DNA from: an uncultured delta proteobacterium
GTDB lineage: Bacteria > Myxococcota > Myxococcia > Myxococcales > Anaeromyxobacteraceae
Direction of reading: 5' to 3'
Length of the DNA stretch: 64,000 bases
Assembly: GCA_963814585.1 (NCBI GenBank)
Contig: CAWFDF010000012.1
Coordinates: forward strand, 1 to 64,000
Shown: positions 1 to 64,000 of the stretch, piece by piece
Layout of the letters: every line of letters begins with the position of its first letter
Position numbering within the stretch: position 1 is the first letter of the stretch
Made by a program: the position numbers and the translations under genes
The notes under the pieces: generated by a model
The model's input: only the letters and a program-made list of their open reading frames with translations
Databases searched by the model: none
Told to the model about the DNA's origin: nothing

Positions 1-1191
1 TGCCGTGGTGCGCAGCGCGGATGCGAAGTCCCCAAGGGTCACGCCATAGACGTTGGGAGCGATGACGTTGTCTTGAAGGTAGCTCACCAAGGACTTGCGA
101 TCGTTCGGATACCAGCGCTGGAGCGCCGAGTAGATTTCCGACGAAGGTGCCAGGCAGCCCGGGCAGATCTCCCCGATGGTCGCCGTGATGTTCCATTTGG
201 CCCAAGCGTCTGGCAGCCAAGAGCGTGGGGTGACGCCGGCCAGCCACGGGCCCGAGTCATTGACCAAGTACATCTTCTGGTTTGGCCAGAAGAGCCGGAA
301 GGTGTCGTAGTTGATGAGCGTGCCAAACCCGCCGACGGAGTGGCCACCCACGACGAGACGCGTCGGGTTCGGCCAGGTTGCCGCCACCCGCTCCAGATAG
401 GCGACGATGTTGGCATGGCCTCTGTGGTGCACGGTGAGGCTCTGCGCCAGCGAAGTGTACGTCACTTCGGCATCGCCTCCGTGCATGTCGGCCGTGCAGT
501 GGGACACGTAAAGGAACGTGAAGTCCCTGAACACGTTGTTCGGGTCCGTTCGCGACAGGATCGTTCCCTGCCAGAAGGTCGCGGAGTTGAACATGCTCAG
601 AGCTCTCTGTTGGAAGGATGCGTCGGCCGGCCCCAGGAGGCCTTGGTTCAAGAGCGAGTAGCATTCGTCGTAGTCGGCGCACATGTACCCGCCTTCCATC
701 CAGAAGAGCAGATCCTTGGACCCGGGCGAGATGAAGATCCCATACGGCGAGCCGTCGCCGCAGACGGTGTTCGGGAACTCCACGTAGCTCCACTGGCGGT
801 CGGGAAGCCCGATGATGGGCGCTCCCAGCGACGGCGGCGTGCGCACACGCGCAGGAAGCAAAGTGCACACGCTCGGCGCACCGTGGCATTCCCAGCCCGT
901 CTCGACGAGGCAGCTGGGCGAGCAGCCGTCGCCCGCCTTCGTGTTCCCGTCGTCGCAGACCTCACTGCAGACGAGGATACCGTCGCCGCAGATCGACGTG
1001 CAGGTTGTCTTGCCGCCTGTCGGGGTTGTGCAGTTCCAGCCTGGCTCCAGCTTGTGGGCTGACGAGCACCCGTCGCCCGAGTTGACGTTCCCGTCGTCGC
1101 AGGTAGTGGCGTCGCCGCCCCCACCCGCACCCCCGCACCCCGCCAACGAGACCAGACCGATGAGAAGAGACGTCATTGTGGCTCGCCTCAT
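1..1191 (-). CDS. Lipoprotein with myxobacterial Cys-rich repeats (DUF4215-like) fused to a pectin-acetylesterase/Notum-like alpha/beta hydrolase; runs off the window start
   Basis: Translated by hand; absent from the ORF track because no stop lies in the window. ATG at 1191 after AGGAGA. MRRATMTSLLIGLVSLAGC lipobox, two CDDGN..GDGCS repeats, then YVEFPNTVCGDGSPYG..WMEGG and a GHSVGG nucleophile elbow. Confidence 0.75.
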   Translation of the reverse strand, partial: MRRATMTSLLIGLVSLAGCGGAGGGGDATTCDDGNVNSGDGCSSAHKLEPGWNCTTPTGGKTTCTSICGDGILVCSEVCDDGNTKAGDGCSPSCLVETGWECHGAPSVCTLLPARVRTPPSLGAPIIGLPDRQWSYVEFPNTVCGDGSPYGIFISPGSKDLLFWMEGGYMCADYDECYSLLNQGLLGPADASFQQRALSMFNSATFWQGTILSRTDPNNVFRDFTFLYVSHCTADMHGGDAEVTYTSLAQSLTVHHRGHANIVAYLERVAATWPNPTRLVVGGHSVGGFGTLINYDTFRLFWPNQKMYLVNDSGPWLAGVTPRSWLPDAWAKWNITATIGEICPGCLAPSSEIYSALQRWYPNDRKSLVSYLQDNVIAPNVYGVTLGDFASALRTTA

Positions 1192-1614
1192 GGCTACTCT
1201 CCTGCGGGCTGAGCCCGCGTCGCGGCATCGGATGACAGAAGGTGAATGGGAAGGGCACACCGATATTGCCGGCGCACTTGGCCTTTGCGGTCGGCGGCTC
1301 TCGCCGGACCAGCAGCCATAGCAATTCCTCCGATTCAGATTCGACCTCTGAACTGAGCCCGGCAAGCGCCCCGATGTCTCAGCCCTCCGGGGGCGACTCC
1401 GCAAGGTCAACCCGGGCCACTGCGACCGCAAACGAGCACCAAGCGTCTGCCCCGCCGCTACGGTCGCGGCCCTGCCTCCCGCCCTCGACCACCGCCAACC
1501 TCGCGCCGTCTTCGCTCGGGTCGAGCACCAGCTCGCCGAGATGGACCGCCGCACCGGGCGCTGCGCCATGTGCAGGTCGGCTGAGTCGCGCTAGCACCTT
1601 GGGTGGCCCTTGGG

Positions 1615-2385
1615 TCAATTCGAACCCGAGAACGACTCGTCGAACCCGATGGTGTGGGTGTCCAATCCGATCCGTACCTGAATGCGCAGGCTACACGGCC
1701 TCGTCTGAACCACCATCCCCTGGCGAACGTCGTCGCATCTCGTATGTCGGGTCGGTTCAATCACAACCACCCCAGAGACTCCTTCACCCGCTCCAACGGT
1801 AGTCCTCTGAAGGAGTGTCGCGACTTGGCCTAGTTGCGTCTGCTCTCTTGCGCGGATGGCTTCGGAATTGGCGGCCGCACCCGCAGCCACTTGACGCTGC
1901 GCCTGGGCAGCCTGGCCGCTGTTGTAGGAGTTGCCGGCAAAGCTCATGTTGCCGACCTGACCTGAGAAGGTGGTTGTCCCGGCGTCAGATGCTTGCAGGG
2001 TCGCGGCACCAGCAGCGAATGCGTTTCTCGACTGAGCCCAGGCGGCATCGGATAGGACGGCATCCTCAATCTCGACTGCCTTGACGATACGTGCGGGCGA
2101 GCCGTTCGCTGTCGCGCTGAAGTTGGCTTCCGATATCTCAATACGGGCTGGTCCTCGGTTTCGAGCCGAAACCATGAAGAAGATACGCTGCTCCACCTTG
2201 TACCTGCCGGTCGGCCCAGTCTTGGGCGCGATGACAACATCGGAAGCCGCGCCTCTGGACATCACGATGGGCGTTCCGCTCTTGTAGAGAACCTCCTGTC
2301 CCTGGAAGCGTACGGGTTCAACGCTCGCCAGGGTCGCAGCGCAACCTGAGCAGAGAATGCTGAGGACTAGTGCTCCAGTTCTCAT
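1615..2385 (-). CDS. Hypothetical lipoprotein
   Basis: 256-aa ORF with signal peptide and lipobox-like LCSGC; protein-like composition. Confidence 0.65.
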   Translation of the reverse strand: MRTGALVLSILCSGCAATLASVEPVRFQGQEVLYKSGTPIVMSRGAASDVVIAPKTGPTGRYKVEQRIFFMVSARNRGPARIEISEANFSATANGSPARIVKAVEIEDAVLSDAAWAQSRNAFAAGAATLQASDAGTTTFSGQVGNMSFAGNSYNSGQAAQAQRQVAAGAAANSEAIRAREQTQLGQVATLLQRTTVGAGEGVSGVVVIEPTRHTRCDDVRQGMVVQTRPCSLRIQVRIGLDTHTIGFDESFSGSN

Positions 2386-2566
2386 CAGAATCCCAAGTGG
2401 TCTATCGGCACTGCTTCTAGTTGACGCACTCGTGCTTGTTCACGAAACGACCAAACTCTAACGGAAGTTCGGATGGGATCGGCAAGTCAAGCGTGGCTTG
2501 AGTGGGGCTGCGCCTAGGGGCGTAGAGGTTGGCTCACCTGCCGCCCACCGTGACCACTAGCCCAGC

Positions 2567-2848
2567 CTAGTCAACCCCACGCCGTGGCCAGGCTCGCATC
2601 GTGACCAGAACCCGGGGCTTGGGCGCTCCTGGCCACACCTCGTGGCGCAGCATCCGGTAGGGGCCGCGCTTCTCCAGGTAGTAGCGCGTCGAGCCGGCGA
2701 GGGAGGGCTTGGCGCCGGCATCGAGCTGCAGCGTCACCACGTCGCCTTGCGACGACACCTCGCGGGCGGACCAGTTCGGCGGAGCCAGGCCGTCGAGGGC
2801 GACTGCCGGATCGAAGCCGTCGTCCTCGTTGAACTCCCAGACGTTCAT
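2567..2848 (-). CDS. Hypothetical protein
   Basis: 93-aa ATG ORF with normal composition; no recognised motif. Confidence 0.4.
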   Translation of the reverse strand: MNVWEFNEDDGFDPAVALDGLAPPNWSAREVSSQGDVVTLQLDAGAKPSLAGSTRYYLEKRGPYRMLRHEVWPGAPKPRVLVTMRAWPRRGVD

Positions 2849-3069
2849 GGAGGGGATGAAACGCGGGGCTGGGCCGGCAATCCCTGCGGACGGAGCGTCC
2901 GCAGGCGAGGTTACGGACTCATAGTCCGCAGCCTGGTCAGAAAGCAGACTGCGACCCGTAGGGTAGCGCCCCTGGCCCGGCGGAAGTCCCCGGACGCCCT
3001 AGGAGTGTCGCTCCCCACTGTCGCGGCAGTACCGGAGGGCCAGGGAAGCTGGATGCTCCAGTGGAGCGA

Positions 3070-3093
3070 AGAACGCACCACAGAACGCACCAC
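3070..3093. repeat. 12-bp tandem repeat AGAACGCACCAC x2 (candidate integrase arm-type site)
   Basis: Exact tandem copy about 60 bp outside the att repeat. The reverse complement GTGGTGCGTTCT resembles the island's TGGTGCA repeats. Confidence 0.55.
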
Positions 3094-3099
3094 GAACCC

Positions 3100-3148
3100 A
3101 AAAAAGAAAAGGCGCGGATCGCTTTTGGTCAGCGATTCCGCACCCTTC
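3100..3148 (-). terminator. Rho-independent terminator downstream of the tRNA-Pro 3'-end copy
   Basis: Minus strand AAGGGTGCGGAATCGCT-loop-AGCGATCCGCGCCTT followed by TTCTTTTTT. Confidence 0.7.
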
Positions 3149-3150
3149 CA

Positions 3151-3194
3151 AGTCGGGGAGACAGGATTTGAACCTGCGACCCCTTGGTCCCGAA
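3151..3194. repeat. att repeat (distal copy): 44-bp duplication of the tRNA-Pro 3' half
   Basis: AGTCGGGGAGACAGGATTTGAACCTGCGACCCCTTGGTCCCGAA, identical to 29565-29608. Confidence 0.95.
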
Positions 3195-3515
3195 GGGCCG
3201 CAGGCCGATCCGCACGTCGTGGCACCGGGTGGCACCGCTTCGTATCCCTTCGATAACATTGGGCGCGCGACCGACGGTGGTTTCCACCCAGTGGCACCGT
3301 TTCCACCGGATGAGACGCCGTTTGGTGCATTAGTGGTGCAGGAGCATCCGGGGCCCCTGCTGACTGTTGGCGAGGTCTCGGCTCAGCTCCGGGTGTCGCG
3401 TGCGACCGTCTACCGGCTGGTGGCCTCCGGGCGACTGCCGAGCCTGCGCGTTTCGAACTCGGTTCGCATCCCTTCGTGGGCCACACGGCCGTCGTCATGG
3501 GACCAAGGCCGGTAA
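3168..3515 (+). CDS. Excisionase-family (HTH_17/Xis-like) DNA-binding protein; true start may be GTG 3333 or 3336
   Basis: LLTVGEVSAQLRVSRATVYRLVASGRLPSLRVSNSVRIP is a typical Xis/MerR-type HTH; it lies directly inside the att repeat. Confidence 0.8.
   Translation: MNLRPLGPEGPQADPHVVAPGGTASYPFDNIGRATDGGFHPVAPFPPDETPFGALVVQEHPGPLLTVGEVSAQLRVSRATVYRLVASGRLPSLRVSNSVRIPSWATRPSSWDQGR
3318..3343 (+). repeat. 26-bp repeat copy 1 (putative integrase arm-type sites, TGGTGCA x2)
   Basis: CCGTTTGGTGCATTAGTGGTGCAGGA, identical to 29473-29498. Confidence 0.8.
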
Positions 3516-3563
3516 TGTTCCGAGTCGCCAACCTTGGCGCTGCCCGCCGTGCCATGTATCGCT

Positions 3564-4352
3564 CTAGTGAGCCTCTTTCCGAAGCTGGCGTTCTCGGAGG
3601 TCATCCTTCCACCGGTACGGCAGGTCGACGATGGAGCCGGCGGGCAGGGATTGGGCGGCGTAGGTCAGGCAGTCACGCAGCACCGCCTCATGCGTGACGA
3701 CGTCACCGACGTCGCCGAGGGTCAAGCCGAACGGATGCTGGACGAAAAGCGCCTTCGACGGCTTCACCAGCGCCGTCATCTCCTTCACCAACGAGAGCGA
3801 GACCGTCGGTACACCAGCCTCATCGAAAACCCTCTGGACCAGTCCCACGGACTGGGAGCAGACGGGTCAAGAAGGGACCAGGATCGCCAGCTCGACCCCG
3901 TCTTCCCTGAGCAACTGGGCCACCTGTGGTGCCCGGTCCCGAAGCAGGCTCTCGGTCCGCGGGATGTAGCCCATGAAGGAGACGTGACGCGGGGCCACCT
4001 CACCGACGGCGCCGGCGGCGCAGAGCCGGCTCAGGAGCTGGTACGGGAAGACCGTGTCCAGATCCTGCTGGGCACGCCTGGTGTCGTAACCGGGATGGGC
4101 CAGTGCGACCTCCGATGGTGGGATCTCGCTGGGGATGATCCGGAAGCCGTCGTCACCGAGCGGGCTGCGAGTGTCGAAACGAGGCTGGCTGGCCGGGAGA
4201 TAGGCCCCGCTCGTCACCACCAGCGCGACCCGGCAGGCCTCCACCGGCTTGGCGAGCGGCGTGCCCGGCGTTGGCTCGGCGAAGGTCGTCCACTCGAAGT
4301 CCGGCATCAGCTTGCGCCGGAGGTAGTCGCGTTCGACGTCGGTGAAGCTCAC
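3564..4352 (-). CDS. PrdB/GrdB-like selenoprotein, UxxC motif (Sec TGA at 3867-3869)
   Basis: ORFs 3867..4931 and 3564..3848 are in frame across one TGA: AILVPS-U-PVCSQSVGLVQR. VALVVTSG and HVSFMG motifs of the reductase component B family. GTG start overlaps the cysK stop. Hairpin at 3839-3855. Confidence 0.9.
3839..3855 (-). promoter_or_regulatory. Candidate bacterial SECIS hairpin
   Basis: CCAGTCC-GTG-GGACTGG, starting 11 nt after the UGA. Confidence 0.7.
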
Positions 4353-5359
4353 GTCCCACCCCGTTCCATGAGCGGCCGAGGTTGGAGCTGCTTCGAGGCC
4401 AGGAACTCGGAGTTGAAGATTTTCGACGCATAGCGACTCCCGTGGTCGCACAGGAAGGTGACGATGCGCAGCCCCTCGCCCCGATGACGTAGGCCGATCT
4501 CGAAGGCAGCGCGCACATTGAGCGCCGCAGAGGTGCCCACCACCAGCGAGTCCTGACGCGCCAGGTGGTACAGCATCTCGATCATCTCCTGGTCGGTGAC
4601 CCGCATGGCCTCGTCCACCTGCGCCTGGCGGAAGTTCTCGGTCAGCCGCATGATGCCGATACCCTCGGTGATCGAGCCGCCAGTGGTCTCCAACTTCCCC
4701 TCCCGGACCTGGCAGTAGAGGCCGGAACCATATGGGTCGGCCAGCACCACGCGGGTCCTGGGTCGCTTCTCCTTGAGGTAGCGGCTCACGCCGGAGATGG
4801 TCCCGCCGGAGCCGACAGAGGCGACCAGCACATCCACCCTCCCCCCGCACTGCGCCAGTATCTCGGGCCCGGTGGTCTCGAAGTGGAAGTCGCCGTTGGC
4901 GGGGTTCTCGAACTGGTTGGCCCAGAACCACCCTTCCCGCTCCGCCAGGATCCTGGCCTGGTGGAAGAAGTGGCCTTCGTTGGCGAAGGGGACTGGCGGG
5001 ACCTTCCGGATCTCAACGCCCATGGCCTCCAGCGCCTCGTACTTCTCACGGGCCTGGTTGTCAGGCATGGTCACGACCACTCGGTAGCCGCGCTCCCGCC
5101 CCAGCAGCCCGAGCCCGATGCCGGTGTTCCCGGCCGTCCCCTCCACGATCGTGCCGCCGGGCTTCAGGAGGCCGGCCTCCTCGGCGGCCAGGATCATCCC
5201 TTTTGCCGCCCGGTCCTTGATGCTGCCGCCAGGGTTCATGAACTCGGCTTTTGCGAGGATCTCGCAGCCGGTGAGGCGCGAGAGCGAGCCGATGCGGAGC
5301 AGCGGCGTGTTGCCGACGGCGTCCCAGAGATTTCCGATAGGCGGGGCGGAGGTGGTCAC
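4349..5359 (-). CDS. cysK: Cysteine synthase (PLP-dependent, CysK family)
   Basis: GNTPL, KAEFMNPGGSIKDR (PLP lysine), EGTAGNTG, NQFEN, GSGGT, EGIG motifs. Confidence 0.9.
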   Translation of the reverse strand: MTTSAPPIGNLWDAVGNTPLLRIGSLSRLTGCEILAKAEFMNPGGSIKDRAAKGMILAAEEAGLLKPGGTIVEGTAGNTGIGLGLLGRERGYRVVVTMPDNQAREKYEALEAMGVEIRKVPPVPFANEGHFFHQARILAEREGWFWANQFENPANGDFHFETTGPEILAQCGGRVDVLVASVGSGGTISGVSRYLKEKRPRTRVVLADPYGSGLYCQVREGKLETTGGSITEGIGIMRLTENFRQAQVDEAMRVTDQEMIEMLYHLARQDSLVVGTSAALNVRAAFEIGLRHRGEGLRIVTFLCDHGSRYASKIFNSEFLASKQLQPRPLMERGGT

Positions 5360-5429
5360 GGAGGGTGAGTACCGGCCGCCGGCTCCGGGCGCAAGGGCTT
5401 CGCACGCCTCGGCCATCCCGGGCCGTGCC

Positions 5430-5455
5430 TGTAACGTCTCGCGGCCTGCCGAGTC
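5430..5455 (+). promoter_or_regulatory. ECF-type promoter motif, oriented antisense to the GST gene
   Basis: TGTAAC-N15-GAGTC, a match to the island consensus. Confidence 0.6.
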
Positions 5456-5470
5456 CATAGGAACGAAGTG

Positions 5471-6100
5471 TCAGATTCCAAAGACCAGCTCCGCCGTCCT
5501 CTGCCAGCTTGGCCTCGCCAGCAGGCGCTCCAGCCAACGCTGCACGGCCGGGTACCTTGTCAGGTCGAATCCGCCGTCGACGATGAGCCAGAGATGCGGG
5601 GCGTAGGCAATGTCGGCGAGGGAGAAGGCCCCCTCCAGCCACTCCATACCGGCCAGCGCACGCTCGAGCACGGGCAGCCAGCGCTCGAGGTCCTTGCGCG
5701 CCGCCTCGGCGGCCCGGGCGTCCCCCGTGGTCTTCCAGAACTCCTGCATGCGCCGGCTGGTTTGGAAGAAGAGTGGCGCGCAGGCCGGCGTCACGTGGGC
5801 GGCCTGGAAGAAGAGCCAGCGCTGGACCGCCGCGCGACCCTCGGTCGTCGCCGGGAGCAGGCCCGCAGCCGGGTTCTTCTCGGCCACGTACCAGTTGATG
5901 GCGTTCGACTCCCAGAGCTGGAAGCCGCCGTCGGAGAGCGCAGGGATCTTCCCCATCGGATTGATCGCCAGGTATCCGGCACCCCGATGTTCGCCACCGT
6001 GCGTGTCGAGCAGCCGGGGGATGAAGGGCACGCCAGCTTCGTAGAGTGCGAAGACGGACCTCGCCGAGTTGCCCGACATCCGCCCGTAGAGGAGTTCCAT
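5471..6100 (-). CDS. Glutathione S-transferase family protein
   Basis: INPMGKIPAL, LWESNAI and FSLADIA motifs. Confidence 0.9.
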   Translation of the reverse strand: MELLYGRMSGNSARSVFALYEAGVPFIPRLLDTHGGEHRGAGYLAINPMGKIPALSDGGFQLWESNAINWYVAEKNPAAGLLPATTEGRAAVQRWLFFQAAHVTPACAPLFFQTSRRMQEFWKTTGDARAAEAARKDLERWLPVLERALAGMEWLEGAFSLADIAYAPHLWLIVDGGFDLTRYPAVQRWLERLLARPSWQRTAELVFGI

Positions 6101-6189
6101 GATGTTCAGCGTACCGTATCGTCCGATGCACGCCAGCACGGCGGACGTTCGCCACGCTCATCGCGCCTACCGTCCAAGGAGTCCACGGC

Positions 6190-7074
6190 ATGAACCGCAT
6201 CAAGTCGGTGTTCATCGGCATCTACCCCGTGGTCACCACGGGCATCCTGGGCTACTCCGCCTGGATGCTGTTCGCCTCCGGCCAAATCCTGCTCTGGGCC
6301 GGACCGCTCCTCACGGTCGTCCCATTCATGTTGTTCCTGGGCCGGGCCATGCTGCTCAGGAACCTGGCGCGGACCAGCGCGAGCTTCCCGGCACTGAACG
6401 CCATGGCCGTCGCTGGCGTGGGACTGAGCGCCTTCCAGGTCATTGGGCGCAATGGCGACCAGTCTGCGCTCCTGCTCGCAGCCGTCGGCGCGGCCACCTT
6501 CCTGGTCTACTCGGTCTGGTACTCGGACCTGGGCCGCACCGCGAGCGGGAAGCTGGCGGTCGGCAAGAAGTTGCCCGACCTCGAGTTCCTGGCCGCCGAC
6601 GGCAAGCCGATTCATGTCCACGACTTCCTCGGCGCGCCCGCGCTCATCTTCTTCTACCGCGGCAACTGGTGCCCGCTCTGCATGGCGCAGGTGAAGGAGG
6701 TGGCCGCCCGCTACCGCGAGATCGCCGAGCTCGGCGCCCGCGTGGCGCTCATCAGCCCGCAGCCGCACGACAACACGCGGGAGCTAGCCCAGCGCTTCGA
6801 GGTCCCCTTCGACTTCCTGACCGACGTGGGGAACAGGGCGGCCCGCGCCCTCGACATCGAGATGAGGAACGGACTGCCAATTGGCTTCGGCCTCCTCGGC
6901 TACGAGAACGACACCGTCTTCCCGACCGTGATCGTGCTCGACGCCCAGGGCGTGATCCGATGGGTGGACCAGACCGACAACTACCGCGTGCGCCCCGAAC
7001 CCGAGACCTTCCTTCCCGTGCTGCGCAGCCTGGTCGGCGCCCCGGAGAAGCCGGTCGCGGTAGCTTCTATCTGA
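6190..7074 (+). CDS. Membrane-anchored peroxiredoxin-like (AhpC/TSA, redoxin) protein
   Basis: About four N-terminal TM segments, then FFYRGNWCPLC and the NYRVRPEP C-terminal motif; AAGGAG RBS. Confidence 0.85.
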   Translation: MNRIKSVFIGIYPVVTTGILGYSAWMLFASGQILLWAGPLLTVVPFMLFLGRAMLLRNLARTSASFPALNAMAVAGVGLSAFQVIGRNGDQSALLLAAVGAATFLVYSVWYSDLGRTASGKLAVGKKLPDLEFLAADGKPIHVHDFLGAPALIFFYRGNWCPLCMAQVKEVAARYREIAELGARVALISPQPHDNTRELAQRFEVPFDFLTDVGNRAARALDIEMRNGLPIGFGLLGYENDTVFPTVIVLDAQGVIRWVDQTDNYRVRPEPETFLPVLRSLVGAPEKPVAVASI

Positions 7075-7093
7075 TGGGAGGGAGGATTCGGAA

Positions 7094-7564
7094 ATGGGCG
7101 CAGTTCTGGAAGTGATCGGAGGGCGCTGGAATCGGCTCATGTCGACCGTGCTGCTTGGATCACTCCTGCTCTCGCCAGGCTGCCACGGTGGCGAGGCATC
7201 GAACCCCGCACCCCAGGGAGGAGCAGGGCAGACCCGGCGATACACGGTCCGGGGCGAGGTGGTCCGGGCGGCCGCCCCGACGAGCCAGGGCGGAGAGGTC
7301 TTCATCCGCCACGAGCCCATCGACGACTTCACCGACAGCAGCGGGAAGGTCGTGGGCATGGCGTCGATGACCATGCCGTTCCCGATGGGACCCGAGGTGC
7401 TATCGGACCCTCTCGCCGCAGGAGACAAGGTCGAACTCCGCTTCCTGGTGGACTGGTCTGGACCCGCCTTCCGGGTGGAGCGAATCCAGAAGTTGCCGCC
7501 CGCGACTCGCCTTCGTTTCGGCCCGGCGGCGCTCCGGTCGAAGCCGGTTCAACCATCGCAATAG
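7094..7564 (+). CDS. CusF-like periplasmic copper-binding lipoprotein
   Basis: YTVRGEV..IRHEPI..MASMTMPF with His/Met ligands; lipobox-like LSPGC. Confidence 0.75.
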   Translation: MGAVLEVIGGRWNRLMSTVLLGSLLLSPGCHGGEASNPAPQGGAGQTRRYTVRGEVVRAAAPTSQGGEVFIRHEPIDDFTDSSGKVVGMASMTMPFPMGPEVLSDPLAAGDKVELRFLVDWSGPAFRVERIQKLPPATRLRFGPAALRSKPVQPSQ

Positions 7565-7609
7565 CGGAGGGTCTCGCAGACGAATCGGCCGGATAGCCCG
7601 GTGAGCACA

Positions 7610-8848
7610 TCACCGCGCCAGGCGGATCCCCGTCATCTGCCAGCGCGCCTGCGGTGGGAAGAAGTTGCGGTAGCTCGGCCGCAGGTGGCTCCCCGGCGAG
7701 AGGCAGGAGCCACCACGCAGGACCAGCTGGTTCACCATGAACTTGCCGTTGTACTCGCCGACCGCCCCGGCTGCGGCCTTGAAGCCCGGGTAGCCCACGT
7801 ACGGACTGGACGTCCAGGACCAGGCGCCCCCAAGCAAGGGCACGTCGCCGGAAGTGGCGAGCGGCTCCAGCCACCCGTTCTCCACGAACTGCCCGCCCGC
7901 TGGAGACGAGCGCGCAGCCGTCTCCCACTCGGCCTCGGTGGGGAGCCGCGCTCCAGCCCACCGGGCGAAGGCGTCCGCCTCGTAGTAGCTCACGTGGGTC
8001 ACCGGGGCGCCGGGATCGACTGGCCACTCGCCGTGGAGCGTGAAGCGCGACCAGCCGCCTTCTCGGCGGGTCCAATAGGGCGGCGCCTCCCAGCCCCCGG
8101 CCTGGGCCGCGGCAAATCCGTCCGAGAGCCAGAGCTCGGCGCGCCGGTAGCCGCCGTCCTCGATGAAGGCCAGGTACTCACCCGCGGTCACCGGGCGAGT
8201 GGCCACGGCGAAGGGCTGGAGGAAGGCCTGGTGAGCCGGCCCCTCGTTGTCGAAGGCGAAGCCATCGCCCTCGTGACCGATCTGGACCAGGCCACCGTCG
8301 TGCTGGTGCCACCTCAGCGGCGTCTCGACGGATGGGGGCGGCGCGGGCCGCGCGCGGAAGGCCGGCGCCAGCGGATTGCGCGAGAAGGCGTGGTGGATGT
8401 CCGTGAGCAGCAGCTCCTGGTGCTGCTGCTCGTGGTGGAGTCCGAGCTCCACGAGCGCCATCACCCCAGGCGCCGCCGCCCCGGGCGAGGCGAGGAACGC
8501 GCCGATGGCCGCGTCCACCGACGCCCGGTAGGCCCTCACCTCGGCCACGGTGGGCCGGGTCAGCAGGCCGCGCTCCGGTCGGGGGTGCCGCGGTCCCGCC
8601 GCCACGTAATAGGAGTTGAAGATGACGTCCCAGCCGTCCCGAAATGGACGGTAGCCCGGGGCATGGGGGACGAGCACGAAGGTCTCGAAGAACCAGCTGG
8701 TGTGCGCCAGGTGCCACTTCACCGGGCTGGCGTCCGGCATCGACTGGACGACGTAGTCCTCCAGCTCGAGCGTCTCGCAGAGCCGCTCGGTGGCCGCCCG
8801 CACCTCCTTCCACCGCGGGATCGGGCTGCCTGCCCCCTGCACCGTCAC
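7610..8848 (-). CDS. egtB: Ergothioneine biosynthesis sulfoxide synthase EgtB (type II-like)
   Basis: QSMPDASPVKWHLAH, FNSYY..RPER, HHEQQHQE iron ligands, and an FGE-like domain with EYNGKFM and YRNFF. Confidence 0.92.
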   Translation of the reverse strand: MTVQGAGSPIPRWKEVRAATERLCETLELEDYVVQSMPDASPVKWHLAHTSWFFETFVLVPHAPGYRPFRDGWDVIFNSYYVAAGPRHPRPERGLLTRPTVAEVRAYRASVDAAIGAFLASPGAAAPGVMALVELGLHHEQQHQELLLTDIHHAFSRNPLAPAFRARPAPPPSVETPLRWHQHDGGLVQIGHEGDGFAFDNEGPAHQAFLQPFAVATRPVTAGEYLAFIEDGGYRRAELWLSDGFAAAQAGGWEAPPYWTRREGGWSRFTLHGEWPVDPGAPVTHVSYYEADAFARWAGARLPTEAEWETAARSSPAGGQFVENGWLEPLATSGDVPLLGGAWSWTSSPYVGYPGFKAAAGAVGEYNGKFMVNQLVLRGGSCLSPGSHLRPSYRNFFPPQARWQMTGIRLAR

Positions 8849-9867
8849 GCCGCCTCCGGGCCGACCCGCCAGAGCGCGTCGGAGAACCAGCGCCGCTCGT
8901 CATGGAAGCGCTCCACCTCCTCGAAGCCTGCCTCCTGGGCCAGCGCCGCGATCTGGGCCTCGGTGTACTTCCAGGAGATCTCGGTCTGGATGGCCTCGCC
9001 CTCGCGGAACTCGAAGCGCTGGCCCGCGACGTGGACGACCTGCCGTCGCCGGGAGACGAGCCAGCTCTCCATGGCCGGCCGACCCGCATCAAAGGTGGCC
9101 CGGTGCTCGAAGTCCGAGAGGTCGAAGTCGGCGCCCAGCTCGCGGTTGACGCGGGAGAGCAGGTTCAGGTTGAAGGCCGCAGTCACGCCCTCCGGGTCGT
9201 CATAGGCGCCCCGGAGCAGGCCCTCGGGCTTGAGGAGATCGAAGCCGACCATCAGGTGGTCGCCGGGCCGGAGCGCCCGCCGCAGCGACCTCAGCAGCGC
9301 CAGCGCCGCCGTCCACTCCAGGTTGCCGATGTTGCTGCCGAGCAGGAGCGCCAGCAGCGGCGCGGTGCCGCTGGTGTGCGACGCCCGAGCCAGCCCGTCC
9401 ACGTAGTCACCGTGCACGGGCCGCACCTCGAGCGCCGGCCAGGAGGCCCGCAGGTGCTCAGACGCCGCCTCGAGCGCCGTGGCCGACACGTCGACCGGGA
9501 CGTAGACCGCCGCTGGCGACCGCCGAAGGGCAGCGTCCATGATCAGCCTGGTCTTGGTGCCGTCACCGGCGCCGAGATCGACGACGGACGACGGTCCGCT
9601 GGCGAGCAGCGCCACCATCGCGTTGGCGTGGCGCTCGATGATGCCGGTCTCGATCCGCGTCGGGTAGTAGCCGGGGAGCCTCATGATCCGCTCGAAGAGG
9701 CGGCTCCCCCAGGCGTCATAGAACCAGACCGACGGGATGGCCCGGAGTGGCAGCGCCAACCCGGCCAGTACGTCACGGCGGAAGCGCTGGCGTGAGGTTT
9801 CGCCCGCGCTGACCGCGTCTCGGCGTGTCGACCTGATCTCAGCGACGGCGGCTGGCGCGCTCGCCAT
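8845..9867 (-). CDS. egtD: L-histidine N(alpha)-methyltransferase EgtD
   Basis: WFYDAWGSRLFERI..YYPTR, DLGAGDGTKT, GSNIGN, AYDD.GVTAAFNLN, TEISWKY; coupled to egtB. Confidence 0.92.
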   Translation of the reverse strand: MASAPAAVAEIRSTRRDAVSAGETSRQRFRRDVLAGLALPLRAIPSVWFYDAWGSRLFERIMRLPGYYPTRIETGIIERHANAMVALLASGPSSVVDLGAGDGTKTRLIMDAALRRSPAAVYVPVDVSATALEAASEHLRASWPALEVRPVHGDYVDGLARASHTSGTAPLLALLLGSNIGNLEWTAALALLRSLRRALRPGDHLMVGFDLLKPEGLLRGAYDDPEGVTAAFNLNLLSRVNRELGADFDLSDFEHRATFDAGRPAMESWLVSRRRQVVHVAGQRFEFREGEAIQTEISWKYTEAQIAALAQEAGFEEVERFHDERRWFSDALWRVGPEAA

Positions 9868-9890
9868 GAACCCCTCCATGTCCTGGCCGG

Positions 9891-10175
9891 CTACCGCTCG
9901 ACGATGACGCCGTGCCAGAAGGCGATATAGCCGGCGATGCGACCGGCTGCCTCCTTGGGCGCCGGGTAGTACCAGGCCGCGTCGGCGTTCCGCTGCCCGC
10001 CGACCTCCACGTCATGGTAGCTGGCCTGCCCCTTCCAGCCGCACATGGTGTGGGTCTGGCTCTCGCGCAGGTACTCCGCCTTCACCGAGCCGGGAGGGAA
10101 GTAGACGTTCCCCTCCACCAGCTCGGTCTCGTCGCTCTCGGCCAGCACCGCACCGTTCCAGGTTGCCCGCGCCAT
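9891..10175 (-). CDS. DUF427 domain protein
   Basis: WNGAVLAES..VEGNVYFP..CGWKGQASY..AAWYYP; GAGGTGA RBS. Confidence 0.85.
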   Translation of the reverse strand: MARATWNGAVLAESDETELVEGNVYFPPGSVKAEYLRESQTHTMCGWKGQASYHDVEVGGQRNADAAWYYPAPKEAAGRIAGYIAFWHGVIVER

Positions 10176-10216
10176 GTGACTCACCTCCAGGTGCCACCAT
10201 GGCCCCTGGCGCGACG

Positions 10217-10242
10217 GACTCTCGGGATCGAACTCCATTGCA
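10217..10242 (-). promoter_or_regulatory. ECF-type promoter for DUF427-egtD-egtB
   Basis: TGCAAT-N15-GAGTC. Confidence 0.65.
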
Positions 10243-10316
10243 GGGATGACCCATCCGGGACGCCGTGCCGCGCGCCCGTTGGACCTTCGTTTCGCCGACG
10301 TTCTTCGTCCCGCCCA

Positions 10317-10342
10317 CGTAACGTCCCCGGTCCCCGGGAGTC
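10317..10342 (+). promoter_or_regulatory. ECF-type promoter for the VTT gene
   Basis: CGTAAC-N15-GAGTC. Confidence 0.7.
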
Positions 10343-10350
10343 GGATGAGC

Positions 10351-11076
10351 ATGGTGAACAGCAAAAAGGTCATCCTGCTCCTGGTCGTCGCCGCGGCCGT
10401 CGCCGCCTTCTTCGCCTTCGATCTCGGGCAGTACCTGAGCCTCGCCGCCATCAAGGAGCACCAGGCGGATCTCGGGGCGCTGTACGCCGGGCATCCGCTG
10501 CTGGTGCTGGGGCTCTTCTTCGCCGCCTACGTCGCCGTCACCGCCCTCTCGCTCCCGGGCGCCGCGATCATGACCCTGGCGGCCGGAGCCATCTTCGGCC
10601 TGGTCGCCGGCACGGTGCTCGCCTCCTTCGCCTCCAGCATCGGCGCCACCCTCGCCTTCCTCTCGTCCCGCTACCTGCTGCGCGACAGTGTGCAGCGCCG
10701 CTTCGGCGCCCGCCTGGCCGACGTGAACGCCGGCGTGGCTCGCGACGGCGCTTTCTACCTGTTCTCCATGCGGCTGGTTCCCCTCATTCCCTTCTTCGTC
10801 GTCAACCTGGTCATGGGGCTCACCGGGATGCGCGCAACCAGCTTCTACCTGGTGAGCCAGGTCGGGATGCTGGCCGGCACGCTGGTCTACGTGAATGCCG
10901 GCACCCAGCTCTCGAAGCTCGACTCGCTCCGCGGCATCCTCTCCCCTGGCCTGCTGATTTCGTTCGTGCTGCTCGGGCTCTTCCCCATCGTCGCCAGGAA
11001 GATCGCGGAGGCCCTCCAGCGGCGGCGAGCACGCGGCGCGGTCGTCGCCGAGCCGCAGGTCCCGAAGGTGGGTTAG
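10351..11076 (+). CDS. TVP38/TMEM64 (VTT, DedA superfamily) membrane protein
   Basis: LSLPGAAIMTLAAGAIFG, SIGATLAF, MRLVPLIPFFVVN motifs. Start could also be ATG 10345. Confidence 0.88.
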   Translation: MVNSKKVILLLVVAAAVAAFFAFDLGQYLSLAAIKEHQADLGALYAGHPLLVLGLFFAAYVAVTALSLPGAAIMTLAAGAIFGLVAGTVLASFASSIGATLAFLSSRYLLRDSVQRRFGARLADVNAGVARDGAFYLFSMRLVPLIPFFVVNLVMGLTGMRATSFYLVSQVGMLAGTLVYVNAGTQLSKLDSLRGILSPGLLISFVLLGLFPIVARKIAEALQRRRARGAVVAEPQVPKVG

Positions 11077-11162
11077 GGCCACCCCCGATGGGTGCCGGTG
11101 AAATCCCCGGCAACGCCGGGACCTCCGTAGCTGACGCACACACACGAACTCGAGGACTGACC

Positions 11163-11751
11163 ATGTCAAACGCCTATCGAATCACCCTCCCCGCAGTCGA
11201 CGTCGCCACGGCAGTCCCGCGCGTGAAGGAGCCGCTCGAGGCGGCCCAGAAGCGCATGGGGATGATCCCGAACATGTACACCCGCATGGCCCAGTCGCCT
11301 GGAGCGCTGGAGACCTACATCTATGGCTACGACCGGTTCCGCAAGGACTCGGGCTTCACGCCCGCGGAGCAGGAGGTGGTCCTCCTCGCCATCAGCGCTG
11401 AGAACGGCTGCGAGTACTGCGTGGCGGCCCACAGCACGCTCGCCGACGGCCCGTCAAAGGTCGCGCGCGACGTGACCGACGCCATCCGCGCGGGGACCAC
11501 CATCTCCGAGCCCAGGCTCCGCGCCCTGGCCGAGCTCACCCGGGACATCGTGAGCACCCGCGGCCGCCCCACCGAGGACTCCGTCAAGCGCTTCCTCGGC
11601 GCCGGCTACACCGAGAACCAGGTCCTCGAGAATCATCCTGGCGGTATCGGTGAAGACCATCAGCAACTACGTGAACCACCTGTTCGACACGCCCGTGGAC
11701 GCCCCCTTCAAGGCCCGGGAGTGGAAGCGGCGAGTCGCGTCGGCGGCGTGA
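11163..11751 (+). CDS. Carboxymuconolactone decarboxylase/AhpD-family protein with a +1 frameshift near 11631
   Basis: MIPNMY..ENGCEYCVAAH. Removing one A in GAG-A-ATC restores VLEIILAVSVKTISNYVNH to TGA 11751. Confidence 0.8.
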
Positions 11752-11769
11752 TGGCCCGTGGCGGCGGGC

Positions 11770-11795
11770 TGTAATGCCCGCCCGCCTCGCGGGTC
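11770..11795 (+). promoter_or_regulatory. ECF-type promoter for arsM-PiT
   Basis: TGTAAT-N15-GGGTC. Confidence 0.7.
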
Positions 11796-11856
11796 CAACT
11801 CCTCAGGGCACCCGGACATCCTTCCGGCCCGCCGATCGCCAAGGAGTCGCCAGCCG

Positions 11857-12903
11857 ATGCACGACCTCGTCAAGAACTACTACGGACGTCAGCTCAAGAC
11901 CTCCGACGACCTCAAGACCTCGGCCTGCTGTGACGCCTCGAACGCCCCAGCCTGGCTCAAGCCGCTCCTCTCCCGCATCCACCCCGAGGTCCTCAGCCGC
12001 TACTACGGCTGCGGGCTGGTCGCCCCCACCCAGCTCGACGGGCTGCGGGTTCTCGACCTCGGCAGCGGCTCGGGGCGCGACGTCTATGCCCTGGCCCAGC
12101 TGGTCGGCGAACGCGGCGAGGTGACCGGCGTGGACATGACCGACGAGCAGCTCGAGGTGGCGCGGCGGCACCAAGCCTACCACCGGGAGGCATTCGGGTA
12201 CGACCGCGAGAACGTGCGCTTCCTCCACGGCTACATCGAGCAGCTCGACGAGCTCGGGCTCGAGCCCGGCAGCCTCGACGTCATCGTCTCCAACTGCGTG
12301 GTCAACCTCTCACCGGACAAGGAGGCGGTGCTGCGCGGCGTCCACCGGCTGCTCAAGCCCGGGGGTGAGTTCTACTTCTCCGACGTCTACGCCAATCGGC
12401 GCGTGCCCAACGCCGTGCGCAACGACCCGGTGCTCTATGGCGAGTGCCTGGGTGGGGCGCTCTACTGGAACGACTTCCTCGAGCTGGCGCGGCGCGCCGG
12501 CTTCGCCGACCCCCGCCTGGTCGAGGACCGGCCGCTCGAGATCACCGATCCGGCGCTGGCCGAGCGGGTCGGGAACCTTCGCTTCTTCTCCGCCACCTAC
12601 CGGCTCTTCAAGCTGGAGGGGCTCGAGACCGACTGCGAGGACTACGGCCAGGCCGTCGTCTACCGCGGCACGCTCCCCCAGCAGCCCCACCGGTTCGTGC
12701 TCGACAAGCACCACGACATCGAGGCCGGTCGGGTCTTCCCGGTCTGCGGGAACACCTGGCGCATGCTCCACGACACCCGCTTCCGCGAGCACTTCGACTT
12801 CATCGGCAGCTTCGGCCGCCACCTCGGTATCTTCGAGGGGTGCGGCACCGGGCTGCCGTTCGAGCCCGAGCGGAAGGCTGATCTGGCGAGCGGGTGCTGC
12901 TGA
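11857..12903 (+). CDS. arsM: Arsenite S-adenosylmethionine methyltransferase (ArsM/AS3MT-like)
   Basis: LKTSACC, RYYGCG, VLDLGSGSGRD, VSNCVVNL, GECLGGAL, C-terminal GCC; AAGGAG RBS. Confidence 0.88.
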   Translation: MHDLVKNYYGRQLKTSDDLKTSACCDASNAPAWLKPLLSRIHPEVLSRYYGCGLVAPTQLDGLRVLDLGSGSGRDVYALAQLVGERGEVTGVDMTDEQLEVARRHQAYHREAFGYDRENVRFLHGYIEQLDELGLEPGSLDVIVSNCVVNLSPDKEAVLRGVHRLLKPGGEFYFSDVYANRRVPNAVRNDPVLYGECLGGALYWNDFLELARRAGFADPRLVEDRPLEITDPALAERVGNLRFFSATYRLFKLEGLETDCEDYGQAVVYRGTLPQQPHRFVLDKHHDIEAGRVFPVCGNTWRMLHDTRFREHFDFIGSFGRHLGIFEGCGTGLPFEPERKADLASGCC

Positions 12904-14027
12904 TGCTGCCCCTCCTCGTGGTCTCCGTGGTCGCTGCCCTGGCATTCGCCAATGGTGCCAACGACGTCTCCAAGGGGATCGCGCCGCTGGTCGGCAGCGG
13001 CGTGGCCGGGTACCGCCCCGCCATCGCCTGGGGCACGGCCTGGACCGCGGCTGGCGCGGTGCTGGGCGCCGCCTTCGCCGGTGCGATGCTGGCCACCTTC
13101 GGCAAGGGGCTGCTCGCTCCGGGTGTGACGCCGAGTCTCGGAGCCGCCTTCGCAGCCCTCTTCGGCGCCGCGGCCTGGGTGGCCCTGGCCACCCGGACCG
13201 GGCTGCCGGTCTCCACGACCCACGCCATCGTCGGTGCAATCATTGGGGCCACCGTGGCCTCACGCGGCATGGACGCCATCCGCTGGAGCTCGCTGGGCGG
13301 GAAGGTCGTGGTGCCCCTTCTGCTGAGCCCAGTCGTCGCCTTTGTCCTCACGGCCGTCCTGGCGCGCCTGCTTCGCGGGAACCGGTCCCCCCGTGCGGTC
13401 GGCGTCGACTGCCTCTGCGTCGAGGCGTCACCCGGCCTGGCACTCGCGGCGCGGCCTGGCCAGGCCGCGGCCTTGGCCAGCGGCGTCCACCTCCAGTTCA
13501 CCACGGGCCCGGTGGCCGAGTGCGCCGCCCATCGACCAGACGCTGCGCGCGCCACCCTCGGCCAACTGCAGTGGGTCAGCAGCGCGGCCACCAGCCTCGC
13601 CCGCGGCATGAACGACGCGCCCAAGATGGTGGCGCTTGGCCTAGCTGCCGCGGCACTCGGCGTTGCCGGAGCGGTCTCCCCCCCGGTCCTCTACGCCGCG
13701 GTGACGGCCGGGATGGTCGTGGGCGGCCTTCTCGCGGGGCGCAGGGTGACCACCCTTCTAGCCGAGAAGGTGACCGTGCTGGACACCTCGTCGGGCCTGG
13801 CCGCCAATGGGGTCACGGCCCTGCTGGTCGCGGCCGGCGCACTCTACGGCCTGCCCATGTCGACCACCCACGTGGCCTCGGGCGGAATCGCCGGTGTCGG
13901 GGCGGTGAGTGGCTCGGTCAACTGGGCGACGGTTCGCCAGATGGCCCTGGCCTGGGTGGTGACCCTTCCGGCTAGCGCAGCGCTGGCGGGCCTCGGCGAA
14001 CTCGCGGCCCGCGCCCTGGGCGCCTGA
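12903..14027 (+). CDS. PiT/Pho4-family anion (phosphate/sulfate) transporter
   Basis: ANGANDVSKGIA, GLPVSTTH, GMNDAPK, GLPMSTTH; TGATG coupling to arsM. Confidence 0.88.
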   Translation: MLPLLVVSVVAALAFANGANDVSKGIAPLVGSGVAGYRPAIAWGTAWTAAGAVLGAAFAGAMLATFGKGLLAPGVTPSLGAAFAALFGAAAWVALATRTGLPVSTTHAIVGAIIGATVASRGMDAIRWSSLGGKVVVPLLLSPVVAFVLTAVLARLLRGNRSPRAVGVDCLCVEASPGLALAARPGQAAALASGVHLQFTTGPVAECAAHRPDAARATLGQLQWVSSAATSLARGMNDAPKMVALGLAAAALGVAGAVSPPVLYAAVTAGMVVGGLLAGRRVTTLLAEKVTVLDTSSGLAANGVTALLVAAGALYGLPMSTTHVASGGIAGVGAVSGSVNWATVRQMALAWVVTLPASAALAGLGELAARALGA

Positions 14028-14384
14028 TCAGCGAGAGCCGAGCCAGGCCAGCGCCTCGGCCTCCGTGTCGAAGGCCTCGAGGTCCTTGCGACCCTGGAGC
14101 TTGAGGCCTTCCAGCAGCACCTTTCGGAATGGCGTCGCGCCGACCAGCGCCGACGCCCGCAAGAATGGCGCGTTGTGGGCCGAATAGCGCTTGATTGCCT
14201 CCGCGGCAACGCCGTCGAAGTGGGCGTTCACGATGGTCAATATCCGGATGGAGTCCTTCGGCTCCGCCGCGATCACCTTCATGGCGGTCTCCAGCGCGCC
14301 CGGGAGCTCCTTGGCGGAGAGGCCGGAGTAGTCCACTCGGAGGATCCGCTTCCCGCGGTGGTGGATGAAAGCCGACTGAGCCAT
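14028..14384 (-). CDS. Hypothetical protein (STAS/SpoIIAA-like fold possible)
   Basis: 118-aa ORF MAQSAFIHHRGKRILRVDYS...AFDTEAEALAWL. Confidence 0.6.
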   Translation of the reverse strand: MAQSAFIHHRGKRILRVDYSGLSAKELPGALETAMKVIAAEPKDSIRILTIVNAHFDGVAAEAIKRYSAHNAPFLRASALVGATPFRKVLLEGLKLQGRKDLEAFDTEAEALAWLGSR

Positions 14385-14463
14385 CTTGGTGGATGCTACC
14401 CTGCGTGGACCGCGCTGCAAGTCCCCCCCCAACGCCGCTCCCGTCCCGGTCGAGGAATCCACC

Positions 14464-14994
14464 ATGTCCTGGATCGCCCTTCCCGCCTCCTCGCTCCCGA
14501 ACGTCCTCGCCGCGCACGCTGGCACGCCGGACCTGCTCCGGACCCACCTGGCCTTCTACCGGCACGTCATGTTCGGCCAGAGCGGCCTCTCGCGCCGGGA
14601 GCGGGAGCTGGTGGACACGGCCGTCAGCGTCCAGAACCGCTGCTTCTATTGAACGGCCCACCACGGGCACGCCCTCCGTGACGAGGGCGCCAGCGACGAC
14701 GAGGTGACGGCGGTCTGCCGGGATCCGGTGGGCGGTGGCGCCACGGAGCGCGAGCGCGCCTTGCTCGGCTACGCCTCACGCCTCACCACGCTGGCGAACC
14801 CGATGACGGAGACCGACCTCGCTCCCTTGCTGGCAGCGGGCCTCCTCGATGACGACATCCGGGATCTCGCCCAGGTGGTCGGCTACTTCAACTACGTCAA
14901 CCGGCACGTGGAAGGACTCGGCGTGCAACTCGAACCGGACCACCCCGGGCGGCACTGGGCCGAGCTGGCCTTCCCTCGGCGCGACGTGCCCTGA
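14464..14994 (+). CDS. AhpD/CMD peroxidase-like selenoprotein, CxxU motif (Sec TGA at 14650-14652)
   Basis: ORFs 14386..14652 and 14704..14994 are in frame: SGLSRRERELVDTAVSVQNRCFY-U-TAHHG...YFNYVNRHVEGLG. GAGGA RBS; downstream hairpin. Confidence 0.9.
14670..14689 (+). promoter_or_regulatory. Candidate SECIS hairpin
   Basis: CGCCCTC-CGTGAC-GAGGGCG, 17 nt after the UGA, with GTG in the loop. Confidence 0.55.
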
Positions 14995-15008
14995 GCCGCC
15001 GTTCGCCA

Positions 15009-15785
15009 CTACCGACTGGCTCCAGACAAGGTGTCCAGCGCGGCGAGGACGTCGCCCGGCTCCGCCCGCTTCTTGTAGTCGGCGTCGAGGAAGGCGTAGG
15101 TGATCTTGCCGTCCCGGCCCACCACGTAGGTCGCCGAGAGTGGCAGCTCCGCCTTCCCGGTCCCGTAGTAGTTCTTCATGTCCATGCCGCGGCTCTGCAT
15201 CGCATCGGTCACGACACCGGGCACCTGGTACACTACGCCAAACTTGCGCGAGACCTGGTAGCCGGGGTCACTGAGGACCGTGAAGGTGGCTTCGGTCTTC
15301 TGGACCACCGCCGCCGTGCAATCCGGCGGCTCCCCCGAGATGGCCACCAGCGTCGCGCCCCGCTCGGCCAGCTTCGGCAGGTAGGCCTGCCAGGCATGCA
15401 GGTAGATGTTGCAGTAGGGGCACCAGGCGCCACGGTAGAAGACGATGACCACCGGCCCGCGCGCCAGGAGGTCGGCGCTGGTCACCTTGGCGCCTTTGGC
15501 GTCGCCCAGCGTGAAGGACGGGCAGGTGGCGCCCACGTTGAGCGCCGTCTTCAGCACCCCCGAGGCGGCAACCTCCTCGATCCCCTTGCGGCCAACCTCG
15601 ATCGCAGCGGGCGGCGCCTTCTCCGCGAAGGCCGCGGACTTGGCCTGGAGCTCCGCTTCAACGGGCCTACCAGTGGCGGTCGCGGCCGCAGGAGTGGCAT
15701 TCACGACGCGCGGCACGAGGATCGAGATGGCGAGCCCCAGGAAGAACGACGATCGAGTCAAGGCGGCGGAGACGCTGATTCCCAT
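15009..15785 (-). CDS. Exported peroxiredoxin-like (AhpC/TSA) protein
   Basis: Signal peptide; VFYRGAWCPYC; ELPLSATYVV..DADYKKRAEP. Confidence 0.85.
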   Translation of the reverse strand: MGISVSAALTRSSFFLGLAISILVPRVVNATPAAATATGRPVEAELQAKSAAFAEKAPPAAIEVGRKGIEEVAASGVLKTALNVGATCPSFTLGDAKGAKVTSADLLARGPVVIVFYRGAWCPYCNIYLHAWQAYLPKLAERGATLVAISGEPPDCTAAVVQKTEATFTVLSDPGYQVSRKFGVVYQVPGVVTDAMQSRGMDMKNYYGTGKAELPLSATYVVGRDGKITYAFLDADYKKRAEPGDVLAALDTLSGASR

Positions 15786-15793
15786 GGAACCTC

Positions 15794-16648
15794 CTACTTC
15801 GATCGTGTCGTTCCCTCGAGTGCCTGCCTCGCCGGCGGCGCCGGCCTGAGCCTGCAGCGGTCGGCTTTCACCGGGATCCGGTCGGCCACCGCCACGACCC
15901 AGCCCTCCTGGAGCCAGCTCGACAGCGCTGCGTGCGCCGCGGCCGCCGGGTCCTCCCGGTCGGCAAAAGCGGCGCAGATGACGGCCAGCGAGTCACCGGA
16001 GGCCGCCCCTTCGAGCGCCACCGCCTCGTCGAGCGAGAGCGCGCCGTGGAACACCTCGAAGCCGCTCCTCCAGACGGCGACCGTCGAGGTGCCTGCCACG
16101 GGAGTTTCGGGCTTCTCGCCGTCCTCGAGCCGGCGCCAGAGCGGCGCGGCGGCGTGGTCCAGGACCAGGACGCGCAGGGCCGGGGAGAGCACCACGCCGG
16201 TGCGCGCGAAAGCCTCTCCGTCGAGCCCGGTGAATGCCTTTGGACCGGCCGGCTTTACCGCTGGCGCGAAGAAGACCTCGTGCCGGGCCCACTCCAGCTC
16301 GGCGAGGTCGGCCAGGTCCGGCCGCTCCGGGTCGGGGTACTCGCGCAGGAATGCGGCCAACCGGCGCCCCACCTGCCCCACGTCGTGGTGCTCGGAGGGA
16401 TGGCGCCGCAGGTAGTCCTCGGCCAGCCCGGCGAAGGTCTCGTCTCCCAGGAAGCGGACCAGGTTCGGGAAGGTCTCCCGCAGCGCCTCGATGAGGCGCC
16501 ACAGGTACATGCTGGCGTAGATGGCGACCCGCTCGACGGCCGGGTGTTCCGGCGTGCCAGCGAAGCAGGCGTCGATCCGGTCTGCCGCGACGGGCTCGGC
16601 GCTGGTGAGCACCTCGTGGAAGAGGGCCTGGATCTCGGCGAGGGTCAT
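15794..16648 (-). CDS. DUF2063/HvfC/BufC-like MNIO partner protein
   Basis: MTLAEIQALF..RVAIYASMY..LRETFP..ADLAELEWAR; overlaps the DUF692 stop (ATGA). Confidence 0.85.
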   Translation of the reverse strand: MTLAEIQALFHEVLTSAEPVAADRIDACFAGTPEHPAVERVAIYASMYLWRLIEALRETFPNLVRFLGDETFAGLAEDYLRRHPSEHHDVGQVGRRLAAFLREYPDPERPDLADLAELEWARHEVFFAPAVKPAGPKAFTGLDGEAFARTGVVLSPALRVLVLDHAAAPLWRRLEDGEKPETPVAGTSTVAVWRSGFEVFHGALSLDEAVALEGAASGDSLAVICAAFADREDPAAAAHAALSSWLQEGWVVAVADRIPVKADRCRLRPAPPARQALEGTTRSK

Positions 16649-17496
16649 GACGCCAGCCTCCGGGCCGCCGGCCCGAGCTCCTCGGCCTCCACTTCGGCGG
16701 CGCGCCGGCTCTCCGCCACCACCTCGGCCAGCGGCGGGATGGCATCGTCCCACTCGACCAGCGTCGGCACCCGGCCGAAGCGGCGCAGGGCCTCGCGGTA
16801 GAGTGCCCATACCGGCGCCGGCACGGCGTGGTCGTGGCTGTCGAGGAGGTACTTCCCCTTGTCGCTGTGTCCGGCCAGGTGGAAGTAGCCGACCCGGTCG
16901 GCCGGGATGCCGCGCAGGTACTCGAGCGGGTCGAAGCCGAAGTTATGGGCGCTGACGTAGACGTTGTTGACGTCGAGCAGGATGCCGCAGCCCGATCGGC
17001 GGGCCAGCTCGGCGAGGAACTCCCACTCGGTCAGCGTGGAGTCCTTGAAGGAGACGTAGGACGAGGGGTTTTCCAGCAACAGCTGGCGTCCGAGCCGCTC
17101 CTGGACTTGCTGCACCCGCGAGGTCACGTGGGCCAGCGACTCCTCGGTGTAGGGGAGCGGGAGGAGGTCGTGGACATACTGGCCGCGGTGCGTCCCCCAG
17201 CAAAGGTGGTCAGACACCAGGGCCGGCTCGACCCGCTTGACGATGGTGGCCAGCTCGGCCAGGTACCGCTCCGGGATCGGATCGACCGAGCCGATGGAGA
17301 GCGAGACGCCGTGCAGGACCACCGGCACCTCGGCCCGCACCTTCTCGAGCACCGAGATGGGCCGGCCCCCGGGAGCCATGAAGTTCTCGGTCACCGCCTC
17401 GACCCAGTCGACCGGCGGGCGCTCGGCCATGAACTGCGCGAAGTGCTTGGTGCGCAGGCCGATGCCGTGTCCGAGGTCGAGGCGTGGGGAGGTCAT
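16645..17496 (-). CDS. DUF692 multinuclear non-heme iron oxidative enzyme (MNIO, BufB-like)
   Basis: GIGLR, ENFM, HGVSLSIG, SDHLCW, DLLPLP, LENPSSY, LLDVNN, HLAGH, DSH, EWDD. Confidence 0.93.
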   Translation of the reverse strand: MTSPRLDLGHGIGLRTKHFAQFMAERPPVDWVEAVTENFMAPGGRPISVLEKVRAEVPVVLHGVSLSIGSVDPIPERYLAELATIVKRVEPALVSDHLCWGTHRGQYVHDLLPLPYTEESLAHVTSRVQQVQERLGRQLLLENPSSYVSFKDSTLTEWEFLAELARRSGCGILLDVNNVYVSAHNFGFDPLEYLRGIPADRVGYFHLAGHSDKGKYLLDSHDHAVPAPVWALYREALRRFGRVPTLVEWDDAIPPLAEVVAESRRAAEVEAEELGPAARRLAS

Positions 17497-17553
17497 GGTT
17501 GAATCCCGGGGCCGGCCCGCAGGCCGGTCCCGGGCTCCGGTGCTGGTCATCAG

Positions 17554-17826
17554 CTACATCTTGGCGACGACGACCTTGCCACCCTTGTCGGTGCACTCCT
17601 TGGCGGTCTTGGTCTCCACCCAGCCCTTGCCCTTGCAGCTGTTCTGGGCCTTGCAGGAGTTGTCGGCGCCAGCGCAGCTGCCCTGCCCCTTGCAGCCGTT
17701 GATGCCGCCGCAGTTCACGGTCTTGGGGGCCTCCTTGGTCTTGTCGCTGGCCTGGGCGGCCCCGGCGGCGAACATCGAGCAGACGGCGGCGGCGACGACG
17801 GCACCCTTCATGGCTTCACGGATCAT
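17554..17826 (-). CDS. Signal-peptide-bearing Cys-rich RiPP precursor (bufferin BufA2-like)
   Basis: AQA signal cleavage site, then CGGINGCKGQGSC..NSCKAQNSCKGKGW..ECTDKGG; lies directly upstream of the MNIO gene. Confidence 0.85.
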   Translation of the reverse strand: MIREAMKGAVVAAAVCSMFAAGAAQASDKTKEAPKTVNCGGINGCKGQGSCAGADNSCKAQNSCKGKGWVETKTAKECTDKGGKVVVAKM

Positions 17827-17840
17827 GGTGTTCCCCTTCG

Positions 17841-17890
17841 TTGGACTGCGTTGAACTTCTTTGAATTGCGTTGGACGGCGTTGGACTTCG
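17841..17890. repeat. Five imperfect 10-bp tandem repeats upstream of the RiPP precursor RBS
   Basis: ttggactgcg/ttgaacttct/ttgaattgcg/ttggacggcg/ttggacttcg. Confidence 0.75.
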
Positions 17891-17909
17891 GGTTTGACGA
17901 CAACTGGGG

Positions 17910-18554
17910 TCACTTCACCTTTGCGAAGAGGGAGAGGTCGACGGTGCCCTTCTCGGCCACCACCTTCGCGAGCTTCTGGACCTTGGCGAGCCAGCCATCG
18001 GTGTAGGCCGGGCCAATCCGGTAGGCGTCGCGGTCGAAGCTGGCGATGGTGGCGCGGATGCGGATGGTCTTCTTGTCGCCGTAGGCGCCCGGCGGGAAGA
18101 GCAGCGCCGTGCCGGAGAGCTTCTCCTTGCCGCCATCGGCGCGGGCTCGGCCGCAGACCGTGAAGGGGACCTCGGCGGTGAAGGCGGCCGGCTTCTCTGC
18201 CGCCAGGGGGCCGAGCTTCACCCCGCTGAAGACCGCCTCGATCCTGCAGTCCTTTGCCTCCGACTTCTTGTTGGTGGCCCAGTCGTGGAAGTGCTCGCTC
18301 TTGGTGTCGTCGGAGTCGACCTTGATCGAGGTGAGCGGCACCGAGCAGCGCCCCGAGGCGAGGCCAGTCTTCTCGTCGAAGGTGACCTCGCAGCCAACGG
18401 TGGAGCTGACCGCGTTGATCCGCTCACCGAGCGCGGCGTCGAAAACGGCCGAGAAGCCGCTGTTGCCGGCCTGCGGGTTGACGGCGAAGTCCTCGGCCAG
18501 GGCGAAGGCCGGGGTCGAAAGCAGGAGGGCAGTCAGGGTAGCGGCGCGATTCAT
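17910..18554 (-). CDS. Exported YceI-like protein
   Basis: Signal peptide (AFA-LA); GRCSVPLTSIKVD..KSEHFH..ASFDRDAYRIG resembles the YceI barrel pattern. Confidence 0.65.
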   Translation of the reverse strand: MNRAATLTALLLSTPAFALAEDFAVNPQAGNSGFSAVFDAALGERINAVSSTVGCEVTFDEKTGLASGRCSVPLTSIKVDSDDTKSEHFHDWATNKKSEAKDCRIEAVFSGVKLGPLAAEKPAAFTAEVPFTVCGRARADGGKEKLSGTALLFPPGAYGDKKTIRIRATIASFDRDAYRIGPAYTDGWLAKVQKLAKVVAEKGTVDLSLFAKVK

Positions 18555-18603
18555 GTGGGCGGCTCCTCGATGGGTGGTGGCCTCGTCGGCCTCGAGGGGA
18601 ATT

Positions 18604-18629
18604 GACTCCGGTCAATCTGTCTCATTACA
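18604..18629 (-). promoter_or_regulatory. ECF-type promoter for the YceI-bufferin operon
   Basis: TGTAAT-N15-GAGTC. Confidence 0.72.
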
Positions 18630-18684
18630 GCGGGATTTGCCCGACCCATCCGGGACGCCCCCGTCGGGACGGACCGCTCGGATT

Positions 18685-18711
18685 CGTAACGCCAGGGGTG
18701 ACCAAGGCGTC
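18685..18711 (+). promoter_or_regulatory. ECF-type promoter for thioredoxin (16-nt spacer variant)
   Basis: CGTAAC-N16-GCGTC. Confidence 0.55.
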
Positions 18712-18762
18712 CATCTCCCAGGCGCGGATCTCCCGCGCCACGAAAGGCAAGGGGCACGAGTC

Positions 18763-19101
18763 ATGGGCAAGGCAGGCGGCGCGAAGACGATCGGTGTAGC
18801 GGAGTTCGAGCAGCAGGTGCTGCTCGCGACCGAGCCCGTGGTGGTGGACTTCTTCGCCACCTGGTGCGGCCCCTGCCGTGCGCTGGCCCCCACCCTCGAC
18901 GAGCTGGCCGGCGATCTCGCTGGCCGGGCCCACGTCCTGAAGCTCGACGTCGACCAGGCGCCCGAGCTGGCCAGCCGGTACGGCATCTCTTCCATCCCAT
19001 GCCTGGTGGTCTTCAAGGGCGGCCGCGAGGTGGGACGCCTGCTGGGCGCGGTCCCCAAGCGGCGCATCGCCAGCGTGGTGGACCAGGCCCTGGCCGCCTG
19101 A
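18763..19101 (+). CDS. trxA: Thioredoxin
   Basis: VVVDFFATWCGPC..YGISSIPCL. Confidence 0.9.
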   Translation: MGKAGGAKTIGVAEFEQQVLLATEPVVVDFFATWCGPCRALAPTLDELAGDLAGRAHVLKLDVDQAPELASRYGISSIPCLVVFKGGREVGRLLGAVPKRRIASVVDQALAA

Positions 19102-19124
19102 CGCGGACTGGGCCGGTGGCCCCA

Positions 19125-19661
19125 TCAGCCGAGCAGGCAGGCCTGCAGCGCCTTCCTGGCCCGGTGAAGCAAAACCGCCACCCGCCCCGGCTGGAGCTCG
19201 AGGGCCCTGGCGGCCTCTGGCCCGGAAGCCTCGTCCAGCATGCGCAGCGTCACGACGCGCCGCTGCAACTCGGCGAGCCGGTCGACGCAGCCGAGGAACC
19301 GGACGTGCTCCTCCGCCCGCTCGATCAGCGCCTCGACGGAAGGCTCGTCGGCCGGAAGTTCGGCGACCTCTTCGAACGCCGCACGGGGCACGGAGCGATG
19401 GTGTCGCCGGCGCAGGTTGCGCGCAGCGTTACGGACCACCACCTCGAGCAGCTTCCGGGCCTCACCGTCCTCCGCCACCAGCGTGCGAGCTTGCGGCAGC
19501 AGGAGGAAGGTGTGGAAGGCCTCCTGGACCGCGTCGAGCGCGTCGTCCGGCTGGAGCCCCTCGGCCCGGGCCGTCCGCGCCAGTGACGTGGAGTGCCCCC
19601 GGGCGAGGTCGGAGACCCACCCCAGGAAGTCGGTCGTCTTGATGCCGGCGTCGGTGTTCAT
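19125..19661 (-). CDS. ECF RNA polymerase sigma factor (no adjacent anti-sigma)
   Basis: DALDAVQEAF (region 2), VVRNAARN, and region 4 RVAVLLHRARKAL. Confidence 0.85.
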   Translation of the reverse strand: MNTDAGIKTTDFLGWVSDLARGHSTSLARTARAEGLQPDDALDAVQEAFHTFLLLPQARTLVAEDGEARKLLEVVVRNAARNLRRRHHRSVPRAAFEEVAELPADEPSVEALIERAEEHVRFLGCVDRLAELQRRVVTLRMLDEASGPEAARALELQPGRVAVLLHRARKALQACLLG

Positions 19662-19675
19662 GGCCCGGGCTCATG

Positions 19676-19701
19676 GACTCCCGAGCGGCCGCGACGTTAC
19701 A
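19676..19701 (-). promoter_or_regulatory. ECF-type promoter of the sigma gene (possible autoregulation)
   Basis: TGTAAC-N15-GAGTC, 14 nt before the ATG. Confidence 0.72.
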
Positions 19702-19725
19702 GGGGGCCCCACGCGTGACGCCGGC

Positions 19726-19751
19726 TGTAATGCCAGCACCTGCCGCGAGTC
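19726..19751 (+). promoter_or_regulatory. ECF-type promoter for the CMD-arsS operon
   Basis: TGTAAT-N15-GAGTC. Confidence 0.72.
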
Positions 19752-19793
19752 CAACCTTCGCCAACCCAGCGTCATCCACATCCGGAGAGCCGC

Positions 19794-20132
19794 GTGCACG
19801 ACGACAGCTACTACCACTCCAAGGACCTCGGCCGCTTCGCCGAGATGGGCAAGAACCGTCCCGACCTGGCCCGGAAGTTCTTCGACTACTACGGTGCCGT
19901 CTTCGCCGAGGGCGCGCTCTCCGAGCGTGAGAAGGCGCTCATCGCGCTCGGCGTGGCCCATGCGGTCCAGTGCCCCTACTGCATCGACGCCTACACGCAG
20001 GGCGCGCTCGAGAAGGGGGCCGACCTCGACCAGCTGACCGAGGCGGTCCACGTGGCCGCGGCCATCCGCGGTGGGGCGTCCCTGGTCCACGGCGTCCAGA
20101 TGCGGAACCACGCCGAGAAGCTCGGGGTCTGA
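19794..20132 (+). CDS. Arsenosugar-cluster-associated CMD/AhpD peroxidase-like protein (TIGR04169-like)
   Basis: YY..DLGRF..KFFDYYGAVFAEGALSEREKALIAL..QCPYCIDAY..GGASLVHGVQM. Confidence 0.88.
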   Translation: MHDDSYYHSKDLGRFAEMGKNRPDLARKFFDYYGAVFAEGALSEREKALIALGVAHAVQCPYCIDAYTQGALEKGADLDQLTEAVHVAAAIRGGASLVHGVQMRNHAEKLGV

Positions 20133-20133
20133 C

Positions 20134-21231
20134 GTGTCCCTGCCCACCCTGAACGCCCGCGGTGCCCCCATCGCCGACCCGCTGGTCCAGATCCGGCGGC
20201 TCCGGGAGGTCCCTCTGGATCTCGAGTTCGAGGAGGCCCTGGCCGAGAGCGGCCTCTCCCCGCTGCGCCCGACCCGCATCGACATCTTCCAGGTCAACGT
20301 GGGGCGGCTCTGCAACATGTCGTGCCGCCACTGCCACGTCGATGCCGGCCCGGACCGGACCGAGGCCATGTCGCGCGAGACCTTCGAGGCCTGCCTGTCG
20401 GCGCTTCGGAGGAGCGACATCCCCACGGTGGACATCACCGGCGGCGCCCCGGAGCTCAACCCGCACTTCCGCTGGTTCGTCGAGGAGGTCCGGGCACTGG
20501 GCCGCCACGTCATCGACCGCTGCAACCTGACCATCCTGGAGGTGCCCTCCCAGCGCGACCTCGCCGGCTTCCTGGCGAAGCACCAGGTCGAGGTCGTGGC
20601 CTCACTGCCGCACTACCGCCAGCCGCTCACCGACACGCAGCGCGGCGAGGGGGTCTTCGAGCGCTCCATCTCGGCCCTGAGACGCCTCAACACCCTCGGC
20701 TACGGAGACGGCCAGAGCGGCCTCACGCTCAACCTGGTGACCAACCCGGTCGGAGCCTTCCTGCCGGCGTCGCAGGCCTCGCTCGAGAAGGAGTGGAAGC
20801 GGGAGCTGCTGCGGCTCCACGGCGTCCGCTTCGACGAGCTCTTCACCATCACCAACGTCCCCATCTCCCGCTACCTCGACTGGCTGGTGGAGACCGGGAA
20901 CCTCGAGACCTACATGGAGCGGCTCGCCGCGGCGTTCAACCCGGCGGCCGCGCGCGGCGTCATGTGCCGCAGCACCATCTCGGTGGCCTGGGACGGACGC
21001 CTGCACGACTGCGACTTCAACCAGATGCTCGACATGGGCCTGGAGGGGTCTGCGCCGGCCCACGTGAAGGACTTCGATCTCGGCGCGCTCACCCAACGCC
21101 GCATCCTCACCGGCCGCCACTGCTTCGGCTGCACCGCCGGGGCTGGCTCCTCGTGCGGAGGCGCCACCGTCGGTGGGCGCTCCGCCGTCACCACGCCCCA
21201 CACCTCGCCCATCCCCGAGACCACCACATGA
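20134..21231 (+). CDS. arsS: Radical SAM/Cys-rich protein ArsS (arsenosugar biosynthesis, TIGR04167-like)
   Basis: QVNVGRLCNMSCRHCHVDAGP (CxxxCxxC), DITGGAPE, DRCNLT, MCR..DCDFNQML, HCFGCTAGAGSSCGG. Confidence 0.92.
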   Translation: MSLPTLNARGAPIADPLVQIRRLREVPLDLEFEEALAESGLSPLRPTRIDIFQVNVGRLCNMSCRHCHVDAGPDRTEAMSRETFEACLSALRRSDIPTVDITGGAPELNPHFRWFVEEVRALGRHVIDRCNLTILEVPSQRDLAGFLAKHQVEVVASLPHYRQPLTDTQRGEGVFERSISALRRLNTLGYGDGQSGLTLNLVTNPVGAFLPASQASLEKEWKRELLRLHGVRFDELFTITNVPISRYLDWLVETGNLETYMERLAAAFNPAAARGVMCRSTISVAWDGRLHDCDFNQMLDMGLEGSAPAHVKDFDLGALTQRRILTGRHCFGCTAGAGSSCGGATVGGRSAVTTPHTSPIPETTT

Positions 21232-22757
21232 CCGCCGCTGCCGCCCACGCCCCGACCCTCATCGAGTCCGACCCGCACGACCAGGCGCTGCTGGCGCACG
21301 TCCACCCATCCGCATGGAAGAACCCGGTGCCGGCAAGCCGCTACGACCTGGTGGTCGTCGGCGCCGGTACCGCCGGCCTGGTCTCCGCGCTCGGGGCGGC
21401 CGGCCTGGGCGCCCGGGTGGCGCTGGTGGAGCGCGCGTTGCTGGGCGGCGACTGCCTCAACCACGGCTGCGTCCCGTCGAAGGGCGTGATCCGCGCGTCG
21501 CGGGCCGTGTATGACGCCCGCGAGGGTGCCACCTTTGGCGTCGAGCCGGCCGCACCGCCGCGGATCGACTTCGGCGTGGCCATGGCCCGCATGCGGCGGC
21601 TCCGGGCCGGCATCGCCCACAACGACTCGGCGGCGCGCGCCACCTCGCTCGGCGTGGATGTCTTCCTGGGCAACGGCCGGTTCGTCGGTCCCGACGCGCT
21701 GGAAGTGGAAGGCGTCACGCTGCGCTTCAAGCGGGCCGTCATCGCCTCGGGCGCCCGCGCCTCGGCGCCCCCCATCCCGGGACTGGCCGAGGCCGGCTAC
21801 CGCACCAACGAGACCATCTTCACCCTCACCGAGCTGCCGCGGCGGCTCGGAGTGGTGGGCGCCGGCCCCATCGGCTGCGAGCTGGCCCAGGCCTTCCGTC
21901 GCTTCGGGTCCGAGGTGACCATCGTCGCCAGCGACCCGCGCGTTCTCCCGCGCGAGGACCCCGACGCCTCGGCCGTGCTGCAGCGCCAGCTCGAGCGCGA
22001 AGGGGTCCGGCTTGTGCTGGGTGGAAAGCTCACCCGCGTCGACCGCCGTGGCGACGAGCGGATCCTGCTGGTCGAGAAGGAAGGGGCCACGGTCCCGGTC
22101 GTCTGTGACGAGCTGCTCGTCGCCATCGGGCGCGCCCCCAACGTCGAGGGGCTCGGGCTGGAGGCGGCCAGCGTGGTCGTCGACCGCACGGGCGTGGTGG
22201 TGGACGACCGGCTCCGGACCGCCAACCCGCGCATCTACGCGGCTGGTGACGTCTGCTCGGCCTACAAGTTCACCCACGCTGCCGACGCCATGGCGCGCAT
22301 CGTGCTCCGCAACGCCTTCTTCTTCGGGCGGGGCAAGGCGAGCGGCCTGGTCATCCCCTGGGCGACCTACACCGATCCCGAGATCGCCCACGTCGGCCTG
22401 ACGGCCGCCGAGGCGGCGGCGGCTGGCGAACGGGTCCGCACGCTGACCATCCCCTTCGCCGAGGTCGACCGGGCCATCCTCGACGGCGAGCCAGAGGGCT
22501 TCGCGCGCATCCACGTCGACGCCAAGACCGGACGCCTGCTCGGGGCCACCGCCGTGGCCCGCCACGCCGGTGAGATGATCGGCGAGCCGACGCTCGCCAT
22601 CGGCCAGGGGCTCTCGGCGGCCCACCTCTCCACCACCATCCACCCCTACCCCACGCAGGCCGAGGTCTGGCGGAAGCTGGGGGACGCCTGGCAGCGGACC
22701 AGGCTCACGCCACGCGCCAGGCGGGTCCTCTCCACGCTCATCTCCTGGAGGAGGTAG
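21228..22757 (+). CDS. Flavin disulfide oxidoreductase (MerA/Lpd-like, without MerA terminal Cys pairs)
   Basis: GAGTAG, GGDCLNHGCVPSK, GAGPIGCE, AAGD, HPYPT. Confidence 0.88.
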   Translation: MTAAAAHAPTLIESDPHDQALLAHVHPSAWKNPVPASRYDLVVVGAGTAGLVSALGAAGLGARVALVERALLGGDCLNHGCVPSKGVIRASRAVYDAREGATFGVEPAAPPRIDFGVAMARMRRLRAGIAHNDSAARATSLGVDVFLGNGRFVGPDALEVEGVTLRFKRAVIASGARASAPPIPGLAEAGYRTNETIFTLTELPRRLGVVGAGPIGCELAQAFRRFGSEVTIVASDPRVLPREDPDASAVLQRQLEREGVRLVLGGKLTRVDRRGDERILLVEKEGATVPVVCDELLVAIGRAPNVEGLGLEAASVVVDRTGVVVDDRLRTANPRIYAAGDVCSAYKFTHAADAMARIVLRNAFFFGRGKASGLVIPWATYTDPEIAHVGLTAAEAAAAGERVRTLTIPFAEVDRAILDGEPEGFARIHVDAKTGRLLGATAVARHAGEMIGEPTLAIGQGLSAAHLSTTIHPYPTQAEVWRKLGDAWQRTRLTPRARRVLSTLISWRR

Positions 22758-22763
22758 CGGAGC

Positions 22764-23429
22764 GTGGCCAAGGACGTGCTCTGCATCCTGGTGAAGTCGC
22801 CCCGCCTCGGCGAGGTGAAGACCCGGCTCATGCCGGCCGTCGGGCCTGAAGGCTCGGCCGCCTTGGCGCTCGCCTTCCTCGACGACACGCTGGCGATGGC
22901 CCGTGGTCGCGAGTGGGCGCGGGTGGTGGTTTCCGTGGCCGGCGACTCGTCGCTCCTGGTCCTGCCGGACGACGTCGAGGTCTGGTCCCAGGGGGCCGGC
23001 GACCTCGGTGAGCGCATGGAGCGGGCCCTGCTTCGAGCCCTGGTGAAGGCGCCCCGAGCGATCCTGATCGGGACCGACTCTCCCGGGCTGCCCCCGCGCC
23101 TCCTCGAAGGCGCCCGTACGGCGTTGGCCACTCACGACGCCGTGCTCGGGCCGGCCAGTGATGGCGGCTTCTACCTCATCGGGCTCGACCGCTGCGAGCC
23201 GGGTCTCCTCTGCGGCCTTCCCTGGAGCCGAAGCGACACGCTGGTGCACACCGAGGCCCGCCTGCGCCACGCCGGTCGGAGCGTGGCCCGACTCGAACCC
23301 TGGTTCGACGTCGACGAGCCAGCCGACCTCCTGCGCCTCGCAGCGCTCATGGAGGGCGGTGAGATCGTGGCTCCGGCGACGGCCCGGGCGCTTGCCTCGC
23401 TGGGACTCCTCGGCGGAGTGCCCGCGTGA
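22764..23429 (+). CDS. TIGR04282-like (DUF2064, CofC-like) glycosyltransferase-fold protein
   Basis: KSPRLGEVKTRL, QGAGDLGERM, IGTDSP, GPASDGGFYLIG, DVD. Confidence 0.88.
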   Translation: MAKDVLCILVKSPRLGEVKTRLMPAVGPEGSAALALAFLDDTLAMARGREWARVVVSVAGDSSLLVLPDDVEVWSQGAGDLGERMERALLRALVKAPRAILIGTDSPGLPPRLLEGARTALATHDAVLGPASDGGFYLIGLDRCEPGLLCGLPWSRSDTLVHTEARLRHAGRSVARLEPWFDVDEPADLLRLAALMEGGEIVAPATARALASLGLLGGVPA

Positions 23430-24112
23430 GCCTGACGGTCATCCTCCCGACCCTGAACGAGGCCGCGCGGATCGGCGCGCGGCTCGACGAACTCGCGACC
23501 ATGCCCGGGATCGACGAGGTCATCGTGGTGGACGGGGGGAGCGTGGACGCCACGGTGCCGATCTCCTCGGCCCGCCCGGGGGTCCGGGTCCTCTCTGCTC
23601 CGGCCGGACGGGCCGCGCAGCAGAACGCCGGGGCGGCTGCCGCCAGCGGCGACGTCCTGCTCTTCCTGCACGCCGACGTGTCACTCCCGATCGGCGCGGC
23701 GCGCCACGTGAGCAGGGCCCTGGAGGACCGGACCGTGGTGGCCGGCGCCTTCCGGACCTGGACCGTGCCGGACGACCGACCGTCGCGGCTGGCCCCGCTC
23801 CTCCACCTCGCCGACCTGCGCTCCCGCTACAGCGGTCTCCCATACGGCGACCAGGCCATCTTCGTTCGCTCCGACGCCTTCCGTGCCGCCGGTGGCTTTC
23901 CGGACCAGCCGCTCATGGAGGATCTGGAGCTCTCGCGCCGGCTCCGTCGGTTGGGGCGGATCAAGACGGTGCCGGCCTCGGTGAGCGTCTCGGGGCGGCG
24001 ATTCCTGTCGCGGCCGATCTTCTACTTCCTTGCCGTCAACCTCTTCCCGGCCCTCTACGCACTCGGGGTCTCGCCAGCCACGCTGAAGCGGCTCTACGGC
24101 GATCCGCGCTGA
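23426..24112 (+). CDS. TIGR04283-like GT2 glycosyltransferase
   Basis: ILPTLNE, VVDGGS, GRAAQQNAGA, LFLHAD, YGDQAIF, LMEDLE, SGRRF. Confidence 0.9.
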   Translation: MSLTVILPTLNEAARIGARLDELATMPGIDEVIVVDGGSVDATVPISSARPGVRVLSAPAGRAAQQNAGAAAASGDVLLFLHADVSLPIGAARHVSRALEDRTVVAGAFRTWTVPDDRPSRLAPLLHLADLRSRYSGLPYGDQAIFVRSDAFRAAGGFPDQPLMEDLELSRRLRRLGRIKTVPASVSVSGRRFLSRPIFYFLAVNLFPALYALGVSPATLKRLYGDPR

Positions 24113-25245
24113 GGCTCGCCCGCCAGGGTGGCCTTGCGCCGCGCCGATCGGCGGCGGCGGTCGATGGTCTGCACGGCGCGTACAGCGTATTCCTGCGCCG
24201 TGTAGATCTGCTTCAGGGACGGTGCGTCACCCGGGCGCCGGCTCATGTCGCCCACCGCGAACAGACCTCGCACCGAGGTCTCGCTTCCGGCGTCGTCAAC
24301 GAGGACGTGCCGCTCCTCCTCCGGCCCGGTGTCGCGCGGGTCGAGCGCCGCGCCAAGCTGGCGGGCCAGGTCGTTGTAGACCCGGTGGAGCCCCATGGCG
24401 ACCATGCCGAAGCGGACCTCCACGCTGGTCCCGTCCTCCAGCCGGAAGCCGCCCAGGCTGGCCCCCCTCGGCTTCTCACCGCCGTCGATCACCTCCACCA
24501 CGCGCGCCTCGTGGAAGGGGATCCGGTAGGCGGCCAGCAGGCGCCGGGTGTCCTCGCCAGCCGTGAGTGCGGCACCGTTACCGAGCAGCGCCACCTCCAC
24601 GCCGTACCGCTCGTGCAGCAGGAGCGCCACCTGGGCCGCTCCCTCACTGGCGCCGAAGACCGCAACCTGCGCGCCGCGCACCAGGTGCCCCTCGCAGAGG
24701 ATGCAGTAGAGCAGGGTCTCGTTGTTGGCCCAGGGGAAGATCCACTTCACGTCGTCCACCACCTTGCCGGCCCTGGTGGTGAGCTTCACCGCCGGCTGCC
24801 GGTCCATGATTCCCGTGGCGAGGGCCAGCGCGTTTCCCACCACCAGACGACCGGTGGCGGTCTCGACCTCGAAGCCCTCCCCGGCGCGGCGGGCCGCGAC
24901 GGCCTTCTCATCGATGAAGGTCACGTTGGCGGAGAAGCCCTGCCGGAGCCGCGCGACCACGTCGTCCACGATCTCCTGGGTCCCGATGTGGAAGTGGGTG
25001 GACTCGAGCGCGGCCCGGGCCGCCGCGTGCTCGGGGGCGGCGAGGAGAGCGATGGCCTTCTTGCGCACGATGGCGTCGTGGACGCCGATCATGTTGTCGA
25101 CGTTGTAGACGTAGCGGACCCGGCTGGCCCTGGCGGTGTCCTCGTCGCCACGGATCCAGGCTACCTGGAGACCGTGCTGCGCCGACCGGAGCGCCACGGC
25201 GCTCCCACCGATGCCACCACCCACCACGATCACGTCGAAAGCCAT
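24094..25245 (-). CDS. NAD(P)/FAD-dependent oxidoreductase (thioredoxin-reductase-like)
   Basis: VVGGGIGG, LATG, YCILCEGH (CxxC), ETSVRGLFAVGD. Confidence 0.85.
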   Translation of the reverse strand: MAFDVIVVGGGIGGSAVALRSAQHGLQVAWIRGDEDTARASRVRYVYNVDNMIGVHDAIVRKKAIALLAAPEHAAARAALESTHFHIGTQEIVDDVVARLRQGFSANVTFIDEKAVAARRAGEGFEVETATGRLVVGNALALATGIMDRQPAVKLTTRAGKVVDDVKWIFPWANNETLLYCILCEGHLVRGAQVAVFGASEGAAQVALLLHERYGVEVALLGNGAALTAGEDTRRLLAAYRIPFHEARVVEVIDGGEKPRGASLGGFRLEDGTSVEVRFGMVAMGLHRVYNDLARQLGAALDPRDTGPEEERHVLVDDAGSETSVRGLFAVGDMSRRPGDAPSLKQIYTAQEYAVRAVQTIDRRRRSARRKATLAGEPQRGSP

Positions 25246-25338
25246 GCGTCCTCCCGGTGGGCAGAGGGCCCATGACATCGACAACGGCCGCGGCCGCCCA
25301 TTTCAGGTCCGCCCCATCTGGGTCGCAGCTGGAGTCGC

Positions 25339-25364
25339 GGTAATCCCCGCGGGCTTCCGGAGTC
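25339..25364 (+). promoter_or_regulatory. ECF-type promoter for DUF547-sigma-anti-sigma
   Basis: GGTAAT-N15-GAGTC. Confidence 0.72.
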
Positions 25365-25373
25365 GAAGGGAGG

Positions 25374-26162
25374 ATGATCTCCACCACCCATCCCGTGCTG
25401 CTTCCCGCCCTGGCGCTCCTTCTGGCCGGGCCGTGGAACGTGCCGGCCGCCGAGGCATCCGCCACCTTCGACCGCTCGCATGCCGCCTACACGGCGCTGC
25501 TCCAGCGCCACGTGTCGAACGGCATGGTCGACTATGCCGCGCTGAAGCGGGATGCCGTCCTGGGCACCTACCTGGCCAGCCTCTCGGAGGTGTCGAGGGA
25601 GGAACTCGAGGCGTGGCCCGAGTCCGACCGGATCGCCTTCTGGATCGACGCCTACAACGCCTTCACGCTGCAGCTCATCCTCGAGCACTACCCGGTGAAG
25701 TCGATCCGCTCCATCGGCTTCCTTCCGGGGTCGGCCTTTCGGCAGGAGTTCATCCGCCTTCGCGCCGCAGGCAGCGCACCCATCTCCCTCGACTTCATCG
25801 AGCACGAGACGCTCCGTAAGCGCTTCCGCGAGCCGCGCGTCCACTTCGCTCTGGTCTGCGCCTCGGCGAGCTGTCCCTCACTCCGGGGCGAGGCCTACCG
25901 GGGGGCCGACCTCGACCGGCAGCTCGAGGAGGCCACCCGCGCCTTCCTGGCCGATCAGCGCAAGAACCGCTTCGACGCCGCCACCCGGACGCTGCACCTC
26001 TCGGCCATCTTCAAGTGGTTCGGGGAGGACTTCGAGCGAGCCGCCGGGAGCGTTCCGGCCTTTGTCTCCCAGCACGCGCTGGCCGAGTTCGGGGCCGTCC
26101 TCTCCTCGGGGCCCGTCGCAGTCGAGTATGAGCCGTACGACTGGTCGCTCAACGGCAGGTGA
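25374..26162 (+). CDS. Exported DUF547 protein
   Basis: VDYAAL, AFWIDAYNA, EPRVHFALVCASASCP, SAIFKWFGEDF, YDWSLN. Confidence 0.9.
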   Translation: MISTTHPVLLPALALLLAGPWNVPAAEASATFDRSHAAYTALLQRHVSNGMVDYAALKRDAVLGTYLASLSEVSREELEAWPESDRIAFWIDAYNAFTLQLILEHYPVKSIRSIGFLPGSAFRQEFIRLRAAGSAPISLDFIEHETLRKRFREPRVHFALVCASASCPSLRGEAYRGADLDRQLEEATRAFLADQRKNRFDAATRTLHLSAIFKWFGEDFERAAGSVPAFVSQHALAEFGAVLSSGPVAVEYEPYDWSLNGR

Positions 26163-26213
26163 GACGATTTCTCTGGCCCCACGTCAACCTCGCGGAGAAG
26201 ATGTCGCAACCCG

Positions 26214-26876
26214 ATGAGCTCGCCCGCTCCAGGCCGAGAGACCAGTCTCAGCGCCGAGGCCGCGGATGAGCAGGCGCTCGTCCAGCGGCTTCGCGCCGGA
26301 GATCGCGCCGCCTTCACCGCGGTGGTGGTCCAGCACGGCGGTGCGCTCCTCCGCCTCGCCTCGACCTTCGTGAAGGACCGCGCGCTCGCCGAGGAGGTCG
26401 TACAGGACGCCTGGCTCTCGGCGCTCGAACACCTCGACGCTTTCGAAGGGCGCGCCTCGCTCAGGACCTGGCTCTTCCACATCGTCGCCAACCGGGCCAG
26501 GACCCGCCTGAGCCGGGAAGGCCGGAGCGTGCCGTTCTCCTCCCTCGGCAGGCCCGAGGACTCCGACGAGCCGGCTGTCAGCCCCGACCGCTTCGACCAG
26601 GGCGGGATGTGGAAGGAGCCCCCCGGGCGGTGGTCGGAGGAGAACCCCGAGCGCCTGGCGCAGGGGGTCGAGACACGGGCTGCCATCGAGCGAGCCATCG
26701 CCGAGCTCCCCGAAGCCCAGCGCGCCGTCATCACCCTTCGGGATATCGAGGAGTTGGAGACGGAAGAAATCTGTAATCTTCTCGACATCACGGTGTCGAA
26801 TCAGAGGGTGCTGTTGCACAGGGCCCGATCCAGGGTCCGGCAAGCCCTCGAGAAGCTCATGGCCGGAGGGCGCTGA
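26214..26876 (+). CDS. ECF RNA polymerase sigma factor
   Basis: AEEVVQDAW, FEGRASLRTWL, ICNLLDITVSNQRVLLHRAR. Confidence 0.92.
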   Translation: MSSPAPGRETSLSAEAADEQALVQRLRAGDRAAFTAVVVQHGGALLRLASTFVKDRALAEEVVQDAWLSALEHLDAFEGRASLRTWLFHIVANRARTRLSREGRSVPFSSLGRPEDSDEPAVSPDRFDQGGMWKEPPGRWSEENPERLAQGVETRAAIERAIAELPEAQRAVITLRDIEELETEEICNLLDITVSNQRVLLHRARSRVRQALEKLMAGGR

Positions 26877-27112
26877 TGCTGACCTGCAAGCAGATCACCG
26901 AACTGGTGACGGCCTACGCCGAGGGGCAGCTTCGCTTCATGGATCGGATGCGCTTCCGCCTGCACATCGGGATGTGCGCGAACTGCAAGACCTACGTCCG
27001 TCAGCTCCAGGTCACGGCCAAGGCGCTGGGAAAGTTGCCTGAGCCGGAGATTCCGCCCGAGCTACAGGCGGAGCTGCTGCGCCGCTTCGAAGGCTGGAAG
27101 GCGCAGCGGTAG
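26876..27112 (+). CDS. zf-HC2 (ZAS) anti-sigma factor
   Basis: MLTCKQ...LHIGMCANC (HxxxCxxC); TGATG coupling to the sigma gene. Confidence 0.9.
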   Translation: MLTCKQITELVTAYAEGQLRFMDRMRFRLHIGMCANCKTYVRQLQVTAKALGKLPEPEIPPELQAELLRRFEGWKAQR

Positions 27113-27126
27113 GCTCAACCTCGATC

Positions 27127-27152
27127 GGTAACGTCCCTCTCACCTGTGAGTC
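27127..27152 (+). promoter_or_regulatory. ECF-type promoter for patatin-NrtS-like genes
   Basis: GGTAAC-N15-GAGTC. Confidence 0.72.
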
Positions 27153-27176
27153 AATCCAGGAAGAGGAGATCGAGCG

Positions 27177-28196
27177 ATGGCACGGGCACTGGTCCTCACG
27201 GCAGGTGGAATCACCGGCGCGATGTACGAGGTGGGTGTCCTCCGGGCCGTCGAGGAGCGCCACGGGTCCCCGCTCGACCTCTTCGACCTCTTCGTCGGCG
27301 TCTCCGCGGGTGCGACCGTGGCGACCTTCCTGGCCCAGGGTGTCCCGGCCACCCGGCTCTACGAGGCCCTGCTCGCTGGCGGCGACCCGCTCTTCCCGCT
27401 GGAGCAGCGTCATGTGGCCGCGCTCGACCTGGCCCGAGCCGTCCGCCTGGGCGGAACGGCGGCCAGGCTGGCGCTGCGGGCGATCCTTCGGCTCCTGGTC
27501 CGACGCCCGGCCCCTCCAAGCACCACCACCCCAGGTCTGCCCGCGGGCCTCTTCGACACGGAGCCCTACCGGAAGTTCATCGCCTCCACCCTGGCGGAGC
27601 GTGGACTCTCCGACGACTTCCGGGCCCTCTCCCGGCCCCTCCTCATCCCGGCCACCGAACTCGACTCCGCCCAGCGAGTCACCTTCGGCTTGGCGCCCTG
27701 GGACGACGTCCCCATCTCCACGGCCGTGGCCGCCTCCTCCGCCATCCCGGGCTTCTTCGAGCCGGTCGCGCTCCGCGGCCGGCAGTTCATCGACGGCAAT
27801 GTCGGAGCGGTGGCCCACCTCGACTTGGTTGCGGCCCGCGGCATCGAGGAGGTGCTGGTCGTGAGCCCGCGTGCGCCGGTCGAGAACGTCGGGGGACCCT
27901 GCATCATCCCCGGCGAACACGGCGATTGCCTGTCGCTCCGCGAGCGCGGGCTCTGGGCCGTATACGAGCAGGCGACCCGCATCGAGCACCAGGAGAGGCT
28001 CCACCTGGGCATCGATCGCTTCCGTCACCTCCATCCAGGGACAAGGGTTTCGCTCGTCGAACCGGAGCGGGCCGATGCCACGCTCTTCCTCGCGAACCCC
28101 ATGGGGCTGGAGGCCCGGCGAGAGGTGCTGGCCGCCGGGTACGCTCGGGGGCAGGCCATCCTCTCGGCCGGCGAGTTCGTATTGGAGGCTGCGTGA
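27177..28196 (+). CDS. Patatin-like phospholipase
   Basis: AGGITG, GVSAG (GxSxG), ASSAIPGFF, IDGN. Confidence 0.88.
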   Translation: MARALVLTAGGITGAMYEVGVLRAVEERHGSPLDLFDLFVGVSAGATVATFLAQGVPATRLYEALLAGGDPLFPLEQRHVAALDLARAVRLGGTAARLALRAILRLLVRRPAPPSTTTPGLPAGLFDTEPYRKFIASTLAERGLSDDFRALSRPLLIPATELDSAQRVTFGLAPWDDVPISTAVAASSAIPGFFEPVALRGRQFIDGNVGAVAHLDLVAARGIEEVLVVSPRAPVENVGGPCIIPGEHGDCLSLRERGLWAVYEQATRIEHQERLHLGIDRFRHLHPGTRVSLVEPERADATLFLANPMGLEARREVLAAGYARGQAILSAGEFVLEAA

Positions 28197-28471
28197 ACCA
28201 CCGCCCCCCAGGGAGCCGGAGCACCGCGAGAGCTCTGCCCGGCTCCAGCGACCTTCGTCGGGCGATCCTGGTCTCGGCCGGCGTGGGGACGGCGCTGGTC
28301 CTGCTCAACCAGGGCGACCTCCTTCTCGGCGCGGCCGCCGGCGCCCAGTTGCCCAGCAGGCTGGCCTGGAAAGTCCCACTGACCTACCTCGTGCCCTTCC
28401 TGGTCTCCTACCTCTCGAGCCGCGCCGCGTCCCGTGCCACCTCCCGTCACACCGTCACGATCCCGGAGTAA
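28193..28471 (+). CDS. Small two-TM membrane protein (NrtS-like)
   Basis: VGTALVLLNQGD..LTYLVPFLVS; GTGA overlap with the patatin stop. Confidence 0.7.
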   Translation: MNHRPPGSRSTARALPGSSDLRRAILVSAGVGTALVLLNQGDLLLGAAAGAQLPSRLAWKVPLTYLVPFLVSYLSSRAASRATSRHTVTIPE

Positions 28472-28492
28472 TCATTCCGGCGGTGGCGAGTC
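28467..28492 (+). promoter_or_regulatory. ECF-type promoter for the right-end selenoprotein
   Basis: AGTAAT-N15-GAGTC. Confidence 0.7.
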
Positions 28493-28528
28493 GGACCTGA
28501 AGGCGCCCGGTGGCGCAGCGAGGCTCGC

Positions 28529-29302
28529 ATGGCACTCATCTCCGATCTTCCGCTCTGGCTCCGCGTCGTCCTGAAGACCTATCCGTGGCGCCGCATCGAT
28601 CCTGTTCCCCTGGCGCCCCTTCGCAAGCCGATCGGCGAGAGCCGGATTGCGCTGGTGACGACGGCCGGCCTGGTCCCGGCTGGAGAGGCCCCGTTCGACG
28701 AGGGCGTGAAGGGCGGCGACTTCTCCTACCGGGTCATCCGCGGCGACGCGGACGTTCGCACCCTCACCGAGCACCACCGGAGCGAGTCGTTCGACCACGC
28801 CGGCATCCTGGAGGACGCCAACCTGGCCTTTCCGCTGGACCGGCTGAGGGAGCTGGCGGCGCGGGGAGAGATCGGTGAGGTCGCGCCGCGTCACCTCTCC
28901 TTCATGGGCTCCATCACGGCGCCAGGCCGGCTTACTGCGCGCACCGCTCCCGAGGCCGCCGAGCTCCTCGTGCAGGACCAGGTCGACATCGCGCTGCTCG
29001 TCCCCGTTTGACCCATGTGCCATCAGGCCGTGGGCCTGATCCAGGCGGAGCTGGAGCGGCGCGGCATCCGTACTGCCTCCATCACCATGCTTCCCGAGGT
29101 GACCCGCGCCGTCCGGCCGCCGCGGGCACTGTCGGTGCCGTTCGACCTCGGCTACCCGCTCGGCAAGCCCTCCGACCCCGCCACCCAGAGCCGGGTGCTA
29201 CGCCAGCTGCTTCGGCTCGCCCTCTCGGAAGGAGTTCCCGTTATTGGCGATTTGGACGCTCCCAACGAAAGCGGCCCCGGAGCGGCACAGGAGGCGGCGT
29301 GA
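28529..29302 (+). CDS. PrdB/GrdB-like selenoprotein, UxxC motif (Sec TGA at 29009-29011)
   Basis: ORFs 28529..29011 and 29015..29302 are in frame: [37 protein letters not shown] and PF.LGYPLG motifs; paralog of 3564-4352. Confidence 0.92.
29022..29040 (+). promoter_or_regulatory. Candidate SECIS hairpin
   Basis: ATCAGGCC-GTG-GGCCTGAT, a perfect 8-bp stem 10 nt after the UGA. Confidence 0.75.
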
Positions 29303-29472
29303 GCCCGGCCTGGGGCCCCTGACAGGCGCGTCATGGTCCCCGACCCCTTGGCTTTGAGCCAACTGGCGCCAATGCGCACGGAGTGGCACCCTTTGTACGA
29401 TGGCCTGATTCCGAAGACTTGCGAGGGCGCTGATCCGACCAGATCTGGACAATGGGAGCTCCGGAATCGCCA

Positions 29473-29498
29473 CCGTTTGGTGCATTAGTGGTGCAGGA
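29473..29498 (+). repeat. 26-bp repeat copy 2 (putative arm-type sites)
   Basis: Identical to 3318-3343. Confidence 0.8.
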
Positions 29499-29516
29499 AC
29501 CAAGGGGCTCATAGTC

Positions 29517-29562
29517 GAAGGCCCCGGAACGATCGGTTTTGCCGAATCGTTCCAGGGCCTTC
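29517..29562 (-). terminator. Long hairpin just downstream of tRNA-Pro (terminator-like, no clear U tract)
   Basis: GAAGGCCCCGGAACGAT...ATCGTTCCAGGGCCTTC inverted repeat. Confidence 0.55.
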
Positions 29563-29564
29563 TG

Positions 29565-29608
29565 AGTCGGGGAGACAGGATTTGAACCTGCGACCCCTTG
29601 GTCCCGAA
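29565..29608. repeat. att repeat (tRNA copy)
   Basis: Identical to 3151-3194. Confidence 0.95.
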
Positions 29609-29640
29609 CCAAGTGCTCTACCAGGCTGAGCCACTCCCCG
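29567..29640 (-). tRNA. tRNA-Pro(CGG), CCA not encoded
   Basis: CGGGGAG acceptor stem, CTTGG-TTCGGGA-CCAAG anticodon arm, GGTTCAAATCC T-arm. Confidence 0.97.
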
Positions 29641-29704
29641 ATGCTGCGCCCGCAGGCGGTGATCTCGTCCCCCCGGGAGGGAGCCGAACCAGCGGAAGGC
29701 CGCG

Positions 29705-29733
29705 TAAATACTGGACGGCCGAAGGGCTGTCAA
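29705..29733 (-). promoter_or_regulatory. Sigma70-type promoter of tRNA-Pro
   Basis: TTGACA-N17-TATTTA on the minus strand. Confidence 0.7.
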
Positions 29734-29833
29734 GCACCGCGATCCCCGGTGCAAGGAGCACTTGAAGATGTCCGCCCCGACGGGGACCTGTGGACCGGAG
29801 GCTTGTCCGGCCCCGCCCCCGGCCCCGCCCCGC

Positions 29834-31207
29834 TCACCGCGAGCAGGCCGCCTCGACGTCCGCGATCTCCTTCGGCACCCCGACGGTCAGGTTCTCGTGC
29901 CCGGACTCCGTGACCAGCAGGTCGTCCTCGATCCGGATCCCCACGCCGCGCAGCGCGGCCGGCGCCGTCTCGTCGTCCGCCGCCACGTAGAGCCCCGGCT
30001 CCACGGTGAGCACCATCCCCGCCACCAGCGGCCGGCTGGTCCCGCCGACCACGTAATCGCCCACGTCGTGCACGTCCATCCCCAGCCAGTGGCTGGTCCG
30101 GTGCATGTAGTAGGTGCGGTAGCCCTTGGGCGCGGCCCGCTCCTCCGGCGAGCCCGGCGCCAGCCTGGCCTGCGCGTCTCCCTCGGCCACGCGGGCCTCG
30201 ACCGGCCCGGGCAGCAGCCCCAGCCCCACCAGCCCCTCGGTCAGCGCCCGCACCGTGACGGCGTGGATGCCGTCGATGGTGGCGCCGGGCCTCACCGCCT
30301 CGATGGCTGCCTTCTGCGCCGTGAGACAGGCCAGGTAGAGGTCGCGCTGCGCCGCGCTGAACGTCCCCGATACCGGGAAGGTGCGCGTCACGTCGGCGGT
30401 GTAGAGCCCGTACTCGCCGCCGGCGTCGACCAGGCAGACCTCACCGTCGCGCAGCTCGGCGTCGCCGGCCCGGTAGTGGAGGATGGTCGAGTTGGCGCCC
30501 GCCGCCACGATGGTCCCGTACCCCGGCCCGGCCGCGCCCCGCCGGCGGAAGGCGTACTCGATCTCCGCCTGCACCTGGTACTCGCGCCGCCCGGCGCAGC
30601 CGTCGCGCATCGCCGCGAAGTGCCCCTCGGCCGTCAGGTCGGCCGCCTTGCGCAGCAGCGCCAGCTCGTCCGGCCGCTTCACCAGCCGCAGCTCGTGGAG
30701 CACCGCGCCGGCGTCGACGATGGCCGCCGGCGGCCGCTTGCCGGTCCGCACCTGCCCGCGCAGCGTGGTCACCAGGCCGATCACCCGCCGGTCCCAGGCC
30801 GGGTCGGCCCCGAGCCGGAACCAGAGCGTCGCCGCCCCGTCCAGCCAGCCCGGCAGCCGCGAGTCCAGGTCACCCACCGTGAAGGCGAGGTCGGCGCCGT
30901 GCACGGCCTTCGCCCCGTCCACCCCGGCGCGCACCCCGTTCCAGATCTCCTTGTCCCGGTCGCGCGGGCGCACGAAGAGCACGAACTTGCGCTCGCCGGG
31001 GCGTGCCGAGAGGAGGGCGCAGGAGTCCGGCTCGTCCAGCCCGGTGAGGTAGTGGAAGTCGGAGTCCTGCCGGAACGGGTACTCGTTCCCGGCGTTCCGC
31101 TCCTTCTCGCCCGCCGACGGCAGCAGCAGCACGCCGCCGCCGCGGCGCTCCAGCTCCTCGAAGACACGGGCGCGGCGCTCGGCGAAGACGGTCGGGAAGG
31201 AGATCAT
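29834..31207 (-). CDS. pepP: Xaa-Pro aminopeptidase (aminopeptidase P)
   Basis: FRQDSDFHYLTG, LHY, DAG..YTADVTRT, HWLGMDVHD, TVEPG, RIEDD. Confidence 0.93.
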   Translation of the reverse strand: MISFPTVFAERRARVFEELERRGGGVLLLPSAGEKERNAGNEYPFRQDSDFHYLTGLDEPDSCALLSARPGERKFVLFVRPRDRDKEIWNGVRAGVDGAKAVHGADLAFTVGDLDSRLPGWLDGAATLWFRLGADPAWDRRVIGLVTTLRGQVRTGKRPPAAIVDAGAVLHELRLVKRPDELALLRKAADLTAEGHFAAMRDGCAGRREYQVQAEIEYAFRRRGAAGPGYGTIVAAGANSTILHYRAGDAELRDGEVCLVDAGGEYGLYTADVTRTFPVSGTFSAAQRDLYLACLTAQKAAIEAVRPGATIDGIHAVTVRALTEGLVGLGLLPGPVEARVAEGDAQARLAPGSPEERAAPKGYRTYYMHRTSHWLGMDVHDVGDYVVGGTSRPLVAGMVLTVEPGLYVAADDETAPAALRGVGIRIEDDLLVTESGHENLTVGVPKEIADVEAACSR

Positions 31208-32964
31208 GGTGCACCGTTTGTAGCGGAGGCGGACCCCGCCGGCCACTCGGCTCCGCACCAGGCCACGAAGGCGGCCCGCTGCGCCCCGCTGGCGGCCGGA
31301 AGCGGCTCCAGCCAGAGGGTGTCCTGCGGCGGCTCGGCGAGCGGCACCTCCACCTCCAGCAGCTCGTCGCGCCGGAACAGCGTCAGCCGCAGCCGCCCCT
31401 CCGGCCCCTGCTCCTCCAGCCGCTGCTGCAGCCCCTTCGAGTCGAGCCGGAAGCCGCCCTCGGCCAGCAGCTCGTCCTCGGCGGTGAGCCCCGCCCGCCA
31501 CGCCGGACTGCCCTCGCGCACCGACTTGACCGTGAGCCCCGGCCCGAGCTCCGCCCCCAGCCAGCCGGCCCGCCGCTCCTCCGGCTTGCCCGGCGTGCCG
31601 CCCTTGTCCTCGGCCCCCAGCGCCACCCGCCGGCGCAGCTGCAATCCCACCTGCGCCAGGTCGAGCGGGGGCAGCCCGTGGCCGCGCACCGTGGCGTCGA
31701 AGAGCGCCCGCGCCGCGTCGGCCCCCAGCCGCTCGGCCACCAGCTGCTCGATCCCGTCCTCGGGCAGCCCGCCCGCGGCCCAGCGGGCGTAGGCCTCGCG
31801 CATCACCCCGTCGAGGTCGTGGCCGGCCCGCCGCAGCGCGAGATCGAGCGCCAGCGCCACCAGCTCGCCCTTCAGGTAGTAGCTGACGCCGCTGTTGCCG
31901 CTGTTCTCGTCGGGCCGGTAGAGCTTCACCCAGGCCAGCTGGCTGGCCTCCTCCACCGTGAGCTTCCCCGCCCCCGGCGTGCGCGCCAGCGTGGTCAGCT
32001 GCCGCCCCAGCCCCTTCAGGTACCGGCGCGCCGGCAGCAGCCCGGCCCGCGAGAGCAGCAGCTGCTCGTAGTAGCAGGTGGCCCCCTCGAACCACCAGAG
32101 CAGCCTGGTGTACTGCTCGCCGTCGTAGCGGTAGGGCGTGAGCGCCGCCGGCCGGAGCCGCTTCACGTTCCAGGCGTGGAAGAACTCGTGGATGAGCAGC
32201 GAGAGCGCCTCGGCGTAGCCCTCGGGGTCGTGGAACCCGAGCCTCGGGTAGAGCACCGCCGTCGAGGCCATGTGCTCGAGCCCGCCTCGCCCCTTGCCGG
32301 TGAGGTGGAGGATGAAGAGGTAGCGGTGGTAGGGCAGCCCGCCCCAGAACCCGGCCACCGTCTCGACGATGGTCTCGAGATCGACCGAGAGCCGGGTGAG
32401 GTCGACGTTGCCGCGGCCCCAGACCGCCAGCTGGTGCGGCACGCCCAGCGCCTCGAAGGTGACGAGCCGGTGCGTCCCCAGCTCCAGGGGGGAGTCGACG
32501 AGCTCGTCGTAGTCGCGCGCCGTGAACTCGGTGGGGCCGCCGGCCAGCGCCGTGGCCGCCTGCCAGCCGGGCGGCAGCGTCACCGACACCCGGTGCGGCT
32601 CGGCCTCCCGCCCGCGCACCGCCAGGAAGACCCCGGCCGGCGAGACGAAGCCGTGGCTGGCGTCGAGGTGGCTGGTCCTCACCGTCAGCTCGTTGGCGTA
32701 GACCCTCCAGGAGACCGTCACCGTGGCCGCCCCACCCGCTCGCACCCGGAAGCGGTGCTTGTCGAGCCGCTCCACGGGCACGGCCCGCCCCTGCGGATCG
32801 GTGGCGGCCACCCCCTCGAGGTGGCGGGCGAACTCGCGCACCAGGTAGCTGCCCGGCGTCCAGACCGGCAGCGACAGCTCGATCGCCTCGCCGGGCCGCT
32901 CGACCTCCAGCGAGAGGTGGAAGAGGTGGGTGGCTGGCTCGGGGCAGGAGAGGTGGTAGCGCAT
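31204..32964 (-). CDS. M61-family metallopeptidase with PDZ domain
   Basis: PVWTPGSY, GGLEH, HEFFHAWNVKR, EGAT.YY, SYYLKG. Confidence 0.92.
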   Translation of the reverse strand: MRYHLSCPEPATHLFHLSLEVERPGEAIELSLPVWTPGSYLVREFARHLEGVAATDPQGRAVPVERLDKHRFRVRAGGAATVTVSWRVYANELTVRTSHLDASHGFVSPAGVFLAVRGREAEPHRVSVTLPPGWQAATALAGGPTEFTARDYDELVDSPLELGTHRLVTFEALGVPHQLAVWGRGNVDLTRLSVDLETIVETVAGFWGGLPYHRYLFILHLTGKGRGGLEHMASTAVLYPRLGFHDPEGYAEALSLLIHEFFHAWNVKRLRPAALTPYRYDGEQYTRLLWWFEGATCYYEQLLLSRAGLLPARRYLKGLGRQLTTLARTPGAGKLTVEEASQLAWVKLYRPDENSGNSGVSYYLKGELVALALDLALRRAGHDLDGVMREAYARWAAGGLPEDGIEQLVAERLGADAARALFDATVRGHGLPPLDLAQVGLQLRRRVALGAEDKGGTPGKPEERRAGWLGAELGPGLTVKSVREGSPAWRAGLTAEDELLAEGGFRLDSKGLQQRLEEQGPEGRLRLTLFRRDELLEVEVPLAEPPQDTLWLEPLPAASGAQRAAFVAWCGAEWPAGSASATNGAP

Positions 32965-33014
32965 CGCGCCCTCGACTCTAGCCGCGCCCTGGCGTCGAGG
33001 CTACGCTGACACGC

Positions 33015-34037
33015 ATGGATCCCTACGGCCTCCGGCGCGTGATCTCGCCCCCGGGCGTGCTCCCCCAGCGGGCCGACCGGCTCGACCCCACCCTCCCCCT
33101 CGGCGAGGACGAGCTCTCCATCGACGTCGAGGCGCTCAACGTCGACGCCGCCTCGTTCCGGCAGATCGAGTCGGCGGTGGGGCGCGATCCGGTGCGGATC
33201 GCCGCCGAGGTCACCCGCATCGTCGCCGAGCGCGGCAAGCTGCAGAACCCGGTCACCGGCTCGGGCGGCATGCTCATCGGCCGGGTCGCAGCCGTCGGGC
33301 CGCGCCACCCGGCCGCCGGCGCCCTCGCCCCGGGCGCCCGGGTCGCCACGCTGGTCTCGCTCACGCTCACCCCGCTGCGGCTCACGGCCATCACCGCCGT
33401 CCGGCCCGAGATCGACCGGGTCGAGTGCCACGGCCAGGCCATCCTCTTCGCCACCGGGCTGTGGGCCAGGCTCCCCGACGACCTCCCCGAGACCCTGGCG
33501 CTGGCGGCGCTCGACGTCTGCGGCGCGCCGGCGCTGGTGGCCCGCCACGCCCGACCCGGCCAGCGGGTGCTGGTGCTGGGCGCCGGCAAGTCGGGGGCGC
33601 TGGTGGCGGTGCAGGCCCGCGAGCAGCTGGGCTCGAGCGGCTGGCTGGTGGCGGCCGACCGCTCGCCCGGGGCGCTCGAGGCGCTGGCCGGGCTCGGGGT
33701 CTGCGACCAGGCGCTGGAGCTCGACGCCACCGACGCGGTCGGCGCGCTGGCCCGCATCGAGGCGGCCGGCGGGCGATTCGACCTCGTGGTCAACTGCGCC
33801 TCGGTGCCGGGGACCGAGATGGCGGCGCTGCTCGCCGTGAAGGACGGCGGAGCCGTCATCTTCTTCTCCATGGCCACCAGCTTCACCGGCGTGGCGCTCG
33901 GCGCCGAGGGGGTGGGCAGGGACGCCACCCTCCTGGTCGGCAATGGCTACGTCCCCGGCCACGCCGACCTGACGCTGGGACTGCTGCGTCGCCACCCCAG
34001 GCTGCGCGCCCTCTTCGAGTCCCGCTACGCGCGGTGA
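33015..34037 (+). CDS. kdd: L-erythro-3,5-diaminohexanoate dehydrogenase
   Basis: YG..RV..P.GVLPQ, NVDAASF.QI, RGKLQNPVTGSGGML, LDVCGAP, FSMATSF, GNGY. Confidence 0.88.
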   Translation: MDPYGLRRVISPPGVLPQRADRLDPTLPLGEDELSIDVEALNVDAASFRQIESAVGRDPVRIAAEVTRIVAERGKLQNPVTGSGGMLIGRVAAVGPRHPAAGALAPGARVATLVSLTLTPLRLTAITAVRPEIDRVECHGQAILFATGLWARLPDDLPETLALAALDVCGAPALVARHARPGQRVLVLGAGKSGALVAVQAREQLGSSGWLVAADRSPGALEALAGLGVCDQALELDATDAVGALARIEAAGGRFDLVVNCASVPGTEMAALLAVKDGGAVIFFSMATSFTGVALGAEGVGRDATLLVGNGYVPGHADLTLGLLRRHPRLRALFESRYAR

Positions 34038-34054
34038 GCGGCTATCCTGCGCCC

Positions 34055-34139
34055 GGGGCCGTGGCGGAACGGCAGACGTGGAGGACTTAAAATCCTCTGT
34101 CGCGCGAGCGACGTCCCGGTTCGAGTCCGGGCGGCCCTA
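34055..34139 (+). tRNA. tRNA-Leu(TAA), long variable arm, no intron, CCA not encoded
   Basis: GGGGCCG/CGGCCCT acceptor stem, GAGGA-CTTAAAA-TCCTC anticodon arm, CCCGG-TTCGAGT-CCGGG T-arm. Confidence 0.95.
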
Positions 34140-34157
34140 CACCCTCCCCGCGCCGGG

Positions 34158-34601
34158 TCAGTTCACGAACGGCGGGGGCCGGTAGCTGACGCCCGCCAGC
34201 GGCTGCCGCGACGAGTAGCCCTCGTCGAGCGGGTGCCAGTGGGTCACCGCCGGCTCGCCGAACTGCCAGCAGAGGAAGACCGGCTCGTCGTCGCGGAGCG
34301 AGTAGAAGTCCACCAGCCCCTGGTCGAGGTCCTTCACCAGGCAGCCCATGTCGTTGATGCGCTCCACCGCTGCGGTGATCAGGTCGGCCAGCACCCGCAG
34401 CCGCGCCACGTCGGCGTCGCGCCCCGGCGGCGGCGCCTGGCCGTGCTGCAGCACCGCCACCACCAGGTCGGCGCCACCCAGCGACTCGACCAGCGGCCGC
34501 AGCTCGGAGCGCACCTGGGCGATGCGCCCGAACTCGAGCTGGAGGTCCCCGATCGCCTCGTTGGCCTCCTCGACCGTGAAGAAGCGCGGCCCCTCGTCCA
34601 T
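34158..34601 (-). CDS. DUF2203 protein
   Basis: FTVEEAN..GCLVKDLDQGLVDF..LCWQFGE..HWH. Confidence 0.85.
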   Translation of the reverse strand: MDEGPRFFTVEEANEAIGDLQLEFGRIAQVRSELRPLVESLGGADLVVAVLQHGQAPPPGRDADVARLRVLADLITAAVERINDMGCLVKDLDQGLVDFYSLRDDEPVFLCWQFGEPAVTHWHPLDEGYSSRQPLAGVSYRPPPFVN

Positions 34602-34657
34602 GGCGGGAAACCCTAGCATGGGCGTGATATAAGCCCGCCTTCCGGAGGGGTCCAGAC

Positions 34658-36307
34658 GTGCTCGAGACGGTCGCCAAGGGCTTCAAGGCCGCCCGCAACA
34701 GGCTGAAGGGACGCACCGAGATCACCACCGAGGTGGTGGAGGAGGCGCTCCGCGACATCCGCGTCTCGCTGCTCGAGGCCGACGTCGCCTTCGACGTGGT
34801 GAAGCGCTTCGTGGCCCGCGTCCGCGAGAAGGCGGTCGGCGAGGTGGTCGAGACCCGGGTCAAGACCGCCAGGGGCAAGCTGCAGGTCACGCCCCAGGAC
34901 CACTTCATCAAGATCTGCCATGACGAGCTCGAGGGGCTGATGGGCCCCGTCGACACCTCGCTCCAGCTCCCCGACCGGGCGCTGGCCGGCATCATGCTGG
35001 TCGGCCTGCAGGGCTCCGGCAAGACCACCACCGCCGGCAAGCTGGCCAGCAAGCTCTTGCAGGACGGCAAGAAGCCCTTCCTGGTGGCGGCCGACATCTA
35101 CCGCCCCGCCGCCGTCGAGCAGCTCCAGGTGCTCGGCCGGCAGCTGGGCGTGCCGGTCTTCCACGAGGCCGGGCTGCAGCCGCCCGAGCTCTGCCGCCGC
35201 GCCCGCGAGGCGGCCCAGAAGGCCCACGCCACGGTGGTCATCTACGACACCGCCGGCCGGCTCGCCATCGACGACCAGCTCATGACCGAGCTGGAGCAGA
35301 TCAAGGCGGCGGTGGCGCCGCAGAACATCCTGCTGGTCTGCGACGCCATGATCGGCCAGGACGCGGTCAAGACCGCGGTGGAGTTCGACCGGCGCCTCGA
35401 CCTCTCCGGCTTCGTCCTCACCAAGCTCGACGGCGACGCCCGCGGCGGCGCCGCCCTCTCCATCAAGGAGGTCACCGGCAAGCCCATCAAGTTCCTCGGC
35501 ATGGGCGAGGGGCTGGACCGGCTCGAGGAGTTCCGGCCCGAGGGGCTGGCCAGCCGCATCCTCGGCTTCGGCGACGTGGTCGGGCTGATGAAGGACTTCG
35601 AGCAGCACGTCGACGCCGACCAGGCCGAGGCCGACGCCAAGAAGCTGCTCAGCGGTGACTTCACGCTCGACGACTTCGTCGGGCAGATCCAGCTGGTCCG
35701 CAAGATGGGGCCGCTGGGCGAGCTGATGGAGAAGTTCCCGCTCTTCGGCGACCTGCCCGAGGGGTTCCAGTTCGACGACCAGGCGCTGGGGAAGATCGTG
35801 GCCATGGTCGGCTCGATGACCCGCACCGAGCGGCAGCGGCCGGACACCATCACCGAGCCGCGCCTCAAGCGGATCGCCCGCGGGTCCGGCCGCCCGGAGA
35901 AGGAGGTCAAGAACCTCCTCAAGCAGTACCACGCCATGCGGATGGTGATGAAGCAGGTCGGCTCGGCGCCGGGCCTGCTCTCCCGCCTGCCCGGCGTGAA
36001 GAACCTCATGAACCTGCGGCAGCTGCAGGGCAAGGGGATGGAGGACGTCCTCGGCGCCGACGCCGGCGCCATGGAGCAGGCCATGGGCGGCGGGATGGAC
36101 CAGGCCGCCATGGCCCGGGCCGCCGGGCTCCCCAAGGGCTTCACGCCGCCCATGCCGGCCGGCGCCCTGGCCCGGGCGCGGCTCATGGGCATGTCGCAGG
36201 AGCCGGCCGCGGCGGGCGAGAGCGCCAAGGACCGGGAGGCCCGCATGAAGAAGCGCAAGGCCGAGCGGCAGGCCCGCAAGAAGGCCCGCAAGAAGAACAA
36301 GCGCTGA
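34658..36307 (+). CDS. ffh: Signal recognition particle protein Ffh
   Basis: LLEADV, GLQGSGKTT, DTAGR, TKLDGDARGG, RILGFGD, M-domain SMT..ER..RIARGSG. Confidence 0.95.
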   Translation: MLETVAKGFKAARNRLKGRTEITTEVVEEALRDIRVSLLEADVAFDVVKRFVARVREKAVGEVVETRVKTARGKLQVTPQDHFIKICHDELEGLMGPVDTSLQLPDRALAGIMLVGLQGSGKTTTAGKLASKLLQDGKKPFLVAADIYRPAAVEQLQVLGRQLGVPVFHEAGLQPPELCRRAREAAQKAHATVVIYDTAGRLAIDDQLMTELEQIKAAVAPQNILLVCDAMIGQDAVKTAVEFDRRLDLSGFVLTKLDGDARGGAALSIKEVTGKPIKFLGMGEGLDRLEEFRPEGLASRILGFGDVVGLMKDFEQHVDADQAEADAKKLLSGDFTLDDFVGQIQLVRKMGPLGELMEKFPLFGDLPEGFQFDDQALGKIVAMVGSMTRTERQRPDTITEPRLKRIARGSGRPEKEVKNLLKQYHAMRMVMKQVGSAPGLLSRLPGVKNLMNLRQLQGKGMEDVLGADAGAMEQAMGGGMDQAAMARAAGLPKGFTPPMPAGALARARLMGMSQEPAAAGESAKDREARMKKRKAERQARKKARKKNKR

Positions 36308-36415
36308 GGGCGCCGCTCACCTGGCCTGAACCCTGCCGCGGCGCACGCTGCCTGGCTTCGCCGGACTCGGGCAAGTCGAGGGGCGCCGTGGGCCGGCCCG
36401 TCCCGGCCGGCCCCG

Positions 36416-36619
36416 TCAGCTCCCGTACTCCTCGTCGTCGGCCCCGGCCCCGCCCTGCAGGGCGTCGCGCTGCTCCAGCACGCAGCGCGGGCAGAGCTGG
36501 TTGGGCGGAGGGGCCCCGCTCACCTGGATGGTCGGCCCGACCACGCCGCAGAGCTGGCAGCGCCCCGGCCTGGAGACCTCGCCCTGTCCGAGCGGCCCGT
36601 CCTTGAAGTTCTCCCTCAT
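36416..36619 (-). CDS. Small putative zinc-finger protein
   Basis: MRENFKDG..CQLC..LCPRC; GGAGG RBS; ATGA overlap with the upstream gene. Confidence 0.55.
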   Translation of the reverse strand: MRENFKDGPLGQGEVSRPGRCQLCGVVGPTIQVSGAPPPNQLCPRCVLEQRDALQGGAGADDEEYGS

Positions 36620-37732
36620 GCGCGCCTCCTCCCCTTGACCTGCTTCTTCGGCACCACCAGCCCCCGCGAGAGCCGGCGCAGCACCCGCTGCAGCTGCCGT
36701 CGCTTGTACCGGTCGTGGGAGGAGTCGCCGGCCTCGTTGGACCGGGCAGTGGCGGCGTCCAGCAGCTGGAACTCCACCAGCGCGAAGACCACCCGCCCCA
36801 GCTCGTCGGCGAGGGCCTCGGCCGGCGGCAGCAGCTCGTCCACCCGCACCGGGATGTCGACCACGAAGTTGAGCATCCTGAAGCTCTCGCCGCTGAACTC
36901 GTTGCGCGGGGCCGAGGCCGAGCGCTTCTCGGCGTCGACCGGCAGCTGGAGCTGCGCCGGTGATCGCGTCGCCCTGGGGGTGGCGGCCCAGCAGCTCGCC
37001 GAAGCGCAGGAGCGAGTTGCGGGTCTGTCCCGGCACCCCGTAGTTGAACGGGAAGAGGTACTGGGTGAGGTGCCAGGCCACGCCGGCCAGCTGGTCGCGC
37101 CGCTCGCACACCACCCGGTAGCGGACCCGGTCGAAGACCTGGGCCGCCACCGACTCCTTCTTGGCCAGCAGCTTGGTCACCAGCGACTCGCGGCTCTTCA
37201 CGTTGCCGACGAACTCGACGATCGGCATCCCCATGGCGCGCATGCGCGCGGCCTCGGCCATGACCCGCCGGTGGACCCGCTCGGCCAGGTCGGCCTCGCG
37301 GATGGGGGTCCGGAAGAGCAGCTCGCGGGCCTCGAGGTGGTGGATGACGTGCATCACCTTGAGCACCACGCAGGCGATGCGCCGGTGGCGGACCGGCTCG
37401 GCCACGCCCGAGGCCAGCAGGAAGAGGCGGCGCAGGTCGTCGGGCTCGGCCACCGACGCGGCCACCCGGTAGCCGAACTCGTTGCGCAGGTACTCGACCG
37501 CCTGCGCCAGCACCGCGCGCAGCCGGCGCTCGTCGCGGGGGTCCGCGCGGTCGAAGAGGTTGAGGCGGAGGAAGGCGTCCACCTCCTCCGGTCCCTTGAA
37601 GTTGAGCCGGCGCCAGTCGATCACCGAGCCGCCGCGCAGCAGGAGGCGCAGCGCCTCCAGCTCGGCCACCCCCATCGACTCCAGGGGCCGGCACGGCCCG
37701 CGGGCCCCTGCCGGCATCGGGTCCTGGCTCAT
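36616..37732 (-). CDS. TIGR04552-like myxobacterial protein with a frameshift near 36958
   Basis: LLLRGGSVIDWRRL..KLLAKKE..FPFNY continues, after a one-base shift, into NEFSGESFRMLNFVVD..EFQLLD..SHDRYKRRQ. Confidence 0.75.
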
Positions 37733-37763
37733 GTCGCCGCCCTCCCCGGCTCCGAGGCGAGTG

Positions 37764-39455
37764 CTAGAACGAGAACGGGAAGGTGACCGACTGGCCCTTG
37801 GGATCGCCGACGCGAGGGAAGCGGATCCCCTTCACCACGCCGCTGATGCACTGGGCGAACGGGCTGGCGGCGTACTCCGGCGTGATGCAGCGGACGTCGC
37901 GCGGGGTGCCGTCGGCCTGGATGATCCAGGCCACCTTCATGGTCCCGTGGGCGCCCGGATCGCGCGCCTGCTGCTCGGCGAGGCACCGCTTGAGCCCGTC
38001 GAGGTGGAGCCGGACCGACTCGTTGATCTGTCCCTCGCTGAGCCGGTCGGGCGTGGCGGCGGCCCCACCCGCGGCCGGCGGCACGTAGACCTTCCGCCCG
38101 CTGGTGCCGGTGCCGAGCGCCGCGGCGAGGTCGTCGTCGGCCCCCTGGTCGAAGTCGAGCAGGCCGTCCTTCTTCTTCGGCGCCGGCTTCTCGGCGGCCG
38201 GCGGAGCAGCGGCTGGCTTCTCCGCCGCCTTGGCGGCTACCGGCGCCGGCGCCACCGGACGGGCCGGACGGGCCGCAGGGGCCTTCGCCTTCTTCGGCGG
38301 CGCGACCTCGGCGGGCTTCGCCGGTGAGGGCGCCGGCTCGGGGGCCGGGGCGGCCGCCACCGGCGCCTCGGCCACCACGTTGGTGGCGGCAGCGGGCGCG
38401 GGGGTGGGGGCCGGCTCCACGGGGGCCGGCGCGGCGACCGGCGGCGGGGCGGGCGGCTGCATCGCCACCGGCGTTGGCGGCGTGGCCGGCCCGGACGGCT
38501 TCATGGCGAACTGGACCCAGGCGAAGGCGCCACCGGCGATCACCACCACCAGCAGCACGGCGGCCACCACCACGGTCCGCATGGTCCGCTTGTGGCGCAG
38601 CTCCTGGGCGCCGAGGGCCACCGAGGAGCGCCGGACCGGGCGCTCGTCGGTCTTCTCCATCGCCTTGATCGGCAGGGGGAGCGCGCCGGTCGGATCGACG
38701 CCGCCCGAGTCGGGCAGCTGCTCCATGAGGGAGCGGGGCGCGGCCGGCGCGGCGGCGGGCGGCGGGGCCCGTGACGCCAGCTCCTCGCTGGCCAGCGCGG
38801 CCAGCGCGCCGGCGCCCGCGGGCTTCCACTCCACCTCCGGGGCGGGCGCGGCCGGCCGGGCCTGGGCGGGGCCCTGGCGCGCGGCGCCGGAACCGGCGAG
38901 CGCCGAGGCCGGTGCAGCCGGGGGCGCGGTCGGCTGGGGCACCGGGGCCAGGAACGCGGCCAGCTCCGGTACGGCCGAGAGCGGCCCCCACTCGGCCATC
39001 CCGGGACGCCAGACCAGCGAGTCGGGGCCGATGTCGCCGGCCTCCCAGCGCTTCTTCACCTCGGCGGGCGGCAGCGGGCCGACCTGCGCCTCACCGATGG
39101 CGACGTACCACTCCAGCTTCGCCGGAGCCGGGGCGGCCTGCGCCACCTCCGGCGTCGCGCCCGTGGCCGCGGGCGCAGCGGCCGGGGCCGACGGCTTGTC
39201 GCCGAAGGCCTGGTCGAACGCGGAGCCGAGCTCCTCGTCGAGCCCCGGCGCCGCGGCAGGCGCGGTTGCAGGCGCGGCGGCGGGCGTGGCGGCGGGCGCG
39301 ACCCGCTCGAGGACCGGCGCCGGCGGCGCCTCCCCGACCCGCCGGACCGTGATCTGGTTCTGGCACTTCTTGCAGCGGACCTTGACCCCGCTCGGACCGA
39401 CCTTCTCGTCGGAGATCGTGTAGGCCGTGCCGCAGCTTTCGCAGGTGAATTTCAT
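37764..39455 (-). CDS. gltJ: Gliding motility protein GltJ/AgmX (zinc ribbon, GYF_2, TM, TonB-C-like)
   Basis: CESC..CKKC, WYVAIGEAQVGP..LVWRPGMAEW, one TM, C-terminal ..FPF; position in the cluster. Confidence 0.85.
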   Translation of the reverse strand: MKFTCESCGTAYTISDEKVGPSGVKVRCKKCQNQITVRRVGEAPPAPVLERVAPAATPAAAPATAPAAAPGLDEELGSAFDQAFGDKPSAPAAAPAATGATPEVAQAAPAPAKLEWYVAIGEAQVGPLPPAEVKKRWEAGDIGPDSLVWRPGMAEWGPLSAVPELAAFLAPVPQPTAPPAAPASALAGSGAARQGPAQARPAAPAPEVEWKPAGAGALAALASEELASRAPPPAAAPAAPRSLMEQLPDSGGVDPTGALPLPIKAMEKTDERPVRRSSVALGAQELRHKRTMRTVVVAAVLLVVVIAGGAFAWVQFAMKPSGPATPPTPVAMQPPAPPPVAAPAPVEPAPTPAPAAATNVVAEAPVAAAPAPEPAPSPAKPAEVAPPKKAKAPAARPARPVAPAPVAAKAAEKPAAAPPAAEKPAPKKKDGLLDFDQGADDDLAAALGTGTSGRKVYVPPAAGGAAATPDRLSEGQINESVRLHLDGLKRCLAEQQARDPGAHGTMKVAWIIQADGTPRDVRCITPEYAASPFAQCISGVVKGIRFPRVGDPKGQSVTFPFSF

Positions 39456-39462
39456 GGCACGC

Positions 39463-42400
39463 TCAGGCGGGCGTCACGGCCGCGAGGCCGAGCTGTTCCC
39501 GGAGTTCTGCATAATCCTCCGAGATGCAGAAGTTCGATAGATCCTTCAGCTTCGTCTCGTCGCGCAGCTTGGAGACCTGCGCCTTCTCGCCCAGCACGCC
39601 CCGCCGCACGATCTCCAGGTCGGCGGCCAGGAGCGCCCCCACCCGGTTGGAGGTGAGCTCGGCGCCGTCCAGGTAGGCGCGCACGTCGCCGGGGTGCTGG
39701 ACCTCGCAGTACTGGCGCGCCAGCAGCTTGAGCGTGTTGGCGCGGACCTTCTCCGGGAGCACCTTCTCCAGCTCGGTCTTCAGCTTGGCGACCAGGTGGG
39801 AGTCGGCGGTGACCACGAACTTCGACGTGCCCACGCTGCAGGCCGCCTGGAAGACCAGGTCGAGCTGGTCGTGGGGCATGAGCCTCGCCATGTAGAGCTC
39901 GGGCCGCCGGAAGGCCAGCGCCTTGCCGAGCGCGAACCAGAGCTCCTTCTTGGGCCGGTCGGAGAAGAGCTCCTCCGCCACCAGCACGCCCGGCGGCTCG
40001 GTCGGCACCAGCTGCAGCCGGCAGGGGACCTCGGCGCGCCGGAAGAGCCGCAGCGGCTCGACCCCCAGGGTGCGGGCCACGTACTTGAACATGTTGACCA
40101 GGAACAGCATCGAGCCGGGGACGTCCACCTCGTCCTTCTTGACGTTGATCCCCAGCTCCTTCGGGCTCTGCACGAACATGGGGCGGGCGTGGAGGGCCAG
40201 CAGCGCCATGACGTCGGCCAGCGGGCCGCGCAGCCGCTCGTGGAGCAGGCGCCCCCAGTGCGTGTCGTCGAGGGGGCGCGCCGCCTGGTCGCGCGCGAAC
40301 TTGCGCAGCCGCGCCACCACCGCCACGTCCTCGGGCGTGGCCTGCCCCGCCAGGTGGACCAGCACCTGCGCCGCCGAGTAGGCCCGGTCGTACTGCTTGC
40401 GGGTGGCGTGGAGCGAGACCAGCGCGCCCAGTGCCTTCTGCGGCTTGGCCCCCAGCTTGAGGAGCTGGCGGTAGGCCTGCGTCGCCTCGGCCTCCTGCCC
40501 CGGGGTCCGCGCCGAGAGGTCGGCGTACAGCTCCACCGCCACCGCGTCCTCGGGATCGGCGCGCGACACCACCTGGTAGGCCATGCGGGCGCCGTCGTCG
40601 CTCTTGAGCACGTTGCGGTAGAGGTCGCCGAGCGTCTTCCAGAGGGCCAGCCGCGCCGGGGCGGCGTCGGCGGACTTGGGGAGGCGCTGCACCATGCGCA
40701 GGTAGGCCTGCTCCAGCTCGGCCCAGCGCTTCCCCCGGCCCAGCACCTGCTCGATCCAGGCGAACGCCTGGGGGAGCCGCGGGTTGAGGTCGAGCGCCTT
40801 CTCGAACTGAGCCAGCGCCCCGGCCTCGTCCTTCACCTCGTCGCGCAGGATCTCGGCCAGCAGGACGTGGAGCCTGGCGGCGCGGGGCGGATCGGCCTGC
40901 ACCTCGGGCCGGGCGATGATCTGCGCCAGCACGTCGGCCGCCTTCTGACCCTGCCGCGTCTCGCGGTAGAGGGCCAGCAGCGCCTCGGTGACCGGCGCGT
41001 CGGTCGGGTCGAGCCGGGAGGCGCCCAGGAGGGCGTCGATGGCCTGGTAGGGATCCTTGAGGTGGTCGCGGCAGGCCTGCCCGATGGCCACCAGGGCCTC
41101 GAAGCGGGCCCGCCCCTCCAGCGCCGGCAAGAGGCGCTGGCGCTGCTCCACCGCCCCCTCCCAGTCACCGGCCGCCTCCAGCAGCCGGATCAGGCTGCGG
41201 CGCGAGGGCTCGTGGCCGCCGTCCAGCTCCAGCGCCTTCTTGAAGCTGCCGATGGCGCGGTCGGGCTGCTGCAGCTTCTCCGCCACCTCGCCGATCTGCC
41301 AGTGGGTCTCCACCACCTCCAGGTCGGTGAGCTGGTCACGGTGGTGGATGATGATGGCGGTGAAGATCCGCAGCGCCTCCTCGAACAGCCCCTCCGCCAC
41401 CAGCAGGTTGCCCAGCCCCTCCAGCGCCGGCAGGTAGGTGGCGTCGAGCTCGTAGGCGCGCCGGTAGCTCCGCAGCGCCTGGTCGCGCTGCCCGAGCTTC
41501 TCGGCCACGTAGCCCTGCCGGTAGCTCTGGCGGCAGAGCTCCTTGGCGTCGCCGCCGCCCTCCAGGGACCGGACGATGGACTCCAGCACGCGGGCCGCGT
41601 CCGTCCAGCGCTGCAGGCCGACGTAGAGGTCCGAGAGCGGTCGAGCCGCCGGCAGGTGGCCCGGCACGAGCTTCAGGGCCTCCTCGTAGGCGCGCGCCGC
41701 CCCCTCGCGATCGTCGCGCTCCTCCTGGAGGATCCGCCCCACCTCGGTCCAGCGGTCGGCCCGCTGCGCCTCGTCCTCGGCGTAGCGCGCCTCGGCCGTG
41801 AGCAGCTCGAGGTAGCCGTCGCGGTTCCCTTCCCGCTCGGCGATCCCCTTCATGGCCCGCAGCGCCGGCAGGCAGCCCGGGTCCAGCGCCAGCGCCTTGC
41901 CGTAGGCCTCCCTGGCCGCGCCGAGGTCGAGCAGCATGTCCTCGTCGATGGCGCCGATGCGGACGTAGATCTCGACCGCGTCGGGGCTGGCGCCCGCGAT
42001 GCGGCCCTCGCGCTGCAGCATCTCCAGCGCCAGGTTCCAGTTGCCGCTGCGCTCGTAGAGCCGGCCCAGGGCCGCCACCGCCTGCCGCGACTCGGGGTCG
42101 AGCTGGATGGCCCGGGTGAAGGTGGCCTCGGCCCGGTCGACGCGCGACATCTCCTTCCACCAGACGTCGCCGATGCTCACCATCAGCGCCACCTGCTCCT
42201 TGCGATCGGTGAGCAGGTCGAGGTGGTGCGCCATGACGGTCAGCAGCCGGTCGAAGAGCCCCTGCTCCCGGTAGAGCCGCTCCAGCGCCTTGATGGCCGG
42301 GATGTTGCCGCCCTCGATGCGGAGGATGGCCTCGTTCTGCTGCGTGGCCCGCGCCGGGTCGTGCATCTTCTCCTCGAAGATGCCGGCGCTCCGGGCCAGG

Positions 42401-45400
42401 ACGCGGACCTGCTCGGCCGGATCGGTGGAGAGCTGGACCTGCCGCTCGTAGACGCGGTTCAGCTCGGCGAACCGGTCGAGCTTGGTGTAGAGCCGCTCCA
42501 GCCCGGCCAGCGCCGCGGCGTTCCGGTCGTCGAGCCCGAGCACGGTCCGGTAGTCCTCCACCGCGGCCTCGTCGTCGCCGATCTCGTTCTCGTCGAGGCC
42601 GGCGATCTGCAGCTGCCAGCCGAGGCGGGCGGCGTCGTCGCCGGCCAGGTCTCGCGCCCGGGACAGCACCGCGGCCAGCTCGCCCCATCGGTGCTCGCGC
42701 CGGAAGATGGCCGCCAGCGCCTCGAGCGCGGCCGGGTCGCCGCCGTCCAGCTCGAGGATCCGCCGGAGCGCGGTCACCGCCTCGTCGACGTCGTGGAGCA
42801 CGCCGTCGTAGAGGCGCGAGACCTCCAGCAGCAGCCCCTTCTTCTCGTCGAGCCCGGCCGCCGACTCCAGCTTCTGCTCGATGGTGATCACCAGCTCCTG
42901 GATGCGGCCGCGGCGCTTGAAGAAGTCGGCCAGCGCGTCGAGGACCTCGGGGTTGGCCGGGTCGGCCTCGAGCGCCCGCCGGATGGCGTTCTCCGCCCCC
43001 TCGGCGTCGTCGAGCGGCGGGGCGTCGAGCAGCTGCCCCAGCTTGAGCAGCAACCTGGCCCGCACCATGCCCCGGGCCTTGTCGGCGGCGTCCTCGATCA
43101 CCACCGCCAGGGTGTCCTGGTCCTTGCCCTCGTGGGCCAGCCGCCAGCACTCCGAGAGCGCCTGCTCGTCGCCCGGGGCCTCGCCGAGCACGCGGTTCCA
43201 GGCCAGCGAGGCCATGTGCTTCTCGCCGAGCCGCTGCTCCCGGAGGACCGCGACCTCCTTCAGCAGCGCCAGCCGCTCCTCCGGATCGGCGTGCGGCGCG
43301 AAGAGCAGGCAGAGATCGGCGTAGGCCCGCCAGTTGCCGGCGGCGGCGTGGAGGTCCCGCAGCTGCAGGAAGGCCGGCCGGTTCCCGGCGTCGAGCGCCA
43401 GCACCTTCTCCAGGGCCGAGGCCGCCGCGTCGGGCCGCTTCTGCACGGCCCAGAGCTCGGCCACCGCCAGCCAGGCCGGGATGGCCTCGGCCGGCCCACC
43501 GCTCTGCGCCAGGGCCGCGGCGCGCGCCTCGGCGGCGCGGATGCCGTCGGCGGCCGCGCCCGCCGTCCGGAAGACCTCCTCGATCCGGACCAGCTCCTCG
43601 ATGCCGTGGGGCTCGATGCCGAAGGCCAGCTTCGCCTGCTCCACCGCCGCCAGCTTCTGCCCGGCCCGCACCAGCACCTCGGCCAGCTCGAGCCGGATCC
43701 GCTTCACGCCGGCCGGCTCCTCCTGCCGGGGGATGAGCTGGCGCAGCGTCCCGGCCAGCCCCTCCAGGTCCCCCTGCGCCGCGTAGATGTCTCGCAGCGA
43801 CTCCAGCGCGCGCTTGTTGGACGAGTCGGAGGCCAGCACCGCCTTGTAGGACTGGATGGCCTGCGCCGGGTCGCCCAGCTTCACGCCCATGAGCCAGCCC
43901 AGCTTGTCGTTGAGCCGGGTCACCTCGCGCCGGTCCACGGTGGCGCCGATGCAGACGCGCAGGTGCGCCGCCAGCTCGCTCCACCGCTCCAGCTGCTGCA
44001 GCAGCTGCTCGAGGGCCGCCAGCGCCTCCTCGTGGCGGGCCCGCAGCGCCAGCACCGCGCGCCAGAGCTCGACCGCCTCCTCGGGGCGCCCCAGCTCGGT
44101 GGCCAGCGTCGCCTGCCTGGCCAGCAGCCGCTCGCGCGTGGCGCCGTCGTTCACCACCGCCCGCTGCGCCGCCAGGTTGTCGAACAGCTCGGCCTTGCGG
44201 CCGGCCGCCTCGTAGAGCTGCTCCAGCGCCTGCAGCGACGGCAGGTGGCGCGGATCGACCGCCAGGGCCTGCTCGTAGGCCCGGGCCGCCTGGTCGGGCG
44301 CCGCCAGCCGTTCCTCGCAGAGCCGGCCGAGCCGGTAGAGGTACGGCACCCGATCGCCGCCGATCGCCTCCAGGGCCAGCGCCTGCAGCACCCCGGCCAG
44401 GGCCGGCCAGTCCTCGAGGCGCTGGTGGAGCCGCTCCAGCGCCGGGAGCGCCACCCTCGAGGTGGTGGGGTCGAGGGACCAGGCCCGCTGGTACCACTGG
44501 GCCGCCTGCGGCGGGCCGTCGAGCTGCTCCTCGTGGAGCCGCCCCAGCACCAGCGCCGCCGCGGCCATGGGGGCCGGCGGGAGCTTGTCGATCTCGTCCT
44601 CGTAGAGCGCCGCCAGCTCCTCGTACTGGCCGGTCCTGGCCGCCAGCGCCTCGATCCGGGCGCGCAGGGCGTCGTCGGCCGGATCGTCGCGGAAGGCGCG
44701 GGAGAGGGCCACGAAGGCCAGCTCGGGCTCCGCCAGCGGCCCGGTGCGCAGGTCGGCCAGCTGCATCCAGAGGGCCTTGCGCTCCTGCCGATCGGGCCTG
44801 GACGAGGCCCGGGTCTCCAGCGCCGCCGCCTGCTGCCGGTGATCGCCGGCCGCGGCGTAGGCCGTCTCCAGCGCCTGCGCGGCGCGCGCGTTCCCGGGAT
44901 CCTTCTCCAGCATGGCGGCGAGCCGGGCCAGGGTCTCCGGGGCGTCGGGACGCGAGGCCAGCACCTCCTCGTAGAGGGCCAGCGCCCCCTCGCGGTCGAG
45001 CAGGCGCGTCTCCTTCAGCTCGCCCAGCCGCTGGCCGAGGACCCGCACGGCCTGGCCGTCGCCGGCCTGCCGCGCCGCCGCCAGCTCGCGGGCCAGCAGG
45101 TCGCCCAGCTCCACCCAGCGCTCGCCCGCCACGTGTAGCCGATCGAGCCGGGCCATGGCCTCCCGGTTCCCCGGGGCCAGCTCCAGCAGCCGCTTCAACG
45201 TGGCCGCGGCCCCGGCCGGATCGCCCAGCCGCTCCTCCTGCAGCACGGCCAGGTCGGCCAGCAGGCTGGCCCGGGCCTCGGGCCGCTCGGCCAGCGCCAG
45301 CGCCCGGCGCAGCGCCTTCTCCAGCGCCTCGGCGTTCGTGCCGCCGCGCAGGGTGTCGAGCAGGCCGGCGCTGGCCTCGCGATCCTCCGGGGCCAGCTCC

Positions 45401-48400
45401 AGCAGCCGCTGCCAGGCCTCGGCGGCCCGCACCGGGTCCGGCTCCAGGCGGGCCAGCTGCCGCTGGTACTCGACCCGGGCGGCCACCTCGTGGGCGCGGT
45501 CGGCGTTGTCGGCGAGCAGCTGCTGGACCTGCTCGCCACACCCGATCTGCTGGCCGTAACCCACCGCCAGGTGGATGGCCTCGATCGAGTCGGGATCGGC
45601 GGTGAGCGCCCTCCCGGCCGCGGCAAAGGCCAGCTCGCCGTTGCGGACCTGGGTGCCGTAGAGCGCCGAGATCCGGCGCAGCAGCCCGGACCGGGCCGAC
45701 GGGTCGGCCTCGTTCTGGACGCGCGCCTCCAGGACCTCGATGAGCCGGGCGTGCTCGTTCTCGGCCGCGTAGATCGGCTCGAGCAGCGTGGCGGCGTCGA
45801 GGGCCGCCGGGCCGCTGGTCCGGGCCAGCTCCTGCAGCGCGCCCAGCGTGCCGGGGTGGCGCGGCGCCCGCTCCAGGACCAGCCGGTAGGCCGCCAGCGC
45901 CCCGGCGGCATCGGAGAGCCGGGTCTGCCGGATGCGGCCGAGCCGGTAGCGCAGCTCGGCCGCCTCGGCGGTGGTGTCGGGGTGGCGCGCGGCGGCGGCG
46001 GCCTCCCGCTCCATCACCGCCGCCAGCTCCTCCCAGCGCTCGGCCACGCCCAGCAGGCGCCCGAGCAGCCGCAGCGCCCCGGGATCCTCCGGATCGATGG
46101 CCAGGATCTTCCGGTACGCCTCGATGGCACCCTCCCGGTCGGCGAGCTGCTCGTCCATGATCTTGGCCACCTCGAAGAGAAGGTCCTTCCTCGCGTCCAG
46201 CCCCGGGGTCGCCTCGGCCAGCCGCACCAGCGTCGCGACCAGCTCGCGCTTCGCCCCCTGCCGCCGGCGCAGGCGCACCAGCGCCGACAACGGCTCCGGC
46301 CCCGGATCGGCCGCAGCCACTTCATCCCACCACGCCACCGCCCGGTCCAGCGCCCCGAGCCGCTCGCCGCAGATGGTGGCCAGGCGGCGGCGCAGCTCCA
46401 GCGCCGCCGGCGCCGGCACCCGGGGCAAGGCCGCCTGGTAGGTCCTGGCCACCGCCTCCCAGGCGGTGGTGTCGCTCGCCAGCCGCTCCAGGTCGGCCCG
46501 CGCCGCCGGGTCGTCGGCGCCGCCGGCCACCGACTCCTCGAAGACCCGGAGCCGGGTGGCGAAGGCGGCTCCGCGGTCCCCGCCGCGCTCGCGCAGGCCG
46601 GCGATCTCGGCGAGCAGCGCCGGCCGGTGCGCCGCCGGGGCCGCCTCCAGGCGGATCTCGAGCAGCATGGCGAGCCGCGCCGGATCCCCGGCCAGGCGCT
46701 GCACGTCCTCGAGGATCCGCTGCGCCTGGGCGCGGGCATCGGGGCGCTGCAGCAGCCGCTCCAGCCCGGCCACGGCGATGGGATCCCGCGGCGACTCGGC
46801 CAGCACCGCCGTGTAGGCGTCGATGGCCCGGTGCGGATCCGGGTCGCGCTCCAGCACCTCGGCACGCCGCGAGAGGATCGCCAGCCGCTCGGCCGGGTCC
46901 CGCTCCCCGGCCAGCTCGGCCATGGCGTGGAGCACCTCGACCCGGGTCGAGTCCCGGCCAGCCCGCGCCAGCGCGTCCTCCAGGGCCGCCAGCACCTCCT
47001 CGTCCTGCGGCGCCTCGAGCCGCGCCTCCGCCAGCGACGAGATCTCCGCCTCGGCGTCGCCGGCCTGGCGCCCGATGTCGGCGGCGTGGCGGAGCGCCGG
47101 GACCCGGGCGTCGCCGGTGGCCAGCGCGGCCCGCCGCAGCGCCATCTCCAGCTGCTCCTGGAACGCCGTGACCTCCGAGTAGCACCGCTCCAGCGCCTCC
47201 AGGGCCTCGCCGTCCTCCGGCTGCGCCTCCAGCACCGCCTTCCAGGCGGCGATGGCCCCGGGACCGTCGCCGAGCTCGGCGTCGCGCACCCGGGCCGCCT
47301 TGCGAAGCCACTCCAGCGCCTCGTCGCCGCCCGCGCCGGCGGCGTCCCGGTAGGCGTCGGCCAGCTCGCCGAGGGCGCCGCCCGCCTCCGCCAGCCGCCG
47401 CAGGTCGGCCTCGGCGTCGGCGCGCCCAGGCCCGCCCTCGGCGAAGGCCCGCCGCGCGGCGAGCCGCGCCGCCTGGCCGTCGCCGAGATCGTGCTCCAGG
47501 ATGGCGCGCACCTCGGCGTGGAGCCGGCCCCGCTCCACCGGCTCGTCCACGCCCGCCAGCCGGGCCTCGCGGATGGCCACGCGGCGCGGGTGATCGCCGG
47601 CGGCCCGCAGCACGACGTCGGCCACGCCCAGGGCCTCTCGCCCCACCGCCCCCGGGAGGGCCGCCAGCAGCACCAGGGCCTCGCGAGGTCCGGGCCGGGC
47701 CGGCTCGCGCCTCGCCAGCTCGGCGTGGAGCGCCAGGGCGCCGGCCGGGTCCTCGAGCCGGGTCCGGCGCAGCTCGGCCAGCCGGAAGGCGGCCTCCGGA
47801 TCGAAGCCGGCGTCGAGCCGGGCCTCCAGCGCCGCCGCCAGGTCGGCGGGGCGATCGAGCGAGGTCAGGATCCGATCGAGGGCCGCCGCCACGTCGCGGT
47901 CCTCGGGCGCCAGCGAGGCCACCTGACGCCACGCCTCGGCCGCGCGCGGCAGGTCGCCGAGCCGCGCCTCGGCCAGGGCGGCGATCTCCCGGAGCGGGTC
48001 CTGGCGGGCCGTCGGCGAGGCGGCCTGGGTGGCGATGGCCTCGCAGACCTCGAGCAGCCTGGGCCACTGCTCGGTGATCCGGTAGAGCCGGCGCAGCGCC
48101 GCCAGCGCTCCCGGATCCCCGGGCGCCACCGCCAGCAGCCGCTCCCAGGCCAGGGCCGCGCGGTCGCGCGCCTCGAGCCGCCGTTCGCACCAGTCGGCCA
48201 GCTCGCGGAGCACCACGGCACGCTCTGGCCCGCCCAGCGCCAGGGCCGCGTCGTCCATGATCCGGGCCGCGACCTCGGGATCGCGGTCGAGATCGGCCAG
48301 CCGCCGCAGCTCCCGCCGCAGCTCGGGATCTCCCGGCCGGGCGCGCACCGCCTCGACCGCCGCGCCCAGCGCCTCGGCCGGCATCGCGCCGGACCTCTCC

Positions 48401-51400
48401 TGGATCGCCGCGACCTCGTGCCATGCCGCCGCGCGCGCCTCGGCCTCGGGATGGACCCGGGCCAGGGCGGCCAGCGCTCGCAGGCGGCCCGCCACGTCGG
48501 CCCGGGCCGCGTAGGCCTCGTGGAGCGCCCGGGCGGCCGCCACCACGACCCTCGGCTCGGGGTCGGCGAGAGCCTGCTCCAGGGCGCCGGTGGCGGCGGC
48601 ATCGGACGGGTTGGCGCCGAGGACGGCCGCCAGCCGGGTCACCGCGCCGGCCTGGTCGCCCAGCCCCGCCGCCAGCCGGGCGCTCTCCATCGAGGCCCGG
48701 GCCGCCTCGGCCGGGTCGTCGGTGCACGCCGCCAGCTCGTTGAGCGCCTGGGCCTGCCCGGCCGGATCGCCCGCCGCCGCCAGCGCCGCGGCCAGCTGGG
48801 AGAGCAGGCGGGGCCGGCTGGCCGGCGCGGCCAGCTCCAGCGCCTCGCGGTACAGCTCGACCGCGGCCGGCGCCCGGTGGAGCCGCTCCTGCAGCACCTC
48901 GGCCTGCTGCGCCAGCAGCACCGATCGCTCGGGTCCCGCGGCGGCCCGGGCCCTCTCGGCCAGCAGCTCGGCCGCCTCGCTCCAGCGCTCCGCGACCAGG
49001 CAGACCCGCGTCAGCCTGGCCAGCACCTCCGGGTCGCCGGGGCGGAGCTCCAGGCAGCGGCGCAGCTGATCGGCGGCGGCGTCGGAGGCTCCCAGCTCCT
49101 CCTCGGCGACCGCGGCGGCCCGGCGGCGCAGCACCGCCTCCTCGTCCGGCCTCCCGTCCAGGCGGCGCGCCGCCTCGTCGAGGAGGGCGTAGAGCTCCCC
49201 CTGCGCGCCCACCCGGTGGGCCAGCAACTCGCAGCGCTTGCGGGCCTCGGTGTGGCCGGGCGCGGCCCGCAGCGCCTCGGCGGCCACGGTGAGCGCCCCC
49301 CGCGCGTCGCCCAGCCGCTCGGCCCGGATCACCGAGGCGTCGAGCAGGTGGCGAGCCCGCTCGCGCGGATCGGCGTCGGCGGGGAGGCGGCGAGCCACCA
49401 GCTCCAGCATCGCCACCTGCTTGGCGTGCTCGCCGCGCGCCGCGTGGATCGGCGCCAGGACCCGGGCGATGCGGAGCGGGTCGAGCCCGCGCGCCAGCAG
49501 CCGCTCCAGCAGCGCCACGGCCTGCTGCTGCTGCGAGGTGGTGACGCCGCCGGCGGAGAGCAGCGCCGTGACCACGCCGGCCGCCTCGCCGTGGCGACCC
49601 AGCGGCTCCACCAGGATGGCGGCCCGCTCGAGCTCCAGCTCGGCCCGCTCCGGAGCGCCGCGGACCAGCGTCGCCAGGTGGGCCAGCACCTGCGTCCGCT
49701 CCTCGGCCGCCACCGCCCCCGGTGTCTCCTCCAGCGCCGCGTGGAGCCCCCAGAGCGCCTCCTGGTCGTCGGTGGAGGCGGCCAGCAGCTCGCGCCAGAT
49801 CTCCGCCGCTGCGGTCCCGCGCCCGGCGCCGCTCAACGCCCTCGCCAGCGCGTAGCCGGAGGCCCGCTTCGCCGGACCCAGCGCCTGGGCATGGGCCGCC
49901 TCCAGCCGGACCAGCTCCTCGCCCTGCTGCCGGGCCCGGGCCTCGCACTCGGCCAGCGCGCCGGCGGCCTCACGGTCGGAGGGATCGAGCGCCGCCAGCT
50001 CGCGCCAGGCCACCGCGGCCGCCTCGGGCTGCCCCAGATCGCGATCCAGCACCTCGCCGGCCCGACGCAGCAGCGCCCGGCGCACCGCCGGATCGCCGGC
50101 CACGGCCTGGGCCGCCGAGCGGAGCGCCCGGCACAGCGCCGGGAGCAGCCCGGCCCGCCGCGCCGTCTCCTCGAGCGCGATCCGGACCGAGCCTCGGCGG
50201 GGGTCCAGCGCCAGGGCGCGCGACAGCGTCCGGAAGGCATCGCCGGGGCGCTCCAGCTGCTCCAGCTCGACGGCGGCCAGCCGCTCCTGCAGCCGGACCC
50301 GCTCGGCGGCGTCGGGCTCCGACGCCACCCGCAGCGCCAGCACCTCGGCCAGCCGGGGCCACTCGCCCCGCTCGGTGAGCAGCGGCACCAGCGCCGCGGC
50401 CGCCGGCGCGTTGCCGGGATCGGCCCGCAGCGCCGCCTCGAGGTGGCGCACCGCCCGCTCGCTGTCCTCGAGCCGCGTCCGCGCCAGCTCGGCGGCGCGC
50501 ACCCGCAGCAGCGCGTGCCCCGCCCTCTCCGGGGTGGCCTCCAGGTGCCGCTCCAGCACCAGCAGCGCGTCGGCGAAGCGGCCGGCATCCGCCAGCTGCT
50601 CGAACGACTGGAGCGCGGCCGTCTCGCAGGCGGGGTCGAGCTCCAGCGCCTTGAGCAGCGAGGCCAGGGCGCCCGGCGCGTCGCCGAGCCGGATCAGCTT
50701 GAGGCGAGCGGCCGTGAGGTGCAGCTGCACCAGGCCGCCGCGATCCCGGGTCGTCGACACCAGCCGCTCCAGCGCCGCGGCCTGGCCCCCGAAGTCCTTG
50801 CGCTCCTCCAGGACCCGCTCCAGCAGCTCGAGCACCGCAGGCTGCCCGGGCACCTGCGCCCAGGCCCGCTCCAGCAGGGCGACGGCGGGCCCGTGGCCGT
50901 CGGGCGCGTAGGCCGCCTGGAGCTGGGCCGCGCGCAGCAGGAGCTCGGCGGCCTCCTTGCGGGGCGCGGTGGCCGCCCGCGCCTCCAGGTCGGCCTCCTC
51001 GTCGCGCCAGCGCCGCGGCACCGCGGCCAGCCGCTCGCGGGCCTCGGCGGCCCCCGGCACCGCCCGGTCCAGCGTCTGCGCCTCGATGAGCGCGTCCATG
51101 GCGATGTCGTGGAAGAGCGCGTGATCGGCCAGCGTGGCGCCCAGCCGCGCGTAGTCCCGGGCCAGCGCCTTCGGCTCGGCATCGGCCTCGCGGGCCCCGT
51201 CGAGCAGCCGCTTGGCCTGCCCGTAGCGCCTCAGCGCCAGGCAGGCGTCGAGGCCGCGGGCGCGCGCCTCGACCAGGCTGGGGTCGAGCCGCACCGCCCC
51301 GGCGTAACGCAGCACCGCCCGGTCGCGCCGCCCCAGCTGCTCCTCGTGAAGCCGTCCGAGCCGCAGCGCCAGCCTGGCGCCCTCGGCCGGCGCGGCCGTG

Positions 51401-51756
51401 GCCAGGGCCCGCCGCTCCAGCACCTCGGCCAGCGCGGCCCAGTCCTGGCGCGCCTCGGCCAGCTCGGAGAGTGCCTGGAGCGCCAGCGGGCTGACCGGAT
51501 CGCTGGCCAGCAGCGCGCGGTAGAGCTCCTCGGCCCGCACCGGGTTGGCGGCGTCGCGGCGCGCCACCTCGGCGGCCTGCGCCAGCAGCCTCGCCGCCTC
51601 GGCGGCCGGCACCACCCGGGAGCGCGCCTCCAGCAACGAGGCCAGCTCCTCGAAGCGGCCGCTCGTCCGGTAGGCCGACTCGAGCGCCTGGAAGGCCTCG
51701 GCGTCGCCGGGGGCGGCTTCGAGGGTCTCCAGGTGAGCCCGGATGAGGTGATCCAT
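39463..51756 (-). CDS. gltI: Giant TPR protein GltI/AgmK (4097 aa)
   Basis: Continuous TPR-like repeats; lies between the gltH-like and gltJ-like genes. Confidence 0.85.
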   Translation of the reverse strand: MDHLIRAHLETLEAAPGDAEAFQALESAYRTSGRFEELASLLEARSRVVPAAEAARLLAQAAEVARRDAANPVRAEELYRALLASDPVSPLALQALSELAEARQDWAALAEVLERRALATAAPAEGARLALRLGRLHEEQLGRRDRAVLRYAGAVRLDPSLVEARARGLDACLALRRYGQAKRLLDGAREADAEPKALARDYARLGATLADHALFHDIAMDALIEAQTLDRAVPGAAEARERLAAVPRRWRDEEADLEARAATAPRKEAAELLLRAAQLQAAYAPDGHGPAVALLERAWAQVPGQPAVLELLERVLEERKDFGGQAAALERLVSTTRDRGGLVQLHLTAARLKLIRLGDAPGALASLLKALELDPACETAALQSFEQLADAGRFADALLVLERHLEATPERAGHALLRVRAAELARTRLEDSERAVRHLEAALRADPGNAPAAAALVPLLTERGEWPRLAEVLALRVASEPDAAERVRLQERLAAVELEQLERPGDAFRTLSRALALDPRRGSVRIALEETARRAGLLPALCRALRSAAQAVAGDPAVRRALLRRAGEVLDRDLGQPEAAAVAWRELAALDPSDREAAGALAECEARARQQGEELVRLEAAHAQALGPAKRASGYALARALSGAGRGTAAAEIWRELLAASTDDQEALWGLHAALEETPGAVAAEERTQVLAHLATLVRGAPERAELELERAAILVEPLGRHGEAAGVVTALLSAGGVTTSQQQQAVALLERLLARGLDPLRIARVLAPIHAARGEHAKQVAMLELVARRLPADADPRERARHLLDASVIRAERLGDARGALTVAAEALRAAPGHTEARKRCELLAHRVGAQGELYALLDEAARRLDGRPDEEAVLRRRAAAVAEEELGASDAAADQLRRCLELRPGDPEVLARLTRVCLVAERWSEAAELLAERARAAAGPERSVLLAQQAEVLQERLHRAPAAVELYREALELAAPASRPRLLSQLAAALAAAGDPAGQAQALNELAACTDDPAEAARASMESARLAAGLGDQAGAVTRLAAVLGANPSDAAATGALEQALADPEPRVVVAAARALHEAYAARADVAGRLRALAALARVHPEAEARAAAWHEVAAIQERSGAMPAEALGAAVEAVRARPGDPELRRELRRLADLDRDPEVAARIMDDAALALGGPERAVVLRELADWCERRLEARDRAALAWERLLAVAPGDPGALAALRRLYRITEQWPRLLEVCEAIATQAASPTARQDPLREIAALAEARLGDLPRAAEAWRQVASLAPEDRDVAAALDRILTSLDRPADLAAALEARLDAGFDPEAAFRLAELRRTRLEDPAGALALHAELARREPARPGPREALVLLAALPGAVGREALGVADVVLRAAGDHPRRVAIREARLAGVDEPVERGRLHAEVRAILEHDLGDGQAARLAARRAFAEGGPGRADAEADLRRLAEAGGALGELADAYRDAAGAGGDEALEWLRKAARVRDAELGDGPGAIAAWKAVLEAQPEDGEALEALERCYSEVTAFQEQLEMALRRAALATGDARVPALRHAADIGRQAGDAEAEISSLAEARLEAPQDEEVLAALEDALARAGRDSTRVEVLHAMAELAGERDPAERLAILSRRAEVLERDPDPHRAIDAYTAVLAESPRDPIAVAGLERLLQRPDARAQAQRILEDVQRLAGDPARLAMLLEIRLEAAPAAHRPALLAEIAGLRERGGDRGAAFATRLRVFEESVAGGADDPAARADLERLASDTTAWEAVARTYQAALPRVPAPAALELRRRLATICGERLGALDRAVAWWDEVAAADPGPEPLSALVRLRRRQGAKRELVATLVRLAEATPGLDARKDLLFEVAKIMDEQLADREGAIEAYRKILAIDPEDPGALRLLGRLLGVAERWEELAAVMEREAAAAARHPDTTAEAAELRYRLGRIRQTRLSDAAGALAAYRLVLERAPRHPGTLGALQELARTSGPAALDAATLLEPIYAAENEHARLIEVLEARVQNEADPSARSGLLRRISALYGTQVRNGELAFAAAGRALTADPDSIEAIHLAVGYGQQIGCGEQVQQLLADNADRAHEVAARVEYQRQLARLEPDPVRAAEAWQRLLELAPEDREASAGLLDTLRGGTNAEALEKALRRALALAERPEARASLLADLAVLQEERLGDPAGAAATLKRLLELAPGNREAMARLDRLHVAGERWVELGDLLARELAAARQAGDGQAVRVLGQRLGELKETRLLDREGALALYEEVLASRPDAPETLARLAAMLEKDPGNARAAQALETAYAAAGDHRQQAAALETRASSRPDRQERKALWMQLADLRTGPLAEPELAFVALSRAFRDDPADDALRARIEALAARTGQYEELAALYEDEIDKLPPAPMAAAALVLGRLHEEQLDGPPQAAQWYQRAWSLDPTTSRVALPALERLHQRLEDWPALAGVLQALALEAIGGDRVPYLYRLGRLCEERLAAPDQAARAYEQALAVDPRHLPSLQALEQLYEAAGRKAELFDNLAAQRAVVNDGATRERLLARQATLATELGRPEEAVELWRAVLALRARHEEALAALEQLLQQLERWSELAAHLRVCIGATVDRREVTRLNDKLGWLMGVKLGDPAQAIQSYKAVLASDSSNKRALESLRDIYAAQGDLEGLAGTLRQLIPRQEEPAGVKRIRLELAEVLVRAGQKLAAVEQAKLAFGIEPHGIEELVRIEEVFRTAGAAADGIRAAEARAAALAQSGGPAEAIPAWLAVAELWAVQKRPDAAASALEKVLALDAGNRPAFLQLRDLHAAAGNWRAYADLCLLFAPHADPEERLALLKEVAVLREQRLGEKHMASLAWNRVLGEAPGDEQALSECWRLAHEGKDQDTLAVVIEDAADKARGMVRARLLLKLGQLLDAPPLDDAEGAENAIRRALEADPANPEVLDALADFFKRRGRIQELVITIEQKLESAAGLDEKKGLLLEVSRLYDGVLHDVDEAVTALRRILELDGGDPAALEALAAIFRREHRWGELAAVLSRARDLAGDDAARLGWQLQIAGLDENEIGDDEAAVEDYRTVLGLDDRNAAALAGLERLYTKLDRFAELNRVYERQVQLSTDPAEQVRVLARSAGIFEEKMHDPARATQQNEAILRIEGGNIPAIKALERLYREQGLFDRLLTVMAHHLDLLTDRKEQVALMVSIGDVWWKEMSRVDRAEATFTRAIQLDPESRQAVAALGRLYERSGNWNLALEMLQREGRIAGASPDAVEIYVRIGAIDEDMLLDLGAAREAYGKALALDPGCLPALRAMKGIAEREGNRDGYLELLTAEARYAEDEAQRADRWTEVGRILQEERDDREGAARAYEEALKLVPGHLPAARPLSDLYVGLQRWTDAARVLESIVRSLEGGGDAKELCRQSYRQGYVAEKLGQRDQALRSYRRAYELDATYLPALEGLGNLLVAEGLFEEALRIFTAIIIHHRDQLTDLEVVETHWQIGEVAEKLQQPDRAIGSFKKALELDGGHEPSRRSLIRLLEAAGDWEGAVEQRQRLLPALEGRARFEALVAIGQACRDHLKDPYQAIDALLGASRLDPTDAPVTEALLALYRETRQGQKAADVLAQIIARPEVQADPPRAARLHVLLAEILRDEVKDEAGALAQFEKALDLNPRLPQAFAWIEQVLGRGKRWAELEQAYLRMVQRLPKSADAAPARLALWKTLGDLYRNVLKSDDGARMAYQVVSRADPEDAVAVELYADLSARTPGQEAEATQAYRQLLKLGAKPQKALGALVSLHATRKQYDRAYSAAQVLVHLAGQATPEDVAVVARLRKFARDQAARPLDDTHWGRLLHERLRGPLADVMALLALHARPMFVQSPKELGINVKKDEVDVPGSMLFLVNMFKYVARTLGVEPLRLFRRAEVPCRLQLVPTEPPGVLVAEELFSDRPKKELWFALGKALAFRRPELYMARLMPHDQLDLVFQAACSVGTSKFVVTADSHLVAKLKTELEKVLPEKVRANTLKLLARQYCEVQHPGDVRAYLDGAELTSNRVGALLAADLEIVRRGVLGEKAQVSKLRDETKLKDLSNFCISEDYAELREQLGLAAVTPA

Positions 51757-51772
51757 CCCGCCCCCGAGGGAC

Positions 51773-52411
51773 CTAGAACGTGTAGCGCACGAGCGGCGTC
51801 ACGGCGAAGCCCGGAGCCTTGGCGGAGAGCACGTACACCCCGTCGACCTGAAGGCCCACCGAGAAGTGGCGGAGCTGCGTGAAGTACTCGGCGCCGAGCC
51901 CGCCGCCGACCAGGACGTCGGTGTCGGCGAAGAGGCCGGAGGGATGGGAGACGAGGTAGCCGCCGCGGGCATGGGCGTAGAGGAAGAACCGCTGGTAGCC
52001 GTTTCGATCCCTGGAGCCGTAGAAGGCGTAGCGGAGGTCGGCGCCGGCGACGAGCAGGTCGAAGGCGCCATAGGAGGCGCTGGCCTTCAGGTTGGCCCCC
52101 TCGGCGAAGATCGCGATGGCCAGCCGCTCGGTGACGTCGTAGCCGAGGTGGAGGCCGATGACGCCGCCCTGGGCGGTGCCGCCCCCCTCGGTGGCGAAGG
52201 GGTACTTGGCGGTGTCCTGGTTGGGCGTCTCGAGCAGCGCCATCCAGCCGACCTCGAAGCCGACGAAGAGCCCGCGCTCGACGTCCTTGTACTTGGGGGC
52301 GCGCGGATCCTCCACCGGCGCCGGGGCGGCGTCCTGGGCGCGGGCGACGGCCGGCGCGGCCGCGAGCGCCAGCGCCATCACCAGGACCAAGCGGGCAGCG
52401 ATGGAGGACAC
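51773..52411 (-). CDS. gltH: Outer-membrane beta-barrel GltH/CglE
   Basis: Signal peptide, VERGLF, EYFTQLRHFSVG, terminal YTF; synteny. Confidence 0.78.
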   Translation of the reverse strand: MSSIAARLVLVMALALAAAPAVARAQDAAPAPVEDPRAPKYKDVERGLFVGFEVGWMALLETPNQDTAKYPFATEGGGTAQGGVIGLHLGYDVTERLAIAIFAEGANLKASASYGAFDLLVAGADLRYAFYGSRDRNGYQRFFLYAHARGGYLVSHPSGLFADTDVLVGGGLGAEYFTQLRHFSVGLQVDGVYVLSAKAPGFAVTPLVRYTF

Positions 52412-52424
52412 GGCGGCTCCTCTC

Positions 52425-54447
52425 CTACTCCAGGCCAGAGGCCCGCAGGATCCAGGGATAGGTGATGACGGCGATGCCGCCGCCCTTGGGCTTGGGGAAC
52501 TGCCAGCTGACGATGCGGGCCATCATGCACTGGTGGACCTTGTCGTTGAGGAGGGTGGTGGAGCCCATGTCCACGCTGGCGTTGGAGGCGTTCCCCTCGG
52601 CGTCGATGACCCACTTGATGGCCACCTTGCCGGCCAGCTTGGGGTTCACCGCCAGCTGCTCCTCGTAGCAGAAGCGGATCTGCGCGGCGTGCTCCTGGAT
52701 CACCTTGCGGATCAGCTCCTTGTCGATGGAGCCCATCACCAGGGCGGTGCCGGCGGTGATCGCCACCTCGCGGTCGGTCTTGCGCCCGAGGCTGCCGACG
52801 CCCTGGCCGTACCCGCCCAGGCCGCCGCCCCGGCCCTTGGTGCCGATGCCGCCGATCCCGACCGTCTCGCCGGCGCCACCGCCGCCCGTGCCGGTGCCGC
52901 GCACGCCGAGGCCGCCGAAGCCGAGGCTGTCGCCCACGGCGTTCCCGAACATGTTGCCCACGGCGCCGCGGACGTCGCCGCCGAGGCCGCCGGACCCGAA
53001 GACGGTGGCCAGGCCCCCGCCGCCGCCGCGCCCGAGCGCGCCCAGCACGCCCATGCGCTTCACGACCTCCTTGGCGTTGGGGTCGATGGCCTTGGGGGCG
53101 GAGCGGCCGTCGGTCTTGGGCGCGTCCTTCTTGCCCATCTTGCCTTCCTCACCCTTGTGCTTCTCGGCCATCTCGCCCGACTGCTCCTCCTTCTTCGGCC
53201 CCTTCTCGCCGACCAGCTTCTCGGCCGGCTTGGGCGCCTCGGGCGGCTTGATGATGAACTTGGCCATCCGCGAGGGGTTCTTGAAGAGGTCGTCGGCGAG
53301 GATGTCGGTCTCGTACGGGAAGTTGTTCGAGGCGACGATGAAGCCCGCCTGCAGGAAGAGCAGGACCAGGAAGAGGTTGAGGAACTGGTAGTTGATGCGC
53401 TCCCACCACGGTGGCACCTCGAGCGCCTCGGGGCGGCGAGCCCGGGCCTCGACGGCGAGCCCGGCGCCCAGCTCGGCGCGGATGGCGCCGGAGCGGGGCA
53501 CCGGGACGGTGTAGCCGCCCGGCACCGTGGCGTCGGCGGTGGCCTGGTGGCCCCTCACCAGGTCGGCCAGCGTGGTGCGGGTGCCCTTCGCCTCCAGGGC
53601 GCCGGTCATGCCCCGGGCGAAGGCGAAGGTGTACTCACCACCGCCATAGCGGAGGATCGGGAACTGGGGCGTCGGCAGCTGGCTGGCCGGCACACCCAGG
53701 GCGCAGGCCGGCCCCTCGCCGATCAGCACCGGGGCCCTGGGCGCCAGGAAGGCGCCGGCGTCGATGAGGGTCTCACCCCACAACAGCCTGAGCTCGACGC
53801 CGTGGTCGCCCGAGATCTCCTCGGCCGAGGCGGCGGCGCGTGGGAGCCGCCAGCCCTTCCTGGCGGGCCGGCCGGACGTGGGCGCGGGCGCGGGTGCCGC
53901 CGAGGGCCCGGGCGCTCGCGCAGGTGCCGGGGCTGGCGCGGCGGCGACGGGCGCGGGCGCTCGCCCGGGTGCTGCGCTGGCCGGAGCCGCTGGAGCCACC
54001 GTGGCAGCAGCCGGAGCGGCGGGAGCCACCGTGGCGGCAGCCGGAGCCGGGGGAGCCACCGTGGCCGCAGCCGGAACACGGGCCGCCAGGGGGAGCTGGC
54101 GCCGCGGTGGGGACCGGGGCCGCCGGGACCGGAGCCGCGACGGCGCCACCCTCGACCACCAGGGCGATGCGGAGCCCGCCCACCGTCAGCTGGTCGCCCG
54201 CCTTGATGGGGCTGCGCGAGACCTTGCGGCCGTTGACGAACGTCCCCTCCGCGCTCCCCATGTCGATGACCGAGATGGCGCCGTCGGCGGCCACCTCGAT
54301 CACGGCGTGGATGCGCGAGACCCGGTCGTCGTCGAGCGGCAGGTGCGCCGTGGCCAGCCGGCCGATCTTGATGATGTCCCGGGTGAACTGCTCGGTGCGA
54401 AGCAGCTGATCGCCGCGAAACACCTGGAGGGTGATGGGCGTCGCCAT
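52425..54447 (-). CDS. gltG: GltG/PglI (FHA, TM, TonB-C) with a frameshift near 54090
   Basis: The FHA ORF 53773..54447 (IGR..VSRIHA..SAEGTFVNG) joins the TonB-like ORF 52425..54149 (IRFCYE..FPKPKGGG) across a Pro/Ala linker. Confidence 0.82.
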
Positions 54448-54452
54448 CTCGG

Positions 54453-54716
54453 CTACAGCTCCCCGGACGCCTGCATCACCTTGTCACGCCAGGTCTCGCG
54501 GATCCGGATCAGGTTCGAGTGCGAGACCTTGCGGCGGGCCTCGACGTATTCACCGTCGGGTCGCTTCAGGTCGCCGCTGATGGTGTCGTCCTCGAAGTTG
54601 ATCTCGGTCCGCTTCTCGTACGTCACGGTTGGCTTGGGCGCCGGCTTGTCCTGGGCCATCGGGGCCGAAGGCAGGGCGATCGCGGCGAGCAGCGTCGACA
54701 GGACGAGGGTGCGCAT
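54453..54716 (-). CDS. gltF: Small exported gliding protein GltF/CglF
   Basis: Signal peptide, TEINFEDDTISGDLKRPDG..LIRIR. Confidence 0.82.
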   Translation of the reverse strand: MRTLVLSTLLAAIALPSAPMAQDKPAPKPTVTYEKRTEINFEDDTISGDLKRPDGEYVEARRKVSHSNLIRIRETWRDKVMQASGEL

Positions 54717-54774
54717 GGGCGAGGACCTCATGTTCACGCGAGCTTACCACCGGTCCGGCGCCGGGGCGAAACCG

Positions 54775-56109
54775 TCAGGGCTTCGTCTTCGGGACCGGAT
54801 TCTGGGCCGGCTTCTGGGTCGGAGGAGGTGGGACATCGCCCTTCCCGCCTCCCGGACCACCTGCCCCCACCCCAGGCTCGCCCGCCGGCGGCCGGGCCGC
54901 CTCGGCCGCCTTCCGGTCGGCGTCGGACTGCATCTGCCGGGCGGCCTCGGCGGCGGCCCGGGACTGCTCCACCTGCTCCTGGCACTCCCGGATCAGGCGG
55001 GGCACCGGGGAACCCTGCGGGAGCACCGGGCCGGCCGTCCGCTCGTACTGGTCGAACGAGCGGAGCGCCCCCTGGCAGTCCCCCTGATCGCGCATCTGCA
55101 GCACGCCGCGCGCCAGGTGGACCTCGGGGAGCTTCCCGGCCGCCAGCCGCTCGGCCGCGGCGTAGGCCGCCAGGGCCTCCTCCTGCTTGCCGTCGTGCCG
55201 GTAGGCGATGCCGAGCACCAGCTGGACCGCGGCGCTCGACGGGTCGTCGACCAGCGCCCTGGCGGCCAGCGACTCCACCTCGCCCCAGCGCTCCTCCTTC
55301 ACCGCCACCCCGAGGAGGCCCAGCCGGGCCGCCGCCATCCCGGGCTGGATCGCCAGGGCCTTCTTCCACTGCGCCGCCGCCCCGGCCTCGTCGCCCTGAC
55401 GGGCGAGCAGCTGTCCGGAGAGCCAGGCCACCGCGGCGTCGTCGGGAGCGCTCTTCTGGAGCCGCAGCGCCACCAGCCTGGCGAGGTCGAGGTCGCCGCG
55501 TGCCAGGGCCACGCGCAGCATGGTGGTGCGGGCGCCCACCGAGGCCGGGTCGCGCAGGAGCGCCTCGCGGGCGTAGTGCCAGGCCTCGTCGAGCTGGCCG
55601 GACTGCCGGTAGAGCGCGGCCAGCCGCTCTCGAGAGACCGCGTCGTCCGGGAAGTCCCGGGCCGCGGCGGCGTAGGCGGCCTGGGCGCCGCGCAGGTCGC
55701 CGGCCTTCTCGAGGAGGACGCCGAGGTTGGCGGCCGCCTGCTTGAGGGGCTTGCTCGACAGGGCCTGCTGGTACTCGGCTCGCGCCTCGGCGTCGCGGCC
55801 CTGGCGCTCCAGCGTCACCCCGAGGTTGTAGCGGCCTTCCGGCAGCTCGCCGGCGGCGAGCACGGCCCGCCAGCGCCGCTCGAGGATGGCCCAGTCGACG
55901 GCCTTGGCCTTCTCCATCTCCTCGCGGGCCTGGACCGCCTCGTCGAAGAGCCGGCGTCCCGCGACGGAGAGGGGCTCGGACGGATCGTACGGGGGAGGCG
56001 TCGGGGCGACGCGGGCCGGCTTCTCCGCCGGAGACGGGGCGACCGGCGCGCCGGCGCAGCCGGCCAGCAGCACCGCGAGGGCGGCGGAGACCCTGGAGGG
56101 CGCGGTCAC
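54775..56109 (-). CDS. gltE: TPR lipoprotein GltE/AglT
   Basis: GTG start overlaps the upstream stop; LLAGC lipobox; YNLG TPR repeats. Confidence 0.78.
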   Translation of the reverse strand: MTAPSRVSAALAVLLAGCAGAPVAPSPAEKPARVAPTPPPYDPSEPLSVAGRRLFDEAVQAREEMEKAKAVDWAILERRWRAVLAAGELPEGRYNLGVTLERQGRDAEARAEYQQALSSKPLKQAAANLGVLLEKAGDLRGAQAAYAAAARDFPDDAVSRERLAALYRQSGQLDEAWHYAREALLRDPASVGARTTMLRVALARGDLDLARLVALRLQKSAPDDAAVAWLSGQLLARQGDEAGAAAQWKKALAIQPGMAAARLGLLGVAVKEERWGEVESLAARALVDDPSSAAVQLVLGIAYRHDGKQEEALAAYAAAERLAAGKLPEVHLARGVLQMRDQGDCQGALRSFDQYERTAGPVLPQGSPVPRLIRECQEQVEQSRAAAEAARQMQSDADRKAAEAARPPAGEPGVGAGGPGGGKGDVPPPPTQKPAQNPVPKTKP

Positions 56110-59100
56110 TGGAGCAGGTCCTCGTCGTCGCCCTTCCTGGGGCGCGGGAGCGGGTCGTCGGGGGCTGGCGGCGGCGGTTCCTTGCCACGCACGGCCGGCT
56201 TCGGCGTCCCCCTGGCCGGGGTGGGCTGCCTGAGCGGCGGCGCCGGTGCCGCGCTCCCGCCGCGGGCCGGGGCGGCCCCCCGCTTGACCGCGGGGGCCTG
56301 CGGCTCGAGGGCCGCCAGCAGCGGGTAGCCGGTGGGACGCTCGGCGAGCTCGACGGCGGGCAGGGCCGGCAGGGCTTCCTGGGTGGGGCCGAGCTCCGGC
56401 TTCTTCTGCATCGCCGCCAGCATGGCCCGCGAGGCGCAGTCGTTCCGGACGCCGAGCTCGCGCGCCTTGGTGGCGGCCAGCTCGAAGCCATCCTGCGCCT
56501 TGGTCTCCAGGGGCTCCGCCTGCTCGGCCAGCTGCGCCTTGTAGACCTCGACCATCTCCTTGTCCCCCTTGATCTCCTTGGGGATGGGCGCCTCGTTGAG
56601 CGCGCGGCCGAGGTGCCGGTAGAGCATGCCGATCCGCTCCAGCGAGCAGACCGCCGGCCCGGCCACCCCCAGCTTCACCACCGCGGTGTAGTCCTCCTCG
56701 AGCTTCTTGAGGCGCCCCGCCATCCGCTTCAGCTGGTACTCCAGGTCCCGCTGGGAGACGTTGAGGTTGAGCTTCTGGTACTCCGCCCAGGACGGCTCCA
56801 GGGCCCGGAACATGGCCTCGGCGGCGATGGGCAGCCCCTTGTCCTTCACCTGGTTCCGGTTCTTCTTCCAGTGGTCGAGCCCCTGCTCGTAGGCGGCGCG
56901 GGCGCCGGCGGCGTTCCCGGCCTTCTCCATCAGCCCGGCGATGCGCTGCTGCGCCGCCAGCCACTCGTCGGGGGTCCTGGCGTAGCGGCGCTGGTACTCC
57001 TCGAGCCGCTTCAGCTCCTTCTGCACGGCCCCCTGCCGCGCCGCCAGGTCGGCCAGCGAGAGCGACAGCCGCGCCGCGTCCTCCCCGTCGGGCCAGACCT
57101 CCAGGTAGGCCAGGCTGTCCGCCTCGGCCCGGGCCCAGTCGCGCAGGCCGGCGCGGAAGACCGCGGCGTTGACGATGGCGTCGAGGGCCTTCTTCTCCTC
57201 GTAGACCGGGGACGGCGCGGGCGCCGCGGGCGCGGGCGGCGGCCCTGGGGTCCTTCCTGGCCGGCGCGGGCGCGGGGGGCCTGGCCGGGGTGGCGGCGCG
57301 GGACTTCCGCCACTCGCGGAAGTACCGCTCGTAGGCGTCGGCCGCCCGCTGGAAGTCGGCGATGGCCTCGTAGCCGGAGGCGTTGTCGAAGAGGCAGCGT
57401 GGCGCCAGCGGGTCGTTGGGGAAGCGCTGCAGCAGCTGCTCGCGCACCTCCATGGACCTGTCCACGCGGCTGGCGCGGGCGTAGTCGACCGAGGCGTTGT
57501 AGAGCGCGGTCGGCGCCAGCCGGGTGGCGGGCCAGTCGCGCACGAAGGCCAGGTAGCTCTCGGCGGCGGCCTCCCACTCCCGGGCCTTCTCCTGCTCCTC
57601 GATGATCTTGAACGCGCTCTGCTCGATCACCTTGGGCAGGTCGTCCTTGAGCTTGGGGTGGGCGCCCACCAGCGCCTGGTTGGCGAAGAAGCGCCGCGCC
57701 CAGGCGTTGAGGTTCCGCCAGTCGCCCAGCTCGTTGTAGGCGTCGAGCACCAGGTTGGTGGCGTACTCCGACTCCTCCGCGCCAGGGTGGTCGAGGGCCA
57801 CCTTGGTGAAGAGGTCGATGGCCTCGGCGTAGTCGAAGTGGTCGTAGGCGAGCCTGGCGGCGCGATAGGCCGCCTTGGAGGCCAGCGGTCCGTCCGGCCG
57901 CCAGCGGACGTAGCGGCGGTAGGCCTCCGCCAGCTTGAGCCGCTGCGGGGCCATGGCCAGCCGCTTCTTGGGTCCGGCCGGTGGCGGCGGCAGCGGCGGG
58001 AGGGCCTTGACCGCCTCCTCGTGCGCGAAGAGCGAGCCCTCCAGGGCGTCGTTGAACCACTTCCCGGCCTTGGCGCCGCTCTCTCCGCTGCGGACCTGCC
58101 TGGCCTTGCCCTCCATGGCGGCCACGTCGAGCAGGACCACGCGGTCGTACTCGTCGCCGGCCGCGGCGAACCTGCCGAGGGCGTAGAGCAGCTCGGCGTG
58201 GTAGAAACGCATCTCGTAGGCCGAGGCGCTGGTGCCGAAGACCTCCAGGTAGTCGGCGTAGACGCTGATGGCGAACCCCGCCACCGCCTGGTCGTCGGTC
58301 TTCTTCCACTCGTTGTGGTAGCGCAGCGCCAGGTAGCGCAGCGTGTTCTCCGCGGTGGAGCGGGCCTCGGCGGTGAGCTTGGCGTTGGCCGGATCCTTCC
58401 CGCGGGGCGAGGCCTCGAACTCCTCGAGGACCTTCACGAAGACGTGGGCCTGCTGGACCGCGATGTCCTTCTTCCCCATCCGGCCGGCCATGGTCACGAT
58501 GCGTGACTGGAGCATGGGCGCGTCGGGCGCCACCGGATCCTGCCTGATGAGCCGGTGATAGACGAGGATGGCCTCGCGGTCCTGCCCGTCGGTCCAGTAG
58601 ATGTCACCGAGCGTGCGGATCATGTCCCGGACGCCGGCCTCGCCGCCGACGCGCCTGAAGTCCTCCCAGGCCGCCTCGGCGCTGCCCACGTGCGGCCAGG
58701 TGCGGACGTAGTCCTTGCGGGCCTCTTTCACCAGCGCCAGCTTCCGGTCGGCCGGGATCGAGGAGGTGGGCAGCTCGCCGAAGTAGACCACGGCGCGAAA
58801 GAGGTCGAGCGCGGCCGGGAAGTTGCCCAGGTTGAACTGCACCCAGCCCTGCTTGTAGAGCGCGTACCCGTAGACCGAGCTCTCCTGGTAGCTGGCGGCC
58901 TTCCGGTAGGCCTCCAGCGCCTTCTGCAGCTGCCCGGCCCGGTCCCCCTTGTTGGCCTTCTCGAAGTAGTACTCGCCGAAGGCCATCCAGGCGTCGGGGA
59001 CGTAGGGCGAGTCGGGGAAGCCCTTGATGAGCGCCCGGTAGGCCTTCATGGCGTCCTCGTCGGCCCGGTCGCGCTGCAGCAGGTTGCGGGCCAGGAAGAA

Positions 59101-59664
59101 GAGCACCTCGTCGAGCCGCTCGTACTTCGGGTACTTCTTGATGATGGCGCGGTAGAGCGCCACCGCCTGCTTCTGCAGCGCCCGGTACTGCCGCTCGTCC
59201 TCGGCCCGCTCCGCCTGGAGCCCGGGGAGCCGTGGGTCCCCCTTGGCGAGCGCGATGATCACGCCGTCCTTGCGGTTGGCCTCGAAGAAGAAGTACTGCG
59301 ACTCCTCCCAGAGCAGCTCGGCCAGCCGGAAGTAGTAGCCGGGGGCGTCCTTGTCGCCGTCGCCCGCCGAGAGCTTGATGAGCTTCTGCAGGCTGGCGAT
59401 CTCCTCGCGCCGCTTGCTGGAGAGCTTCACCTCGATGCCGGCGCGGAACTGCTCGAACGCCAGCGCCGGGCCGGCCGGCCCCTGGTCGGCCTTCCTGGCA
59501 ACCTCCAGCTTCCCCTCCAGGGCGGCGTCGGGGCCGATGCTCCGCTTCTGGCCGAGCGAGCCCCCGCCTGGATCGCCGCGCGGATCGGCGGCGGCCACCC
59601 CACCCGGAGGGAGCGCGAGGGCCAGCGCCAGGGCGCCGGCGAGGACGGCGGCAGAGCGGTGCAC
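56106..59664 (-). CDS. gltD: TPR protein GltD/AgmU with a frameshift near 57230
   Basis: The N-terminal part of ORF 54775..59664 shifts in a Pro/Ala linker into the frame of 56106..57026. Confidence 0.78.
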
Positions 59665-59688
59665 GAGGTGGCTCCTCCTGGCGGTCGG

Positions 59689-61493
59689 TCAGCGGTCCGC
59701 CGGCCGGGGCGGGCGATCCTTGCAGCCCTTGGTCAGCGTGTACGAGTAGGTCCCGAGCTCGTCGCGCCAGAACTCGCCCTCATACGGCCAGTACAGGTGC
59801 TCGTCGGAGACGGCGTGGGTCCAGCGCAGGTCCTTGACCACCTCGACCTGGCTGCCGGCCGCCAGCGAGCCCTCCAGCGCCTGGCGCTCCTGGCGCGAGA
59901 CCTCGATGGAGATGCGCAGCGCCTGGGCCAGCATGGAGCGGAGCTGGTCGCGCTCGTACTCCAGCTTGGCGCGGGCGCGCAGCCCGGCCTCGGTGGTCAG
60001 CTGGGTCTTCTCCCGGGCCAGCCGCTGCTTGAGCGAGGAGGCCAGGGGCGAGGCGCGGAAGGCCTGGCTGCGATCGCCGATGCCGTGGTCCACCTCGGCG
60101 TCGATCTCGGCGGCGGCGTCGGAGAGCCGCTTGATGGAGGGGTCGGTGAACGCCAGCCGCCGCACCCGGGGGCTCACCGCCTGCTCGAGGAAGACCGACG
60201 GGGCCGAGGGCCTGGCGGCCAGCGCCACCAGCTCGTCGTAGAGCGGCTCGTAGGAGGAGGTGAAGGTCTCCAGCACCAGGCGCGCCTCGGGGTAGCGGCA
60301 GTTCTCGTAGTAGACGATGGCCTTCAGCACCCAGGACTCGGGGAAGTACTCGTCCTTGAAGTAGGCCGACTGGAGCGTGAGCAGGTTGCCGAGCGCCTTC
60401 TCGTGCTCGCCGATCCGGTAGTGGGCGTAGGACGCCTCCCACAGCCCTTCCAGCCACTGGGTCCCGCCCCACGGCATCTTGCCGTAGTAGAAGATGGCGT
60501 AGCGGTTCTGCCGGTTCTGGTAGTGGAGCCGGGCCAGCTGCAGGAAGGCCAGCTCGCGCAGCTCGGCGTCGCCGGCCCGACCCTTCTTCGGGTTGGTGAG
60601 CCGGACCACCTCCTTGAACCTCTCGCTGGCGGCCTGCTCGTCGGCGAGCGCGAAGCGCGCCAGCCCGTCGACGAACAGGGCGCGGGCGAAGATGTCGCCG
60701 TCCTCCTCGGCCCCCACCACCTGCGTGGCGCTGGCCCCGGCCTCACGCCGCACCAGCTGGGCCAGCCGGCTGGCCTCGCGCCAGGAGGCGCGGGCCTCCT
60801 CGGTCTTGCCGGCCTCTTCCAGGGCGCGGCCGCGCTCGAACTCGTACTTGGCCAGCAGGAAGTGGAAGCGGTCCTGGTACTCGGGCGGCGCGCCCTCGCG
60901 GGCATGGCGGGCCACCCGCGGCAGCACCTCCTGCTCGCTGGCGGTGGTGCGGCTCACCTTGAAGAGCCACTCCAGCGCGCTGTGGAAGTACCGGGTGCGG
61001 GACGGGCCACGCTCCAGGATCTCGTCGAGGTAGCCGAGCGCCGAGTGGTCGAGCCCGGCCAGCGACAGCGACCTGGCCAGCTGGAAGCGGGCCTCGTCGT
61101 GGGCCTCGGCGAGCCCCGGCTCGCGCAGGATGGCGTCGAACGCCACCGCCGCGGCGTCGTAGGCCTTCTGGTCGGCCAGCTTCCTGGCGGCCTCCAGCCG
61201 GGCCCTGGACTGGCTGCCGCTGGGCGGGACCGGCGCCAGGCCGGGACCGTCGCTCCGCGGCGGCGCCGGCTCGGTCCTGGCCGGCTCGGTCCTGGCCGGC
61301 TCCGGCCCTGGCAGGCTCCGGCTTCTTCGGTTCGGCCTTCTTCTTGGGATCCGCCTTCTTCGGCTCCGCCTTCTTCGGGGCCGGCTTCTTGGCTTCGGCC
61401 GGCGGCGCGCCCAGGTCGAGCCCGAGCTGGGCGCCGGCCGGCGAGGCCAGCGCCAGGGCGAGGAGCACCGCGGTGGCGGACGAGCGCGCGCAT
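59689..61493 (-). CDS. gltC: TPR protein GltC/AgnA with frameshifts near 61478 and 61310
   Basis: Repaired N-terminus MRALVATAVLLALALA..; C-terminal YWPYEGEFWRDELGTY. Confidence 0.8.
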
Positions 61494-62275
61494 CAGGTGC
61501 CTCCCCCAGCCGCCCGCGGGCTGGTCGGGAAGAAGAACGAGAGGCCGAGCTCGAGGAAGAGCTGGTTCTGCAGGTCGGTGCGCGGCTGGTTGCCGGAACC
61601 CTCGATCCAGTTGGGGACCTCCACGGCGTAGACGTAGTCCTTGACGTCGAAGCGGAGCGCCATGAAGCGGCTCAGGAAGATCCGGACGCCGATGCCGACG
61701 TGGCCGCCGATGGTCGAGGTGGTCGGGGGCTTGCCGCCGGCGGCGGCCAGGGCCTCGGCGTCGGCGCGCGACAGCACCTCGTCATGGGAGATGTAGTCGG
61801 CGCCCGCCATGAGGGCGAGGTCGAAGTGGAGCACCTGCTCGGCGCCCAGGTTGAGCTTCCCGTAGACCGGCGCCCAGGCCACCTCGGCCCCGGCCATCAT
61901 CCGGATCGCCCCCGGCACCTGCCAGAGCTGCGTCGGCGACGCCGGGTGACAGCCCTGGTTGACGGGGCAGACCACCGTCGAGCCGGTGGGCTCGGTCGTG
62001 CCCATGGCGAAGGTGCCGCCCACCGAGAGGAACTCGGTGAAGTGCCAGCCCACCTTCACGCCGCCGAGGTACTTCTTGAAGAAGGCGTCGTTGAAGGAGA
62101 GGTCGAAGGTCGGCGACACCTCGAGCCGGCCCGCCTTCTGGTGGAGCTGCCCGGAGATCGGCTTGATCTTCCCCTCGAAGGCGTCGGCCTTGTTGGCGGC
62201 GCGGGCCGCGCCCGGCAGGAGCGCGGCGAGGAGGAGCGCCAGCCCGGCGGCGCGCGTGGTGGCGGCGGCGCTCAT
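61493..62275 (-). CDS. gltA: Outer-membrane beta-barrel GltA
   Basis: KAGRLEVSP..SFNDAFF, WAPVYGK, LSFFFP; order relative to gltB and gltC. Confidence 0.75.
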   Translation of the reverse strand: MSAAATTRAAGLALLLAALLPGAARAANKADAFEGKIKPISGQLHQKAGRLEVSPTFDLSFNDAFFKKYLGGVKVGWHFTEFLSVGGTFAMGTTEPTGSTVVCPVNQGCHPASPTQLWQVPGAIRMMAGAEVAWAPVYGKLNLGAEQVLHFDLALMAGADYISHDEVLSRADAEALAAAGGKPPTTSTIGGHVGIGVRIFLSRFMALRFDVKDYVYAVEVPNWIEGSGNQPRTDLQNQLFLELGLSFFFPTSPRAAGGGT

Positions 62276-63120
62276 TGCGGGTACACGTACTGGAAGGAGG
62301 TGGGGAAGAAGAAGCTCACCCCCACGTTGGCGACGAAGACCGTCTGGGTGGTGGCCGGCACCGAGACGATGGGCTGGTCCGGGTAGAAGGTCGCCAGCAG
62401 CCCCAGCTCGAACGCCATCCACTCCTTCGGGTAGAAGCGGACGCCGCCGCCGAACTCCGCGGCCGGGTGCGGCCCTTCGTTGCGGGGGGCGTCGCTGGTG
62501 GCGCTCCAGACCACGCCGAAGCCGGCCGAGAGGAAGACGTCGAAGTGGACGATGGCGTCGCCCAGGAAGGCGGCCTTCCCGTACACCGGCGACCAGACGC
62601 CGTCCATCATGGCCTGCGAGTAGATCTGCGAGGTGAGCAGCTGGCTCTGGAAGGCCAGCTTGCCGACGCGGGCGTTGTCGGCCCGGAACGGCGTGTAGTA
62701 GGCGCCGCGCACCGCGAGCGCGAAGCTGTCCTGGAAGCTGTAGGCGAGCCGCAGGCCCCCGCCGACCTTCTGGTAGAAGGCGTCGTTCACGGTGAGCGAG
62801 AGGATGGGCGCCACCTCGAAGCGGCCCCGCTTGAGGAAGCCCTTGCGCTGGACCGCCTTGACCCGATCGCCCAGCGCCACGTCGCGCTCGCCGAAGAGCG
62901 TGGCCCCGGCGGCTGGCGCTGCCGGCGCCGGCTTCTCCTTGGCCCGGTCCTTGGCCTGCGGAGCCGTCAGGTCGAGCGGAGCGACCTCGGTCGGCTCGGG
63001 CGCCGGCTTTCGCGCCTCGGCCTTGGCCGGCGCGGAGAGGTCGAGTCCCTGGAGCTCCTGCGCGCCCGCCGGCGCGCCGAAGGCCAGGACCAACCATCCG
63101 ATGATCAGCCCTCTGTGCAT
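62272..63120 (-). CDS. gltB: Outer-membrane beta-barrel GltB
   Basis: VKAVQRKGFLKRGRFE, NDAFY, WSPVYGK, VSFFFP. Confidence 0.75.
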   Translation of the reverse strand: MHRGLIIGWLVLAFGAPAGAQELQGLDLSAPAKAEARKPAPEPTEVAPLDLTAPQAKDRAKEKPAPAAPAAGATLFGERDVALGDRVKAVQRKGFLKRGRFEVAPILSLTVNDAFYQKVGGGLRLAYSFQDSFALAVRGAYYTPFRADNARVGKLAFQSQLLTSQIYSQAMMDGVWSPVYGKAAFLGDAIVHFDVFLSAGFGVVWSATSDAPRNEGPHPAAEFGGGVRFYPKEWMAFELGLLATFYPDQPIVSVPATTQTVFVANVGVSFFFPTSFQYVYPQ

Positions 63121-63271
63121 GTCCCTCCGCGGTCGAGAGCCAGCATCGTAGCGAATGGCCGGGGGGGCGGCAATCTCAGTTGCCCCCAATCTCGCGTGTG
63201 CCCGCGGCGCCTACATCCGCGTTCCTTGCTGGCCGGTCGCGCACCGTGATAACGGTTGGCGCTGGCACCCC

Positions 63272-63697
63272 ATGCGCCTCGCCTCCTCAGCACTGGCCTT
63301 GACCCTCGCCAGCTCCATGCTGGCGGGATGCCAGTCGCCCGACGTCGGGCAGCGCTGCGAGCTGGTCTGGAACACCTCGCCCGGCGCGCCGCCGGCGCCG
63401 ACGCCGGCCACCATCGCCTCCGAGTACTTCGAGACCGGGAACACCGCCTGCGACGACCTGGTCTGCATCGTCTCGCCGCAGGCGCCTGGCGAGCGCTACT
63501 ACGACTGCGCCGGCACGCAGTGCGGCTACTGCTCCAAGCCCTGCGTCTCCGACAAGGACTGCTTCCAGTCGGAGACCGGCCTGGTCTGCCGCCAGGTGGT
63601 GCTCGACCCGGCCTTCATCGCCGGGCTCGACCCCGAGACCCGCGCCACCTACCTGGCCGACATCCAGTTCTCGAGCTACTGCGCCGTCCCACGATGA
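63272..63697 (+). CDS. gltK: Cys-rich gliding lipoprotein GltK/CglC
   Basis: LAGC lipobox, CDDLVC, GYCSKPC; divergent from gltB. Confidence 0.8.
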   Translation: MRLASSALALTLASSMLAGCQSPDVGQRCELVWNTSPGAPPAPTPATIASEYFETGNTACDDLVCIVSPQAPGERYYDCAGTQCGYCSKPCVSDKDCFQSETGLVCRQVVLDPAFIAGLDPETRATYLADIQFSSYCAVPR

Positions 63698-64000
63698 CGC
63701 CGCGCCTCGCCCGGGCCGCTCCGGCCCTGGTCCTCCTCGGCTCCCTCGCCTGCGCCGCCCGCCCCCCCGCCGAGCCGGTGGCGGCCGCCCCGCCGCCGCG
63801 GGTGATCGTGGTGACCGCCGCGGGCGCCCGGCTCCCGGTGACCGTCGAGCTGGCGCGCACCGACGAGGAGCGGGAGCGCGGGCTGATGAACCGGCGCGAG
63901 CTGGCGCCGGAGGCGGGCATGCTCTTCCTCTTCTCGGAGAACGAGCCGCGGGCCTTCTGGATGAAGAACACGCTCATCCCGCTCGACATGCTCTTCATCG
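63694..64000 (+). CDS. DUF192 lipoprotein (partial, runs off the window end)
   Basis: VELART.EERERGLM.R..GMLFLF..FWMKNTLIPLDMLFI. Confidence 0.9.
   Translation, partial: MTPRLARAAPALVLLGSLACAARPPAEPVAAAPPPRVIVVTAAGARLPVTVELARTDEERERGLMNRRELAPEAGMLFLFSENEPRAFWMKNTLIPLDMLFI

Follow-up and report, generated by a model that had tools for sequence, protein, structure and literature searches.

An island at tRNA-Pro(CGG) in an uncultured myxobacterium with a candidate ECF sigma/anti-sigma regulon for thiol and metal(loid) stress

Overview of the island

The window, a stretch of 64,000 nucleotides from an uncultured member of the Anaeromyxobacteraceae, contains at 3151-29608 a segment with a perfect 44-bp direct repeat at its two ends, corresponding to the 3' end of tRNA-Pro(CGG), and it is considered, with moderate confidence, that this island constitutes a self-contained, acquired ECF sigma/anti-sigma regulon for thiol and metal(loid) stress. 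The proposal draws on gene identities, repeats, the enrichment, placement and conservation of a promoter motif and the recurrence of the gene set. The island would probably switch on as a single unit, because its copper, arsenic and oxidant-defence genes share one repeated promoter signal. Gene content was checked with Pfam and NCBIfam profiles, where 'a>b' denotes bits > cut-off.

Promoter motif

The 4.34-Mb assembly contains 14 copies of the strict ECF-type motif, GTAA(T/C)(G/C)-N16-GTC, and 10 of these are in the island, for which its length predicts 0.09, an enrichment that is partly post hoc because the motif was derived from the island itself. Independent checks were provided by spacer controls (island share 0/13 genome occurrences for N12 and 0/6 for N20), a held-out site and conservation in other sequences. 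A PWM built from 8 sites ranked the held-out site at 5431-5459 (plus strand) above every non-island site, as the best non-training match in the genome (21.4 bits), and no match of at least 6 bits was found in the window from 29.6 to 64 kb. The genomes of relatives carry the motif at background level only.

The sites are correctly oriented and precede the start codons by about 5-60 nt. Strict sites precede VTT (10318-10346, plus; the ATG at 10351 is 6 nt past the -10 element), ArsM-PiT (11771-11799, plus), the bufferin operon (18600-18628, minus), ECF1 (19672-19700, minus) and the TIGR04169-ArsS operon (19727-19755, plus), the last two being conserved in metagenome contig L121, as well as DUF547-ECF2-anti-sigma (25340-25368, plus), patatin (27128-27156, plus) and PrdB-like 2 (28468-28496, plus). 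Two relaxed sites are added by an N17 version upstream of Trx (18686-18715, plus), conserved in metagenome contig L122, and by GCAATG-N16-GTC before DUF427-EgtD-EgtB (10213-10241, minus), a weak candidate with PWM <6. Regarding the sequence-only reading, in which most operons shared one promoter motif, a single enriched motif is present, but 'most' is slightly generous because the strict form stands just upstream of 8 of the 16 inferred transcription units, or 10 of 16 with the relaxed sites. The remaining strict copies are a weak one in the ECF2 3' end, before the anti-sigma gene (26773-26801, plus; PWM only 10.6), and the 5431 site, oddly placed within the CysK 5' end, 730 nt before Prx-like 1, antisense to GST and with no obvious downstream gene. 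As for the idea of a single stress regulon, the motif is nearly confined to the island and precedes arsenic, bufferin, sigma, Trx, patatin and PrdB-like operons, but 5-6 of the 16 units lack it, five of them being GST-CysK-PrdB-like 1, AhpD-Sec, the second flavoprotein, an unknown gene and the xis-like gene.

Sigma factors and proposed regulation

ECF2 (26214-26876, plus) lies in the predicted operon 25374-27113 (plus), after DUF547 (25374-26162; Pfam) and before a 78-aa anti-sigma factor (26876-27113) whose start overlaps the ECF2 stop. The latter is a small zinc-finger (ZAS-type) protein bearing HxxxCxxC, with zf-HC2 above cut-off (34.4>22.2). ECF1 (19128-19661, minus; TIGR02937 55.6>42.9) has no adjacent anti-sigma gene and is only 30% identical to ECF2 over 131 residues.

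In the proposed mechanism, ECF2 would be held by the RsrA-like cytoplasmic anti-sigma factor and freed by thiol-reactive stress, such as oxidants, electrophiles and the soft metal(loid)s Cu(I), As(III) and selenite, then reading GTAA(T/C)(G/C)-N16-GTC. This would activate its own operon, the second sigma factor ECF1, thioredoxin, the X-BufA2-BufB-BufC-Prx-like operon, making a periplasmic copper-binding RiPP, ArsM-PiT, the TIGR04169-ArsS-disulfide reductase-two transferases operon for organoarsenical synthesis, VTT-CMD, patatin and PrdB-like selenoprotein 2, as well as, probably, DUF427-EgtD-EgtB for ergothioneine.

Alternatively, unrelated stress modules may have accumulated at a tRNA hot spot under separate regulation, with the motif acting as an operator or as the promoter of an outside sigma factor. 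The histories of the modules do appear separate: bufferin genes and ECF2 are contiguous in relatives and split here by a 7.6-kb block, the closest DNA matches of EgtBD, CysK and GST lie at other places in relatives, and the 80 nearest ArsS loci include none (0/80) with Buf, Egt, PrdB-like, AhpD-Sec, Prx-like, CusF or patatin genes. Moreover, the same tRNA in the same-genus genome G006 is occupied by a different, integrase-bearing element, and a third copy of the repeat suggests tandem insertions. However, such accretion is judged unlikely, as the island concentrates the motif at promoter positions, including those of both its sigma genes, and the motif accompanies the ECF2 orthologue among relatives. 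Bufferin genes directly adjoin this orthologue in 9 of 30 relatives, the motif standing between them in 6, plus G001 by eye, and the bufferin promoter motif is conserved in L122 as well. The motif-bearing junctions ArsS+ECF1+Trx and ECF1+Trx+buf also recur in L121 and L122, with preserved -35 and -10 elements and diverged spacers.

A further alternative retains the regulon but has the motif read by ECF1 or by both sigma factors, leaving ECF2 and its anti-sigma factor to the bufferin operon. ECF1, itself motif-bearing, has the bufferin/Trx promoters on one side and the ArsS promoter on the other, was detected only in sequences carrying the extended gene set (G059, from another genus, L121, L122 and G008), and has low identity to ECF2. 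This reading is nevertheless improbable, considering that ECF1-like DNA was found in G008 alone of the 30 relatives, yet the bufferin promoter beside ECF2 keeps the motif, and that the more distant metagenome ECF1-Trx pairs lack its strict form, the pair itself being present in 7 of the 11 top metagenome contigs that were examined. ECF2 is preferred as the candidate reader.

Recurrence in other genomes and comparable regulons

In G059, from one other genus, most island modules are again associated, with about 20 island homologues (32-71% identity) in one 21-kb cluster. The strict motif is not in this cluster, where buf and ECF1 are preceded only by GTAATC-N16-GAC variants, nor was it found upstream of ArsS clusters elsewhere. 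EgtB is unlinked to the G059 cluster, and linkage of EgtBD, CysK and GST to other modules was not found elsewhere.

SigR-RsrA governs the thiol-oxidative stress regulon of Streptomyces through the promoter GGAAT-N18-GTT. It shares with the island a small cytoplasmic HxxxCxxC anti-sigma factor and, as predicted for the island, targets including thioredoxin and low-molecular-weight thiol synthesis, whereas the promoters differ. A known ECF genomic island of another phylum also combines an ECF sigma factor, anti-sigma factor(s), a contiguous small-molecule-enzyme regulon, shared -35/-10 elements and proposed movement as a unit; however, phylum and cargo differ, and induction there was seen by microarray, while here it is predicted from sequence only. 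In Caulobacter, sigmaF recognizes GTAACC-N16-CGAA and governs the two bufferin clusters, buf1 and buf2, in a metal-stress regulon (PMC3511200, PMC11626156). This sigmaF-NrsF system has in common with the island an ECF sigma factor over bufferin operons, a -35 GTAAC with a 16-nt spacer, and a cysteine-dependent anti-sigma factor with a thiophilic-metal response, the first and last being predicted on the island side. In contrast, NrsF is a six-helix membrane protein, whereas the island anti-sigma factor is soluble; the -10 element is GTC(N)A instead of CGAA; and the island regulon lies between repeats and would also take in ArsM/ArsS, Trx, patatin, a selenoprotein and probably EgtBD.

Bufferin, thiol and oxidant modules

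The predicted bufferin operon (15012-18554, minus) comprises five genes: the YceI-like lead gene X (17913-18554), BufA2 (17557-17826; 73>60), BufB (16648-17550; 379>310), BufC (15797-16644) and Prx-like 2 (15012-15785), the module also giving DUF2063 at 67.6>27.2. A CusF-like periplasmic protein (7094-7564, plus; PF11604, CusF_Ec, 32.4>27) had been assigned to this MNIO cluster; both are present, but the CusF gene is 8 kb away, adjoining Prx-like 1 (6190-7074, plus; PF00578, 80.5 bits), a membrane-anchored AhpC/TSA-fold protein with WCPLC. The two island AhpC/TSA proteins carry WCPxC.

EgtB with EgtD and CysK were confirmed as proposed. The predicted operon DUF427-EgtD-EgtB (7613-10175, minus) is led by DUF427 (9894-10175; PF04248), followed by EgtD (8848-9879; TIGR03438 317>291) and EgtB (7613-8848; TIGR03440 561>360), and a second EgtBD copy is found on contig C3 of the source genome. 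Cysteine synthase A (4352-5458, minus; NF007989 447>387) neighbors a glutathione S-transferase (5474-6100, minus; GST_N 49 bits, GST_C 33.7 bits). Thioredoxin (18763-19101, plus; TIGR01068 106.5>96.8) and a patatin-like phospholipase (27177-28196, plus; PF01734, 96.3 bits) complete the set; CusF_Ec, Trx, GST, both AhpC/TSA proteins, VTT, DUF547, PHO4 and patatin are all above Pfam cut-offs. From the suggested Trx/TrxR, GST and peroxiredoxin-like genes, only a bona fide TrxR is missing, as one of the two flavoproteins falls into NF004991, a MerA/GR-class family, and the other reaches 61 bits against 343 for TIGR01292. The second FAD-dependent oxidoreductase (24097-25284, minus; PF07992, 57.3 bits) has no motif upstream.

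Selenoproteins

The three UGA-recoded selenoproteins initially proposed were upheld, since in-frame TGAs are located exactly where profile matches run on, and SelA, SelB, SelD and tRNA-Sec are all found in the genome. PrdB/GrdB-like selenoprotein 1 (3567-4340, minus; TGA 3867-3869, PSUPVC) has a hairpin with a GUG loop 3' of the UGA (z -2.8). For PrdB/GrdB-like selenoprotein 2 (28529-29302, plus; TGA 29009-29011, PVUPMC), many close homologues are annotated as 160-aa proteins that stop at the TGA, and full-length homologues have Cys at that position; in both proteins, U aligns with the Cys of Cys-bearing homologues. The AhpD-like (TIGR01926) selenoprotein (14464-14994, plus; TGA 14650-14652, CFYU) has profile positions 29-81 and 84-177 flanking the TGA and a 7-bp hairpin 20 nt past it. 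In PMC2398784, Table 2 lists PrdB-type (UxxC) and AhpD-like (CxxU) families, the island proteins being in the same Pfam families with the same Sec motifs. Given the small size of the two PrdB-like proteins (about 257 aa), and with no PrdA or Grd partner identified elsewhere in the island, a role in a reductase complex is unlikely.

Arsenic module

The ArsM-ArsS arsenosugar pathway, with the NCBIfam set TIGR04167/04169/04282/04283, has been studied in cyanobacteria. Here, the predicted operon 19794-24112 (plus) starts with the TIGR04169 CMD protein (186>120), followed by ArsS (20071-21231; TIGR04167 440>300), a class-I flavoprotein disulfide reductase (about 21250-22757; NCBIfam), and the TIGR04282 (22764-23429; 163>134) and TIGR04283 (23426-24112; 202>182) proteins. 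ArsM (11857-12903, plus) is under every NCBIfam cut-off, yet matches the solved ArsM 5evj_A nearly full length (E 5e-108), keeping Cys at four aligned positions (TSAC, GCG, SNC and GEC), which we take to be the catalytic cysteines. It is followed by a PiT/PHO4-family transporter (12894-14027, plus; PF01384, 220 bits), and preceded by a VTT/DedA membrane protein (10351-11076, plus; PF09335, 77.8 bits) and a CMD/AhpD-family protein with CEYC (11163-11774, plus; PF02627, 31.8 bits). The arsenosugar-type set of ArsM, ArsS, CMD, TIGR04282/04283, DUF547 and VTT was hence recovered as described. The disulfide reductase and DedA/VTT accompany ArsS elsewhere too, while ArsM-PiT is 7 kb from ArsS in the island and adjoins it in G059. 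No ArsR, ArsB/Acr3 or ArsC family match was obtained among the island ORFs scanned (Pfam, NCBIfam), and the set appears to be under ECF promoter control.

These enzymes could instead act mainly on selenium, or make a selenoneine-like small molecule with EgtB/EgtD, considering the selenoprotein-rich setting, SelD on the same contig, 344 bits for EgtB on the SenA model and the weak resemblance of the PiT-family transporter to the sulfate permease CysP. This is very unlikely, because that EgtB score is below the SenA cut-off (344<420) and above the EgtB one, the transferases give no SenB-type match, and ArsM aligns over its full length with solved arsenite methyltransferases, Cys being kept at four aligned positions. 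An arsenic function is preferred for ArsS and ArsM.

Island boundaries and origin

The proposed tRNA-Pro island with flanking direct repeats proved correct: the left, att-like copy (3151-3194) is identical at 44/44 positions to the right one (29565-29608; alignment), part of tRNA-Pro(CGG) (29566-29640, minus; ARAGORN, Rfam 66.4 bits, alignment). Synteny of the tRNA and right flank extends to same-genus genomes, two of which (G002 and G006) do not have the segment at this site; in the 20 kb left of their tRNA, 0/34 queried island proteins matched, and also 0/6 flank proteins. ArsS was found in 0/12 other same-genus genomes and 9/92 family genomes, the source genome included. The GC content is 69.9% in the island and 72.9% in the genome, which places the island among the lowest 3% of 26.4-kb windows.

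A tyrosine integrase was not found in the island or at the end of contig C8, the only 4 PF00589 matches of the genome being away from both, and one could be hidden in the gap between contigs C8 and C12. Since no integrase is in or beside the island, its description as transferable is argued from the repeats and the absence from relatives. The 26.4-kb segment at 3152-29565 is read by us as a probably acquired, integrase-less island with putative mobility, inserted at tRNA-Pro(CGG). Integrase-less att-flanked islands at tRNA genes are cis-mobilisable elements, with which it shares tRNA 3'-end direct repeats, a tandem arrangement and no recombinase of its own, whereas mobilisation in trans is putative here.

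An old chromosomal region with partial tRNA duplication, as the missing integrase, the modest GC shift and a G059 cluster with no tRNA within 38 kb might suggest, is extremely doubtful given three perfect repeat copies, the unmatched 20 kb in G002 and G006 and excisionase-like genes adjoining repeat copies both here and in G007:C482. The third copy is at G000:C8:697688, in the source genome. The island excisionase-family HTH gene (xis-like; 3168-3512, plus; PF12728 40.4 bits, TIGR01764 41.1>28.8) probably has its true start further downstream.

A promoter motif shared by many island operons

Many operons of the island (3151-29608) are linked by a promoter motif, in its strict form GTAA(T/C)(G/C)-N16-GTC, which occurs 14 times genome-wide on both strands, ten of these copies being in the island against 0.09 expected by length. 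With the spacer changed to N12 or N20, the genome has 13 and 6 copies, respectively, none of them in the island. The hexamer GTAA(T/C)(G/C) is found 15 times in the island, followed by GTC at N16 in ten cases. Alignment of the sites yields cTGTAA(T/C)G-N14-GAGTC(N)A as consensus, the spacers not being conserved, and the motif is, as judged from sequence, a functional signal and not a repeated element. A first promoter reading, TGGGTC-N14-GTAAT, which placed the -10 element at GTAAT, was dropped, as the GTC at N16 downstream is far more consistent.

A PWM was built from eight intergenic sites, with the site at 5431 held out. The latter scores 21.4 bits, above all non-island sites (next best 19.7), and every match of at least 6 bits in the 64-kb window falls inside the island. 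The top motif-like site outside the island is G000:C3:148824 (+), on another contig of the same genome, with 19.7 bits (TGTCACG...GGTCCAAT); a second MNIO-like stretch is located about 20 kb from it, at C3:168955.

Regarding its distribution, operon limits were inferred from spacing and orientation, and strict sites stand upstream of 8 of the 16 inferred transcription units, or 10 of 16 when two relaxed sites are counted, those of Trx (N17) and EgtDB (GCAATG). These ten units comprise 24 of the 33 island genes. The sequence-only reading that most operons share one motif is slightly generous. A site is missing for five units: the xis-like gene, GST-CysK-PrdB-like 1, the unknown gene at 14031-14384, AhpD-Sec and the second flavoprotein. 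Inspection by eye of the motif-less units showed no second motif. For Prx-like 1-CusF, the sole site is the distant one at 5431. This copy (5431-5459, + strand) is within the 5' end of cysK and points across GST, antisense to it, in the direction of Prx-like 1 and CusF, which follow after 730 nt; it might belong to a long leader or an antisense RNA, or be a relic.

Sigma factors and anti-sigma factor

The island encodes two ECF sigma factors. ECF2 carries r2 and r4 domains, and its stop codon is overlapped by the start of an anti-sigma gene, encoding a 78-aa zf-HC2 protein (Cys4/His30/Cys34/Cys37). In 9 of 30 relatives, bufferin genes adjoin orthologues of ECF2 and the anti-sigma factor; in the genome studied here (G000), a 7.6-kb block with Trx, ECF1, the ArsS operon, the second flavoprotein and DUF547 parts them from ECF2. 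The motif occurs in the relatives at background level only, yet precisely the interval separating the bufferin genes from ECF2 has a copy in G005, G006, G009, G011, G016 and G017, as well as, by eye, in G001. ECF1-like DNA was found in a single one of the 30 relatives, G008. Because of both the placement of the motif and the restriction of ECF1-like DNA to G008, ECF2 appears the likeliest sigma factor to read the motif, and ECF1, with its own motif site, would most likely be a target or partner of ECF2. The shared -35/-10 motif stands before the putative target operons, among them the one that encodes the sigma factor, as is characteristic of an ECF regulon. In Caulobacter, sigmaF is described as reading GTAACC-N16-CGAA and controlling both bufferin clusters (PMC3511200, PMC11626156).

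An ECF1-type sigma gene with an adjoining Trx gene (42-60% identity) was also seen, away from bufferin or ArsS genes, on five metagenome contigs (L124, L125, L127, L129 and L131). The two genes may represent a conserved pairing of sigma factor and Trx that has no classical anti-sigma factor.

Island boundaries and insertion site

The window spans the first 64 kb of contig C12. The assembly comprises 4.34 Mb in 18 contigs, being 92% complete with 72.9% GC, and the GC content of the island is 69.9%, within the lowest 3% of 26.4-kb windows. The tRNA-Pro(CGG) gene is at 29566-29640 on the minus strand, and its 3' part (29565-29608) matches 3151-3194 at 44 of 44 positions; the limits first proposed for the island coincide with the exact outer ends of this repeat pair. 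An Rfam search gave two tRNAs as its sole matches. The tRNA and right flank are syntenic in same-genus genomes (76-89% DNA identity), and zero matches were obtained when 34 island proteins and six flank proteins were searched against the 20 kb left of the tRNA in G002 and G006 (tblastn, E 1e-8), the island being absent from this site in the two relatives. Left of the same tRNA, G006 bears another element, with an integrase, HTH_17 protein, PolB-type polymerase and C5 methylase, and tRNA-Pro is therefore an insertion hot spot. In locus L030 (G006:C3:333500-353460), at 12716-19764, the element comprises a C5 DNA methylase, PolB-type DNA polymerase, HTH_17 protein and tyrosine integrase, the last abutting tRNA-Pro.

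A perfect third copy of the 44-bp repeat, in the same orientation, is found at C8:697688, where contig C8 has 7.8 kb left before its end, with a RibD_C gene near it; an 88%-identical RibD_C gene is near the tRNA in G002, inverted there. These two features suggest two islands in tandem, C8 running into the contig of the window (C12) and split by the contig break. No overlap was found between the C8 and C12 ends, and therefore the adjacency is drawn solely from the third repeat and the RibD_C gene. The C8 end (G000:C8:697688-705499, L018:11689-19500) holds the third repeat, then a Gp49/HigB-like and HTH pair, alcohol dehydrogenase, LysR, SDR and a cyclophilin-like gene. Window positions 1-3150 have 64% GC and hold unknown genes besides one for a PAE/myxo-repeat protein; the myxobacterial repeat model TIGR02232 matches at 1-1569.

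Regarding mobility, PF00589 integrases are absent from the island and the C8 end, all four genome matches being elsewhere, and the Pfam scans showed no recombinase family, an integrase being one of the marks of a tRNA island. An excisionase-family (xis-like) gene (3168-3512) borders directly on the left repeat. A homologue of this gene is found on a small contig in the relative G007 with different cargo, together with a repeat copy and the non-coding 260 nt next to the tRNA.

Bufferin and arsenic modules

Pfam and NCBIfam scans gave 33 island genes. BufA2, with a signal peptide and six Cys in its core, is above the NF050166 cut-off (73 against 60), as are the MNIO enzyme BufB for NF050167 (379 against 310) and the DUF2063 partner for PF09836 (67.6 against 27.2), confirming the proposed bufferin-type MNIO RiPP cluster. 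The first gene of its operon encodes X, a Myxococcota-specific protein with a YceI-like lead, which is a lead only. A survey reports sigma and anti-sigma genes in Buf1 clusters and not in Buf2 (PMC12452194); in contrast, a Buf2 cluster adjoins an ECF/zf-HC2 pair in Anaeromyxobacteraceae (window 15884-18600 with 26214-27113; L031 and L033).

The radical SAM enzyme ArsS, with a DUF3641 domain, scores 440 against a cut-off of 300 for TIGR04167. ArsM aligns with the solved ArsM 5evj_A (E 5e-108) and keeps Cys at four aligned positions (TSAC, GCG, SNC and GEC), which we take to be the catalytic cysteines; it is below every NCBIfam ArsM cut-off (best 174 against 263; AsSugarArsM 83 against 400). Both assignments agree with the sequence-only reading. 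Their genes are about 7 kb apart in separate units of the island, and adjacent in G059, a member of another genus. Both peroxiredoxin-like proteins bear WCPxC motifs. The thioredoxin reductase label was withdrawn, as neither flavoprotein fits that model: the one at 24097-25284 reaches 61 against 343 for TIGR01292, and the one at 21250-22757 is MerA/GR-like (NF004991, 750 against 620). A 118-aa protein lacking a family match is encoded at 14031-14384 (-), divergent from the AhpD-like selenoprotein gene.

Recurrence of the gene set and reading of the island

The named homologues belong to metagenome-assembled genomes of Myxococcales and Anaeromyxobacteraceae, which, like the TIGR02232 match at 1-1569, points to Myxococcota. 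Of 92 family genomes, 9 have ArsS, and BufB was not found in four of five other ArsS-bearing genomes queried. Within 10-kb flanks of 80 ArsS loci, TIGR04169 occurs at 67, TIGR04283 at 19, TIGR04282 at 15, DUF547 at 9, ArsM at 7, CysK at 5, the reductase at 4, and Trx and an ECF2-like gene at 2 each; Buf, Egt, PrdB-like, AhpD-Sec, Prx-like, CusF and patatin genes occur at 0 of the 80. The motif was not found upstream of the ArsS clusters in these loci.

Meanwhile, 21 kb of G059 hold a Prx-like gene, a PrdB-like fragment, both transferases, the reductase, VTT, PiT, ArsS, ArsM, DUF547, patatin, the CMD protein, X, BufA2, BufB, the second flavoprotein, anti-sigma, ECF2, Trx and ECF1, at 32-71% identity and in an order unlike that of the island. 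DUF547-ArsM-ArsS-PiT-VTT-reductase-transferases are all on the same strand, and EgtB is on another contig. The cluster is flanked by MerT, CopZ-type zinc-finger protein, Fur and HxlR genes, with no tRNA. The co-occurrence of the modules anticipated by the sequence-only reading is seen for the arsenic, bufferin and sigma genes in this one cluster, but not for bufferin and Egt genes at the 80 ArsS loci, nor for the unlinked EgtB of G059. Two metagenome contigs, L121 (ArsS 87%, TIGR04169 96%, ECF1 88%, Trx 96% identity) and L122 (ECF1 72%, Trx 70%, X 81%, BufA2 75%), have the G000 layout and the motif at matching promoters, with -35/-10 kept and spacers changed.

Conserved in the family are the ArsS set, ECF1, Trx, the bufferin genes, ECF2 with its anti-sigma factor, and patatin, while the left 7 kb (GST, CysK, PrdB-like 1, Prx-like 1 and CusF) looks like a later accretion, and possibly EgtBD too. 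The best reading is that the island would be an acquired, self-contained ECF/anti-sigma regulon against thiol and metal(loid) stress. More tentatively, and rather doubtfully, it could be a plug-and-play regulon, in which one ECF/zinc-finger switch and its promoter were installed before modules of separate origin, the whole set being movable between genomes. The modules under such a switch would be bufferin, ArsM/ArsS, thioredoxin, patatin and a selenoprotein, and probably ergothioneine. If so, the ArsS-reductase-DedA-transferase-DUF547-patatin set, also linked in G059, would produce an organoarsenical associated with membranes, which would serve in defence against thiol stress and not in plain arsenic detoxification.

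The modules are individually known. We know of no account of the control of ArsS-type clusters, or of Buf2-type bufferins outside Caulobacter, or of the roles of the ArsS companions (disulfide reductase, DedA, DUF547 and transferases). The locus would provide a concrete regulatory link, with one sigma factor, one motif and ten sites, where a single putative sensor ties together predicted copper-binding peptides, organoarsenical synthesis, thioredoxin and selenoproteins, and it is a clear sequence-level case of an entire regulon packaged with its sensor on an acquired island. The kind itself is known: an ECF-controlled defence locus is reportedly present in Myxococcus. Streptomyces coelicolor GI-6 is described as an island of this kind (bioRxiv 10.1101/247056). 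The cargo and wiring are new as far as the literature search goes, and the supplementary tables of the bufferin survey might list similar clusters.

Selenoproteins

The three UGA-recoded selenoproteins proposed earlier stood up to comparison. In-frame TGAs are located at 3867-69 in PrdB-like 1 (PSUPVC), at 14650-52 in the AhpD-like protein (CFYU) and at 29009-11 in PrdB-like 2 (PVUPMC), and the family profiles run on past all three. The PrdB-like family has 2620 proteins at E<=1e-10; the gene calls of many close homologues stop at exactly 160 aa, the TGA position, and full-length ones (244-286 aa) have Cys in place of U. In the AhpD-like protein, U is matched by the second Cys in the CxxC motif of the paralogue and falls inside a gap of the TIGR01926 profile. 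Hairpins with G/U-containing loops lie 14-20 nt past each UGA, with modest z of -1.6 to -2.8; the minimum-energy fold of PrdB-like 2 pairs differently, though the same inverted repeat is present. The genome has SelA, SelB, a TGA-containing SelD and tRNA-Sec. SelD (G000:C12:177802-178728) has one in-frame TGA, and ARAGORN predicts two tRNA-Sec genes (C8:206783 and C9:112340). Both families and both motifs are listed in an earlier catalogue (PMC2398784). The G059 PrdB-like gene (L117:12838-13293) retains the U along with the region after it and the hairpin, but a Rossmann-like stretch has replaced the N-terminal two thirds, and it is a fragment or fusion.

Ergothioneine genes

EgtD and EgtB of the island are both above their NCBIfam cut-offs, in agreement with their initial assignment. 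A selenoneine (Sen) reading was rejected, with SenA at 344 against 420 and no SenB-type match for the transferases. In Rhodococcus, selenite is described as inducing EgtB, CysK and TrxA (PMC13414329), a parallel and not evidence. A second EgtB/EgtD pair is found outside the island (G000:C3:78765-81538) at 69-76% DNA identity, and the island pair is closer to the copy of the relative G012 (87%).

Follow-up and report, generated by a model that had tools for sequence, protein, structure and literature searches.

A GTAAY-N15-GAGTC motif on a myxobacterial genomic island and its probable reader, an ECF sigma factor paired with a zinc anti-sigma

A 26.4-kb island (3194-29565) in the genome of a myxobacterium appears to carry its own stress-response switch, with copies of a single motif pointing at metal and oxidative defence genes. 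The window analyzed here, a stretch of 64,000 nucleotides from an uncultured delta proteobacterium (GCA_963814585.1 CAWFDF010000012.1:1-64000), contains this inserted block of ~26 kb, and the motif, (t)GTAAY-N15-GAGTC, is a genuine, island-enriched signal. Judging from sequence comparisons, the motif most likely represents the -35 and -10 elements recognized by sigma2, an ECF sigma factor whose activity would be governed by a zinc anti-sigma, a positive loop and an anti-sigma promoter internal to the sigma2 gene.

Results

The first-pass annotation had reported eleven copies of an ECF-type promoter, and all 11 are present (Table 1), ten with N15 and one, at 18686, with N16; the three back-to-back divergent pairs were also confirmed. 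On the plus strand, GTAAY begins one base later than had been given (5431, 10318, 11771, 18686, 19727, 25340, 27128 and 28468). As described, 10/11 sites point at gene starts, ending 5-61 nt upstream of them. Site 5431 points, in antisense orientation, into the last part (3′) of the GST gene, and 28468 shares bases with the stop codon that ends a small ORF. The total of eleven was itself an undercount, since a twelfth site, 26773(+), lies inside the sigma2 gene.

With respect to specificity, the strict form G[TC]AA[CT]-N15-GAGTC occurs 9 times in the island, as compared with a mean of 0.14 (maximum 2) in 300 dinucleotide shuffles and 2 copies across the genome's other 4,311,347 bases. No site of this kind accompanies the host's own paralogs of bufB, egtBD, GST or the ArsM-like gene. 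Strict motifs with spacers of 10-14 or 16-21 nt gave 0 island matches, and no sigma-70 consensus promoters were found in 10000-29700. The looser form in which the motif was originally reported has 11 island matches, where shuffles average 0.97 (max 4), but also 56 elsewhere in the genome, and is therefore less specific by itself. Overall, the motif is bipartite and directional, its spacer is constant in length and varies in sequence, and its copies are oriented towards gene starts in the vicinity of the putative cognate sigma gene, as in ECF promoters. Together with the spacer specificity and the family co-occurrence detailed below, this form supports the earlier reading of the sites as ECF promoters.

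Table 1. Features of the island and its edges; motif copies are candidate promoter sites.
Feature	Position	Strand	Remarks
tRNA-Pro 3′-half copy, att-like direct repeat	3151..3194	-	left island edge; repeat D2, 26,414 nt from tRNA copy
Excisionase-family HTH remnant, open stretch without clear start	3300..3515	+	TIGR01764 42.6 bits (cut-off 28.8); PF12728
GST, cysteine synthase (cysK), GrdB/PrdB-like (GrdB1) candidate selenoprotein	3564..6139	-	in-frame TGA, U-x-x-C; lacks a facing consensus promoter
GTAAC-N15-GAGTC	5431..5455	+	antisense to GST; 734 nt to next same-strand start, peroxiredoxin gene 6190
Membrane AhpC/TSA protein, CusF-domain protein	6190..7564	+	Pfam
DUF427, egtD, egtB	7610..10175	-	TIGR03438, TIGR03440 above cut-off; PF04248
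GCAAT-N15-GAGTC	10217..10241	-	precedes DUF427/egtD/egtB unit
GTAAC-N15-GAGTC	10318..10342	+	precedes VTT/TVP38 + AhpD-like gene
VTT/TVP38, AhpD-like gene (11163)	downstream of 10318	+	frameshift near 11630 in AhpD-like gene
GTAAT-N15-GGGTC	11771..11795	+	precedes ArsM-like methyltransferase + PiT-family permease
ArsM-like methyltransferase	11857-12903	+	profile matches
PiT-family permease	12903-14027	+	profile matches
AhpD-like candidate selenoprotein	14464..14994	+	C-F-Y-TGA; read with TGA=U, TIGR01926 122 bits vs 81.8
YceI-like protein, BufA2 precursor, BufB MNIO, DUF2063, peroxiredoxin	15009..18554	-	Buf2-type bufferin operon
GTAAT-N15-GAGTC	18604..18628	-	before YceI-like/bufferin operon; conserved core target of family
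GTAAC-N16-GCGTC	18686..18711	+	precedes thioredoxin; single atypical site
Thioredoxin	18763-19101	+	behind 18686 site
Sigma1, ECF sigma without adjacent anti-sigma	19125..19661	-	TIGR02937 55.7 vs 42.9
GTAAC-N15-GAGTC	19676..19700	-	14 nt upstream of sigma1; nearest site to any sigma gene
GTAAT-N15-GAGTC	19727..19751	+	precedes arsenosugar-type cluster
TIGR04169 peroxidase-like, ArsS radical SAM, FAD oxidoreductase, TIGR04282 and TIGR04283 glycosyltransferases	19794..24112	+	all above NCBIfam cut-offs
GTAAT-N15-GAGTC	25340..25364	+	precedes DUF547-sigma2-anti-sigma
Sigma2, ECF sigma, 220 aa	26214..26876	+	Pfam Sigma70_r2 + r4 (PF04542, PF08281)
TGTAAT-N15-GTGTC	26773..26797	+	within sigma2 region 4; codons Cys-Asn ... 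Val-Ser
Zinc anti-sigma, 78 aa, MseR-like (Cys4, His30, Cys34, Cys37)	26876..27112	+	NF052368 57 vs 50; zf-HC2
GTAAC-N15-GAGTC	27128..27152	+	precedes patatin-like gene
Patatin-like gene	27177-28196	+	behind 27128 site
GTAAT-N15-GAGTC	28468..28492	+	precedes second GrdB/PrdB-like gene
Second GrdB/PrdB-like candidate selenoprotein	28529-29302	+	in-frame TGA, U-P-M-C; behind 28468 site
tRNA-Pro(cgg)	29566..29640	-	integration site; right island edge

The island encodes two ECF sigma factors. Sigma2 is a short protein with regions 2 and 4 only, as in ECF (group 4) sigma factors, and its anti-sigma has no membrane segment evident by eye; no credible terminator was found between the DUF547 gene and sigma2. 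In sigma1, Pfam region 2 gave no match at 1e-5. The earlier suggestion that one island sigma factor reads the sites is supported, and the comparative data point to sigma2 (26214-26876), not sigma1. Specifically, within 1.5-kb flanks (sigma gene masked; shuffle means 0.0-1.5), sigma2 homolog loci carry GTAAY-N17-G[T/A]C, with NNGTC at 9/29, NNGAC at 15/29 and either at 21/29, and GTAAY-N15-[C/G]ACCT (SACCT) at 0/29. Sigma1 homolog loci carry the SACCT form in 19/35, NNGTC in 0/35 and NNGAC in 2/35, both of the latter also carrying sigma2. Because the loci of relatives separate sigma2 (GTC/GAC) from sigma1 (ACCT), sigma2 is most likely the reader of the motif, with sigma1 as a predicted target.

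The window's sigma2 falls in the GTC-bearing part of the tree. GTAAY-N17-G[T/A]C precedes the YceI-like gene in 13/14 relatives whose retrieved regions include that operon, and ten relatives have a GTC site before YceI-bufA2 with sigma2 alongside, sigma1 matches numbering 0 in the same sample. Where a genome has both sigma genes (this assembly, G000, as well as G134 and G369), the site before sigma1 matches the local sigma2 variant (GAGTC, TGGAC and CGGAC, respectively); G369 also has a parallel cluster of cargo genes, where 20.5 kb contain 5 of the 12 GTAAY-N15-NGGAC sites of that genome. Counting against the sigma2 model, 8/29 flanks have no site within 1.5 kb, and the model does not explain why sigma1 is intact in three genomes that lack a canonical site near it.

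We also considered a single-residue code for the T/A base at residue 89 of sigma2 (which aligns with R76 of E. coli sigmaE), and it is not supported as a rule. This residue is Arg in 23/28 A-type loci and non-Arg in 23/26 T-type loci, labels that were given by eye from nearby sites, with siteless loci and mixed calls such as G180 omitted; the T/A label changes just 3 times on the 54-row tree, and other columns score higher. Counts of TGTAAY-N17-GTC family-wide (71 genomes) and of GTAAY-N15-SACCT phylum-wide (401 genomes) were near or below the reversed-pattern control and were uninformative.

Both sigma factors could instead read the sites, with the -10 preference of sigma1 broadened or shifted in this lineage and sigma1 serving as an anti-sigma-free amplifier. 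Sigma1 shares the GTAAY -35 with sigma2 and is kept intact beside it, behind a motif copy, in all three genomes with both genes; moreover, this assembly has 0 canonical GTAAY-N15-SACCT sites, yet the island holds typical sigma1-family targets (thioredoxin, AhpD-like, peroxiredoxin). Against this, G399, the closest sigma1 relative found (72-73% identical, same genus), keeps GTAAT-N15-GACCT before its ortholog of the island AhpD-like gene, and the lack of NNGTC at all 35 sigma1 loci argues in the same direction, so that we regard joint reading as unlikely. It is highly improbable that the sole reader is sigma1, autoregulating from 19700, or one of the host's sigma factors. Sigma1, preceded by the nearest site to a sigma gene, was the first guess, and the host contains 10 other ECF-like matches; sigma1 was rejected on the dissociation of the sigma1 and sigma2 loci. 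In addition, the motif accompanies sigma2 in genomes without a sigma1 match and is almost missing from host DNA and host cargo paralogs, and no host ECF exceeds 40% identity to sigma2 in the part that matches.

The twelfth site is located ~78 nt upstream of the anti-sigma gene. Among 111 homologs, Cys-Asn at this position has a TGT codon in 43/44 genes and Arg-Asn has CGT in 7/7, whereas Cys before any other residue is TGC in 54/57; the host genome writes Cys-Asn as TGCAAC in 96/100 cases. Of the 111 homologs, 47 have the internal -35 together with the -10, 57 have neither and 7 have just one of them, and at the 5/33 loci where the anti-sigma is not directly downstream, the internal site is lacking in all five. 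Since rare codons preserve the site across the 111 homologs, it is a probable negative-feedback promoter for the anti-sigma only. Counting against this, the site is missing in 3/28 loci with a downstream anti-sigma. The best tree implies as many as 18 gains or losses of the site, at least 5 of them on supported branches, and on well-supported branches co-loss of -35 and -10 could be assessed in only 5 independent pairs (mean 4.8 concordant, sign test p 0.0625). An internal GAC is combined with an external GTC in six GTC-type relatives (G302, G288, G211, G232, G170 and G283), which suggests that specificity at that base may be loose. Least probable of all the alternatives is that the sites are operators of a non-sigma regulator or leftovers of promoter duplication, with protein constraint or RNA structure behind the internal one: the 10241 and 18628 sites do share an extra 15-17-nt stretch absent elsewhere in the genome, so that some copies may have spread via duplication, but the bipartite, directional form described above speaks against it, and constraint on the protein cannot account for fixed rare codons that are synonymous, or for a GTAAC retained across a Cys-to-Arg change.

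In terms of its origin, the island has tRNA-Pro at one end and a duplicate of the 3′ half of this tRNA at the other, and its GC is lower (0.70 vs 0.75). Relatives match the window only from approximately tRNA-Pro(cgg) (29566) rightwards, and no island genes were found within ~1.5 kb of the tRNA at 8 loci from 7 relatives. The direct repeat at both ends, the GC content and the empty site in relatives are those of a tRNA-integrated genomic island. It has no integrase of its own (4 PF00589 matches in the genome, 0 on the island's contig) and no serine recombinases among the island ORFs scanned with profiles, the excisionase remnant being the sole recombination gene left.

Profile matches in the Buf2 operon (NF050166, 74 bits vs 60; NF050167, 379 vs 310; PF09836) correspond to the BufA2 precursor, MNIO maturase and DUF2063 partner of a Buf2 bufferin cluster, and the YceI-like assignment comes from language-model features (0.92). 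The genes at 19794..24112 constitute an arsenosugar-type cluster. The host genome encodes SelB and tRNA-Sec; SECIS-like hairpins 3′ of the three TGA codons were no better than shuffles (z -0.3 to -1.0), and Sec insertion thus rests on homology and the host SelB and tRNA-Sec. The claim that one sigma factor drives the whole cargo was too broad, as several units have no consensus site: GST-cysK-GrdB1 (6139 to 3564) and the SpoIIAA-like, AhpD-like (14464) and TrxB-like genes are faced by degenerate candidates only. The membrane peroxiredoxin-CusF pair has the distant 5431 as its sole motif copy, and a search of 250 other genomes gave a single homolog of the 6190 gene, with no site close to it.

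Discussion

In the circuit that we propose, the co-encoded soluble zinc anti-sigma would keep sigma2 inactive until oxidation of its thiols or competition from another metal (Cu, As, Hg) breaks the Cys4/His30/Cys34/Cys37 zinc site, oxidative stimuli being assumed as the trigger by analogy. Freed sigma2 would then activate ~ten island units, including those for bufferin, arsenosugar-type genes, egtBD, thioredoxin, peroxiredoxins, a GrdB-like selenoprotein and sigma1, together with its own operon from 25340, a positive loop. The promoter in the region-4 codons would subsequently yield anti-sigma alone and shut the response off. What we observe is the sequence, its statistics, the co-occurrence within the family and the conservation of codons; transcription from these sites, the inducing signal and the feedback loops are what we infer.

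More tentatively, and somewhat short of probable, sigma2 may represent a widespread uncharacterised ECF subfamily with an off-switch promoter in its region-4 codons, gained and lost as the anti-sigma moves, in which one -10 base (T/A) has switched more than once with regulons following. Here the system would have captured a second sigma and its former targets, co-regulating bufferin, ergothioneine, selenoprotein and arsenosugar-type genes. If true, this would suggest a thiol/metal-stress role for the ArsS/TIGR04282/TIGR04283 cluster, and the shared predicted control suggests that Buf2 bufferins and this poorly understood cluster answer one zinc-sensed stress. The analysis also predicts a promoter for each of the two ECF subfamilies: GTAAY-N17-G[T/A]C in the case of sigma2 and GTAAT-N15-[C/G]ACCT in that of sigma1. 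Neither was found in the available parts of the literature searched, and the supplement tables and logos of PMC7826278 may already hold both. With a common -35, different -10 elements and natural T/A variants of sigma2, these form a ready set for tests of -10 recognition and for orthogonal switches, and the internal site offers a well-defined, testable example of DNA that would act as codon and promoter at once.

Comparison with known systems

There is precedent for the circuit design itself (ECF, zinc anti-sigma, internal anti-sigma promoter). The promoter of Neisseria sigmaE/MseR (ECF293, former ECF13) is GTMAGBWTT-12/13-CGTCTAAH (PMC2893595, PMC3240639). MseR is soluble, is encoded at +1 and has the same Cys4, His30, Cys34 and Cys37 positions as the island anti-sigma; the promoter geometry is also alike, with GTC 22-23 nt after the -35 start vs 22 here (PMC2893595), as are the autoregulated operon and the redox-repair targets, both predicted in the island (PMC2893595, PMC3240639). 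The -35 differs, being GTAAY in the island and GTMAG in Neisseria (PMC2893595), as do the predicted targets, ~ten units vs the operon plus msrAB, and unlike its Neisseria counterpart the present system is island-borne, with a second sigma among its predicted targets and an internal site (PMC2893595, PMC3240639).

As for group membership, sigma2 shares with ECF293 (ex ECF13/101/117) a soluble zinc-finger anti-sigma at +1. ECF293 is also described as having an extended linker between its regions 2 and 4, for which the source gives no threshold; the sigma2 linker is ~14 residues longer than that of E. coli sigmaE in alignment. Three region-4 cysteines are ascribed to ‘most’ subgroups, so the one cysteine of sigma2 weakens membership and does not exclude it. 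Predicted ECF293 promoters are described as ‘not conserved’ (PMC7826278 supplement), and sigma2 scores 119 bits against TIGR02943, below 162. ECF270 (Deltaproteobacteria, soluble ZAS) is an alternative group, and we have not filed sigma2 as an ECF293 member.

Bufferins are under the control of SigF/NrsF (ECF16) in Caulobacter under copper stress (PMC11626156, PMC12452194, PMC7826278). SigF shares the GTAAC-type -35 (GTAACC-CGTA) and acts on bufA/B/C operons, and the -10 differs (PMC11626156, PMC12452194). NrsF is a six-helix membrane protein vs the 78-aa zinc finger of the island (PMC7826278), and profile searches found no DUF1109 six-helix membrane anti-sigma at +1 of sigma2. Sigma genes have been noted in Buf1 and not Buf2 clusters (PMC12452194), whereas on the island a Buf2 operon is accompanied by sigma2 and by a YceI-like gene. 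Sigma1 resembles M. xanthus CorE/CorE2 (ECF238), myxobacterial metal-response ECFs, in having no adjacent anti-sigma and two conserved cysteines (PMC7826278).

Anti-sigma promoters inside sigma genes are exemplified by C. glutamicum PrshA in sigH (PMC3489674) and E. coli rseA P3 in rpoE (PMC8595263). In both, a promoter for the cognate sigma within the sigma gene yields an anti-sigma-only transcript, as proposed for 26773. Unlike them, the island site overlaps region-4 codons, is visible as family-wide conservation of rare codons, and has been repeatedly gained or lost according to the tree.

Motif distribution

Overall, sequence analysis points to a real, island-private ECF regulon, whose sigma factor was assigned by comparison across relatives and which has an extra site embedded in codons. 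All eleven ECF-type sites of the first-pass annotation were located. In its strict form, G[TC]AA[CT]-N15-GAGTC, the motif occurs nine times in the island (3194-29565) versus an average of 0.14 (at most 2) in 300 dinucleotide shuffles, and twice in the other 4.31 Mb of the genome; neither shuffled nor host sequence is equally rich in it. Spacers of 10-21 nt other than 15 gave no strict match in the island. When a weight matrix derived from the eleven sites was scored on island and host, ten of them, as well as a new site at 26773(+), outscored every host site; the site at 18686, which has a 16-nt spacer, ranked below the other ten. With respect to orientation, ten of the eleven indeed face gene starts, ending 5-61 nt upstream, whereas that at 5431 faces the 3′ end of the GST gene. 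No motif site was observed at host paralogs of bufB, egtBD, GST or the ArsM-like gene.

Motif-like, apparently intergenic sites outside the island (C16:60871(+) and C9:316954(+) of the same genome) may be stray targets or chance. Separately, two minus-strand promoters are preceded by a 15-17-nt stretch (10249-10263 and 18644-18660) that occurs nowhere else in the genome; it may be an operator or may reflect the duplication of a promoter.

Sigma factor assignment

Homologs of sigma2 are associated with GTAAY-N17-G[T/A]C, and those of sigma1 with another motif, GTAAT-N15-[C/G]ACCT, upstream of their own gene or of thioredoxin, DUF417, AhpC or CMD genes. After masking of the sigma gene, motifs were counted in the 1.5-kb flanks of 35 sigma1 and 29 sigma2 loci (the best-scoring among the matches listed, excluding a duplicate and the locus of the window itself); these counts include kin and hence are not independent. 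Among the sigma1 loci, SACCT was found at 19 of 35 (shuffle mean 0.2), NNGTC at none and NNGAC at two, both of which also hold sigma2. The sigma2 loci had SACCT at 0 of 29, NNGTC at 9, NNGAC at 15 and either of the latter at 21 (shuffle means 0.9 and 0.6).

A conserved core of promoter-YceI-bufA2-bufB-DUF2063 adjoins sigma2 and its anti-sigma, and a site precedes the YceI-bufA2 operon in 13 of the 14 relatives with this operon in the fetched regions (10 GTC, 3 GAC), G027 being the one without. Close homologs of both sigmas were seen at three loci, in the present genome (G000) and in relatives G134 and G369, and in all three the site before sigma1 follows the local sigma2 variant. G369 carries much of the same cargo, rearranged; of the 12 GTAAY-N15-NGGAC sites in that genome, 5 fall within these 20.5 kb. 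A tree of 54 rows shows three changes of the T/A label and places the window's sigma2 among T-type rows. GTAAY-N15-SACCT has no site in the window's genome; in G399, which has the closest sigma1 relative, one is retained ahead of the ortholog of the island AhpD-like gene.

Taken together, the family motifs, core operon, co-occurring loci, tree and absent SACCT sites argue with good confidence for sigma2 as the main reader, and for sigma1 as a likely downstream gene whose usual targets now lie behind sigma2 sites. On the same evidence, joint reading by both sigmas appears improbable, and reading by other factors more so. With sigma2 as the main reader, the earlier proposal that one island sigma drives the whole cargo retains its single sigma by family comparison; "whole" is an overstatement, as consensus sites are missing at the GST-cysK-GrdB1 unit and at the SpoIIAA-like, TrxB-like and 14464 AhpD-like genes.

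Sigma1 belongs to an ECF family without anti-sigmas that has members in 52 of the 401 genomes sampled from the phylum. The family conserves two Cys but not the Trp usual in region 2 (in the window and at loci L001-L007 and L020-L048), and sigma1 may be a directly redox-controlled sigma.

A site within sigma2

The twelfth site, TGTAAT-N15-GTGTC at 26772-26797(+), encodes E-I-C-N-L-L-D-I-T-V-S of sigma2 region 4; about 78 nt separate its end from the start of the anti-sigma gene. Among 33 evaluable genome homologs, Cys-Asn is TGT-AAY in 24 of 24 pairs (19 TGTAAT), one Cys-His is TGTCAT and the other 8 use TGC; host Cys-Asn is TGCAAC in 96 of 100 cases genome-wide. The site is present in 25 of 28 loci with the anti-sigma directly downstream, and absent in all five where it is not. 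The same pattern holds for 80 metagenome loci (Cys-Asn with TGT, 21/22; other Cys with TGC, 46/49), where Arg-Asn is CGT-AAC in 7/7 genes, so that GTAAC is kept despite the residue change; CGT makes up 199 of 2834 other Arg codons in the pooled genes. Of 111 distinct genes, 47 have the -35 and -10 elements together, 57 have neither and 7 have just one. On a tree built without the site's columns, the site is gained or lost 18 times, with 5 or more of these changes on supported branches; five independent pairs (mean 4.8 concordant, p 0.0625) are too few for significance. Codon bias and element co-occurrence make selection on the DNA sequence well supported, and we infer that the site is a promoter.

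In relatives G217 and G180 (L085, L109) the internal site is absent and a second anti-sigma copy lies nearby, that of G180 with its own GTAAC-N15-GAGTC site.

Island content and boundaries

Features of the island and its boundaries
Feature	Position	Description
44-nt copy of tRNA-Pro 3′ half	3151-3194	left boundary
GrdB/PrdB-like, short	3564-4331(-)	candidate selenoprotein
AhpD-like	14464-14994(+)	candidate selenoprotein
sigma1	19125-19661	ECF sigma without anti-sigma
sigma2	26214-26876	ECF sigma with 78-aa zinc anti-sigma
GrdB/PrdB-like, short	28529-29302(+)	candidate selenoprotein
tRNA-Pro(cgg)	29566-29640	right boundary
egtD, egtB		ergothioneine genes
ArsM-like methyltransferase, TIGR04169, ArsS, FAD oxidoreductase, TIGR04282, TIGR04283		
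VTT, DUF547, PiT permease		
YceI-like, BufA2, BufB, DUF2063		Buf2 bufferin operon
Thioredoxin, TrxB-like, two peroxiredoxins, GST, cysteine synthase		
CusF-domain protein, patatin-like		

The first Buf2 gene (17910-18554) encodes a conserved protein with no Pfam match that is YceI-like by language-model features; the term YceI is absent from the main text of PMC12452194. Three ORF pairs are interrupted by in-frame TGA at redox motifs (U-x-x-C or C-x-x-U); SelB and tRNA-Sec are host-encoded, and a SECIS was not established for these three. Compared with its 74% identical homolog in G399, the AhpD-like gene at 11163-11750 seems to be frameshifted near 11630, which would be a sequencing error or the mark of a pseudogene.

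The window opens contig C12. The genome amounts to 4.34 Mb at 92% completeness, and named homologs suggest that it belongs to the Anaeromyxobacteraceae. The 26.4 kb between tRNA-Pro and its partial copy have a GC of 0.70 versus 0.75 rightwards, and eight loci (seven same-genus relatives) share the tRNA and right-hand gene without an adjoining island gene. The island holds an excisionase remnant; no tyrosine integrase was found on C12. Just inside the two ends lies another direct repeat (3306-3343 and 29461-29498, with 26 identical nt), which also occurs near tRNA-Pro copies in relatives and is possibly a recombination arm-type site. Leftwards, 1-3150 (GC 0.64, with a pectinacetylesterase-like gene bearing myxobacterial Cys-rich repeats) is probably a further element that integrated at the island's tRNA. 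Host DNA contains a 4097-aa ORF at 39463-51756(-).

Proposed mechanism and known systems

The ZAS anti-sigma mechanism is established for RsrA. By analogy, oxidation or metal displacement at anti-sigma Cys4/His30/Cys34/Cys37 would free sigma2, which would fire about ten units and amplify itself from 25340 through DUF547-sigma2-anti-sigma, with repression restored from 26773. The nature of the cargo suggests thiol oxidation, copper or arsenic as the inducing signal.

The circuit would operate much as Neisseria sigmaE/MseR does: MseR, whose zinc-site residues have been tested, has its anti-sigma residues at the same positions (PMC2893595), and the sigmaE promoter GTMAGBWTT-12/13-CGTCTAAH has the same spacing to GTC. 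The sigma2 locus also matches ECF293 in its soluble ZAS at +1 (PMC7826278 supplement part 31); the three region-4 cysteines of that group (PMC7826278) are missing in sigma2 and the comparison is by description only, so sigma2 was not filed there. Identity with SigF/NrsF was rejected; the predicted targets of sigma2 are of the same kind (PMC11626156). The passages of PMC3240639 had nothing further on the motif, and among the papers listed by full-text searches, subscription papers aside, none describes the promoter or family as judged by title or abstract start. The island Buf2 operon is accompanied by a sigma gene, unlike the Buf2 clusters of PMC12452194, where sigma genes were found in Buf1 clusters. 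Internal anti-sigma promoters are known in C. glutamicum sigH-rshA (PMC3489674) and E. coli rpoE-rseA (PMC8595263).
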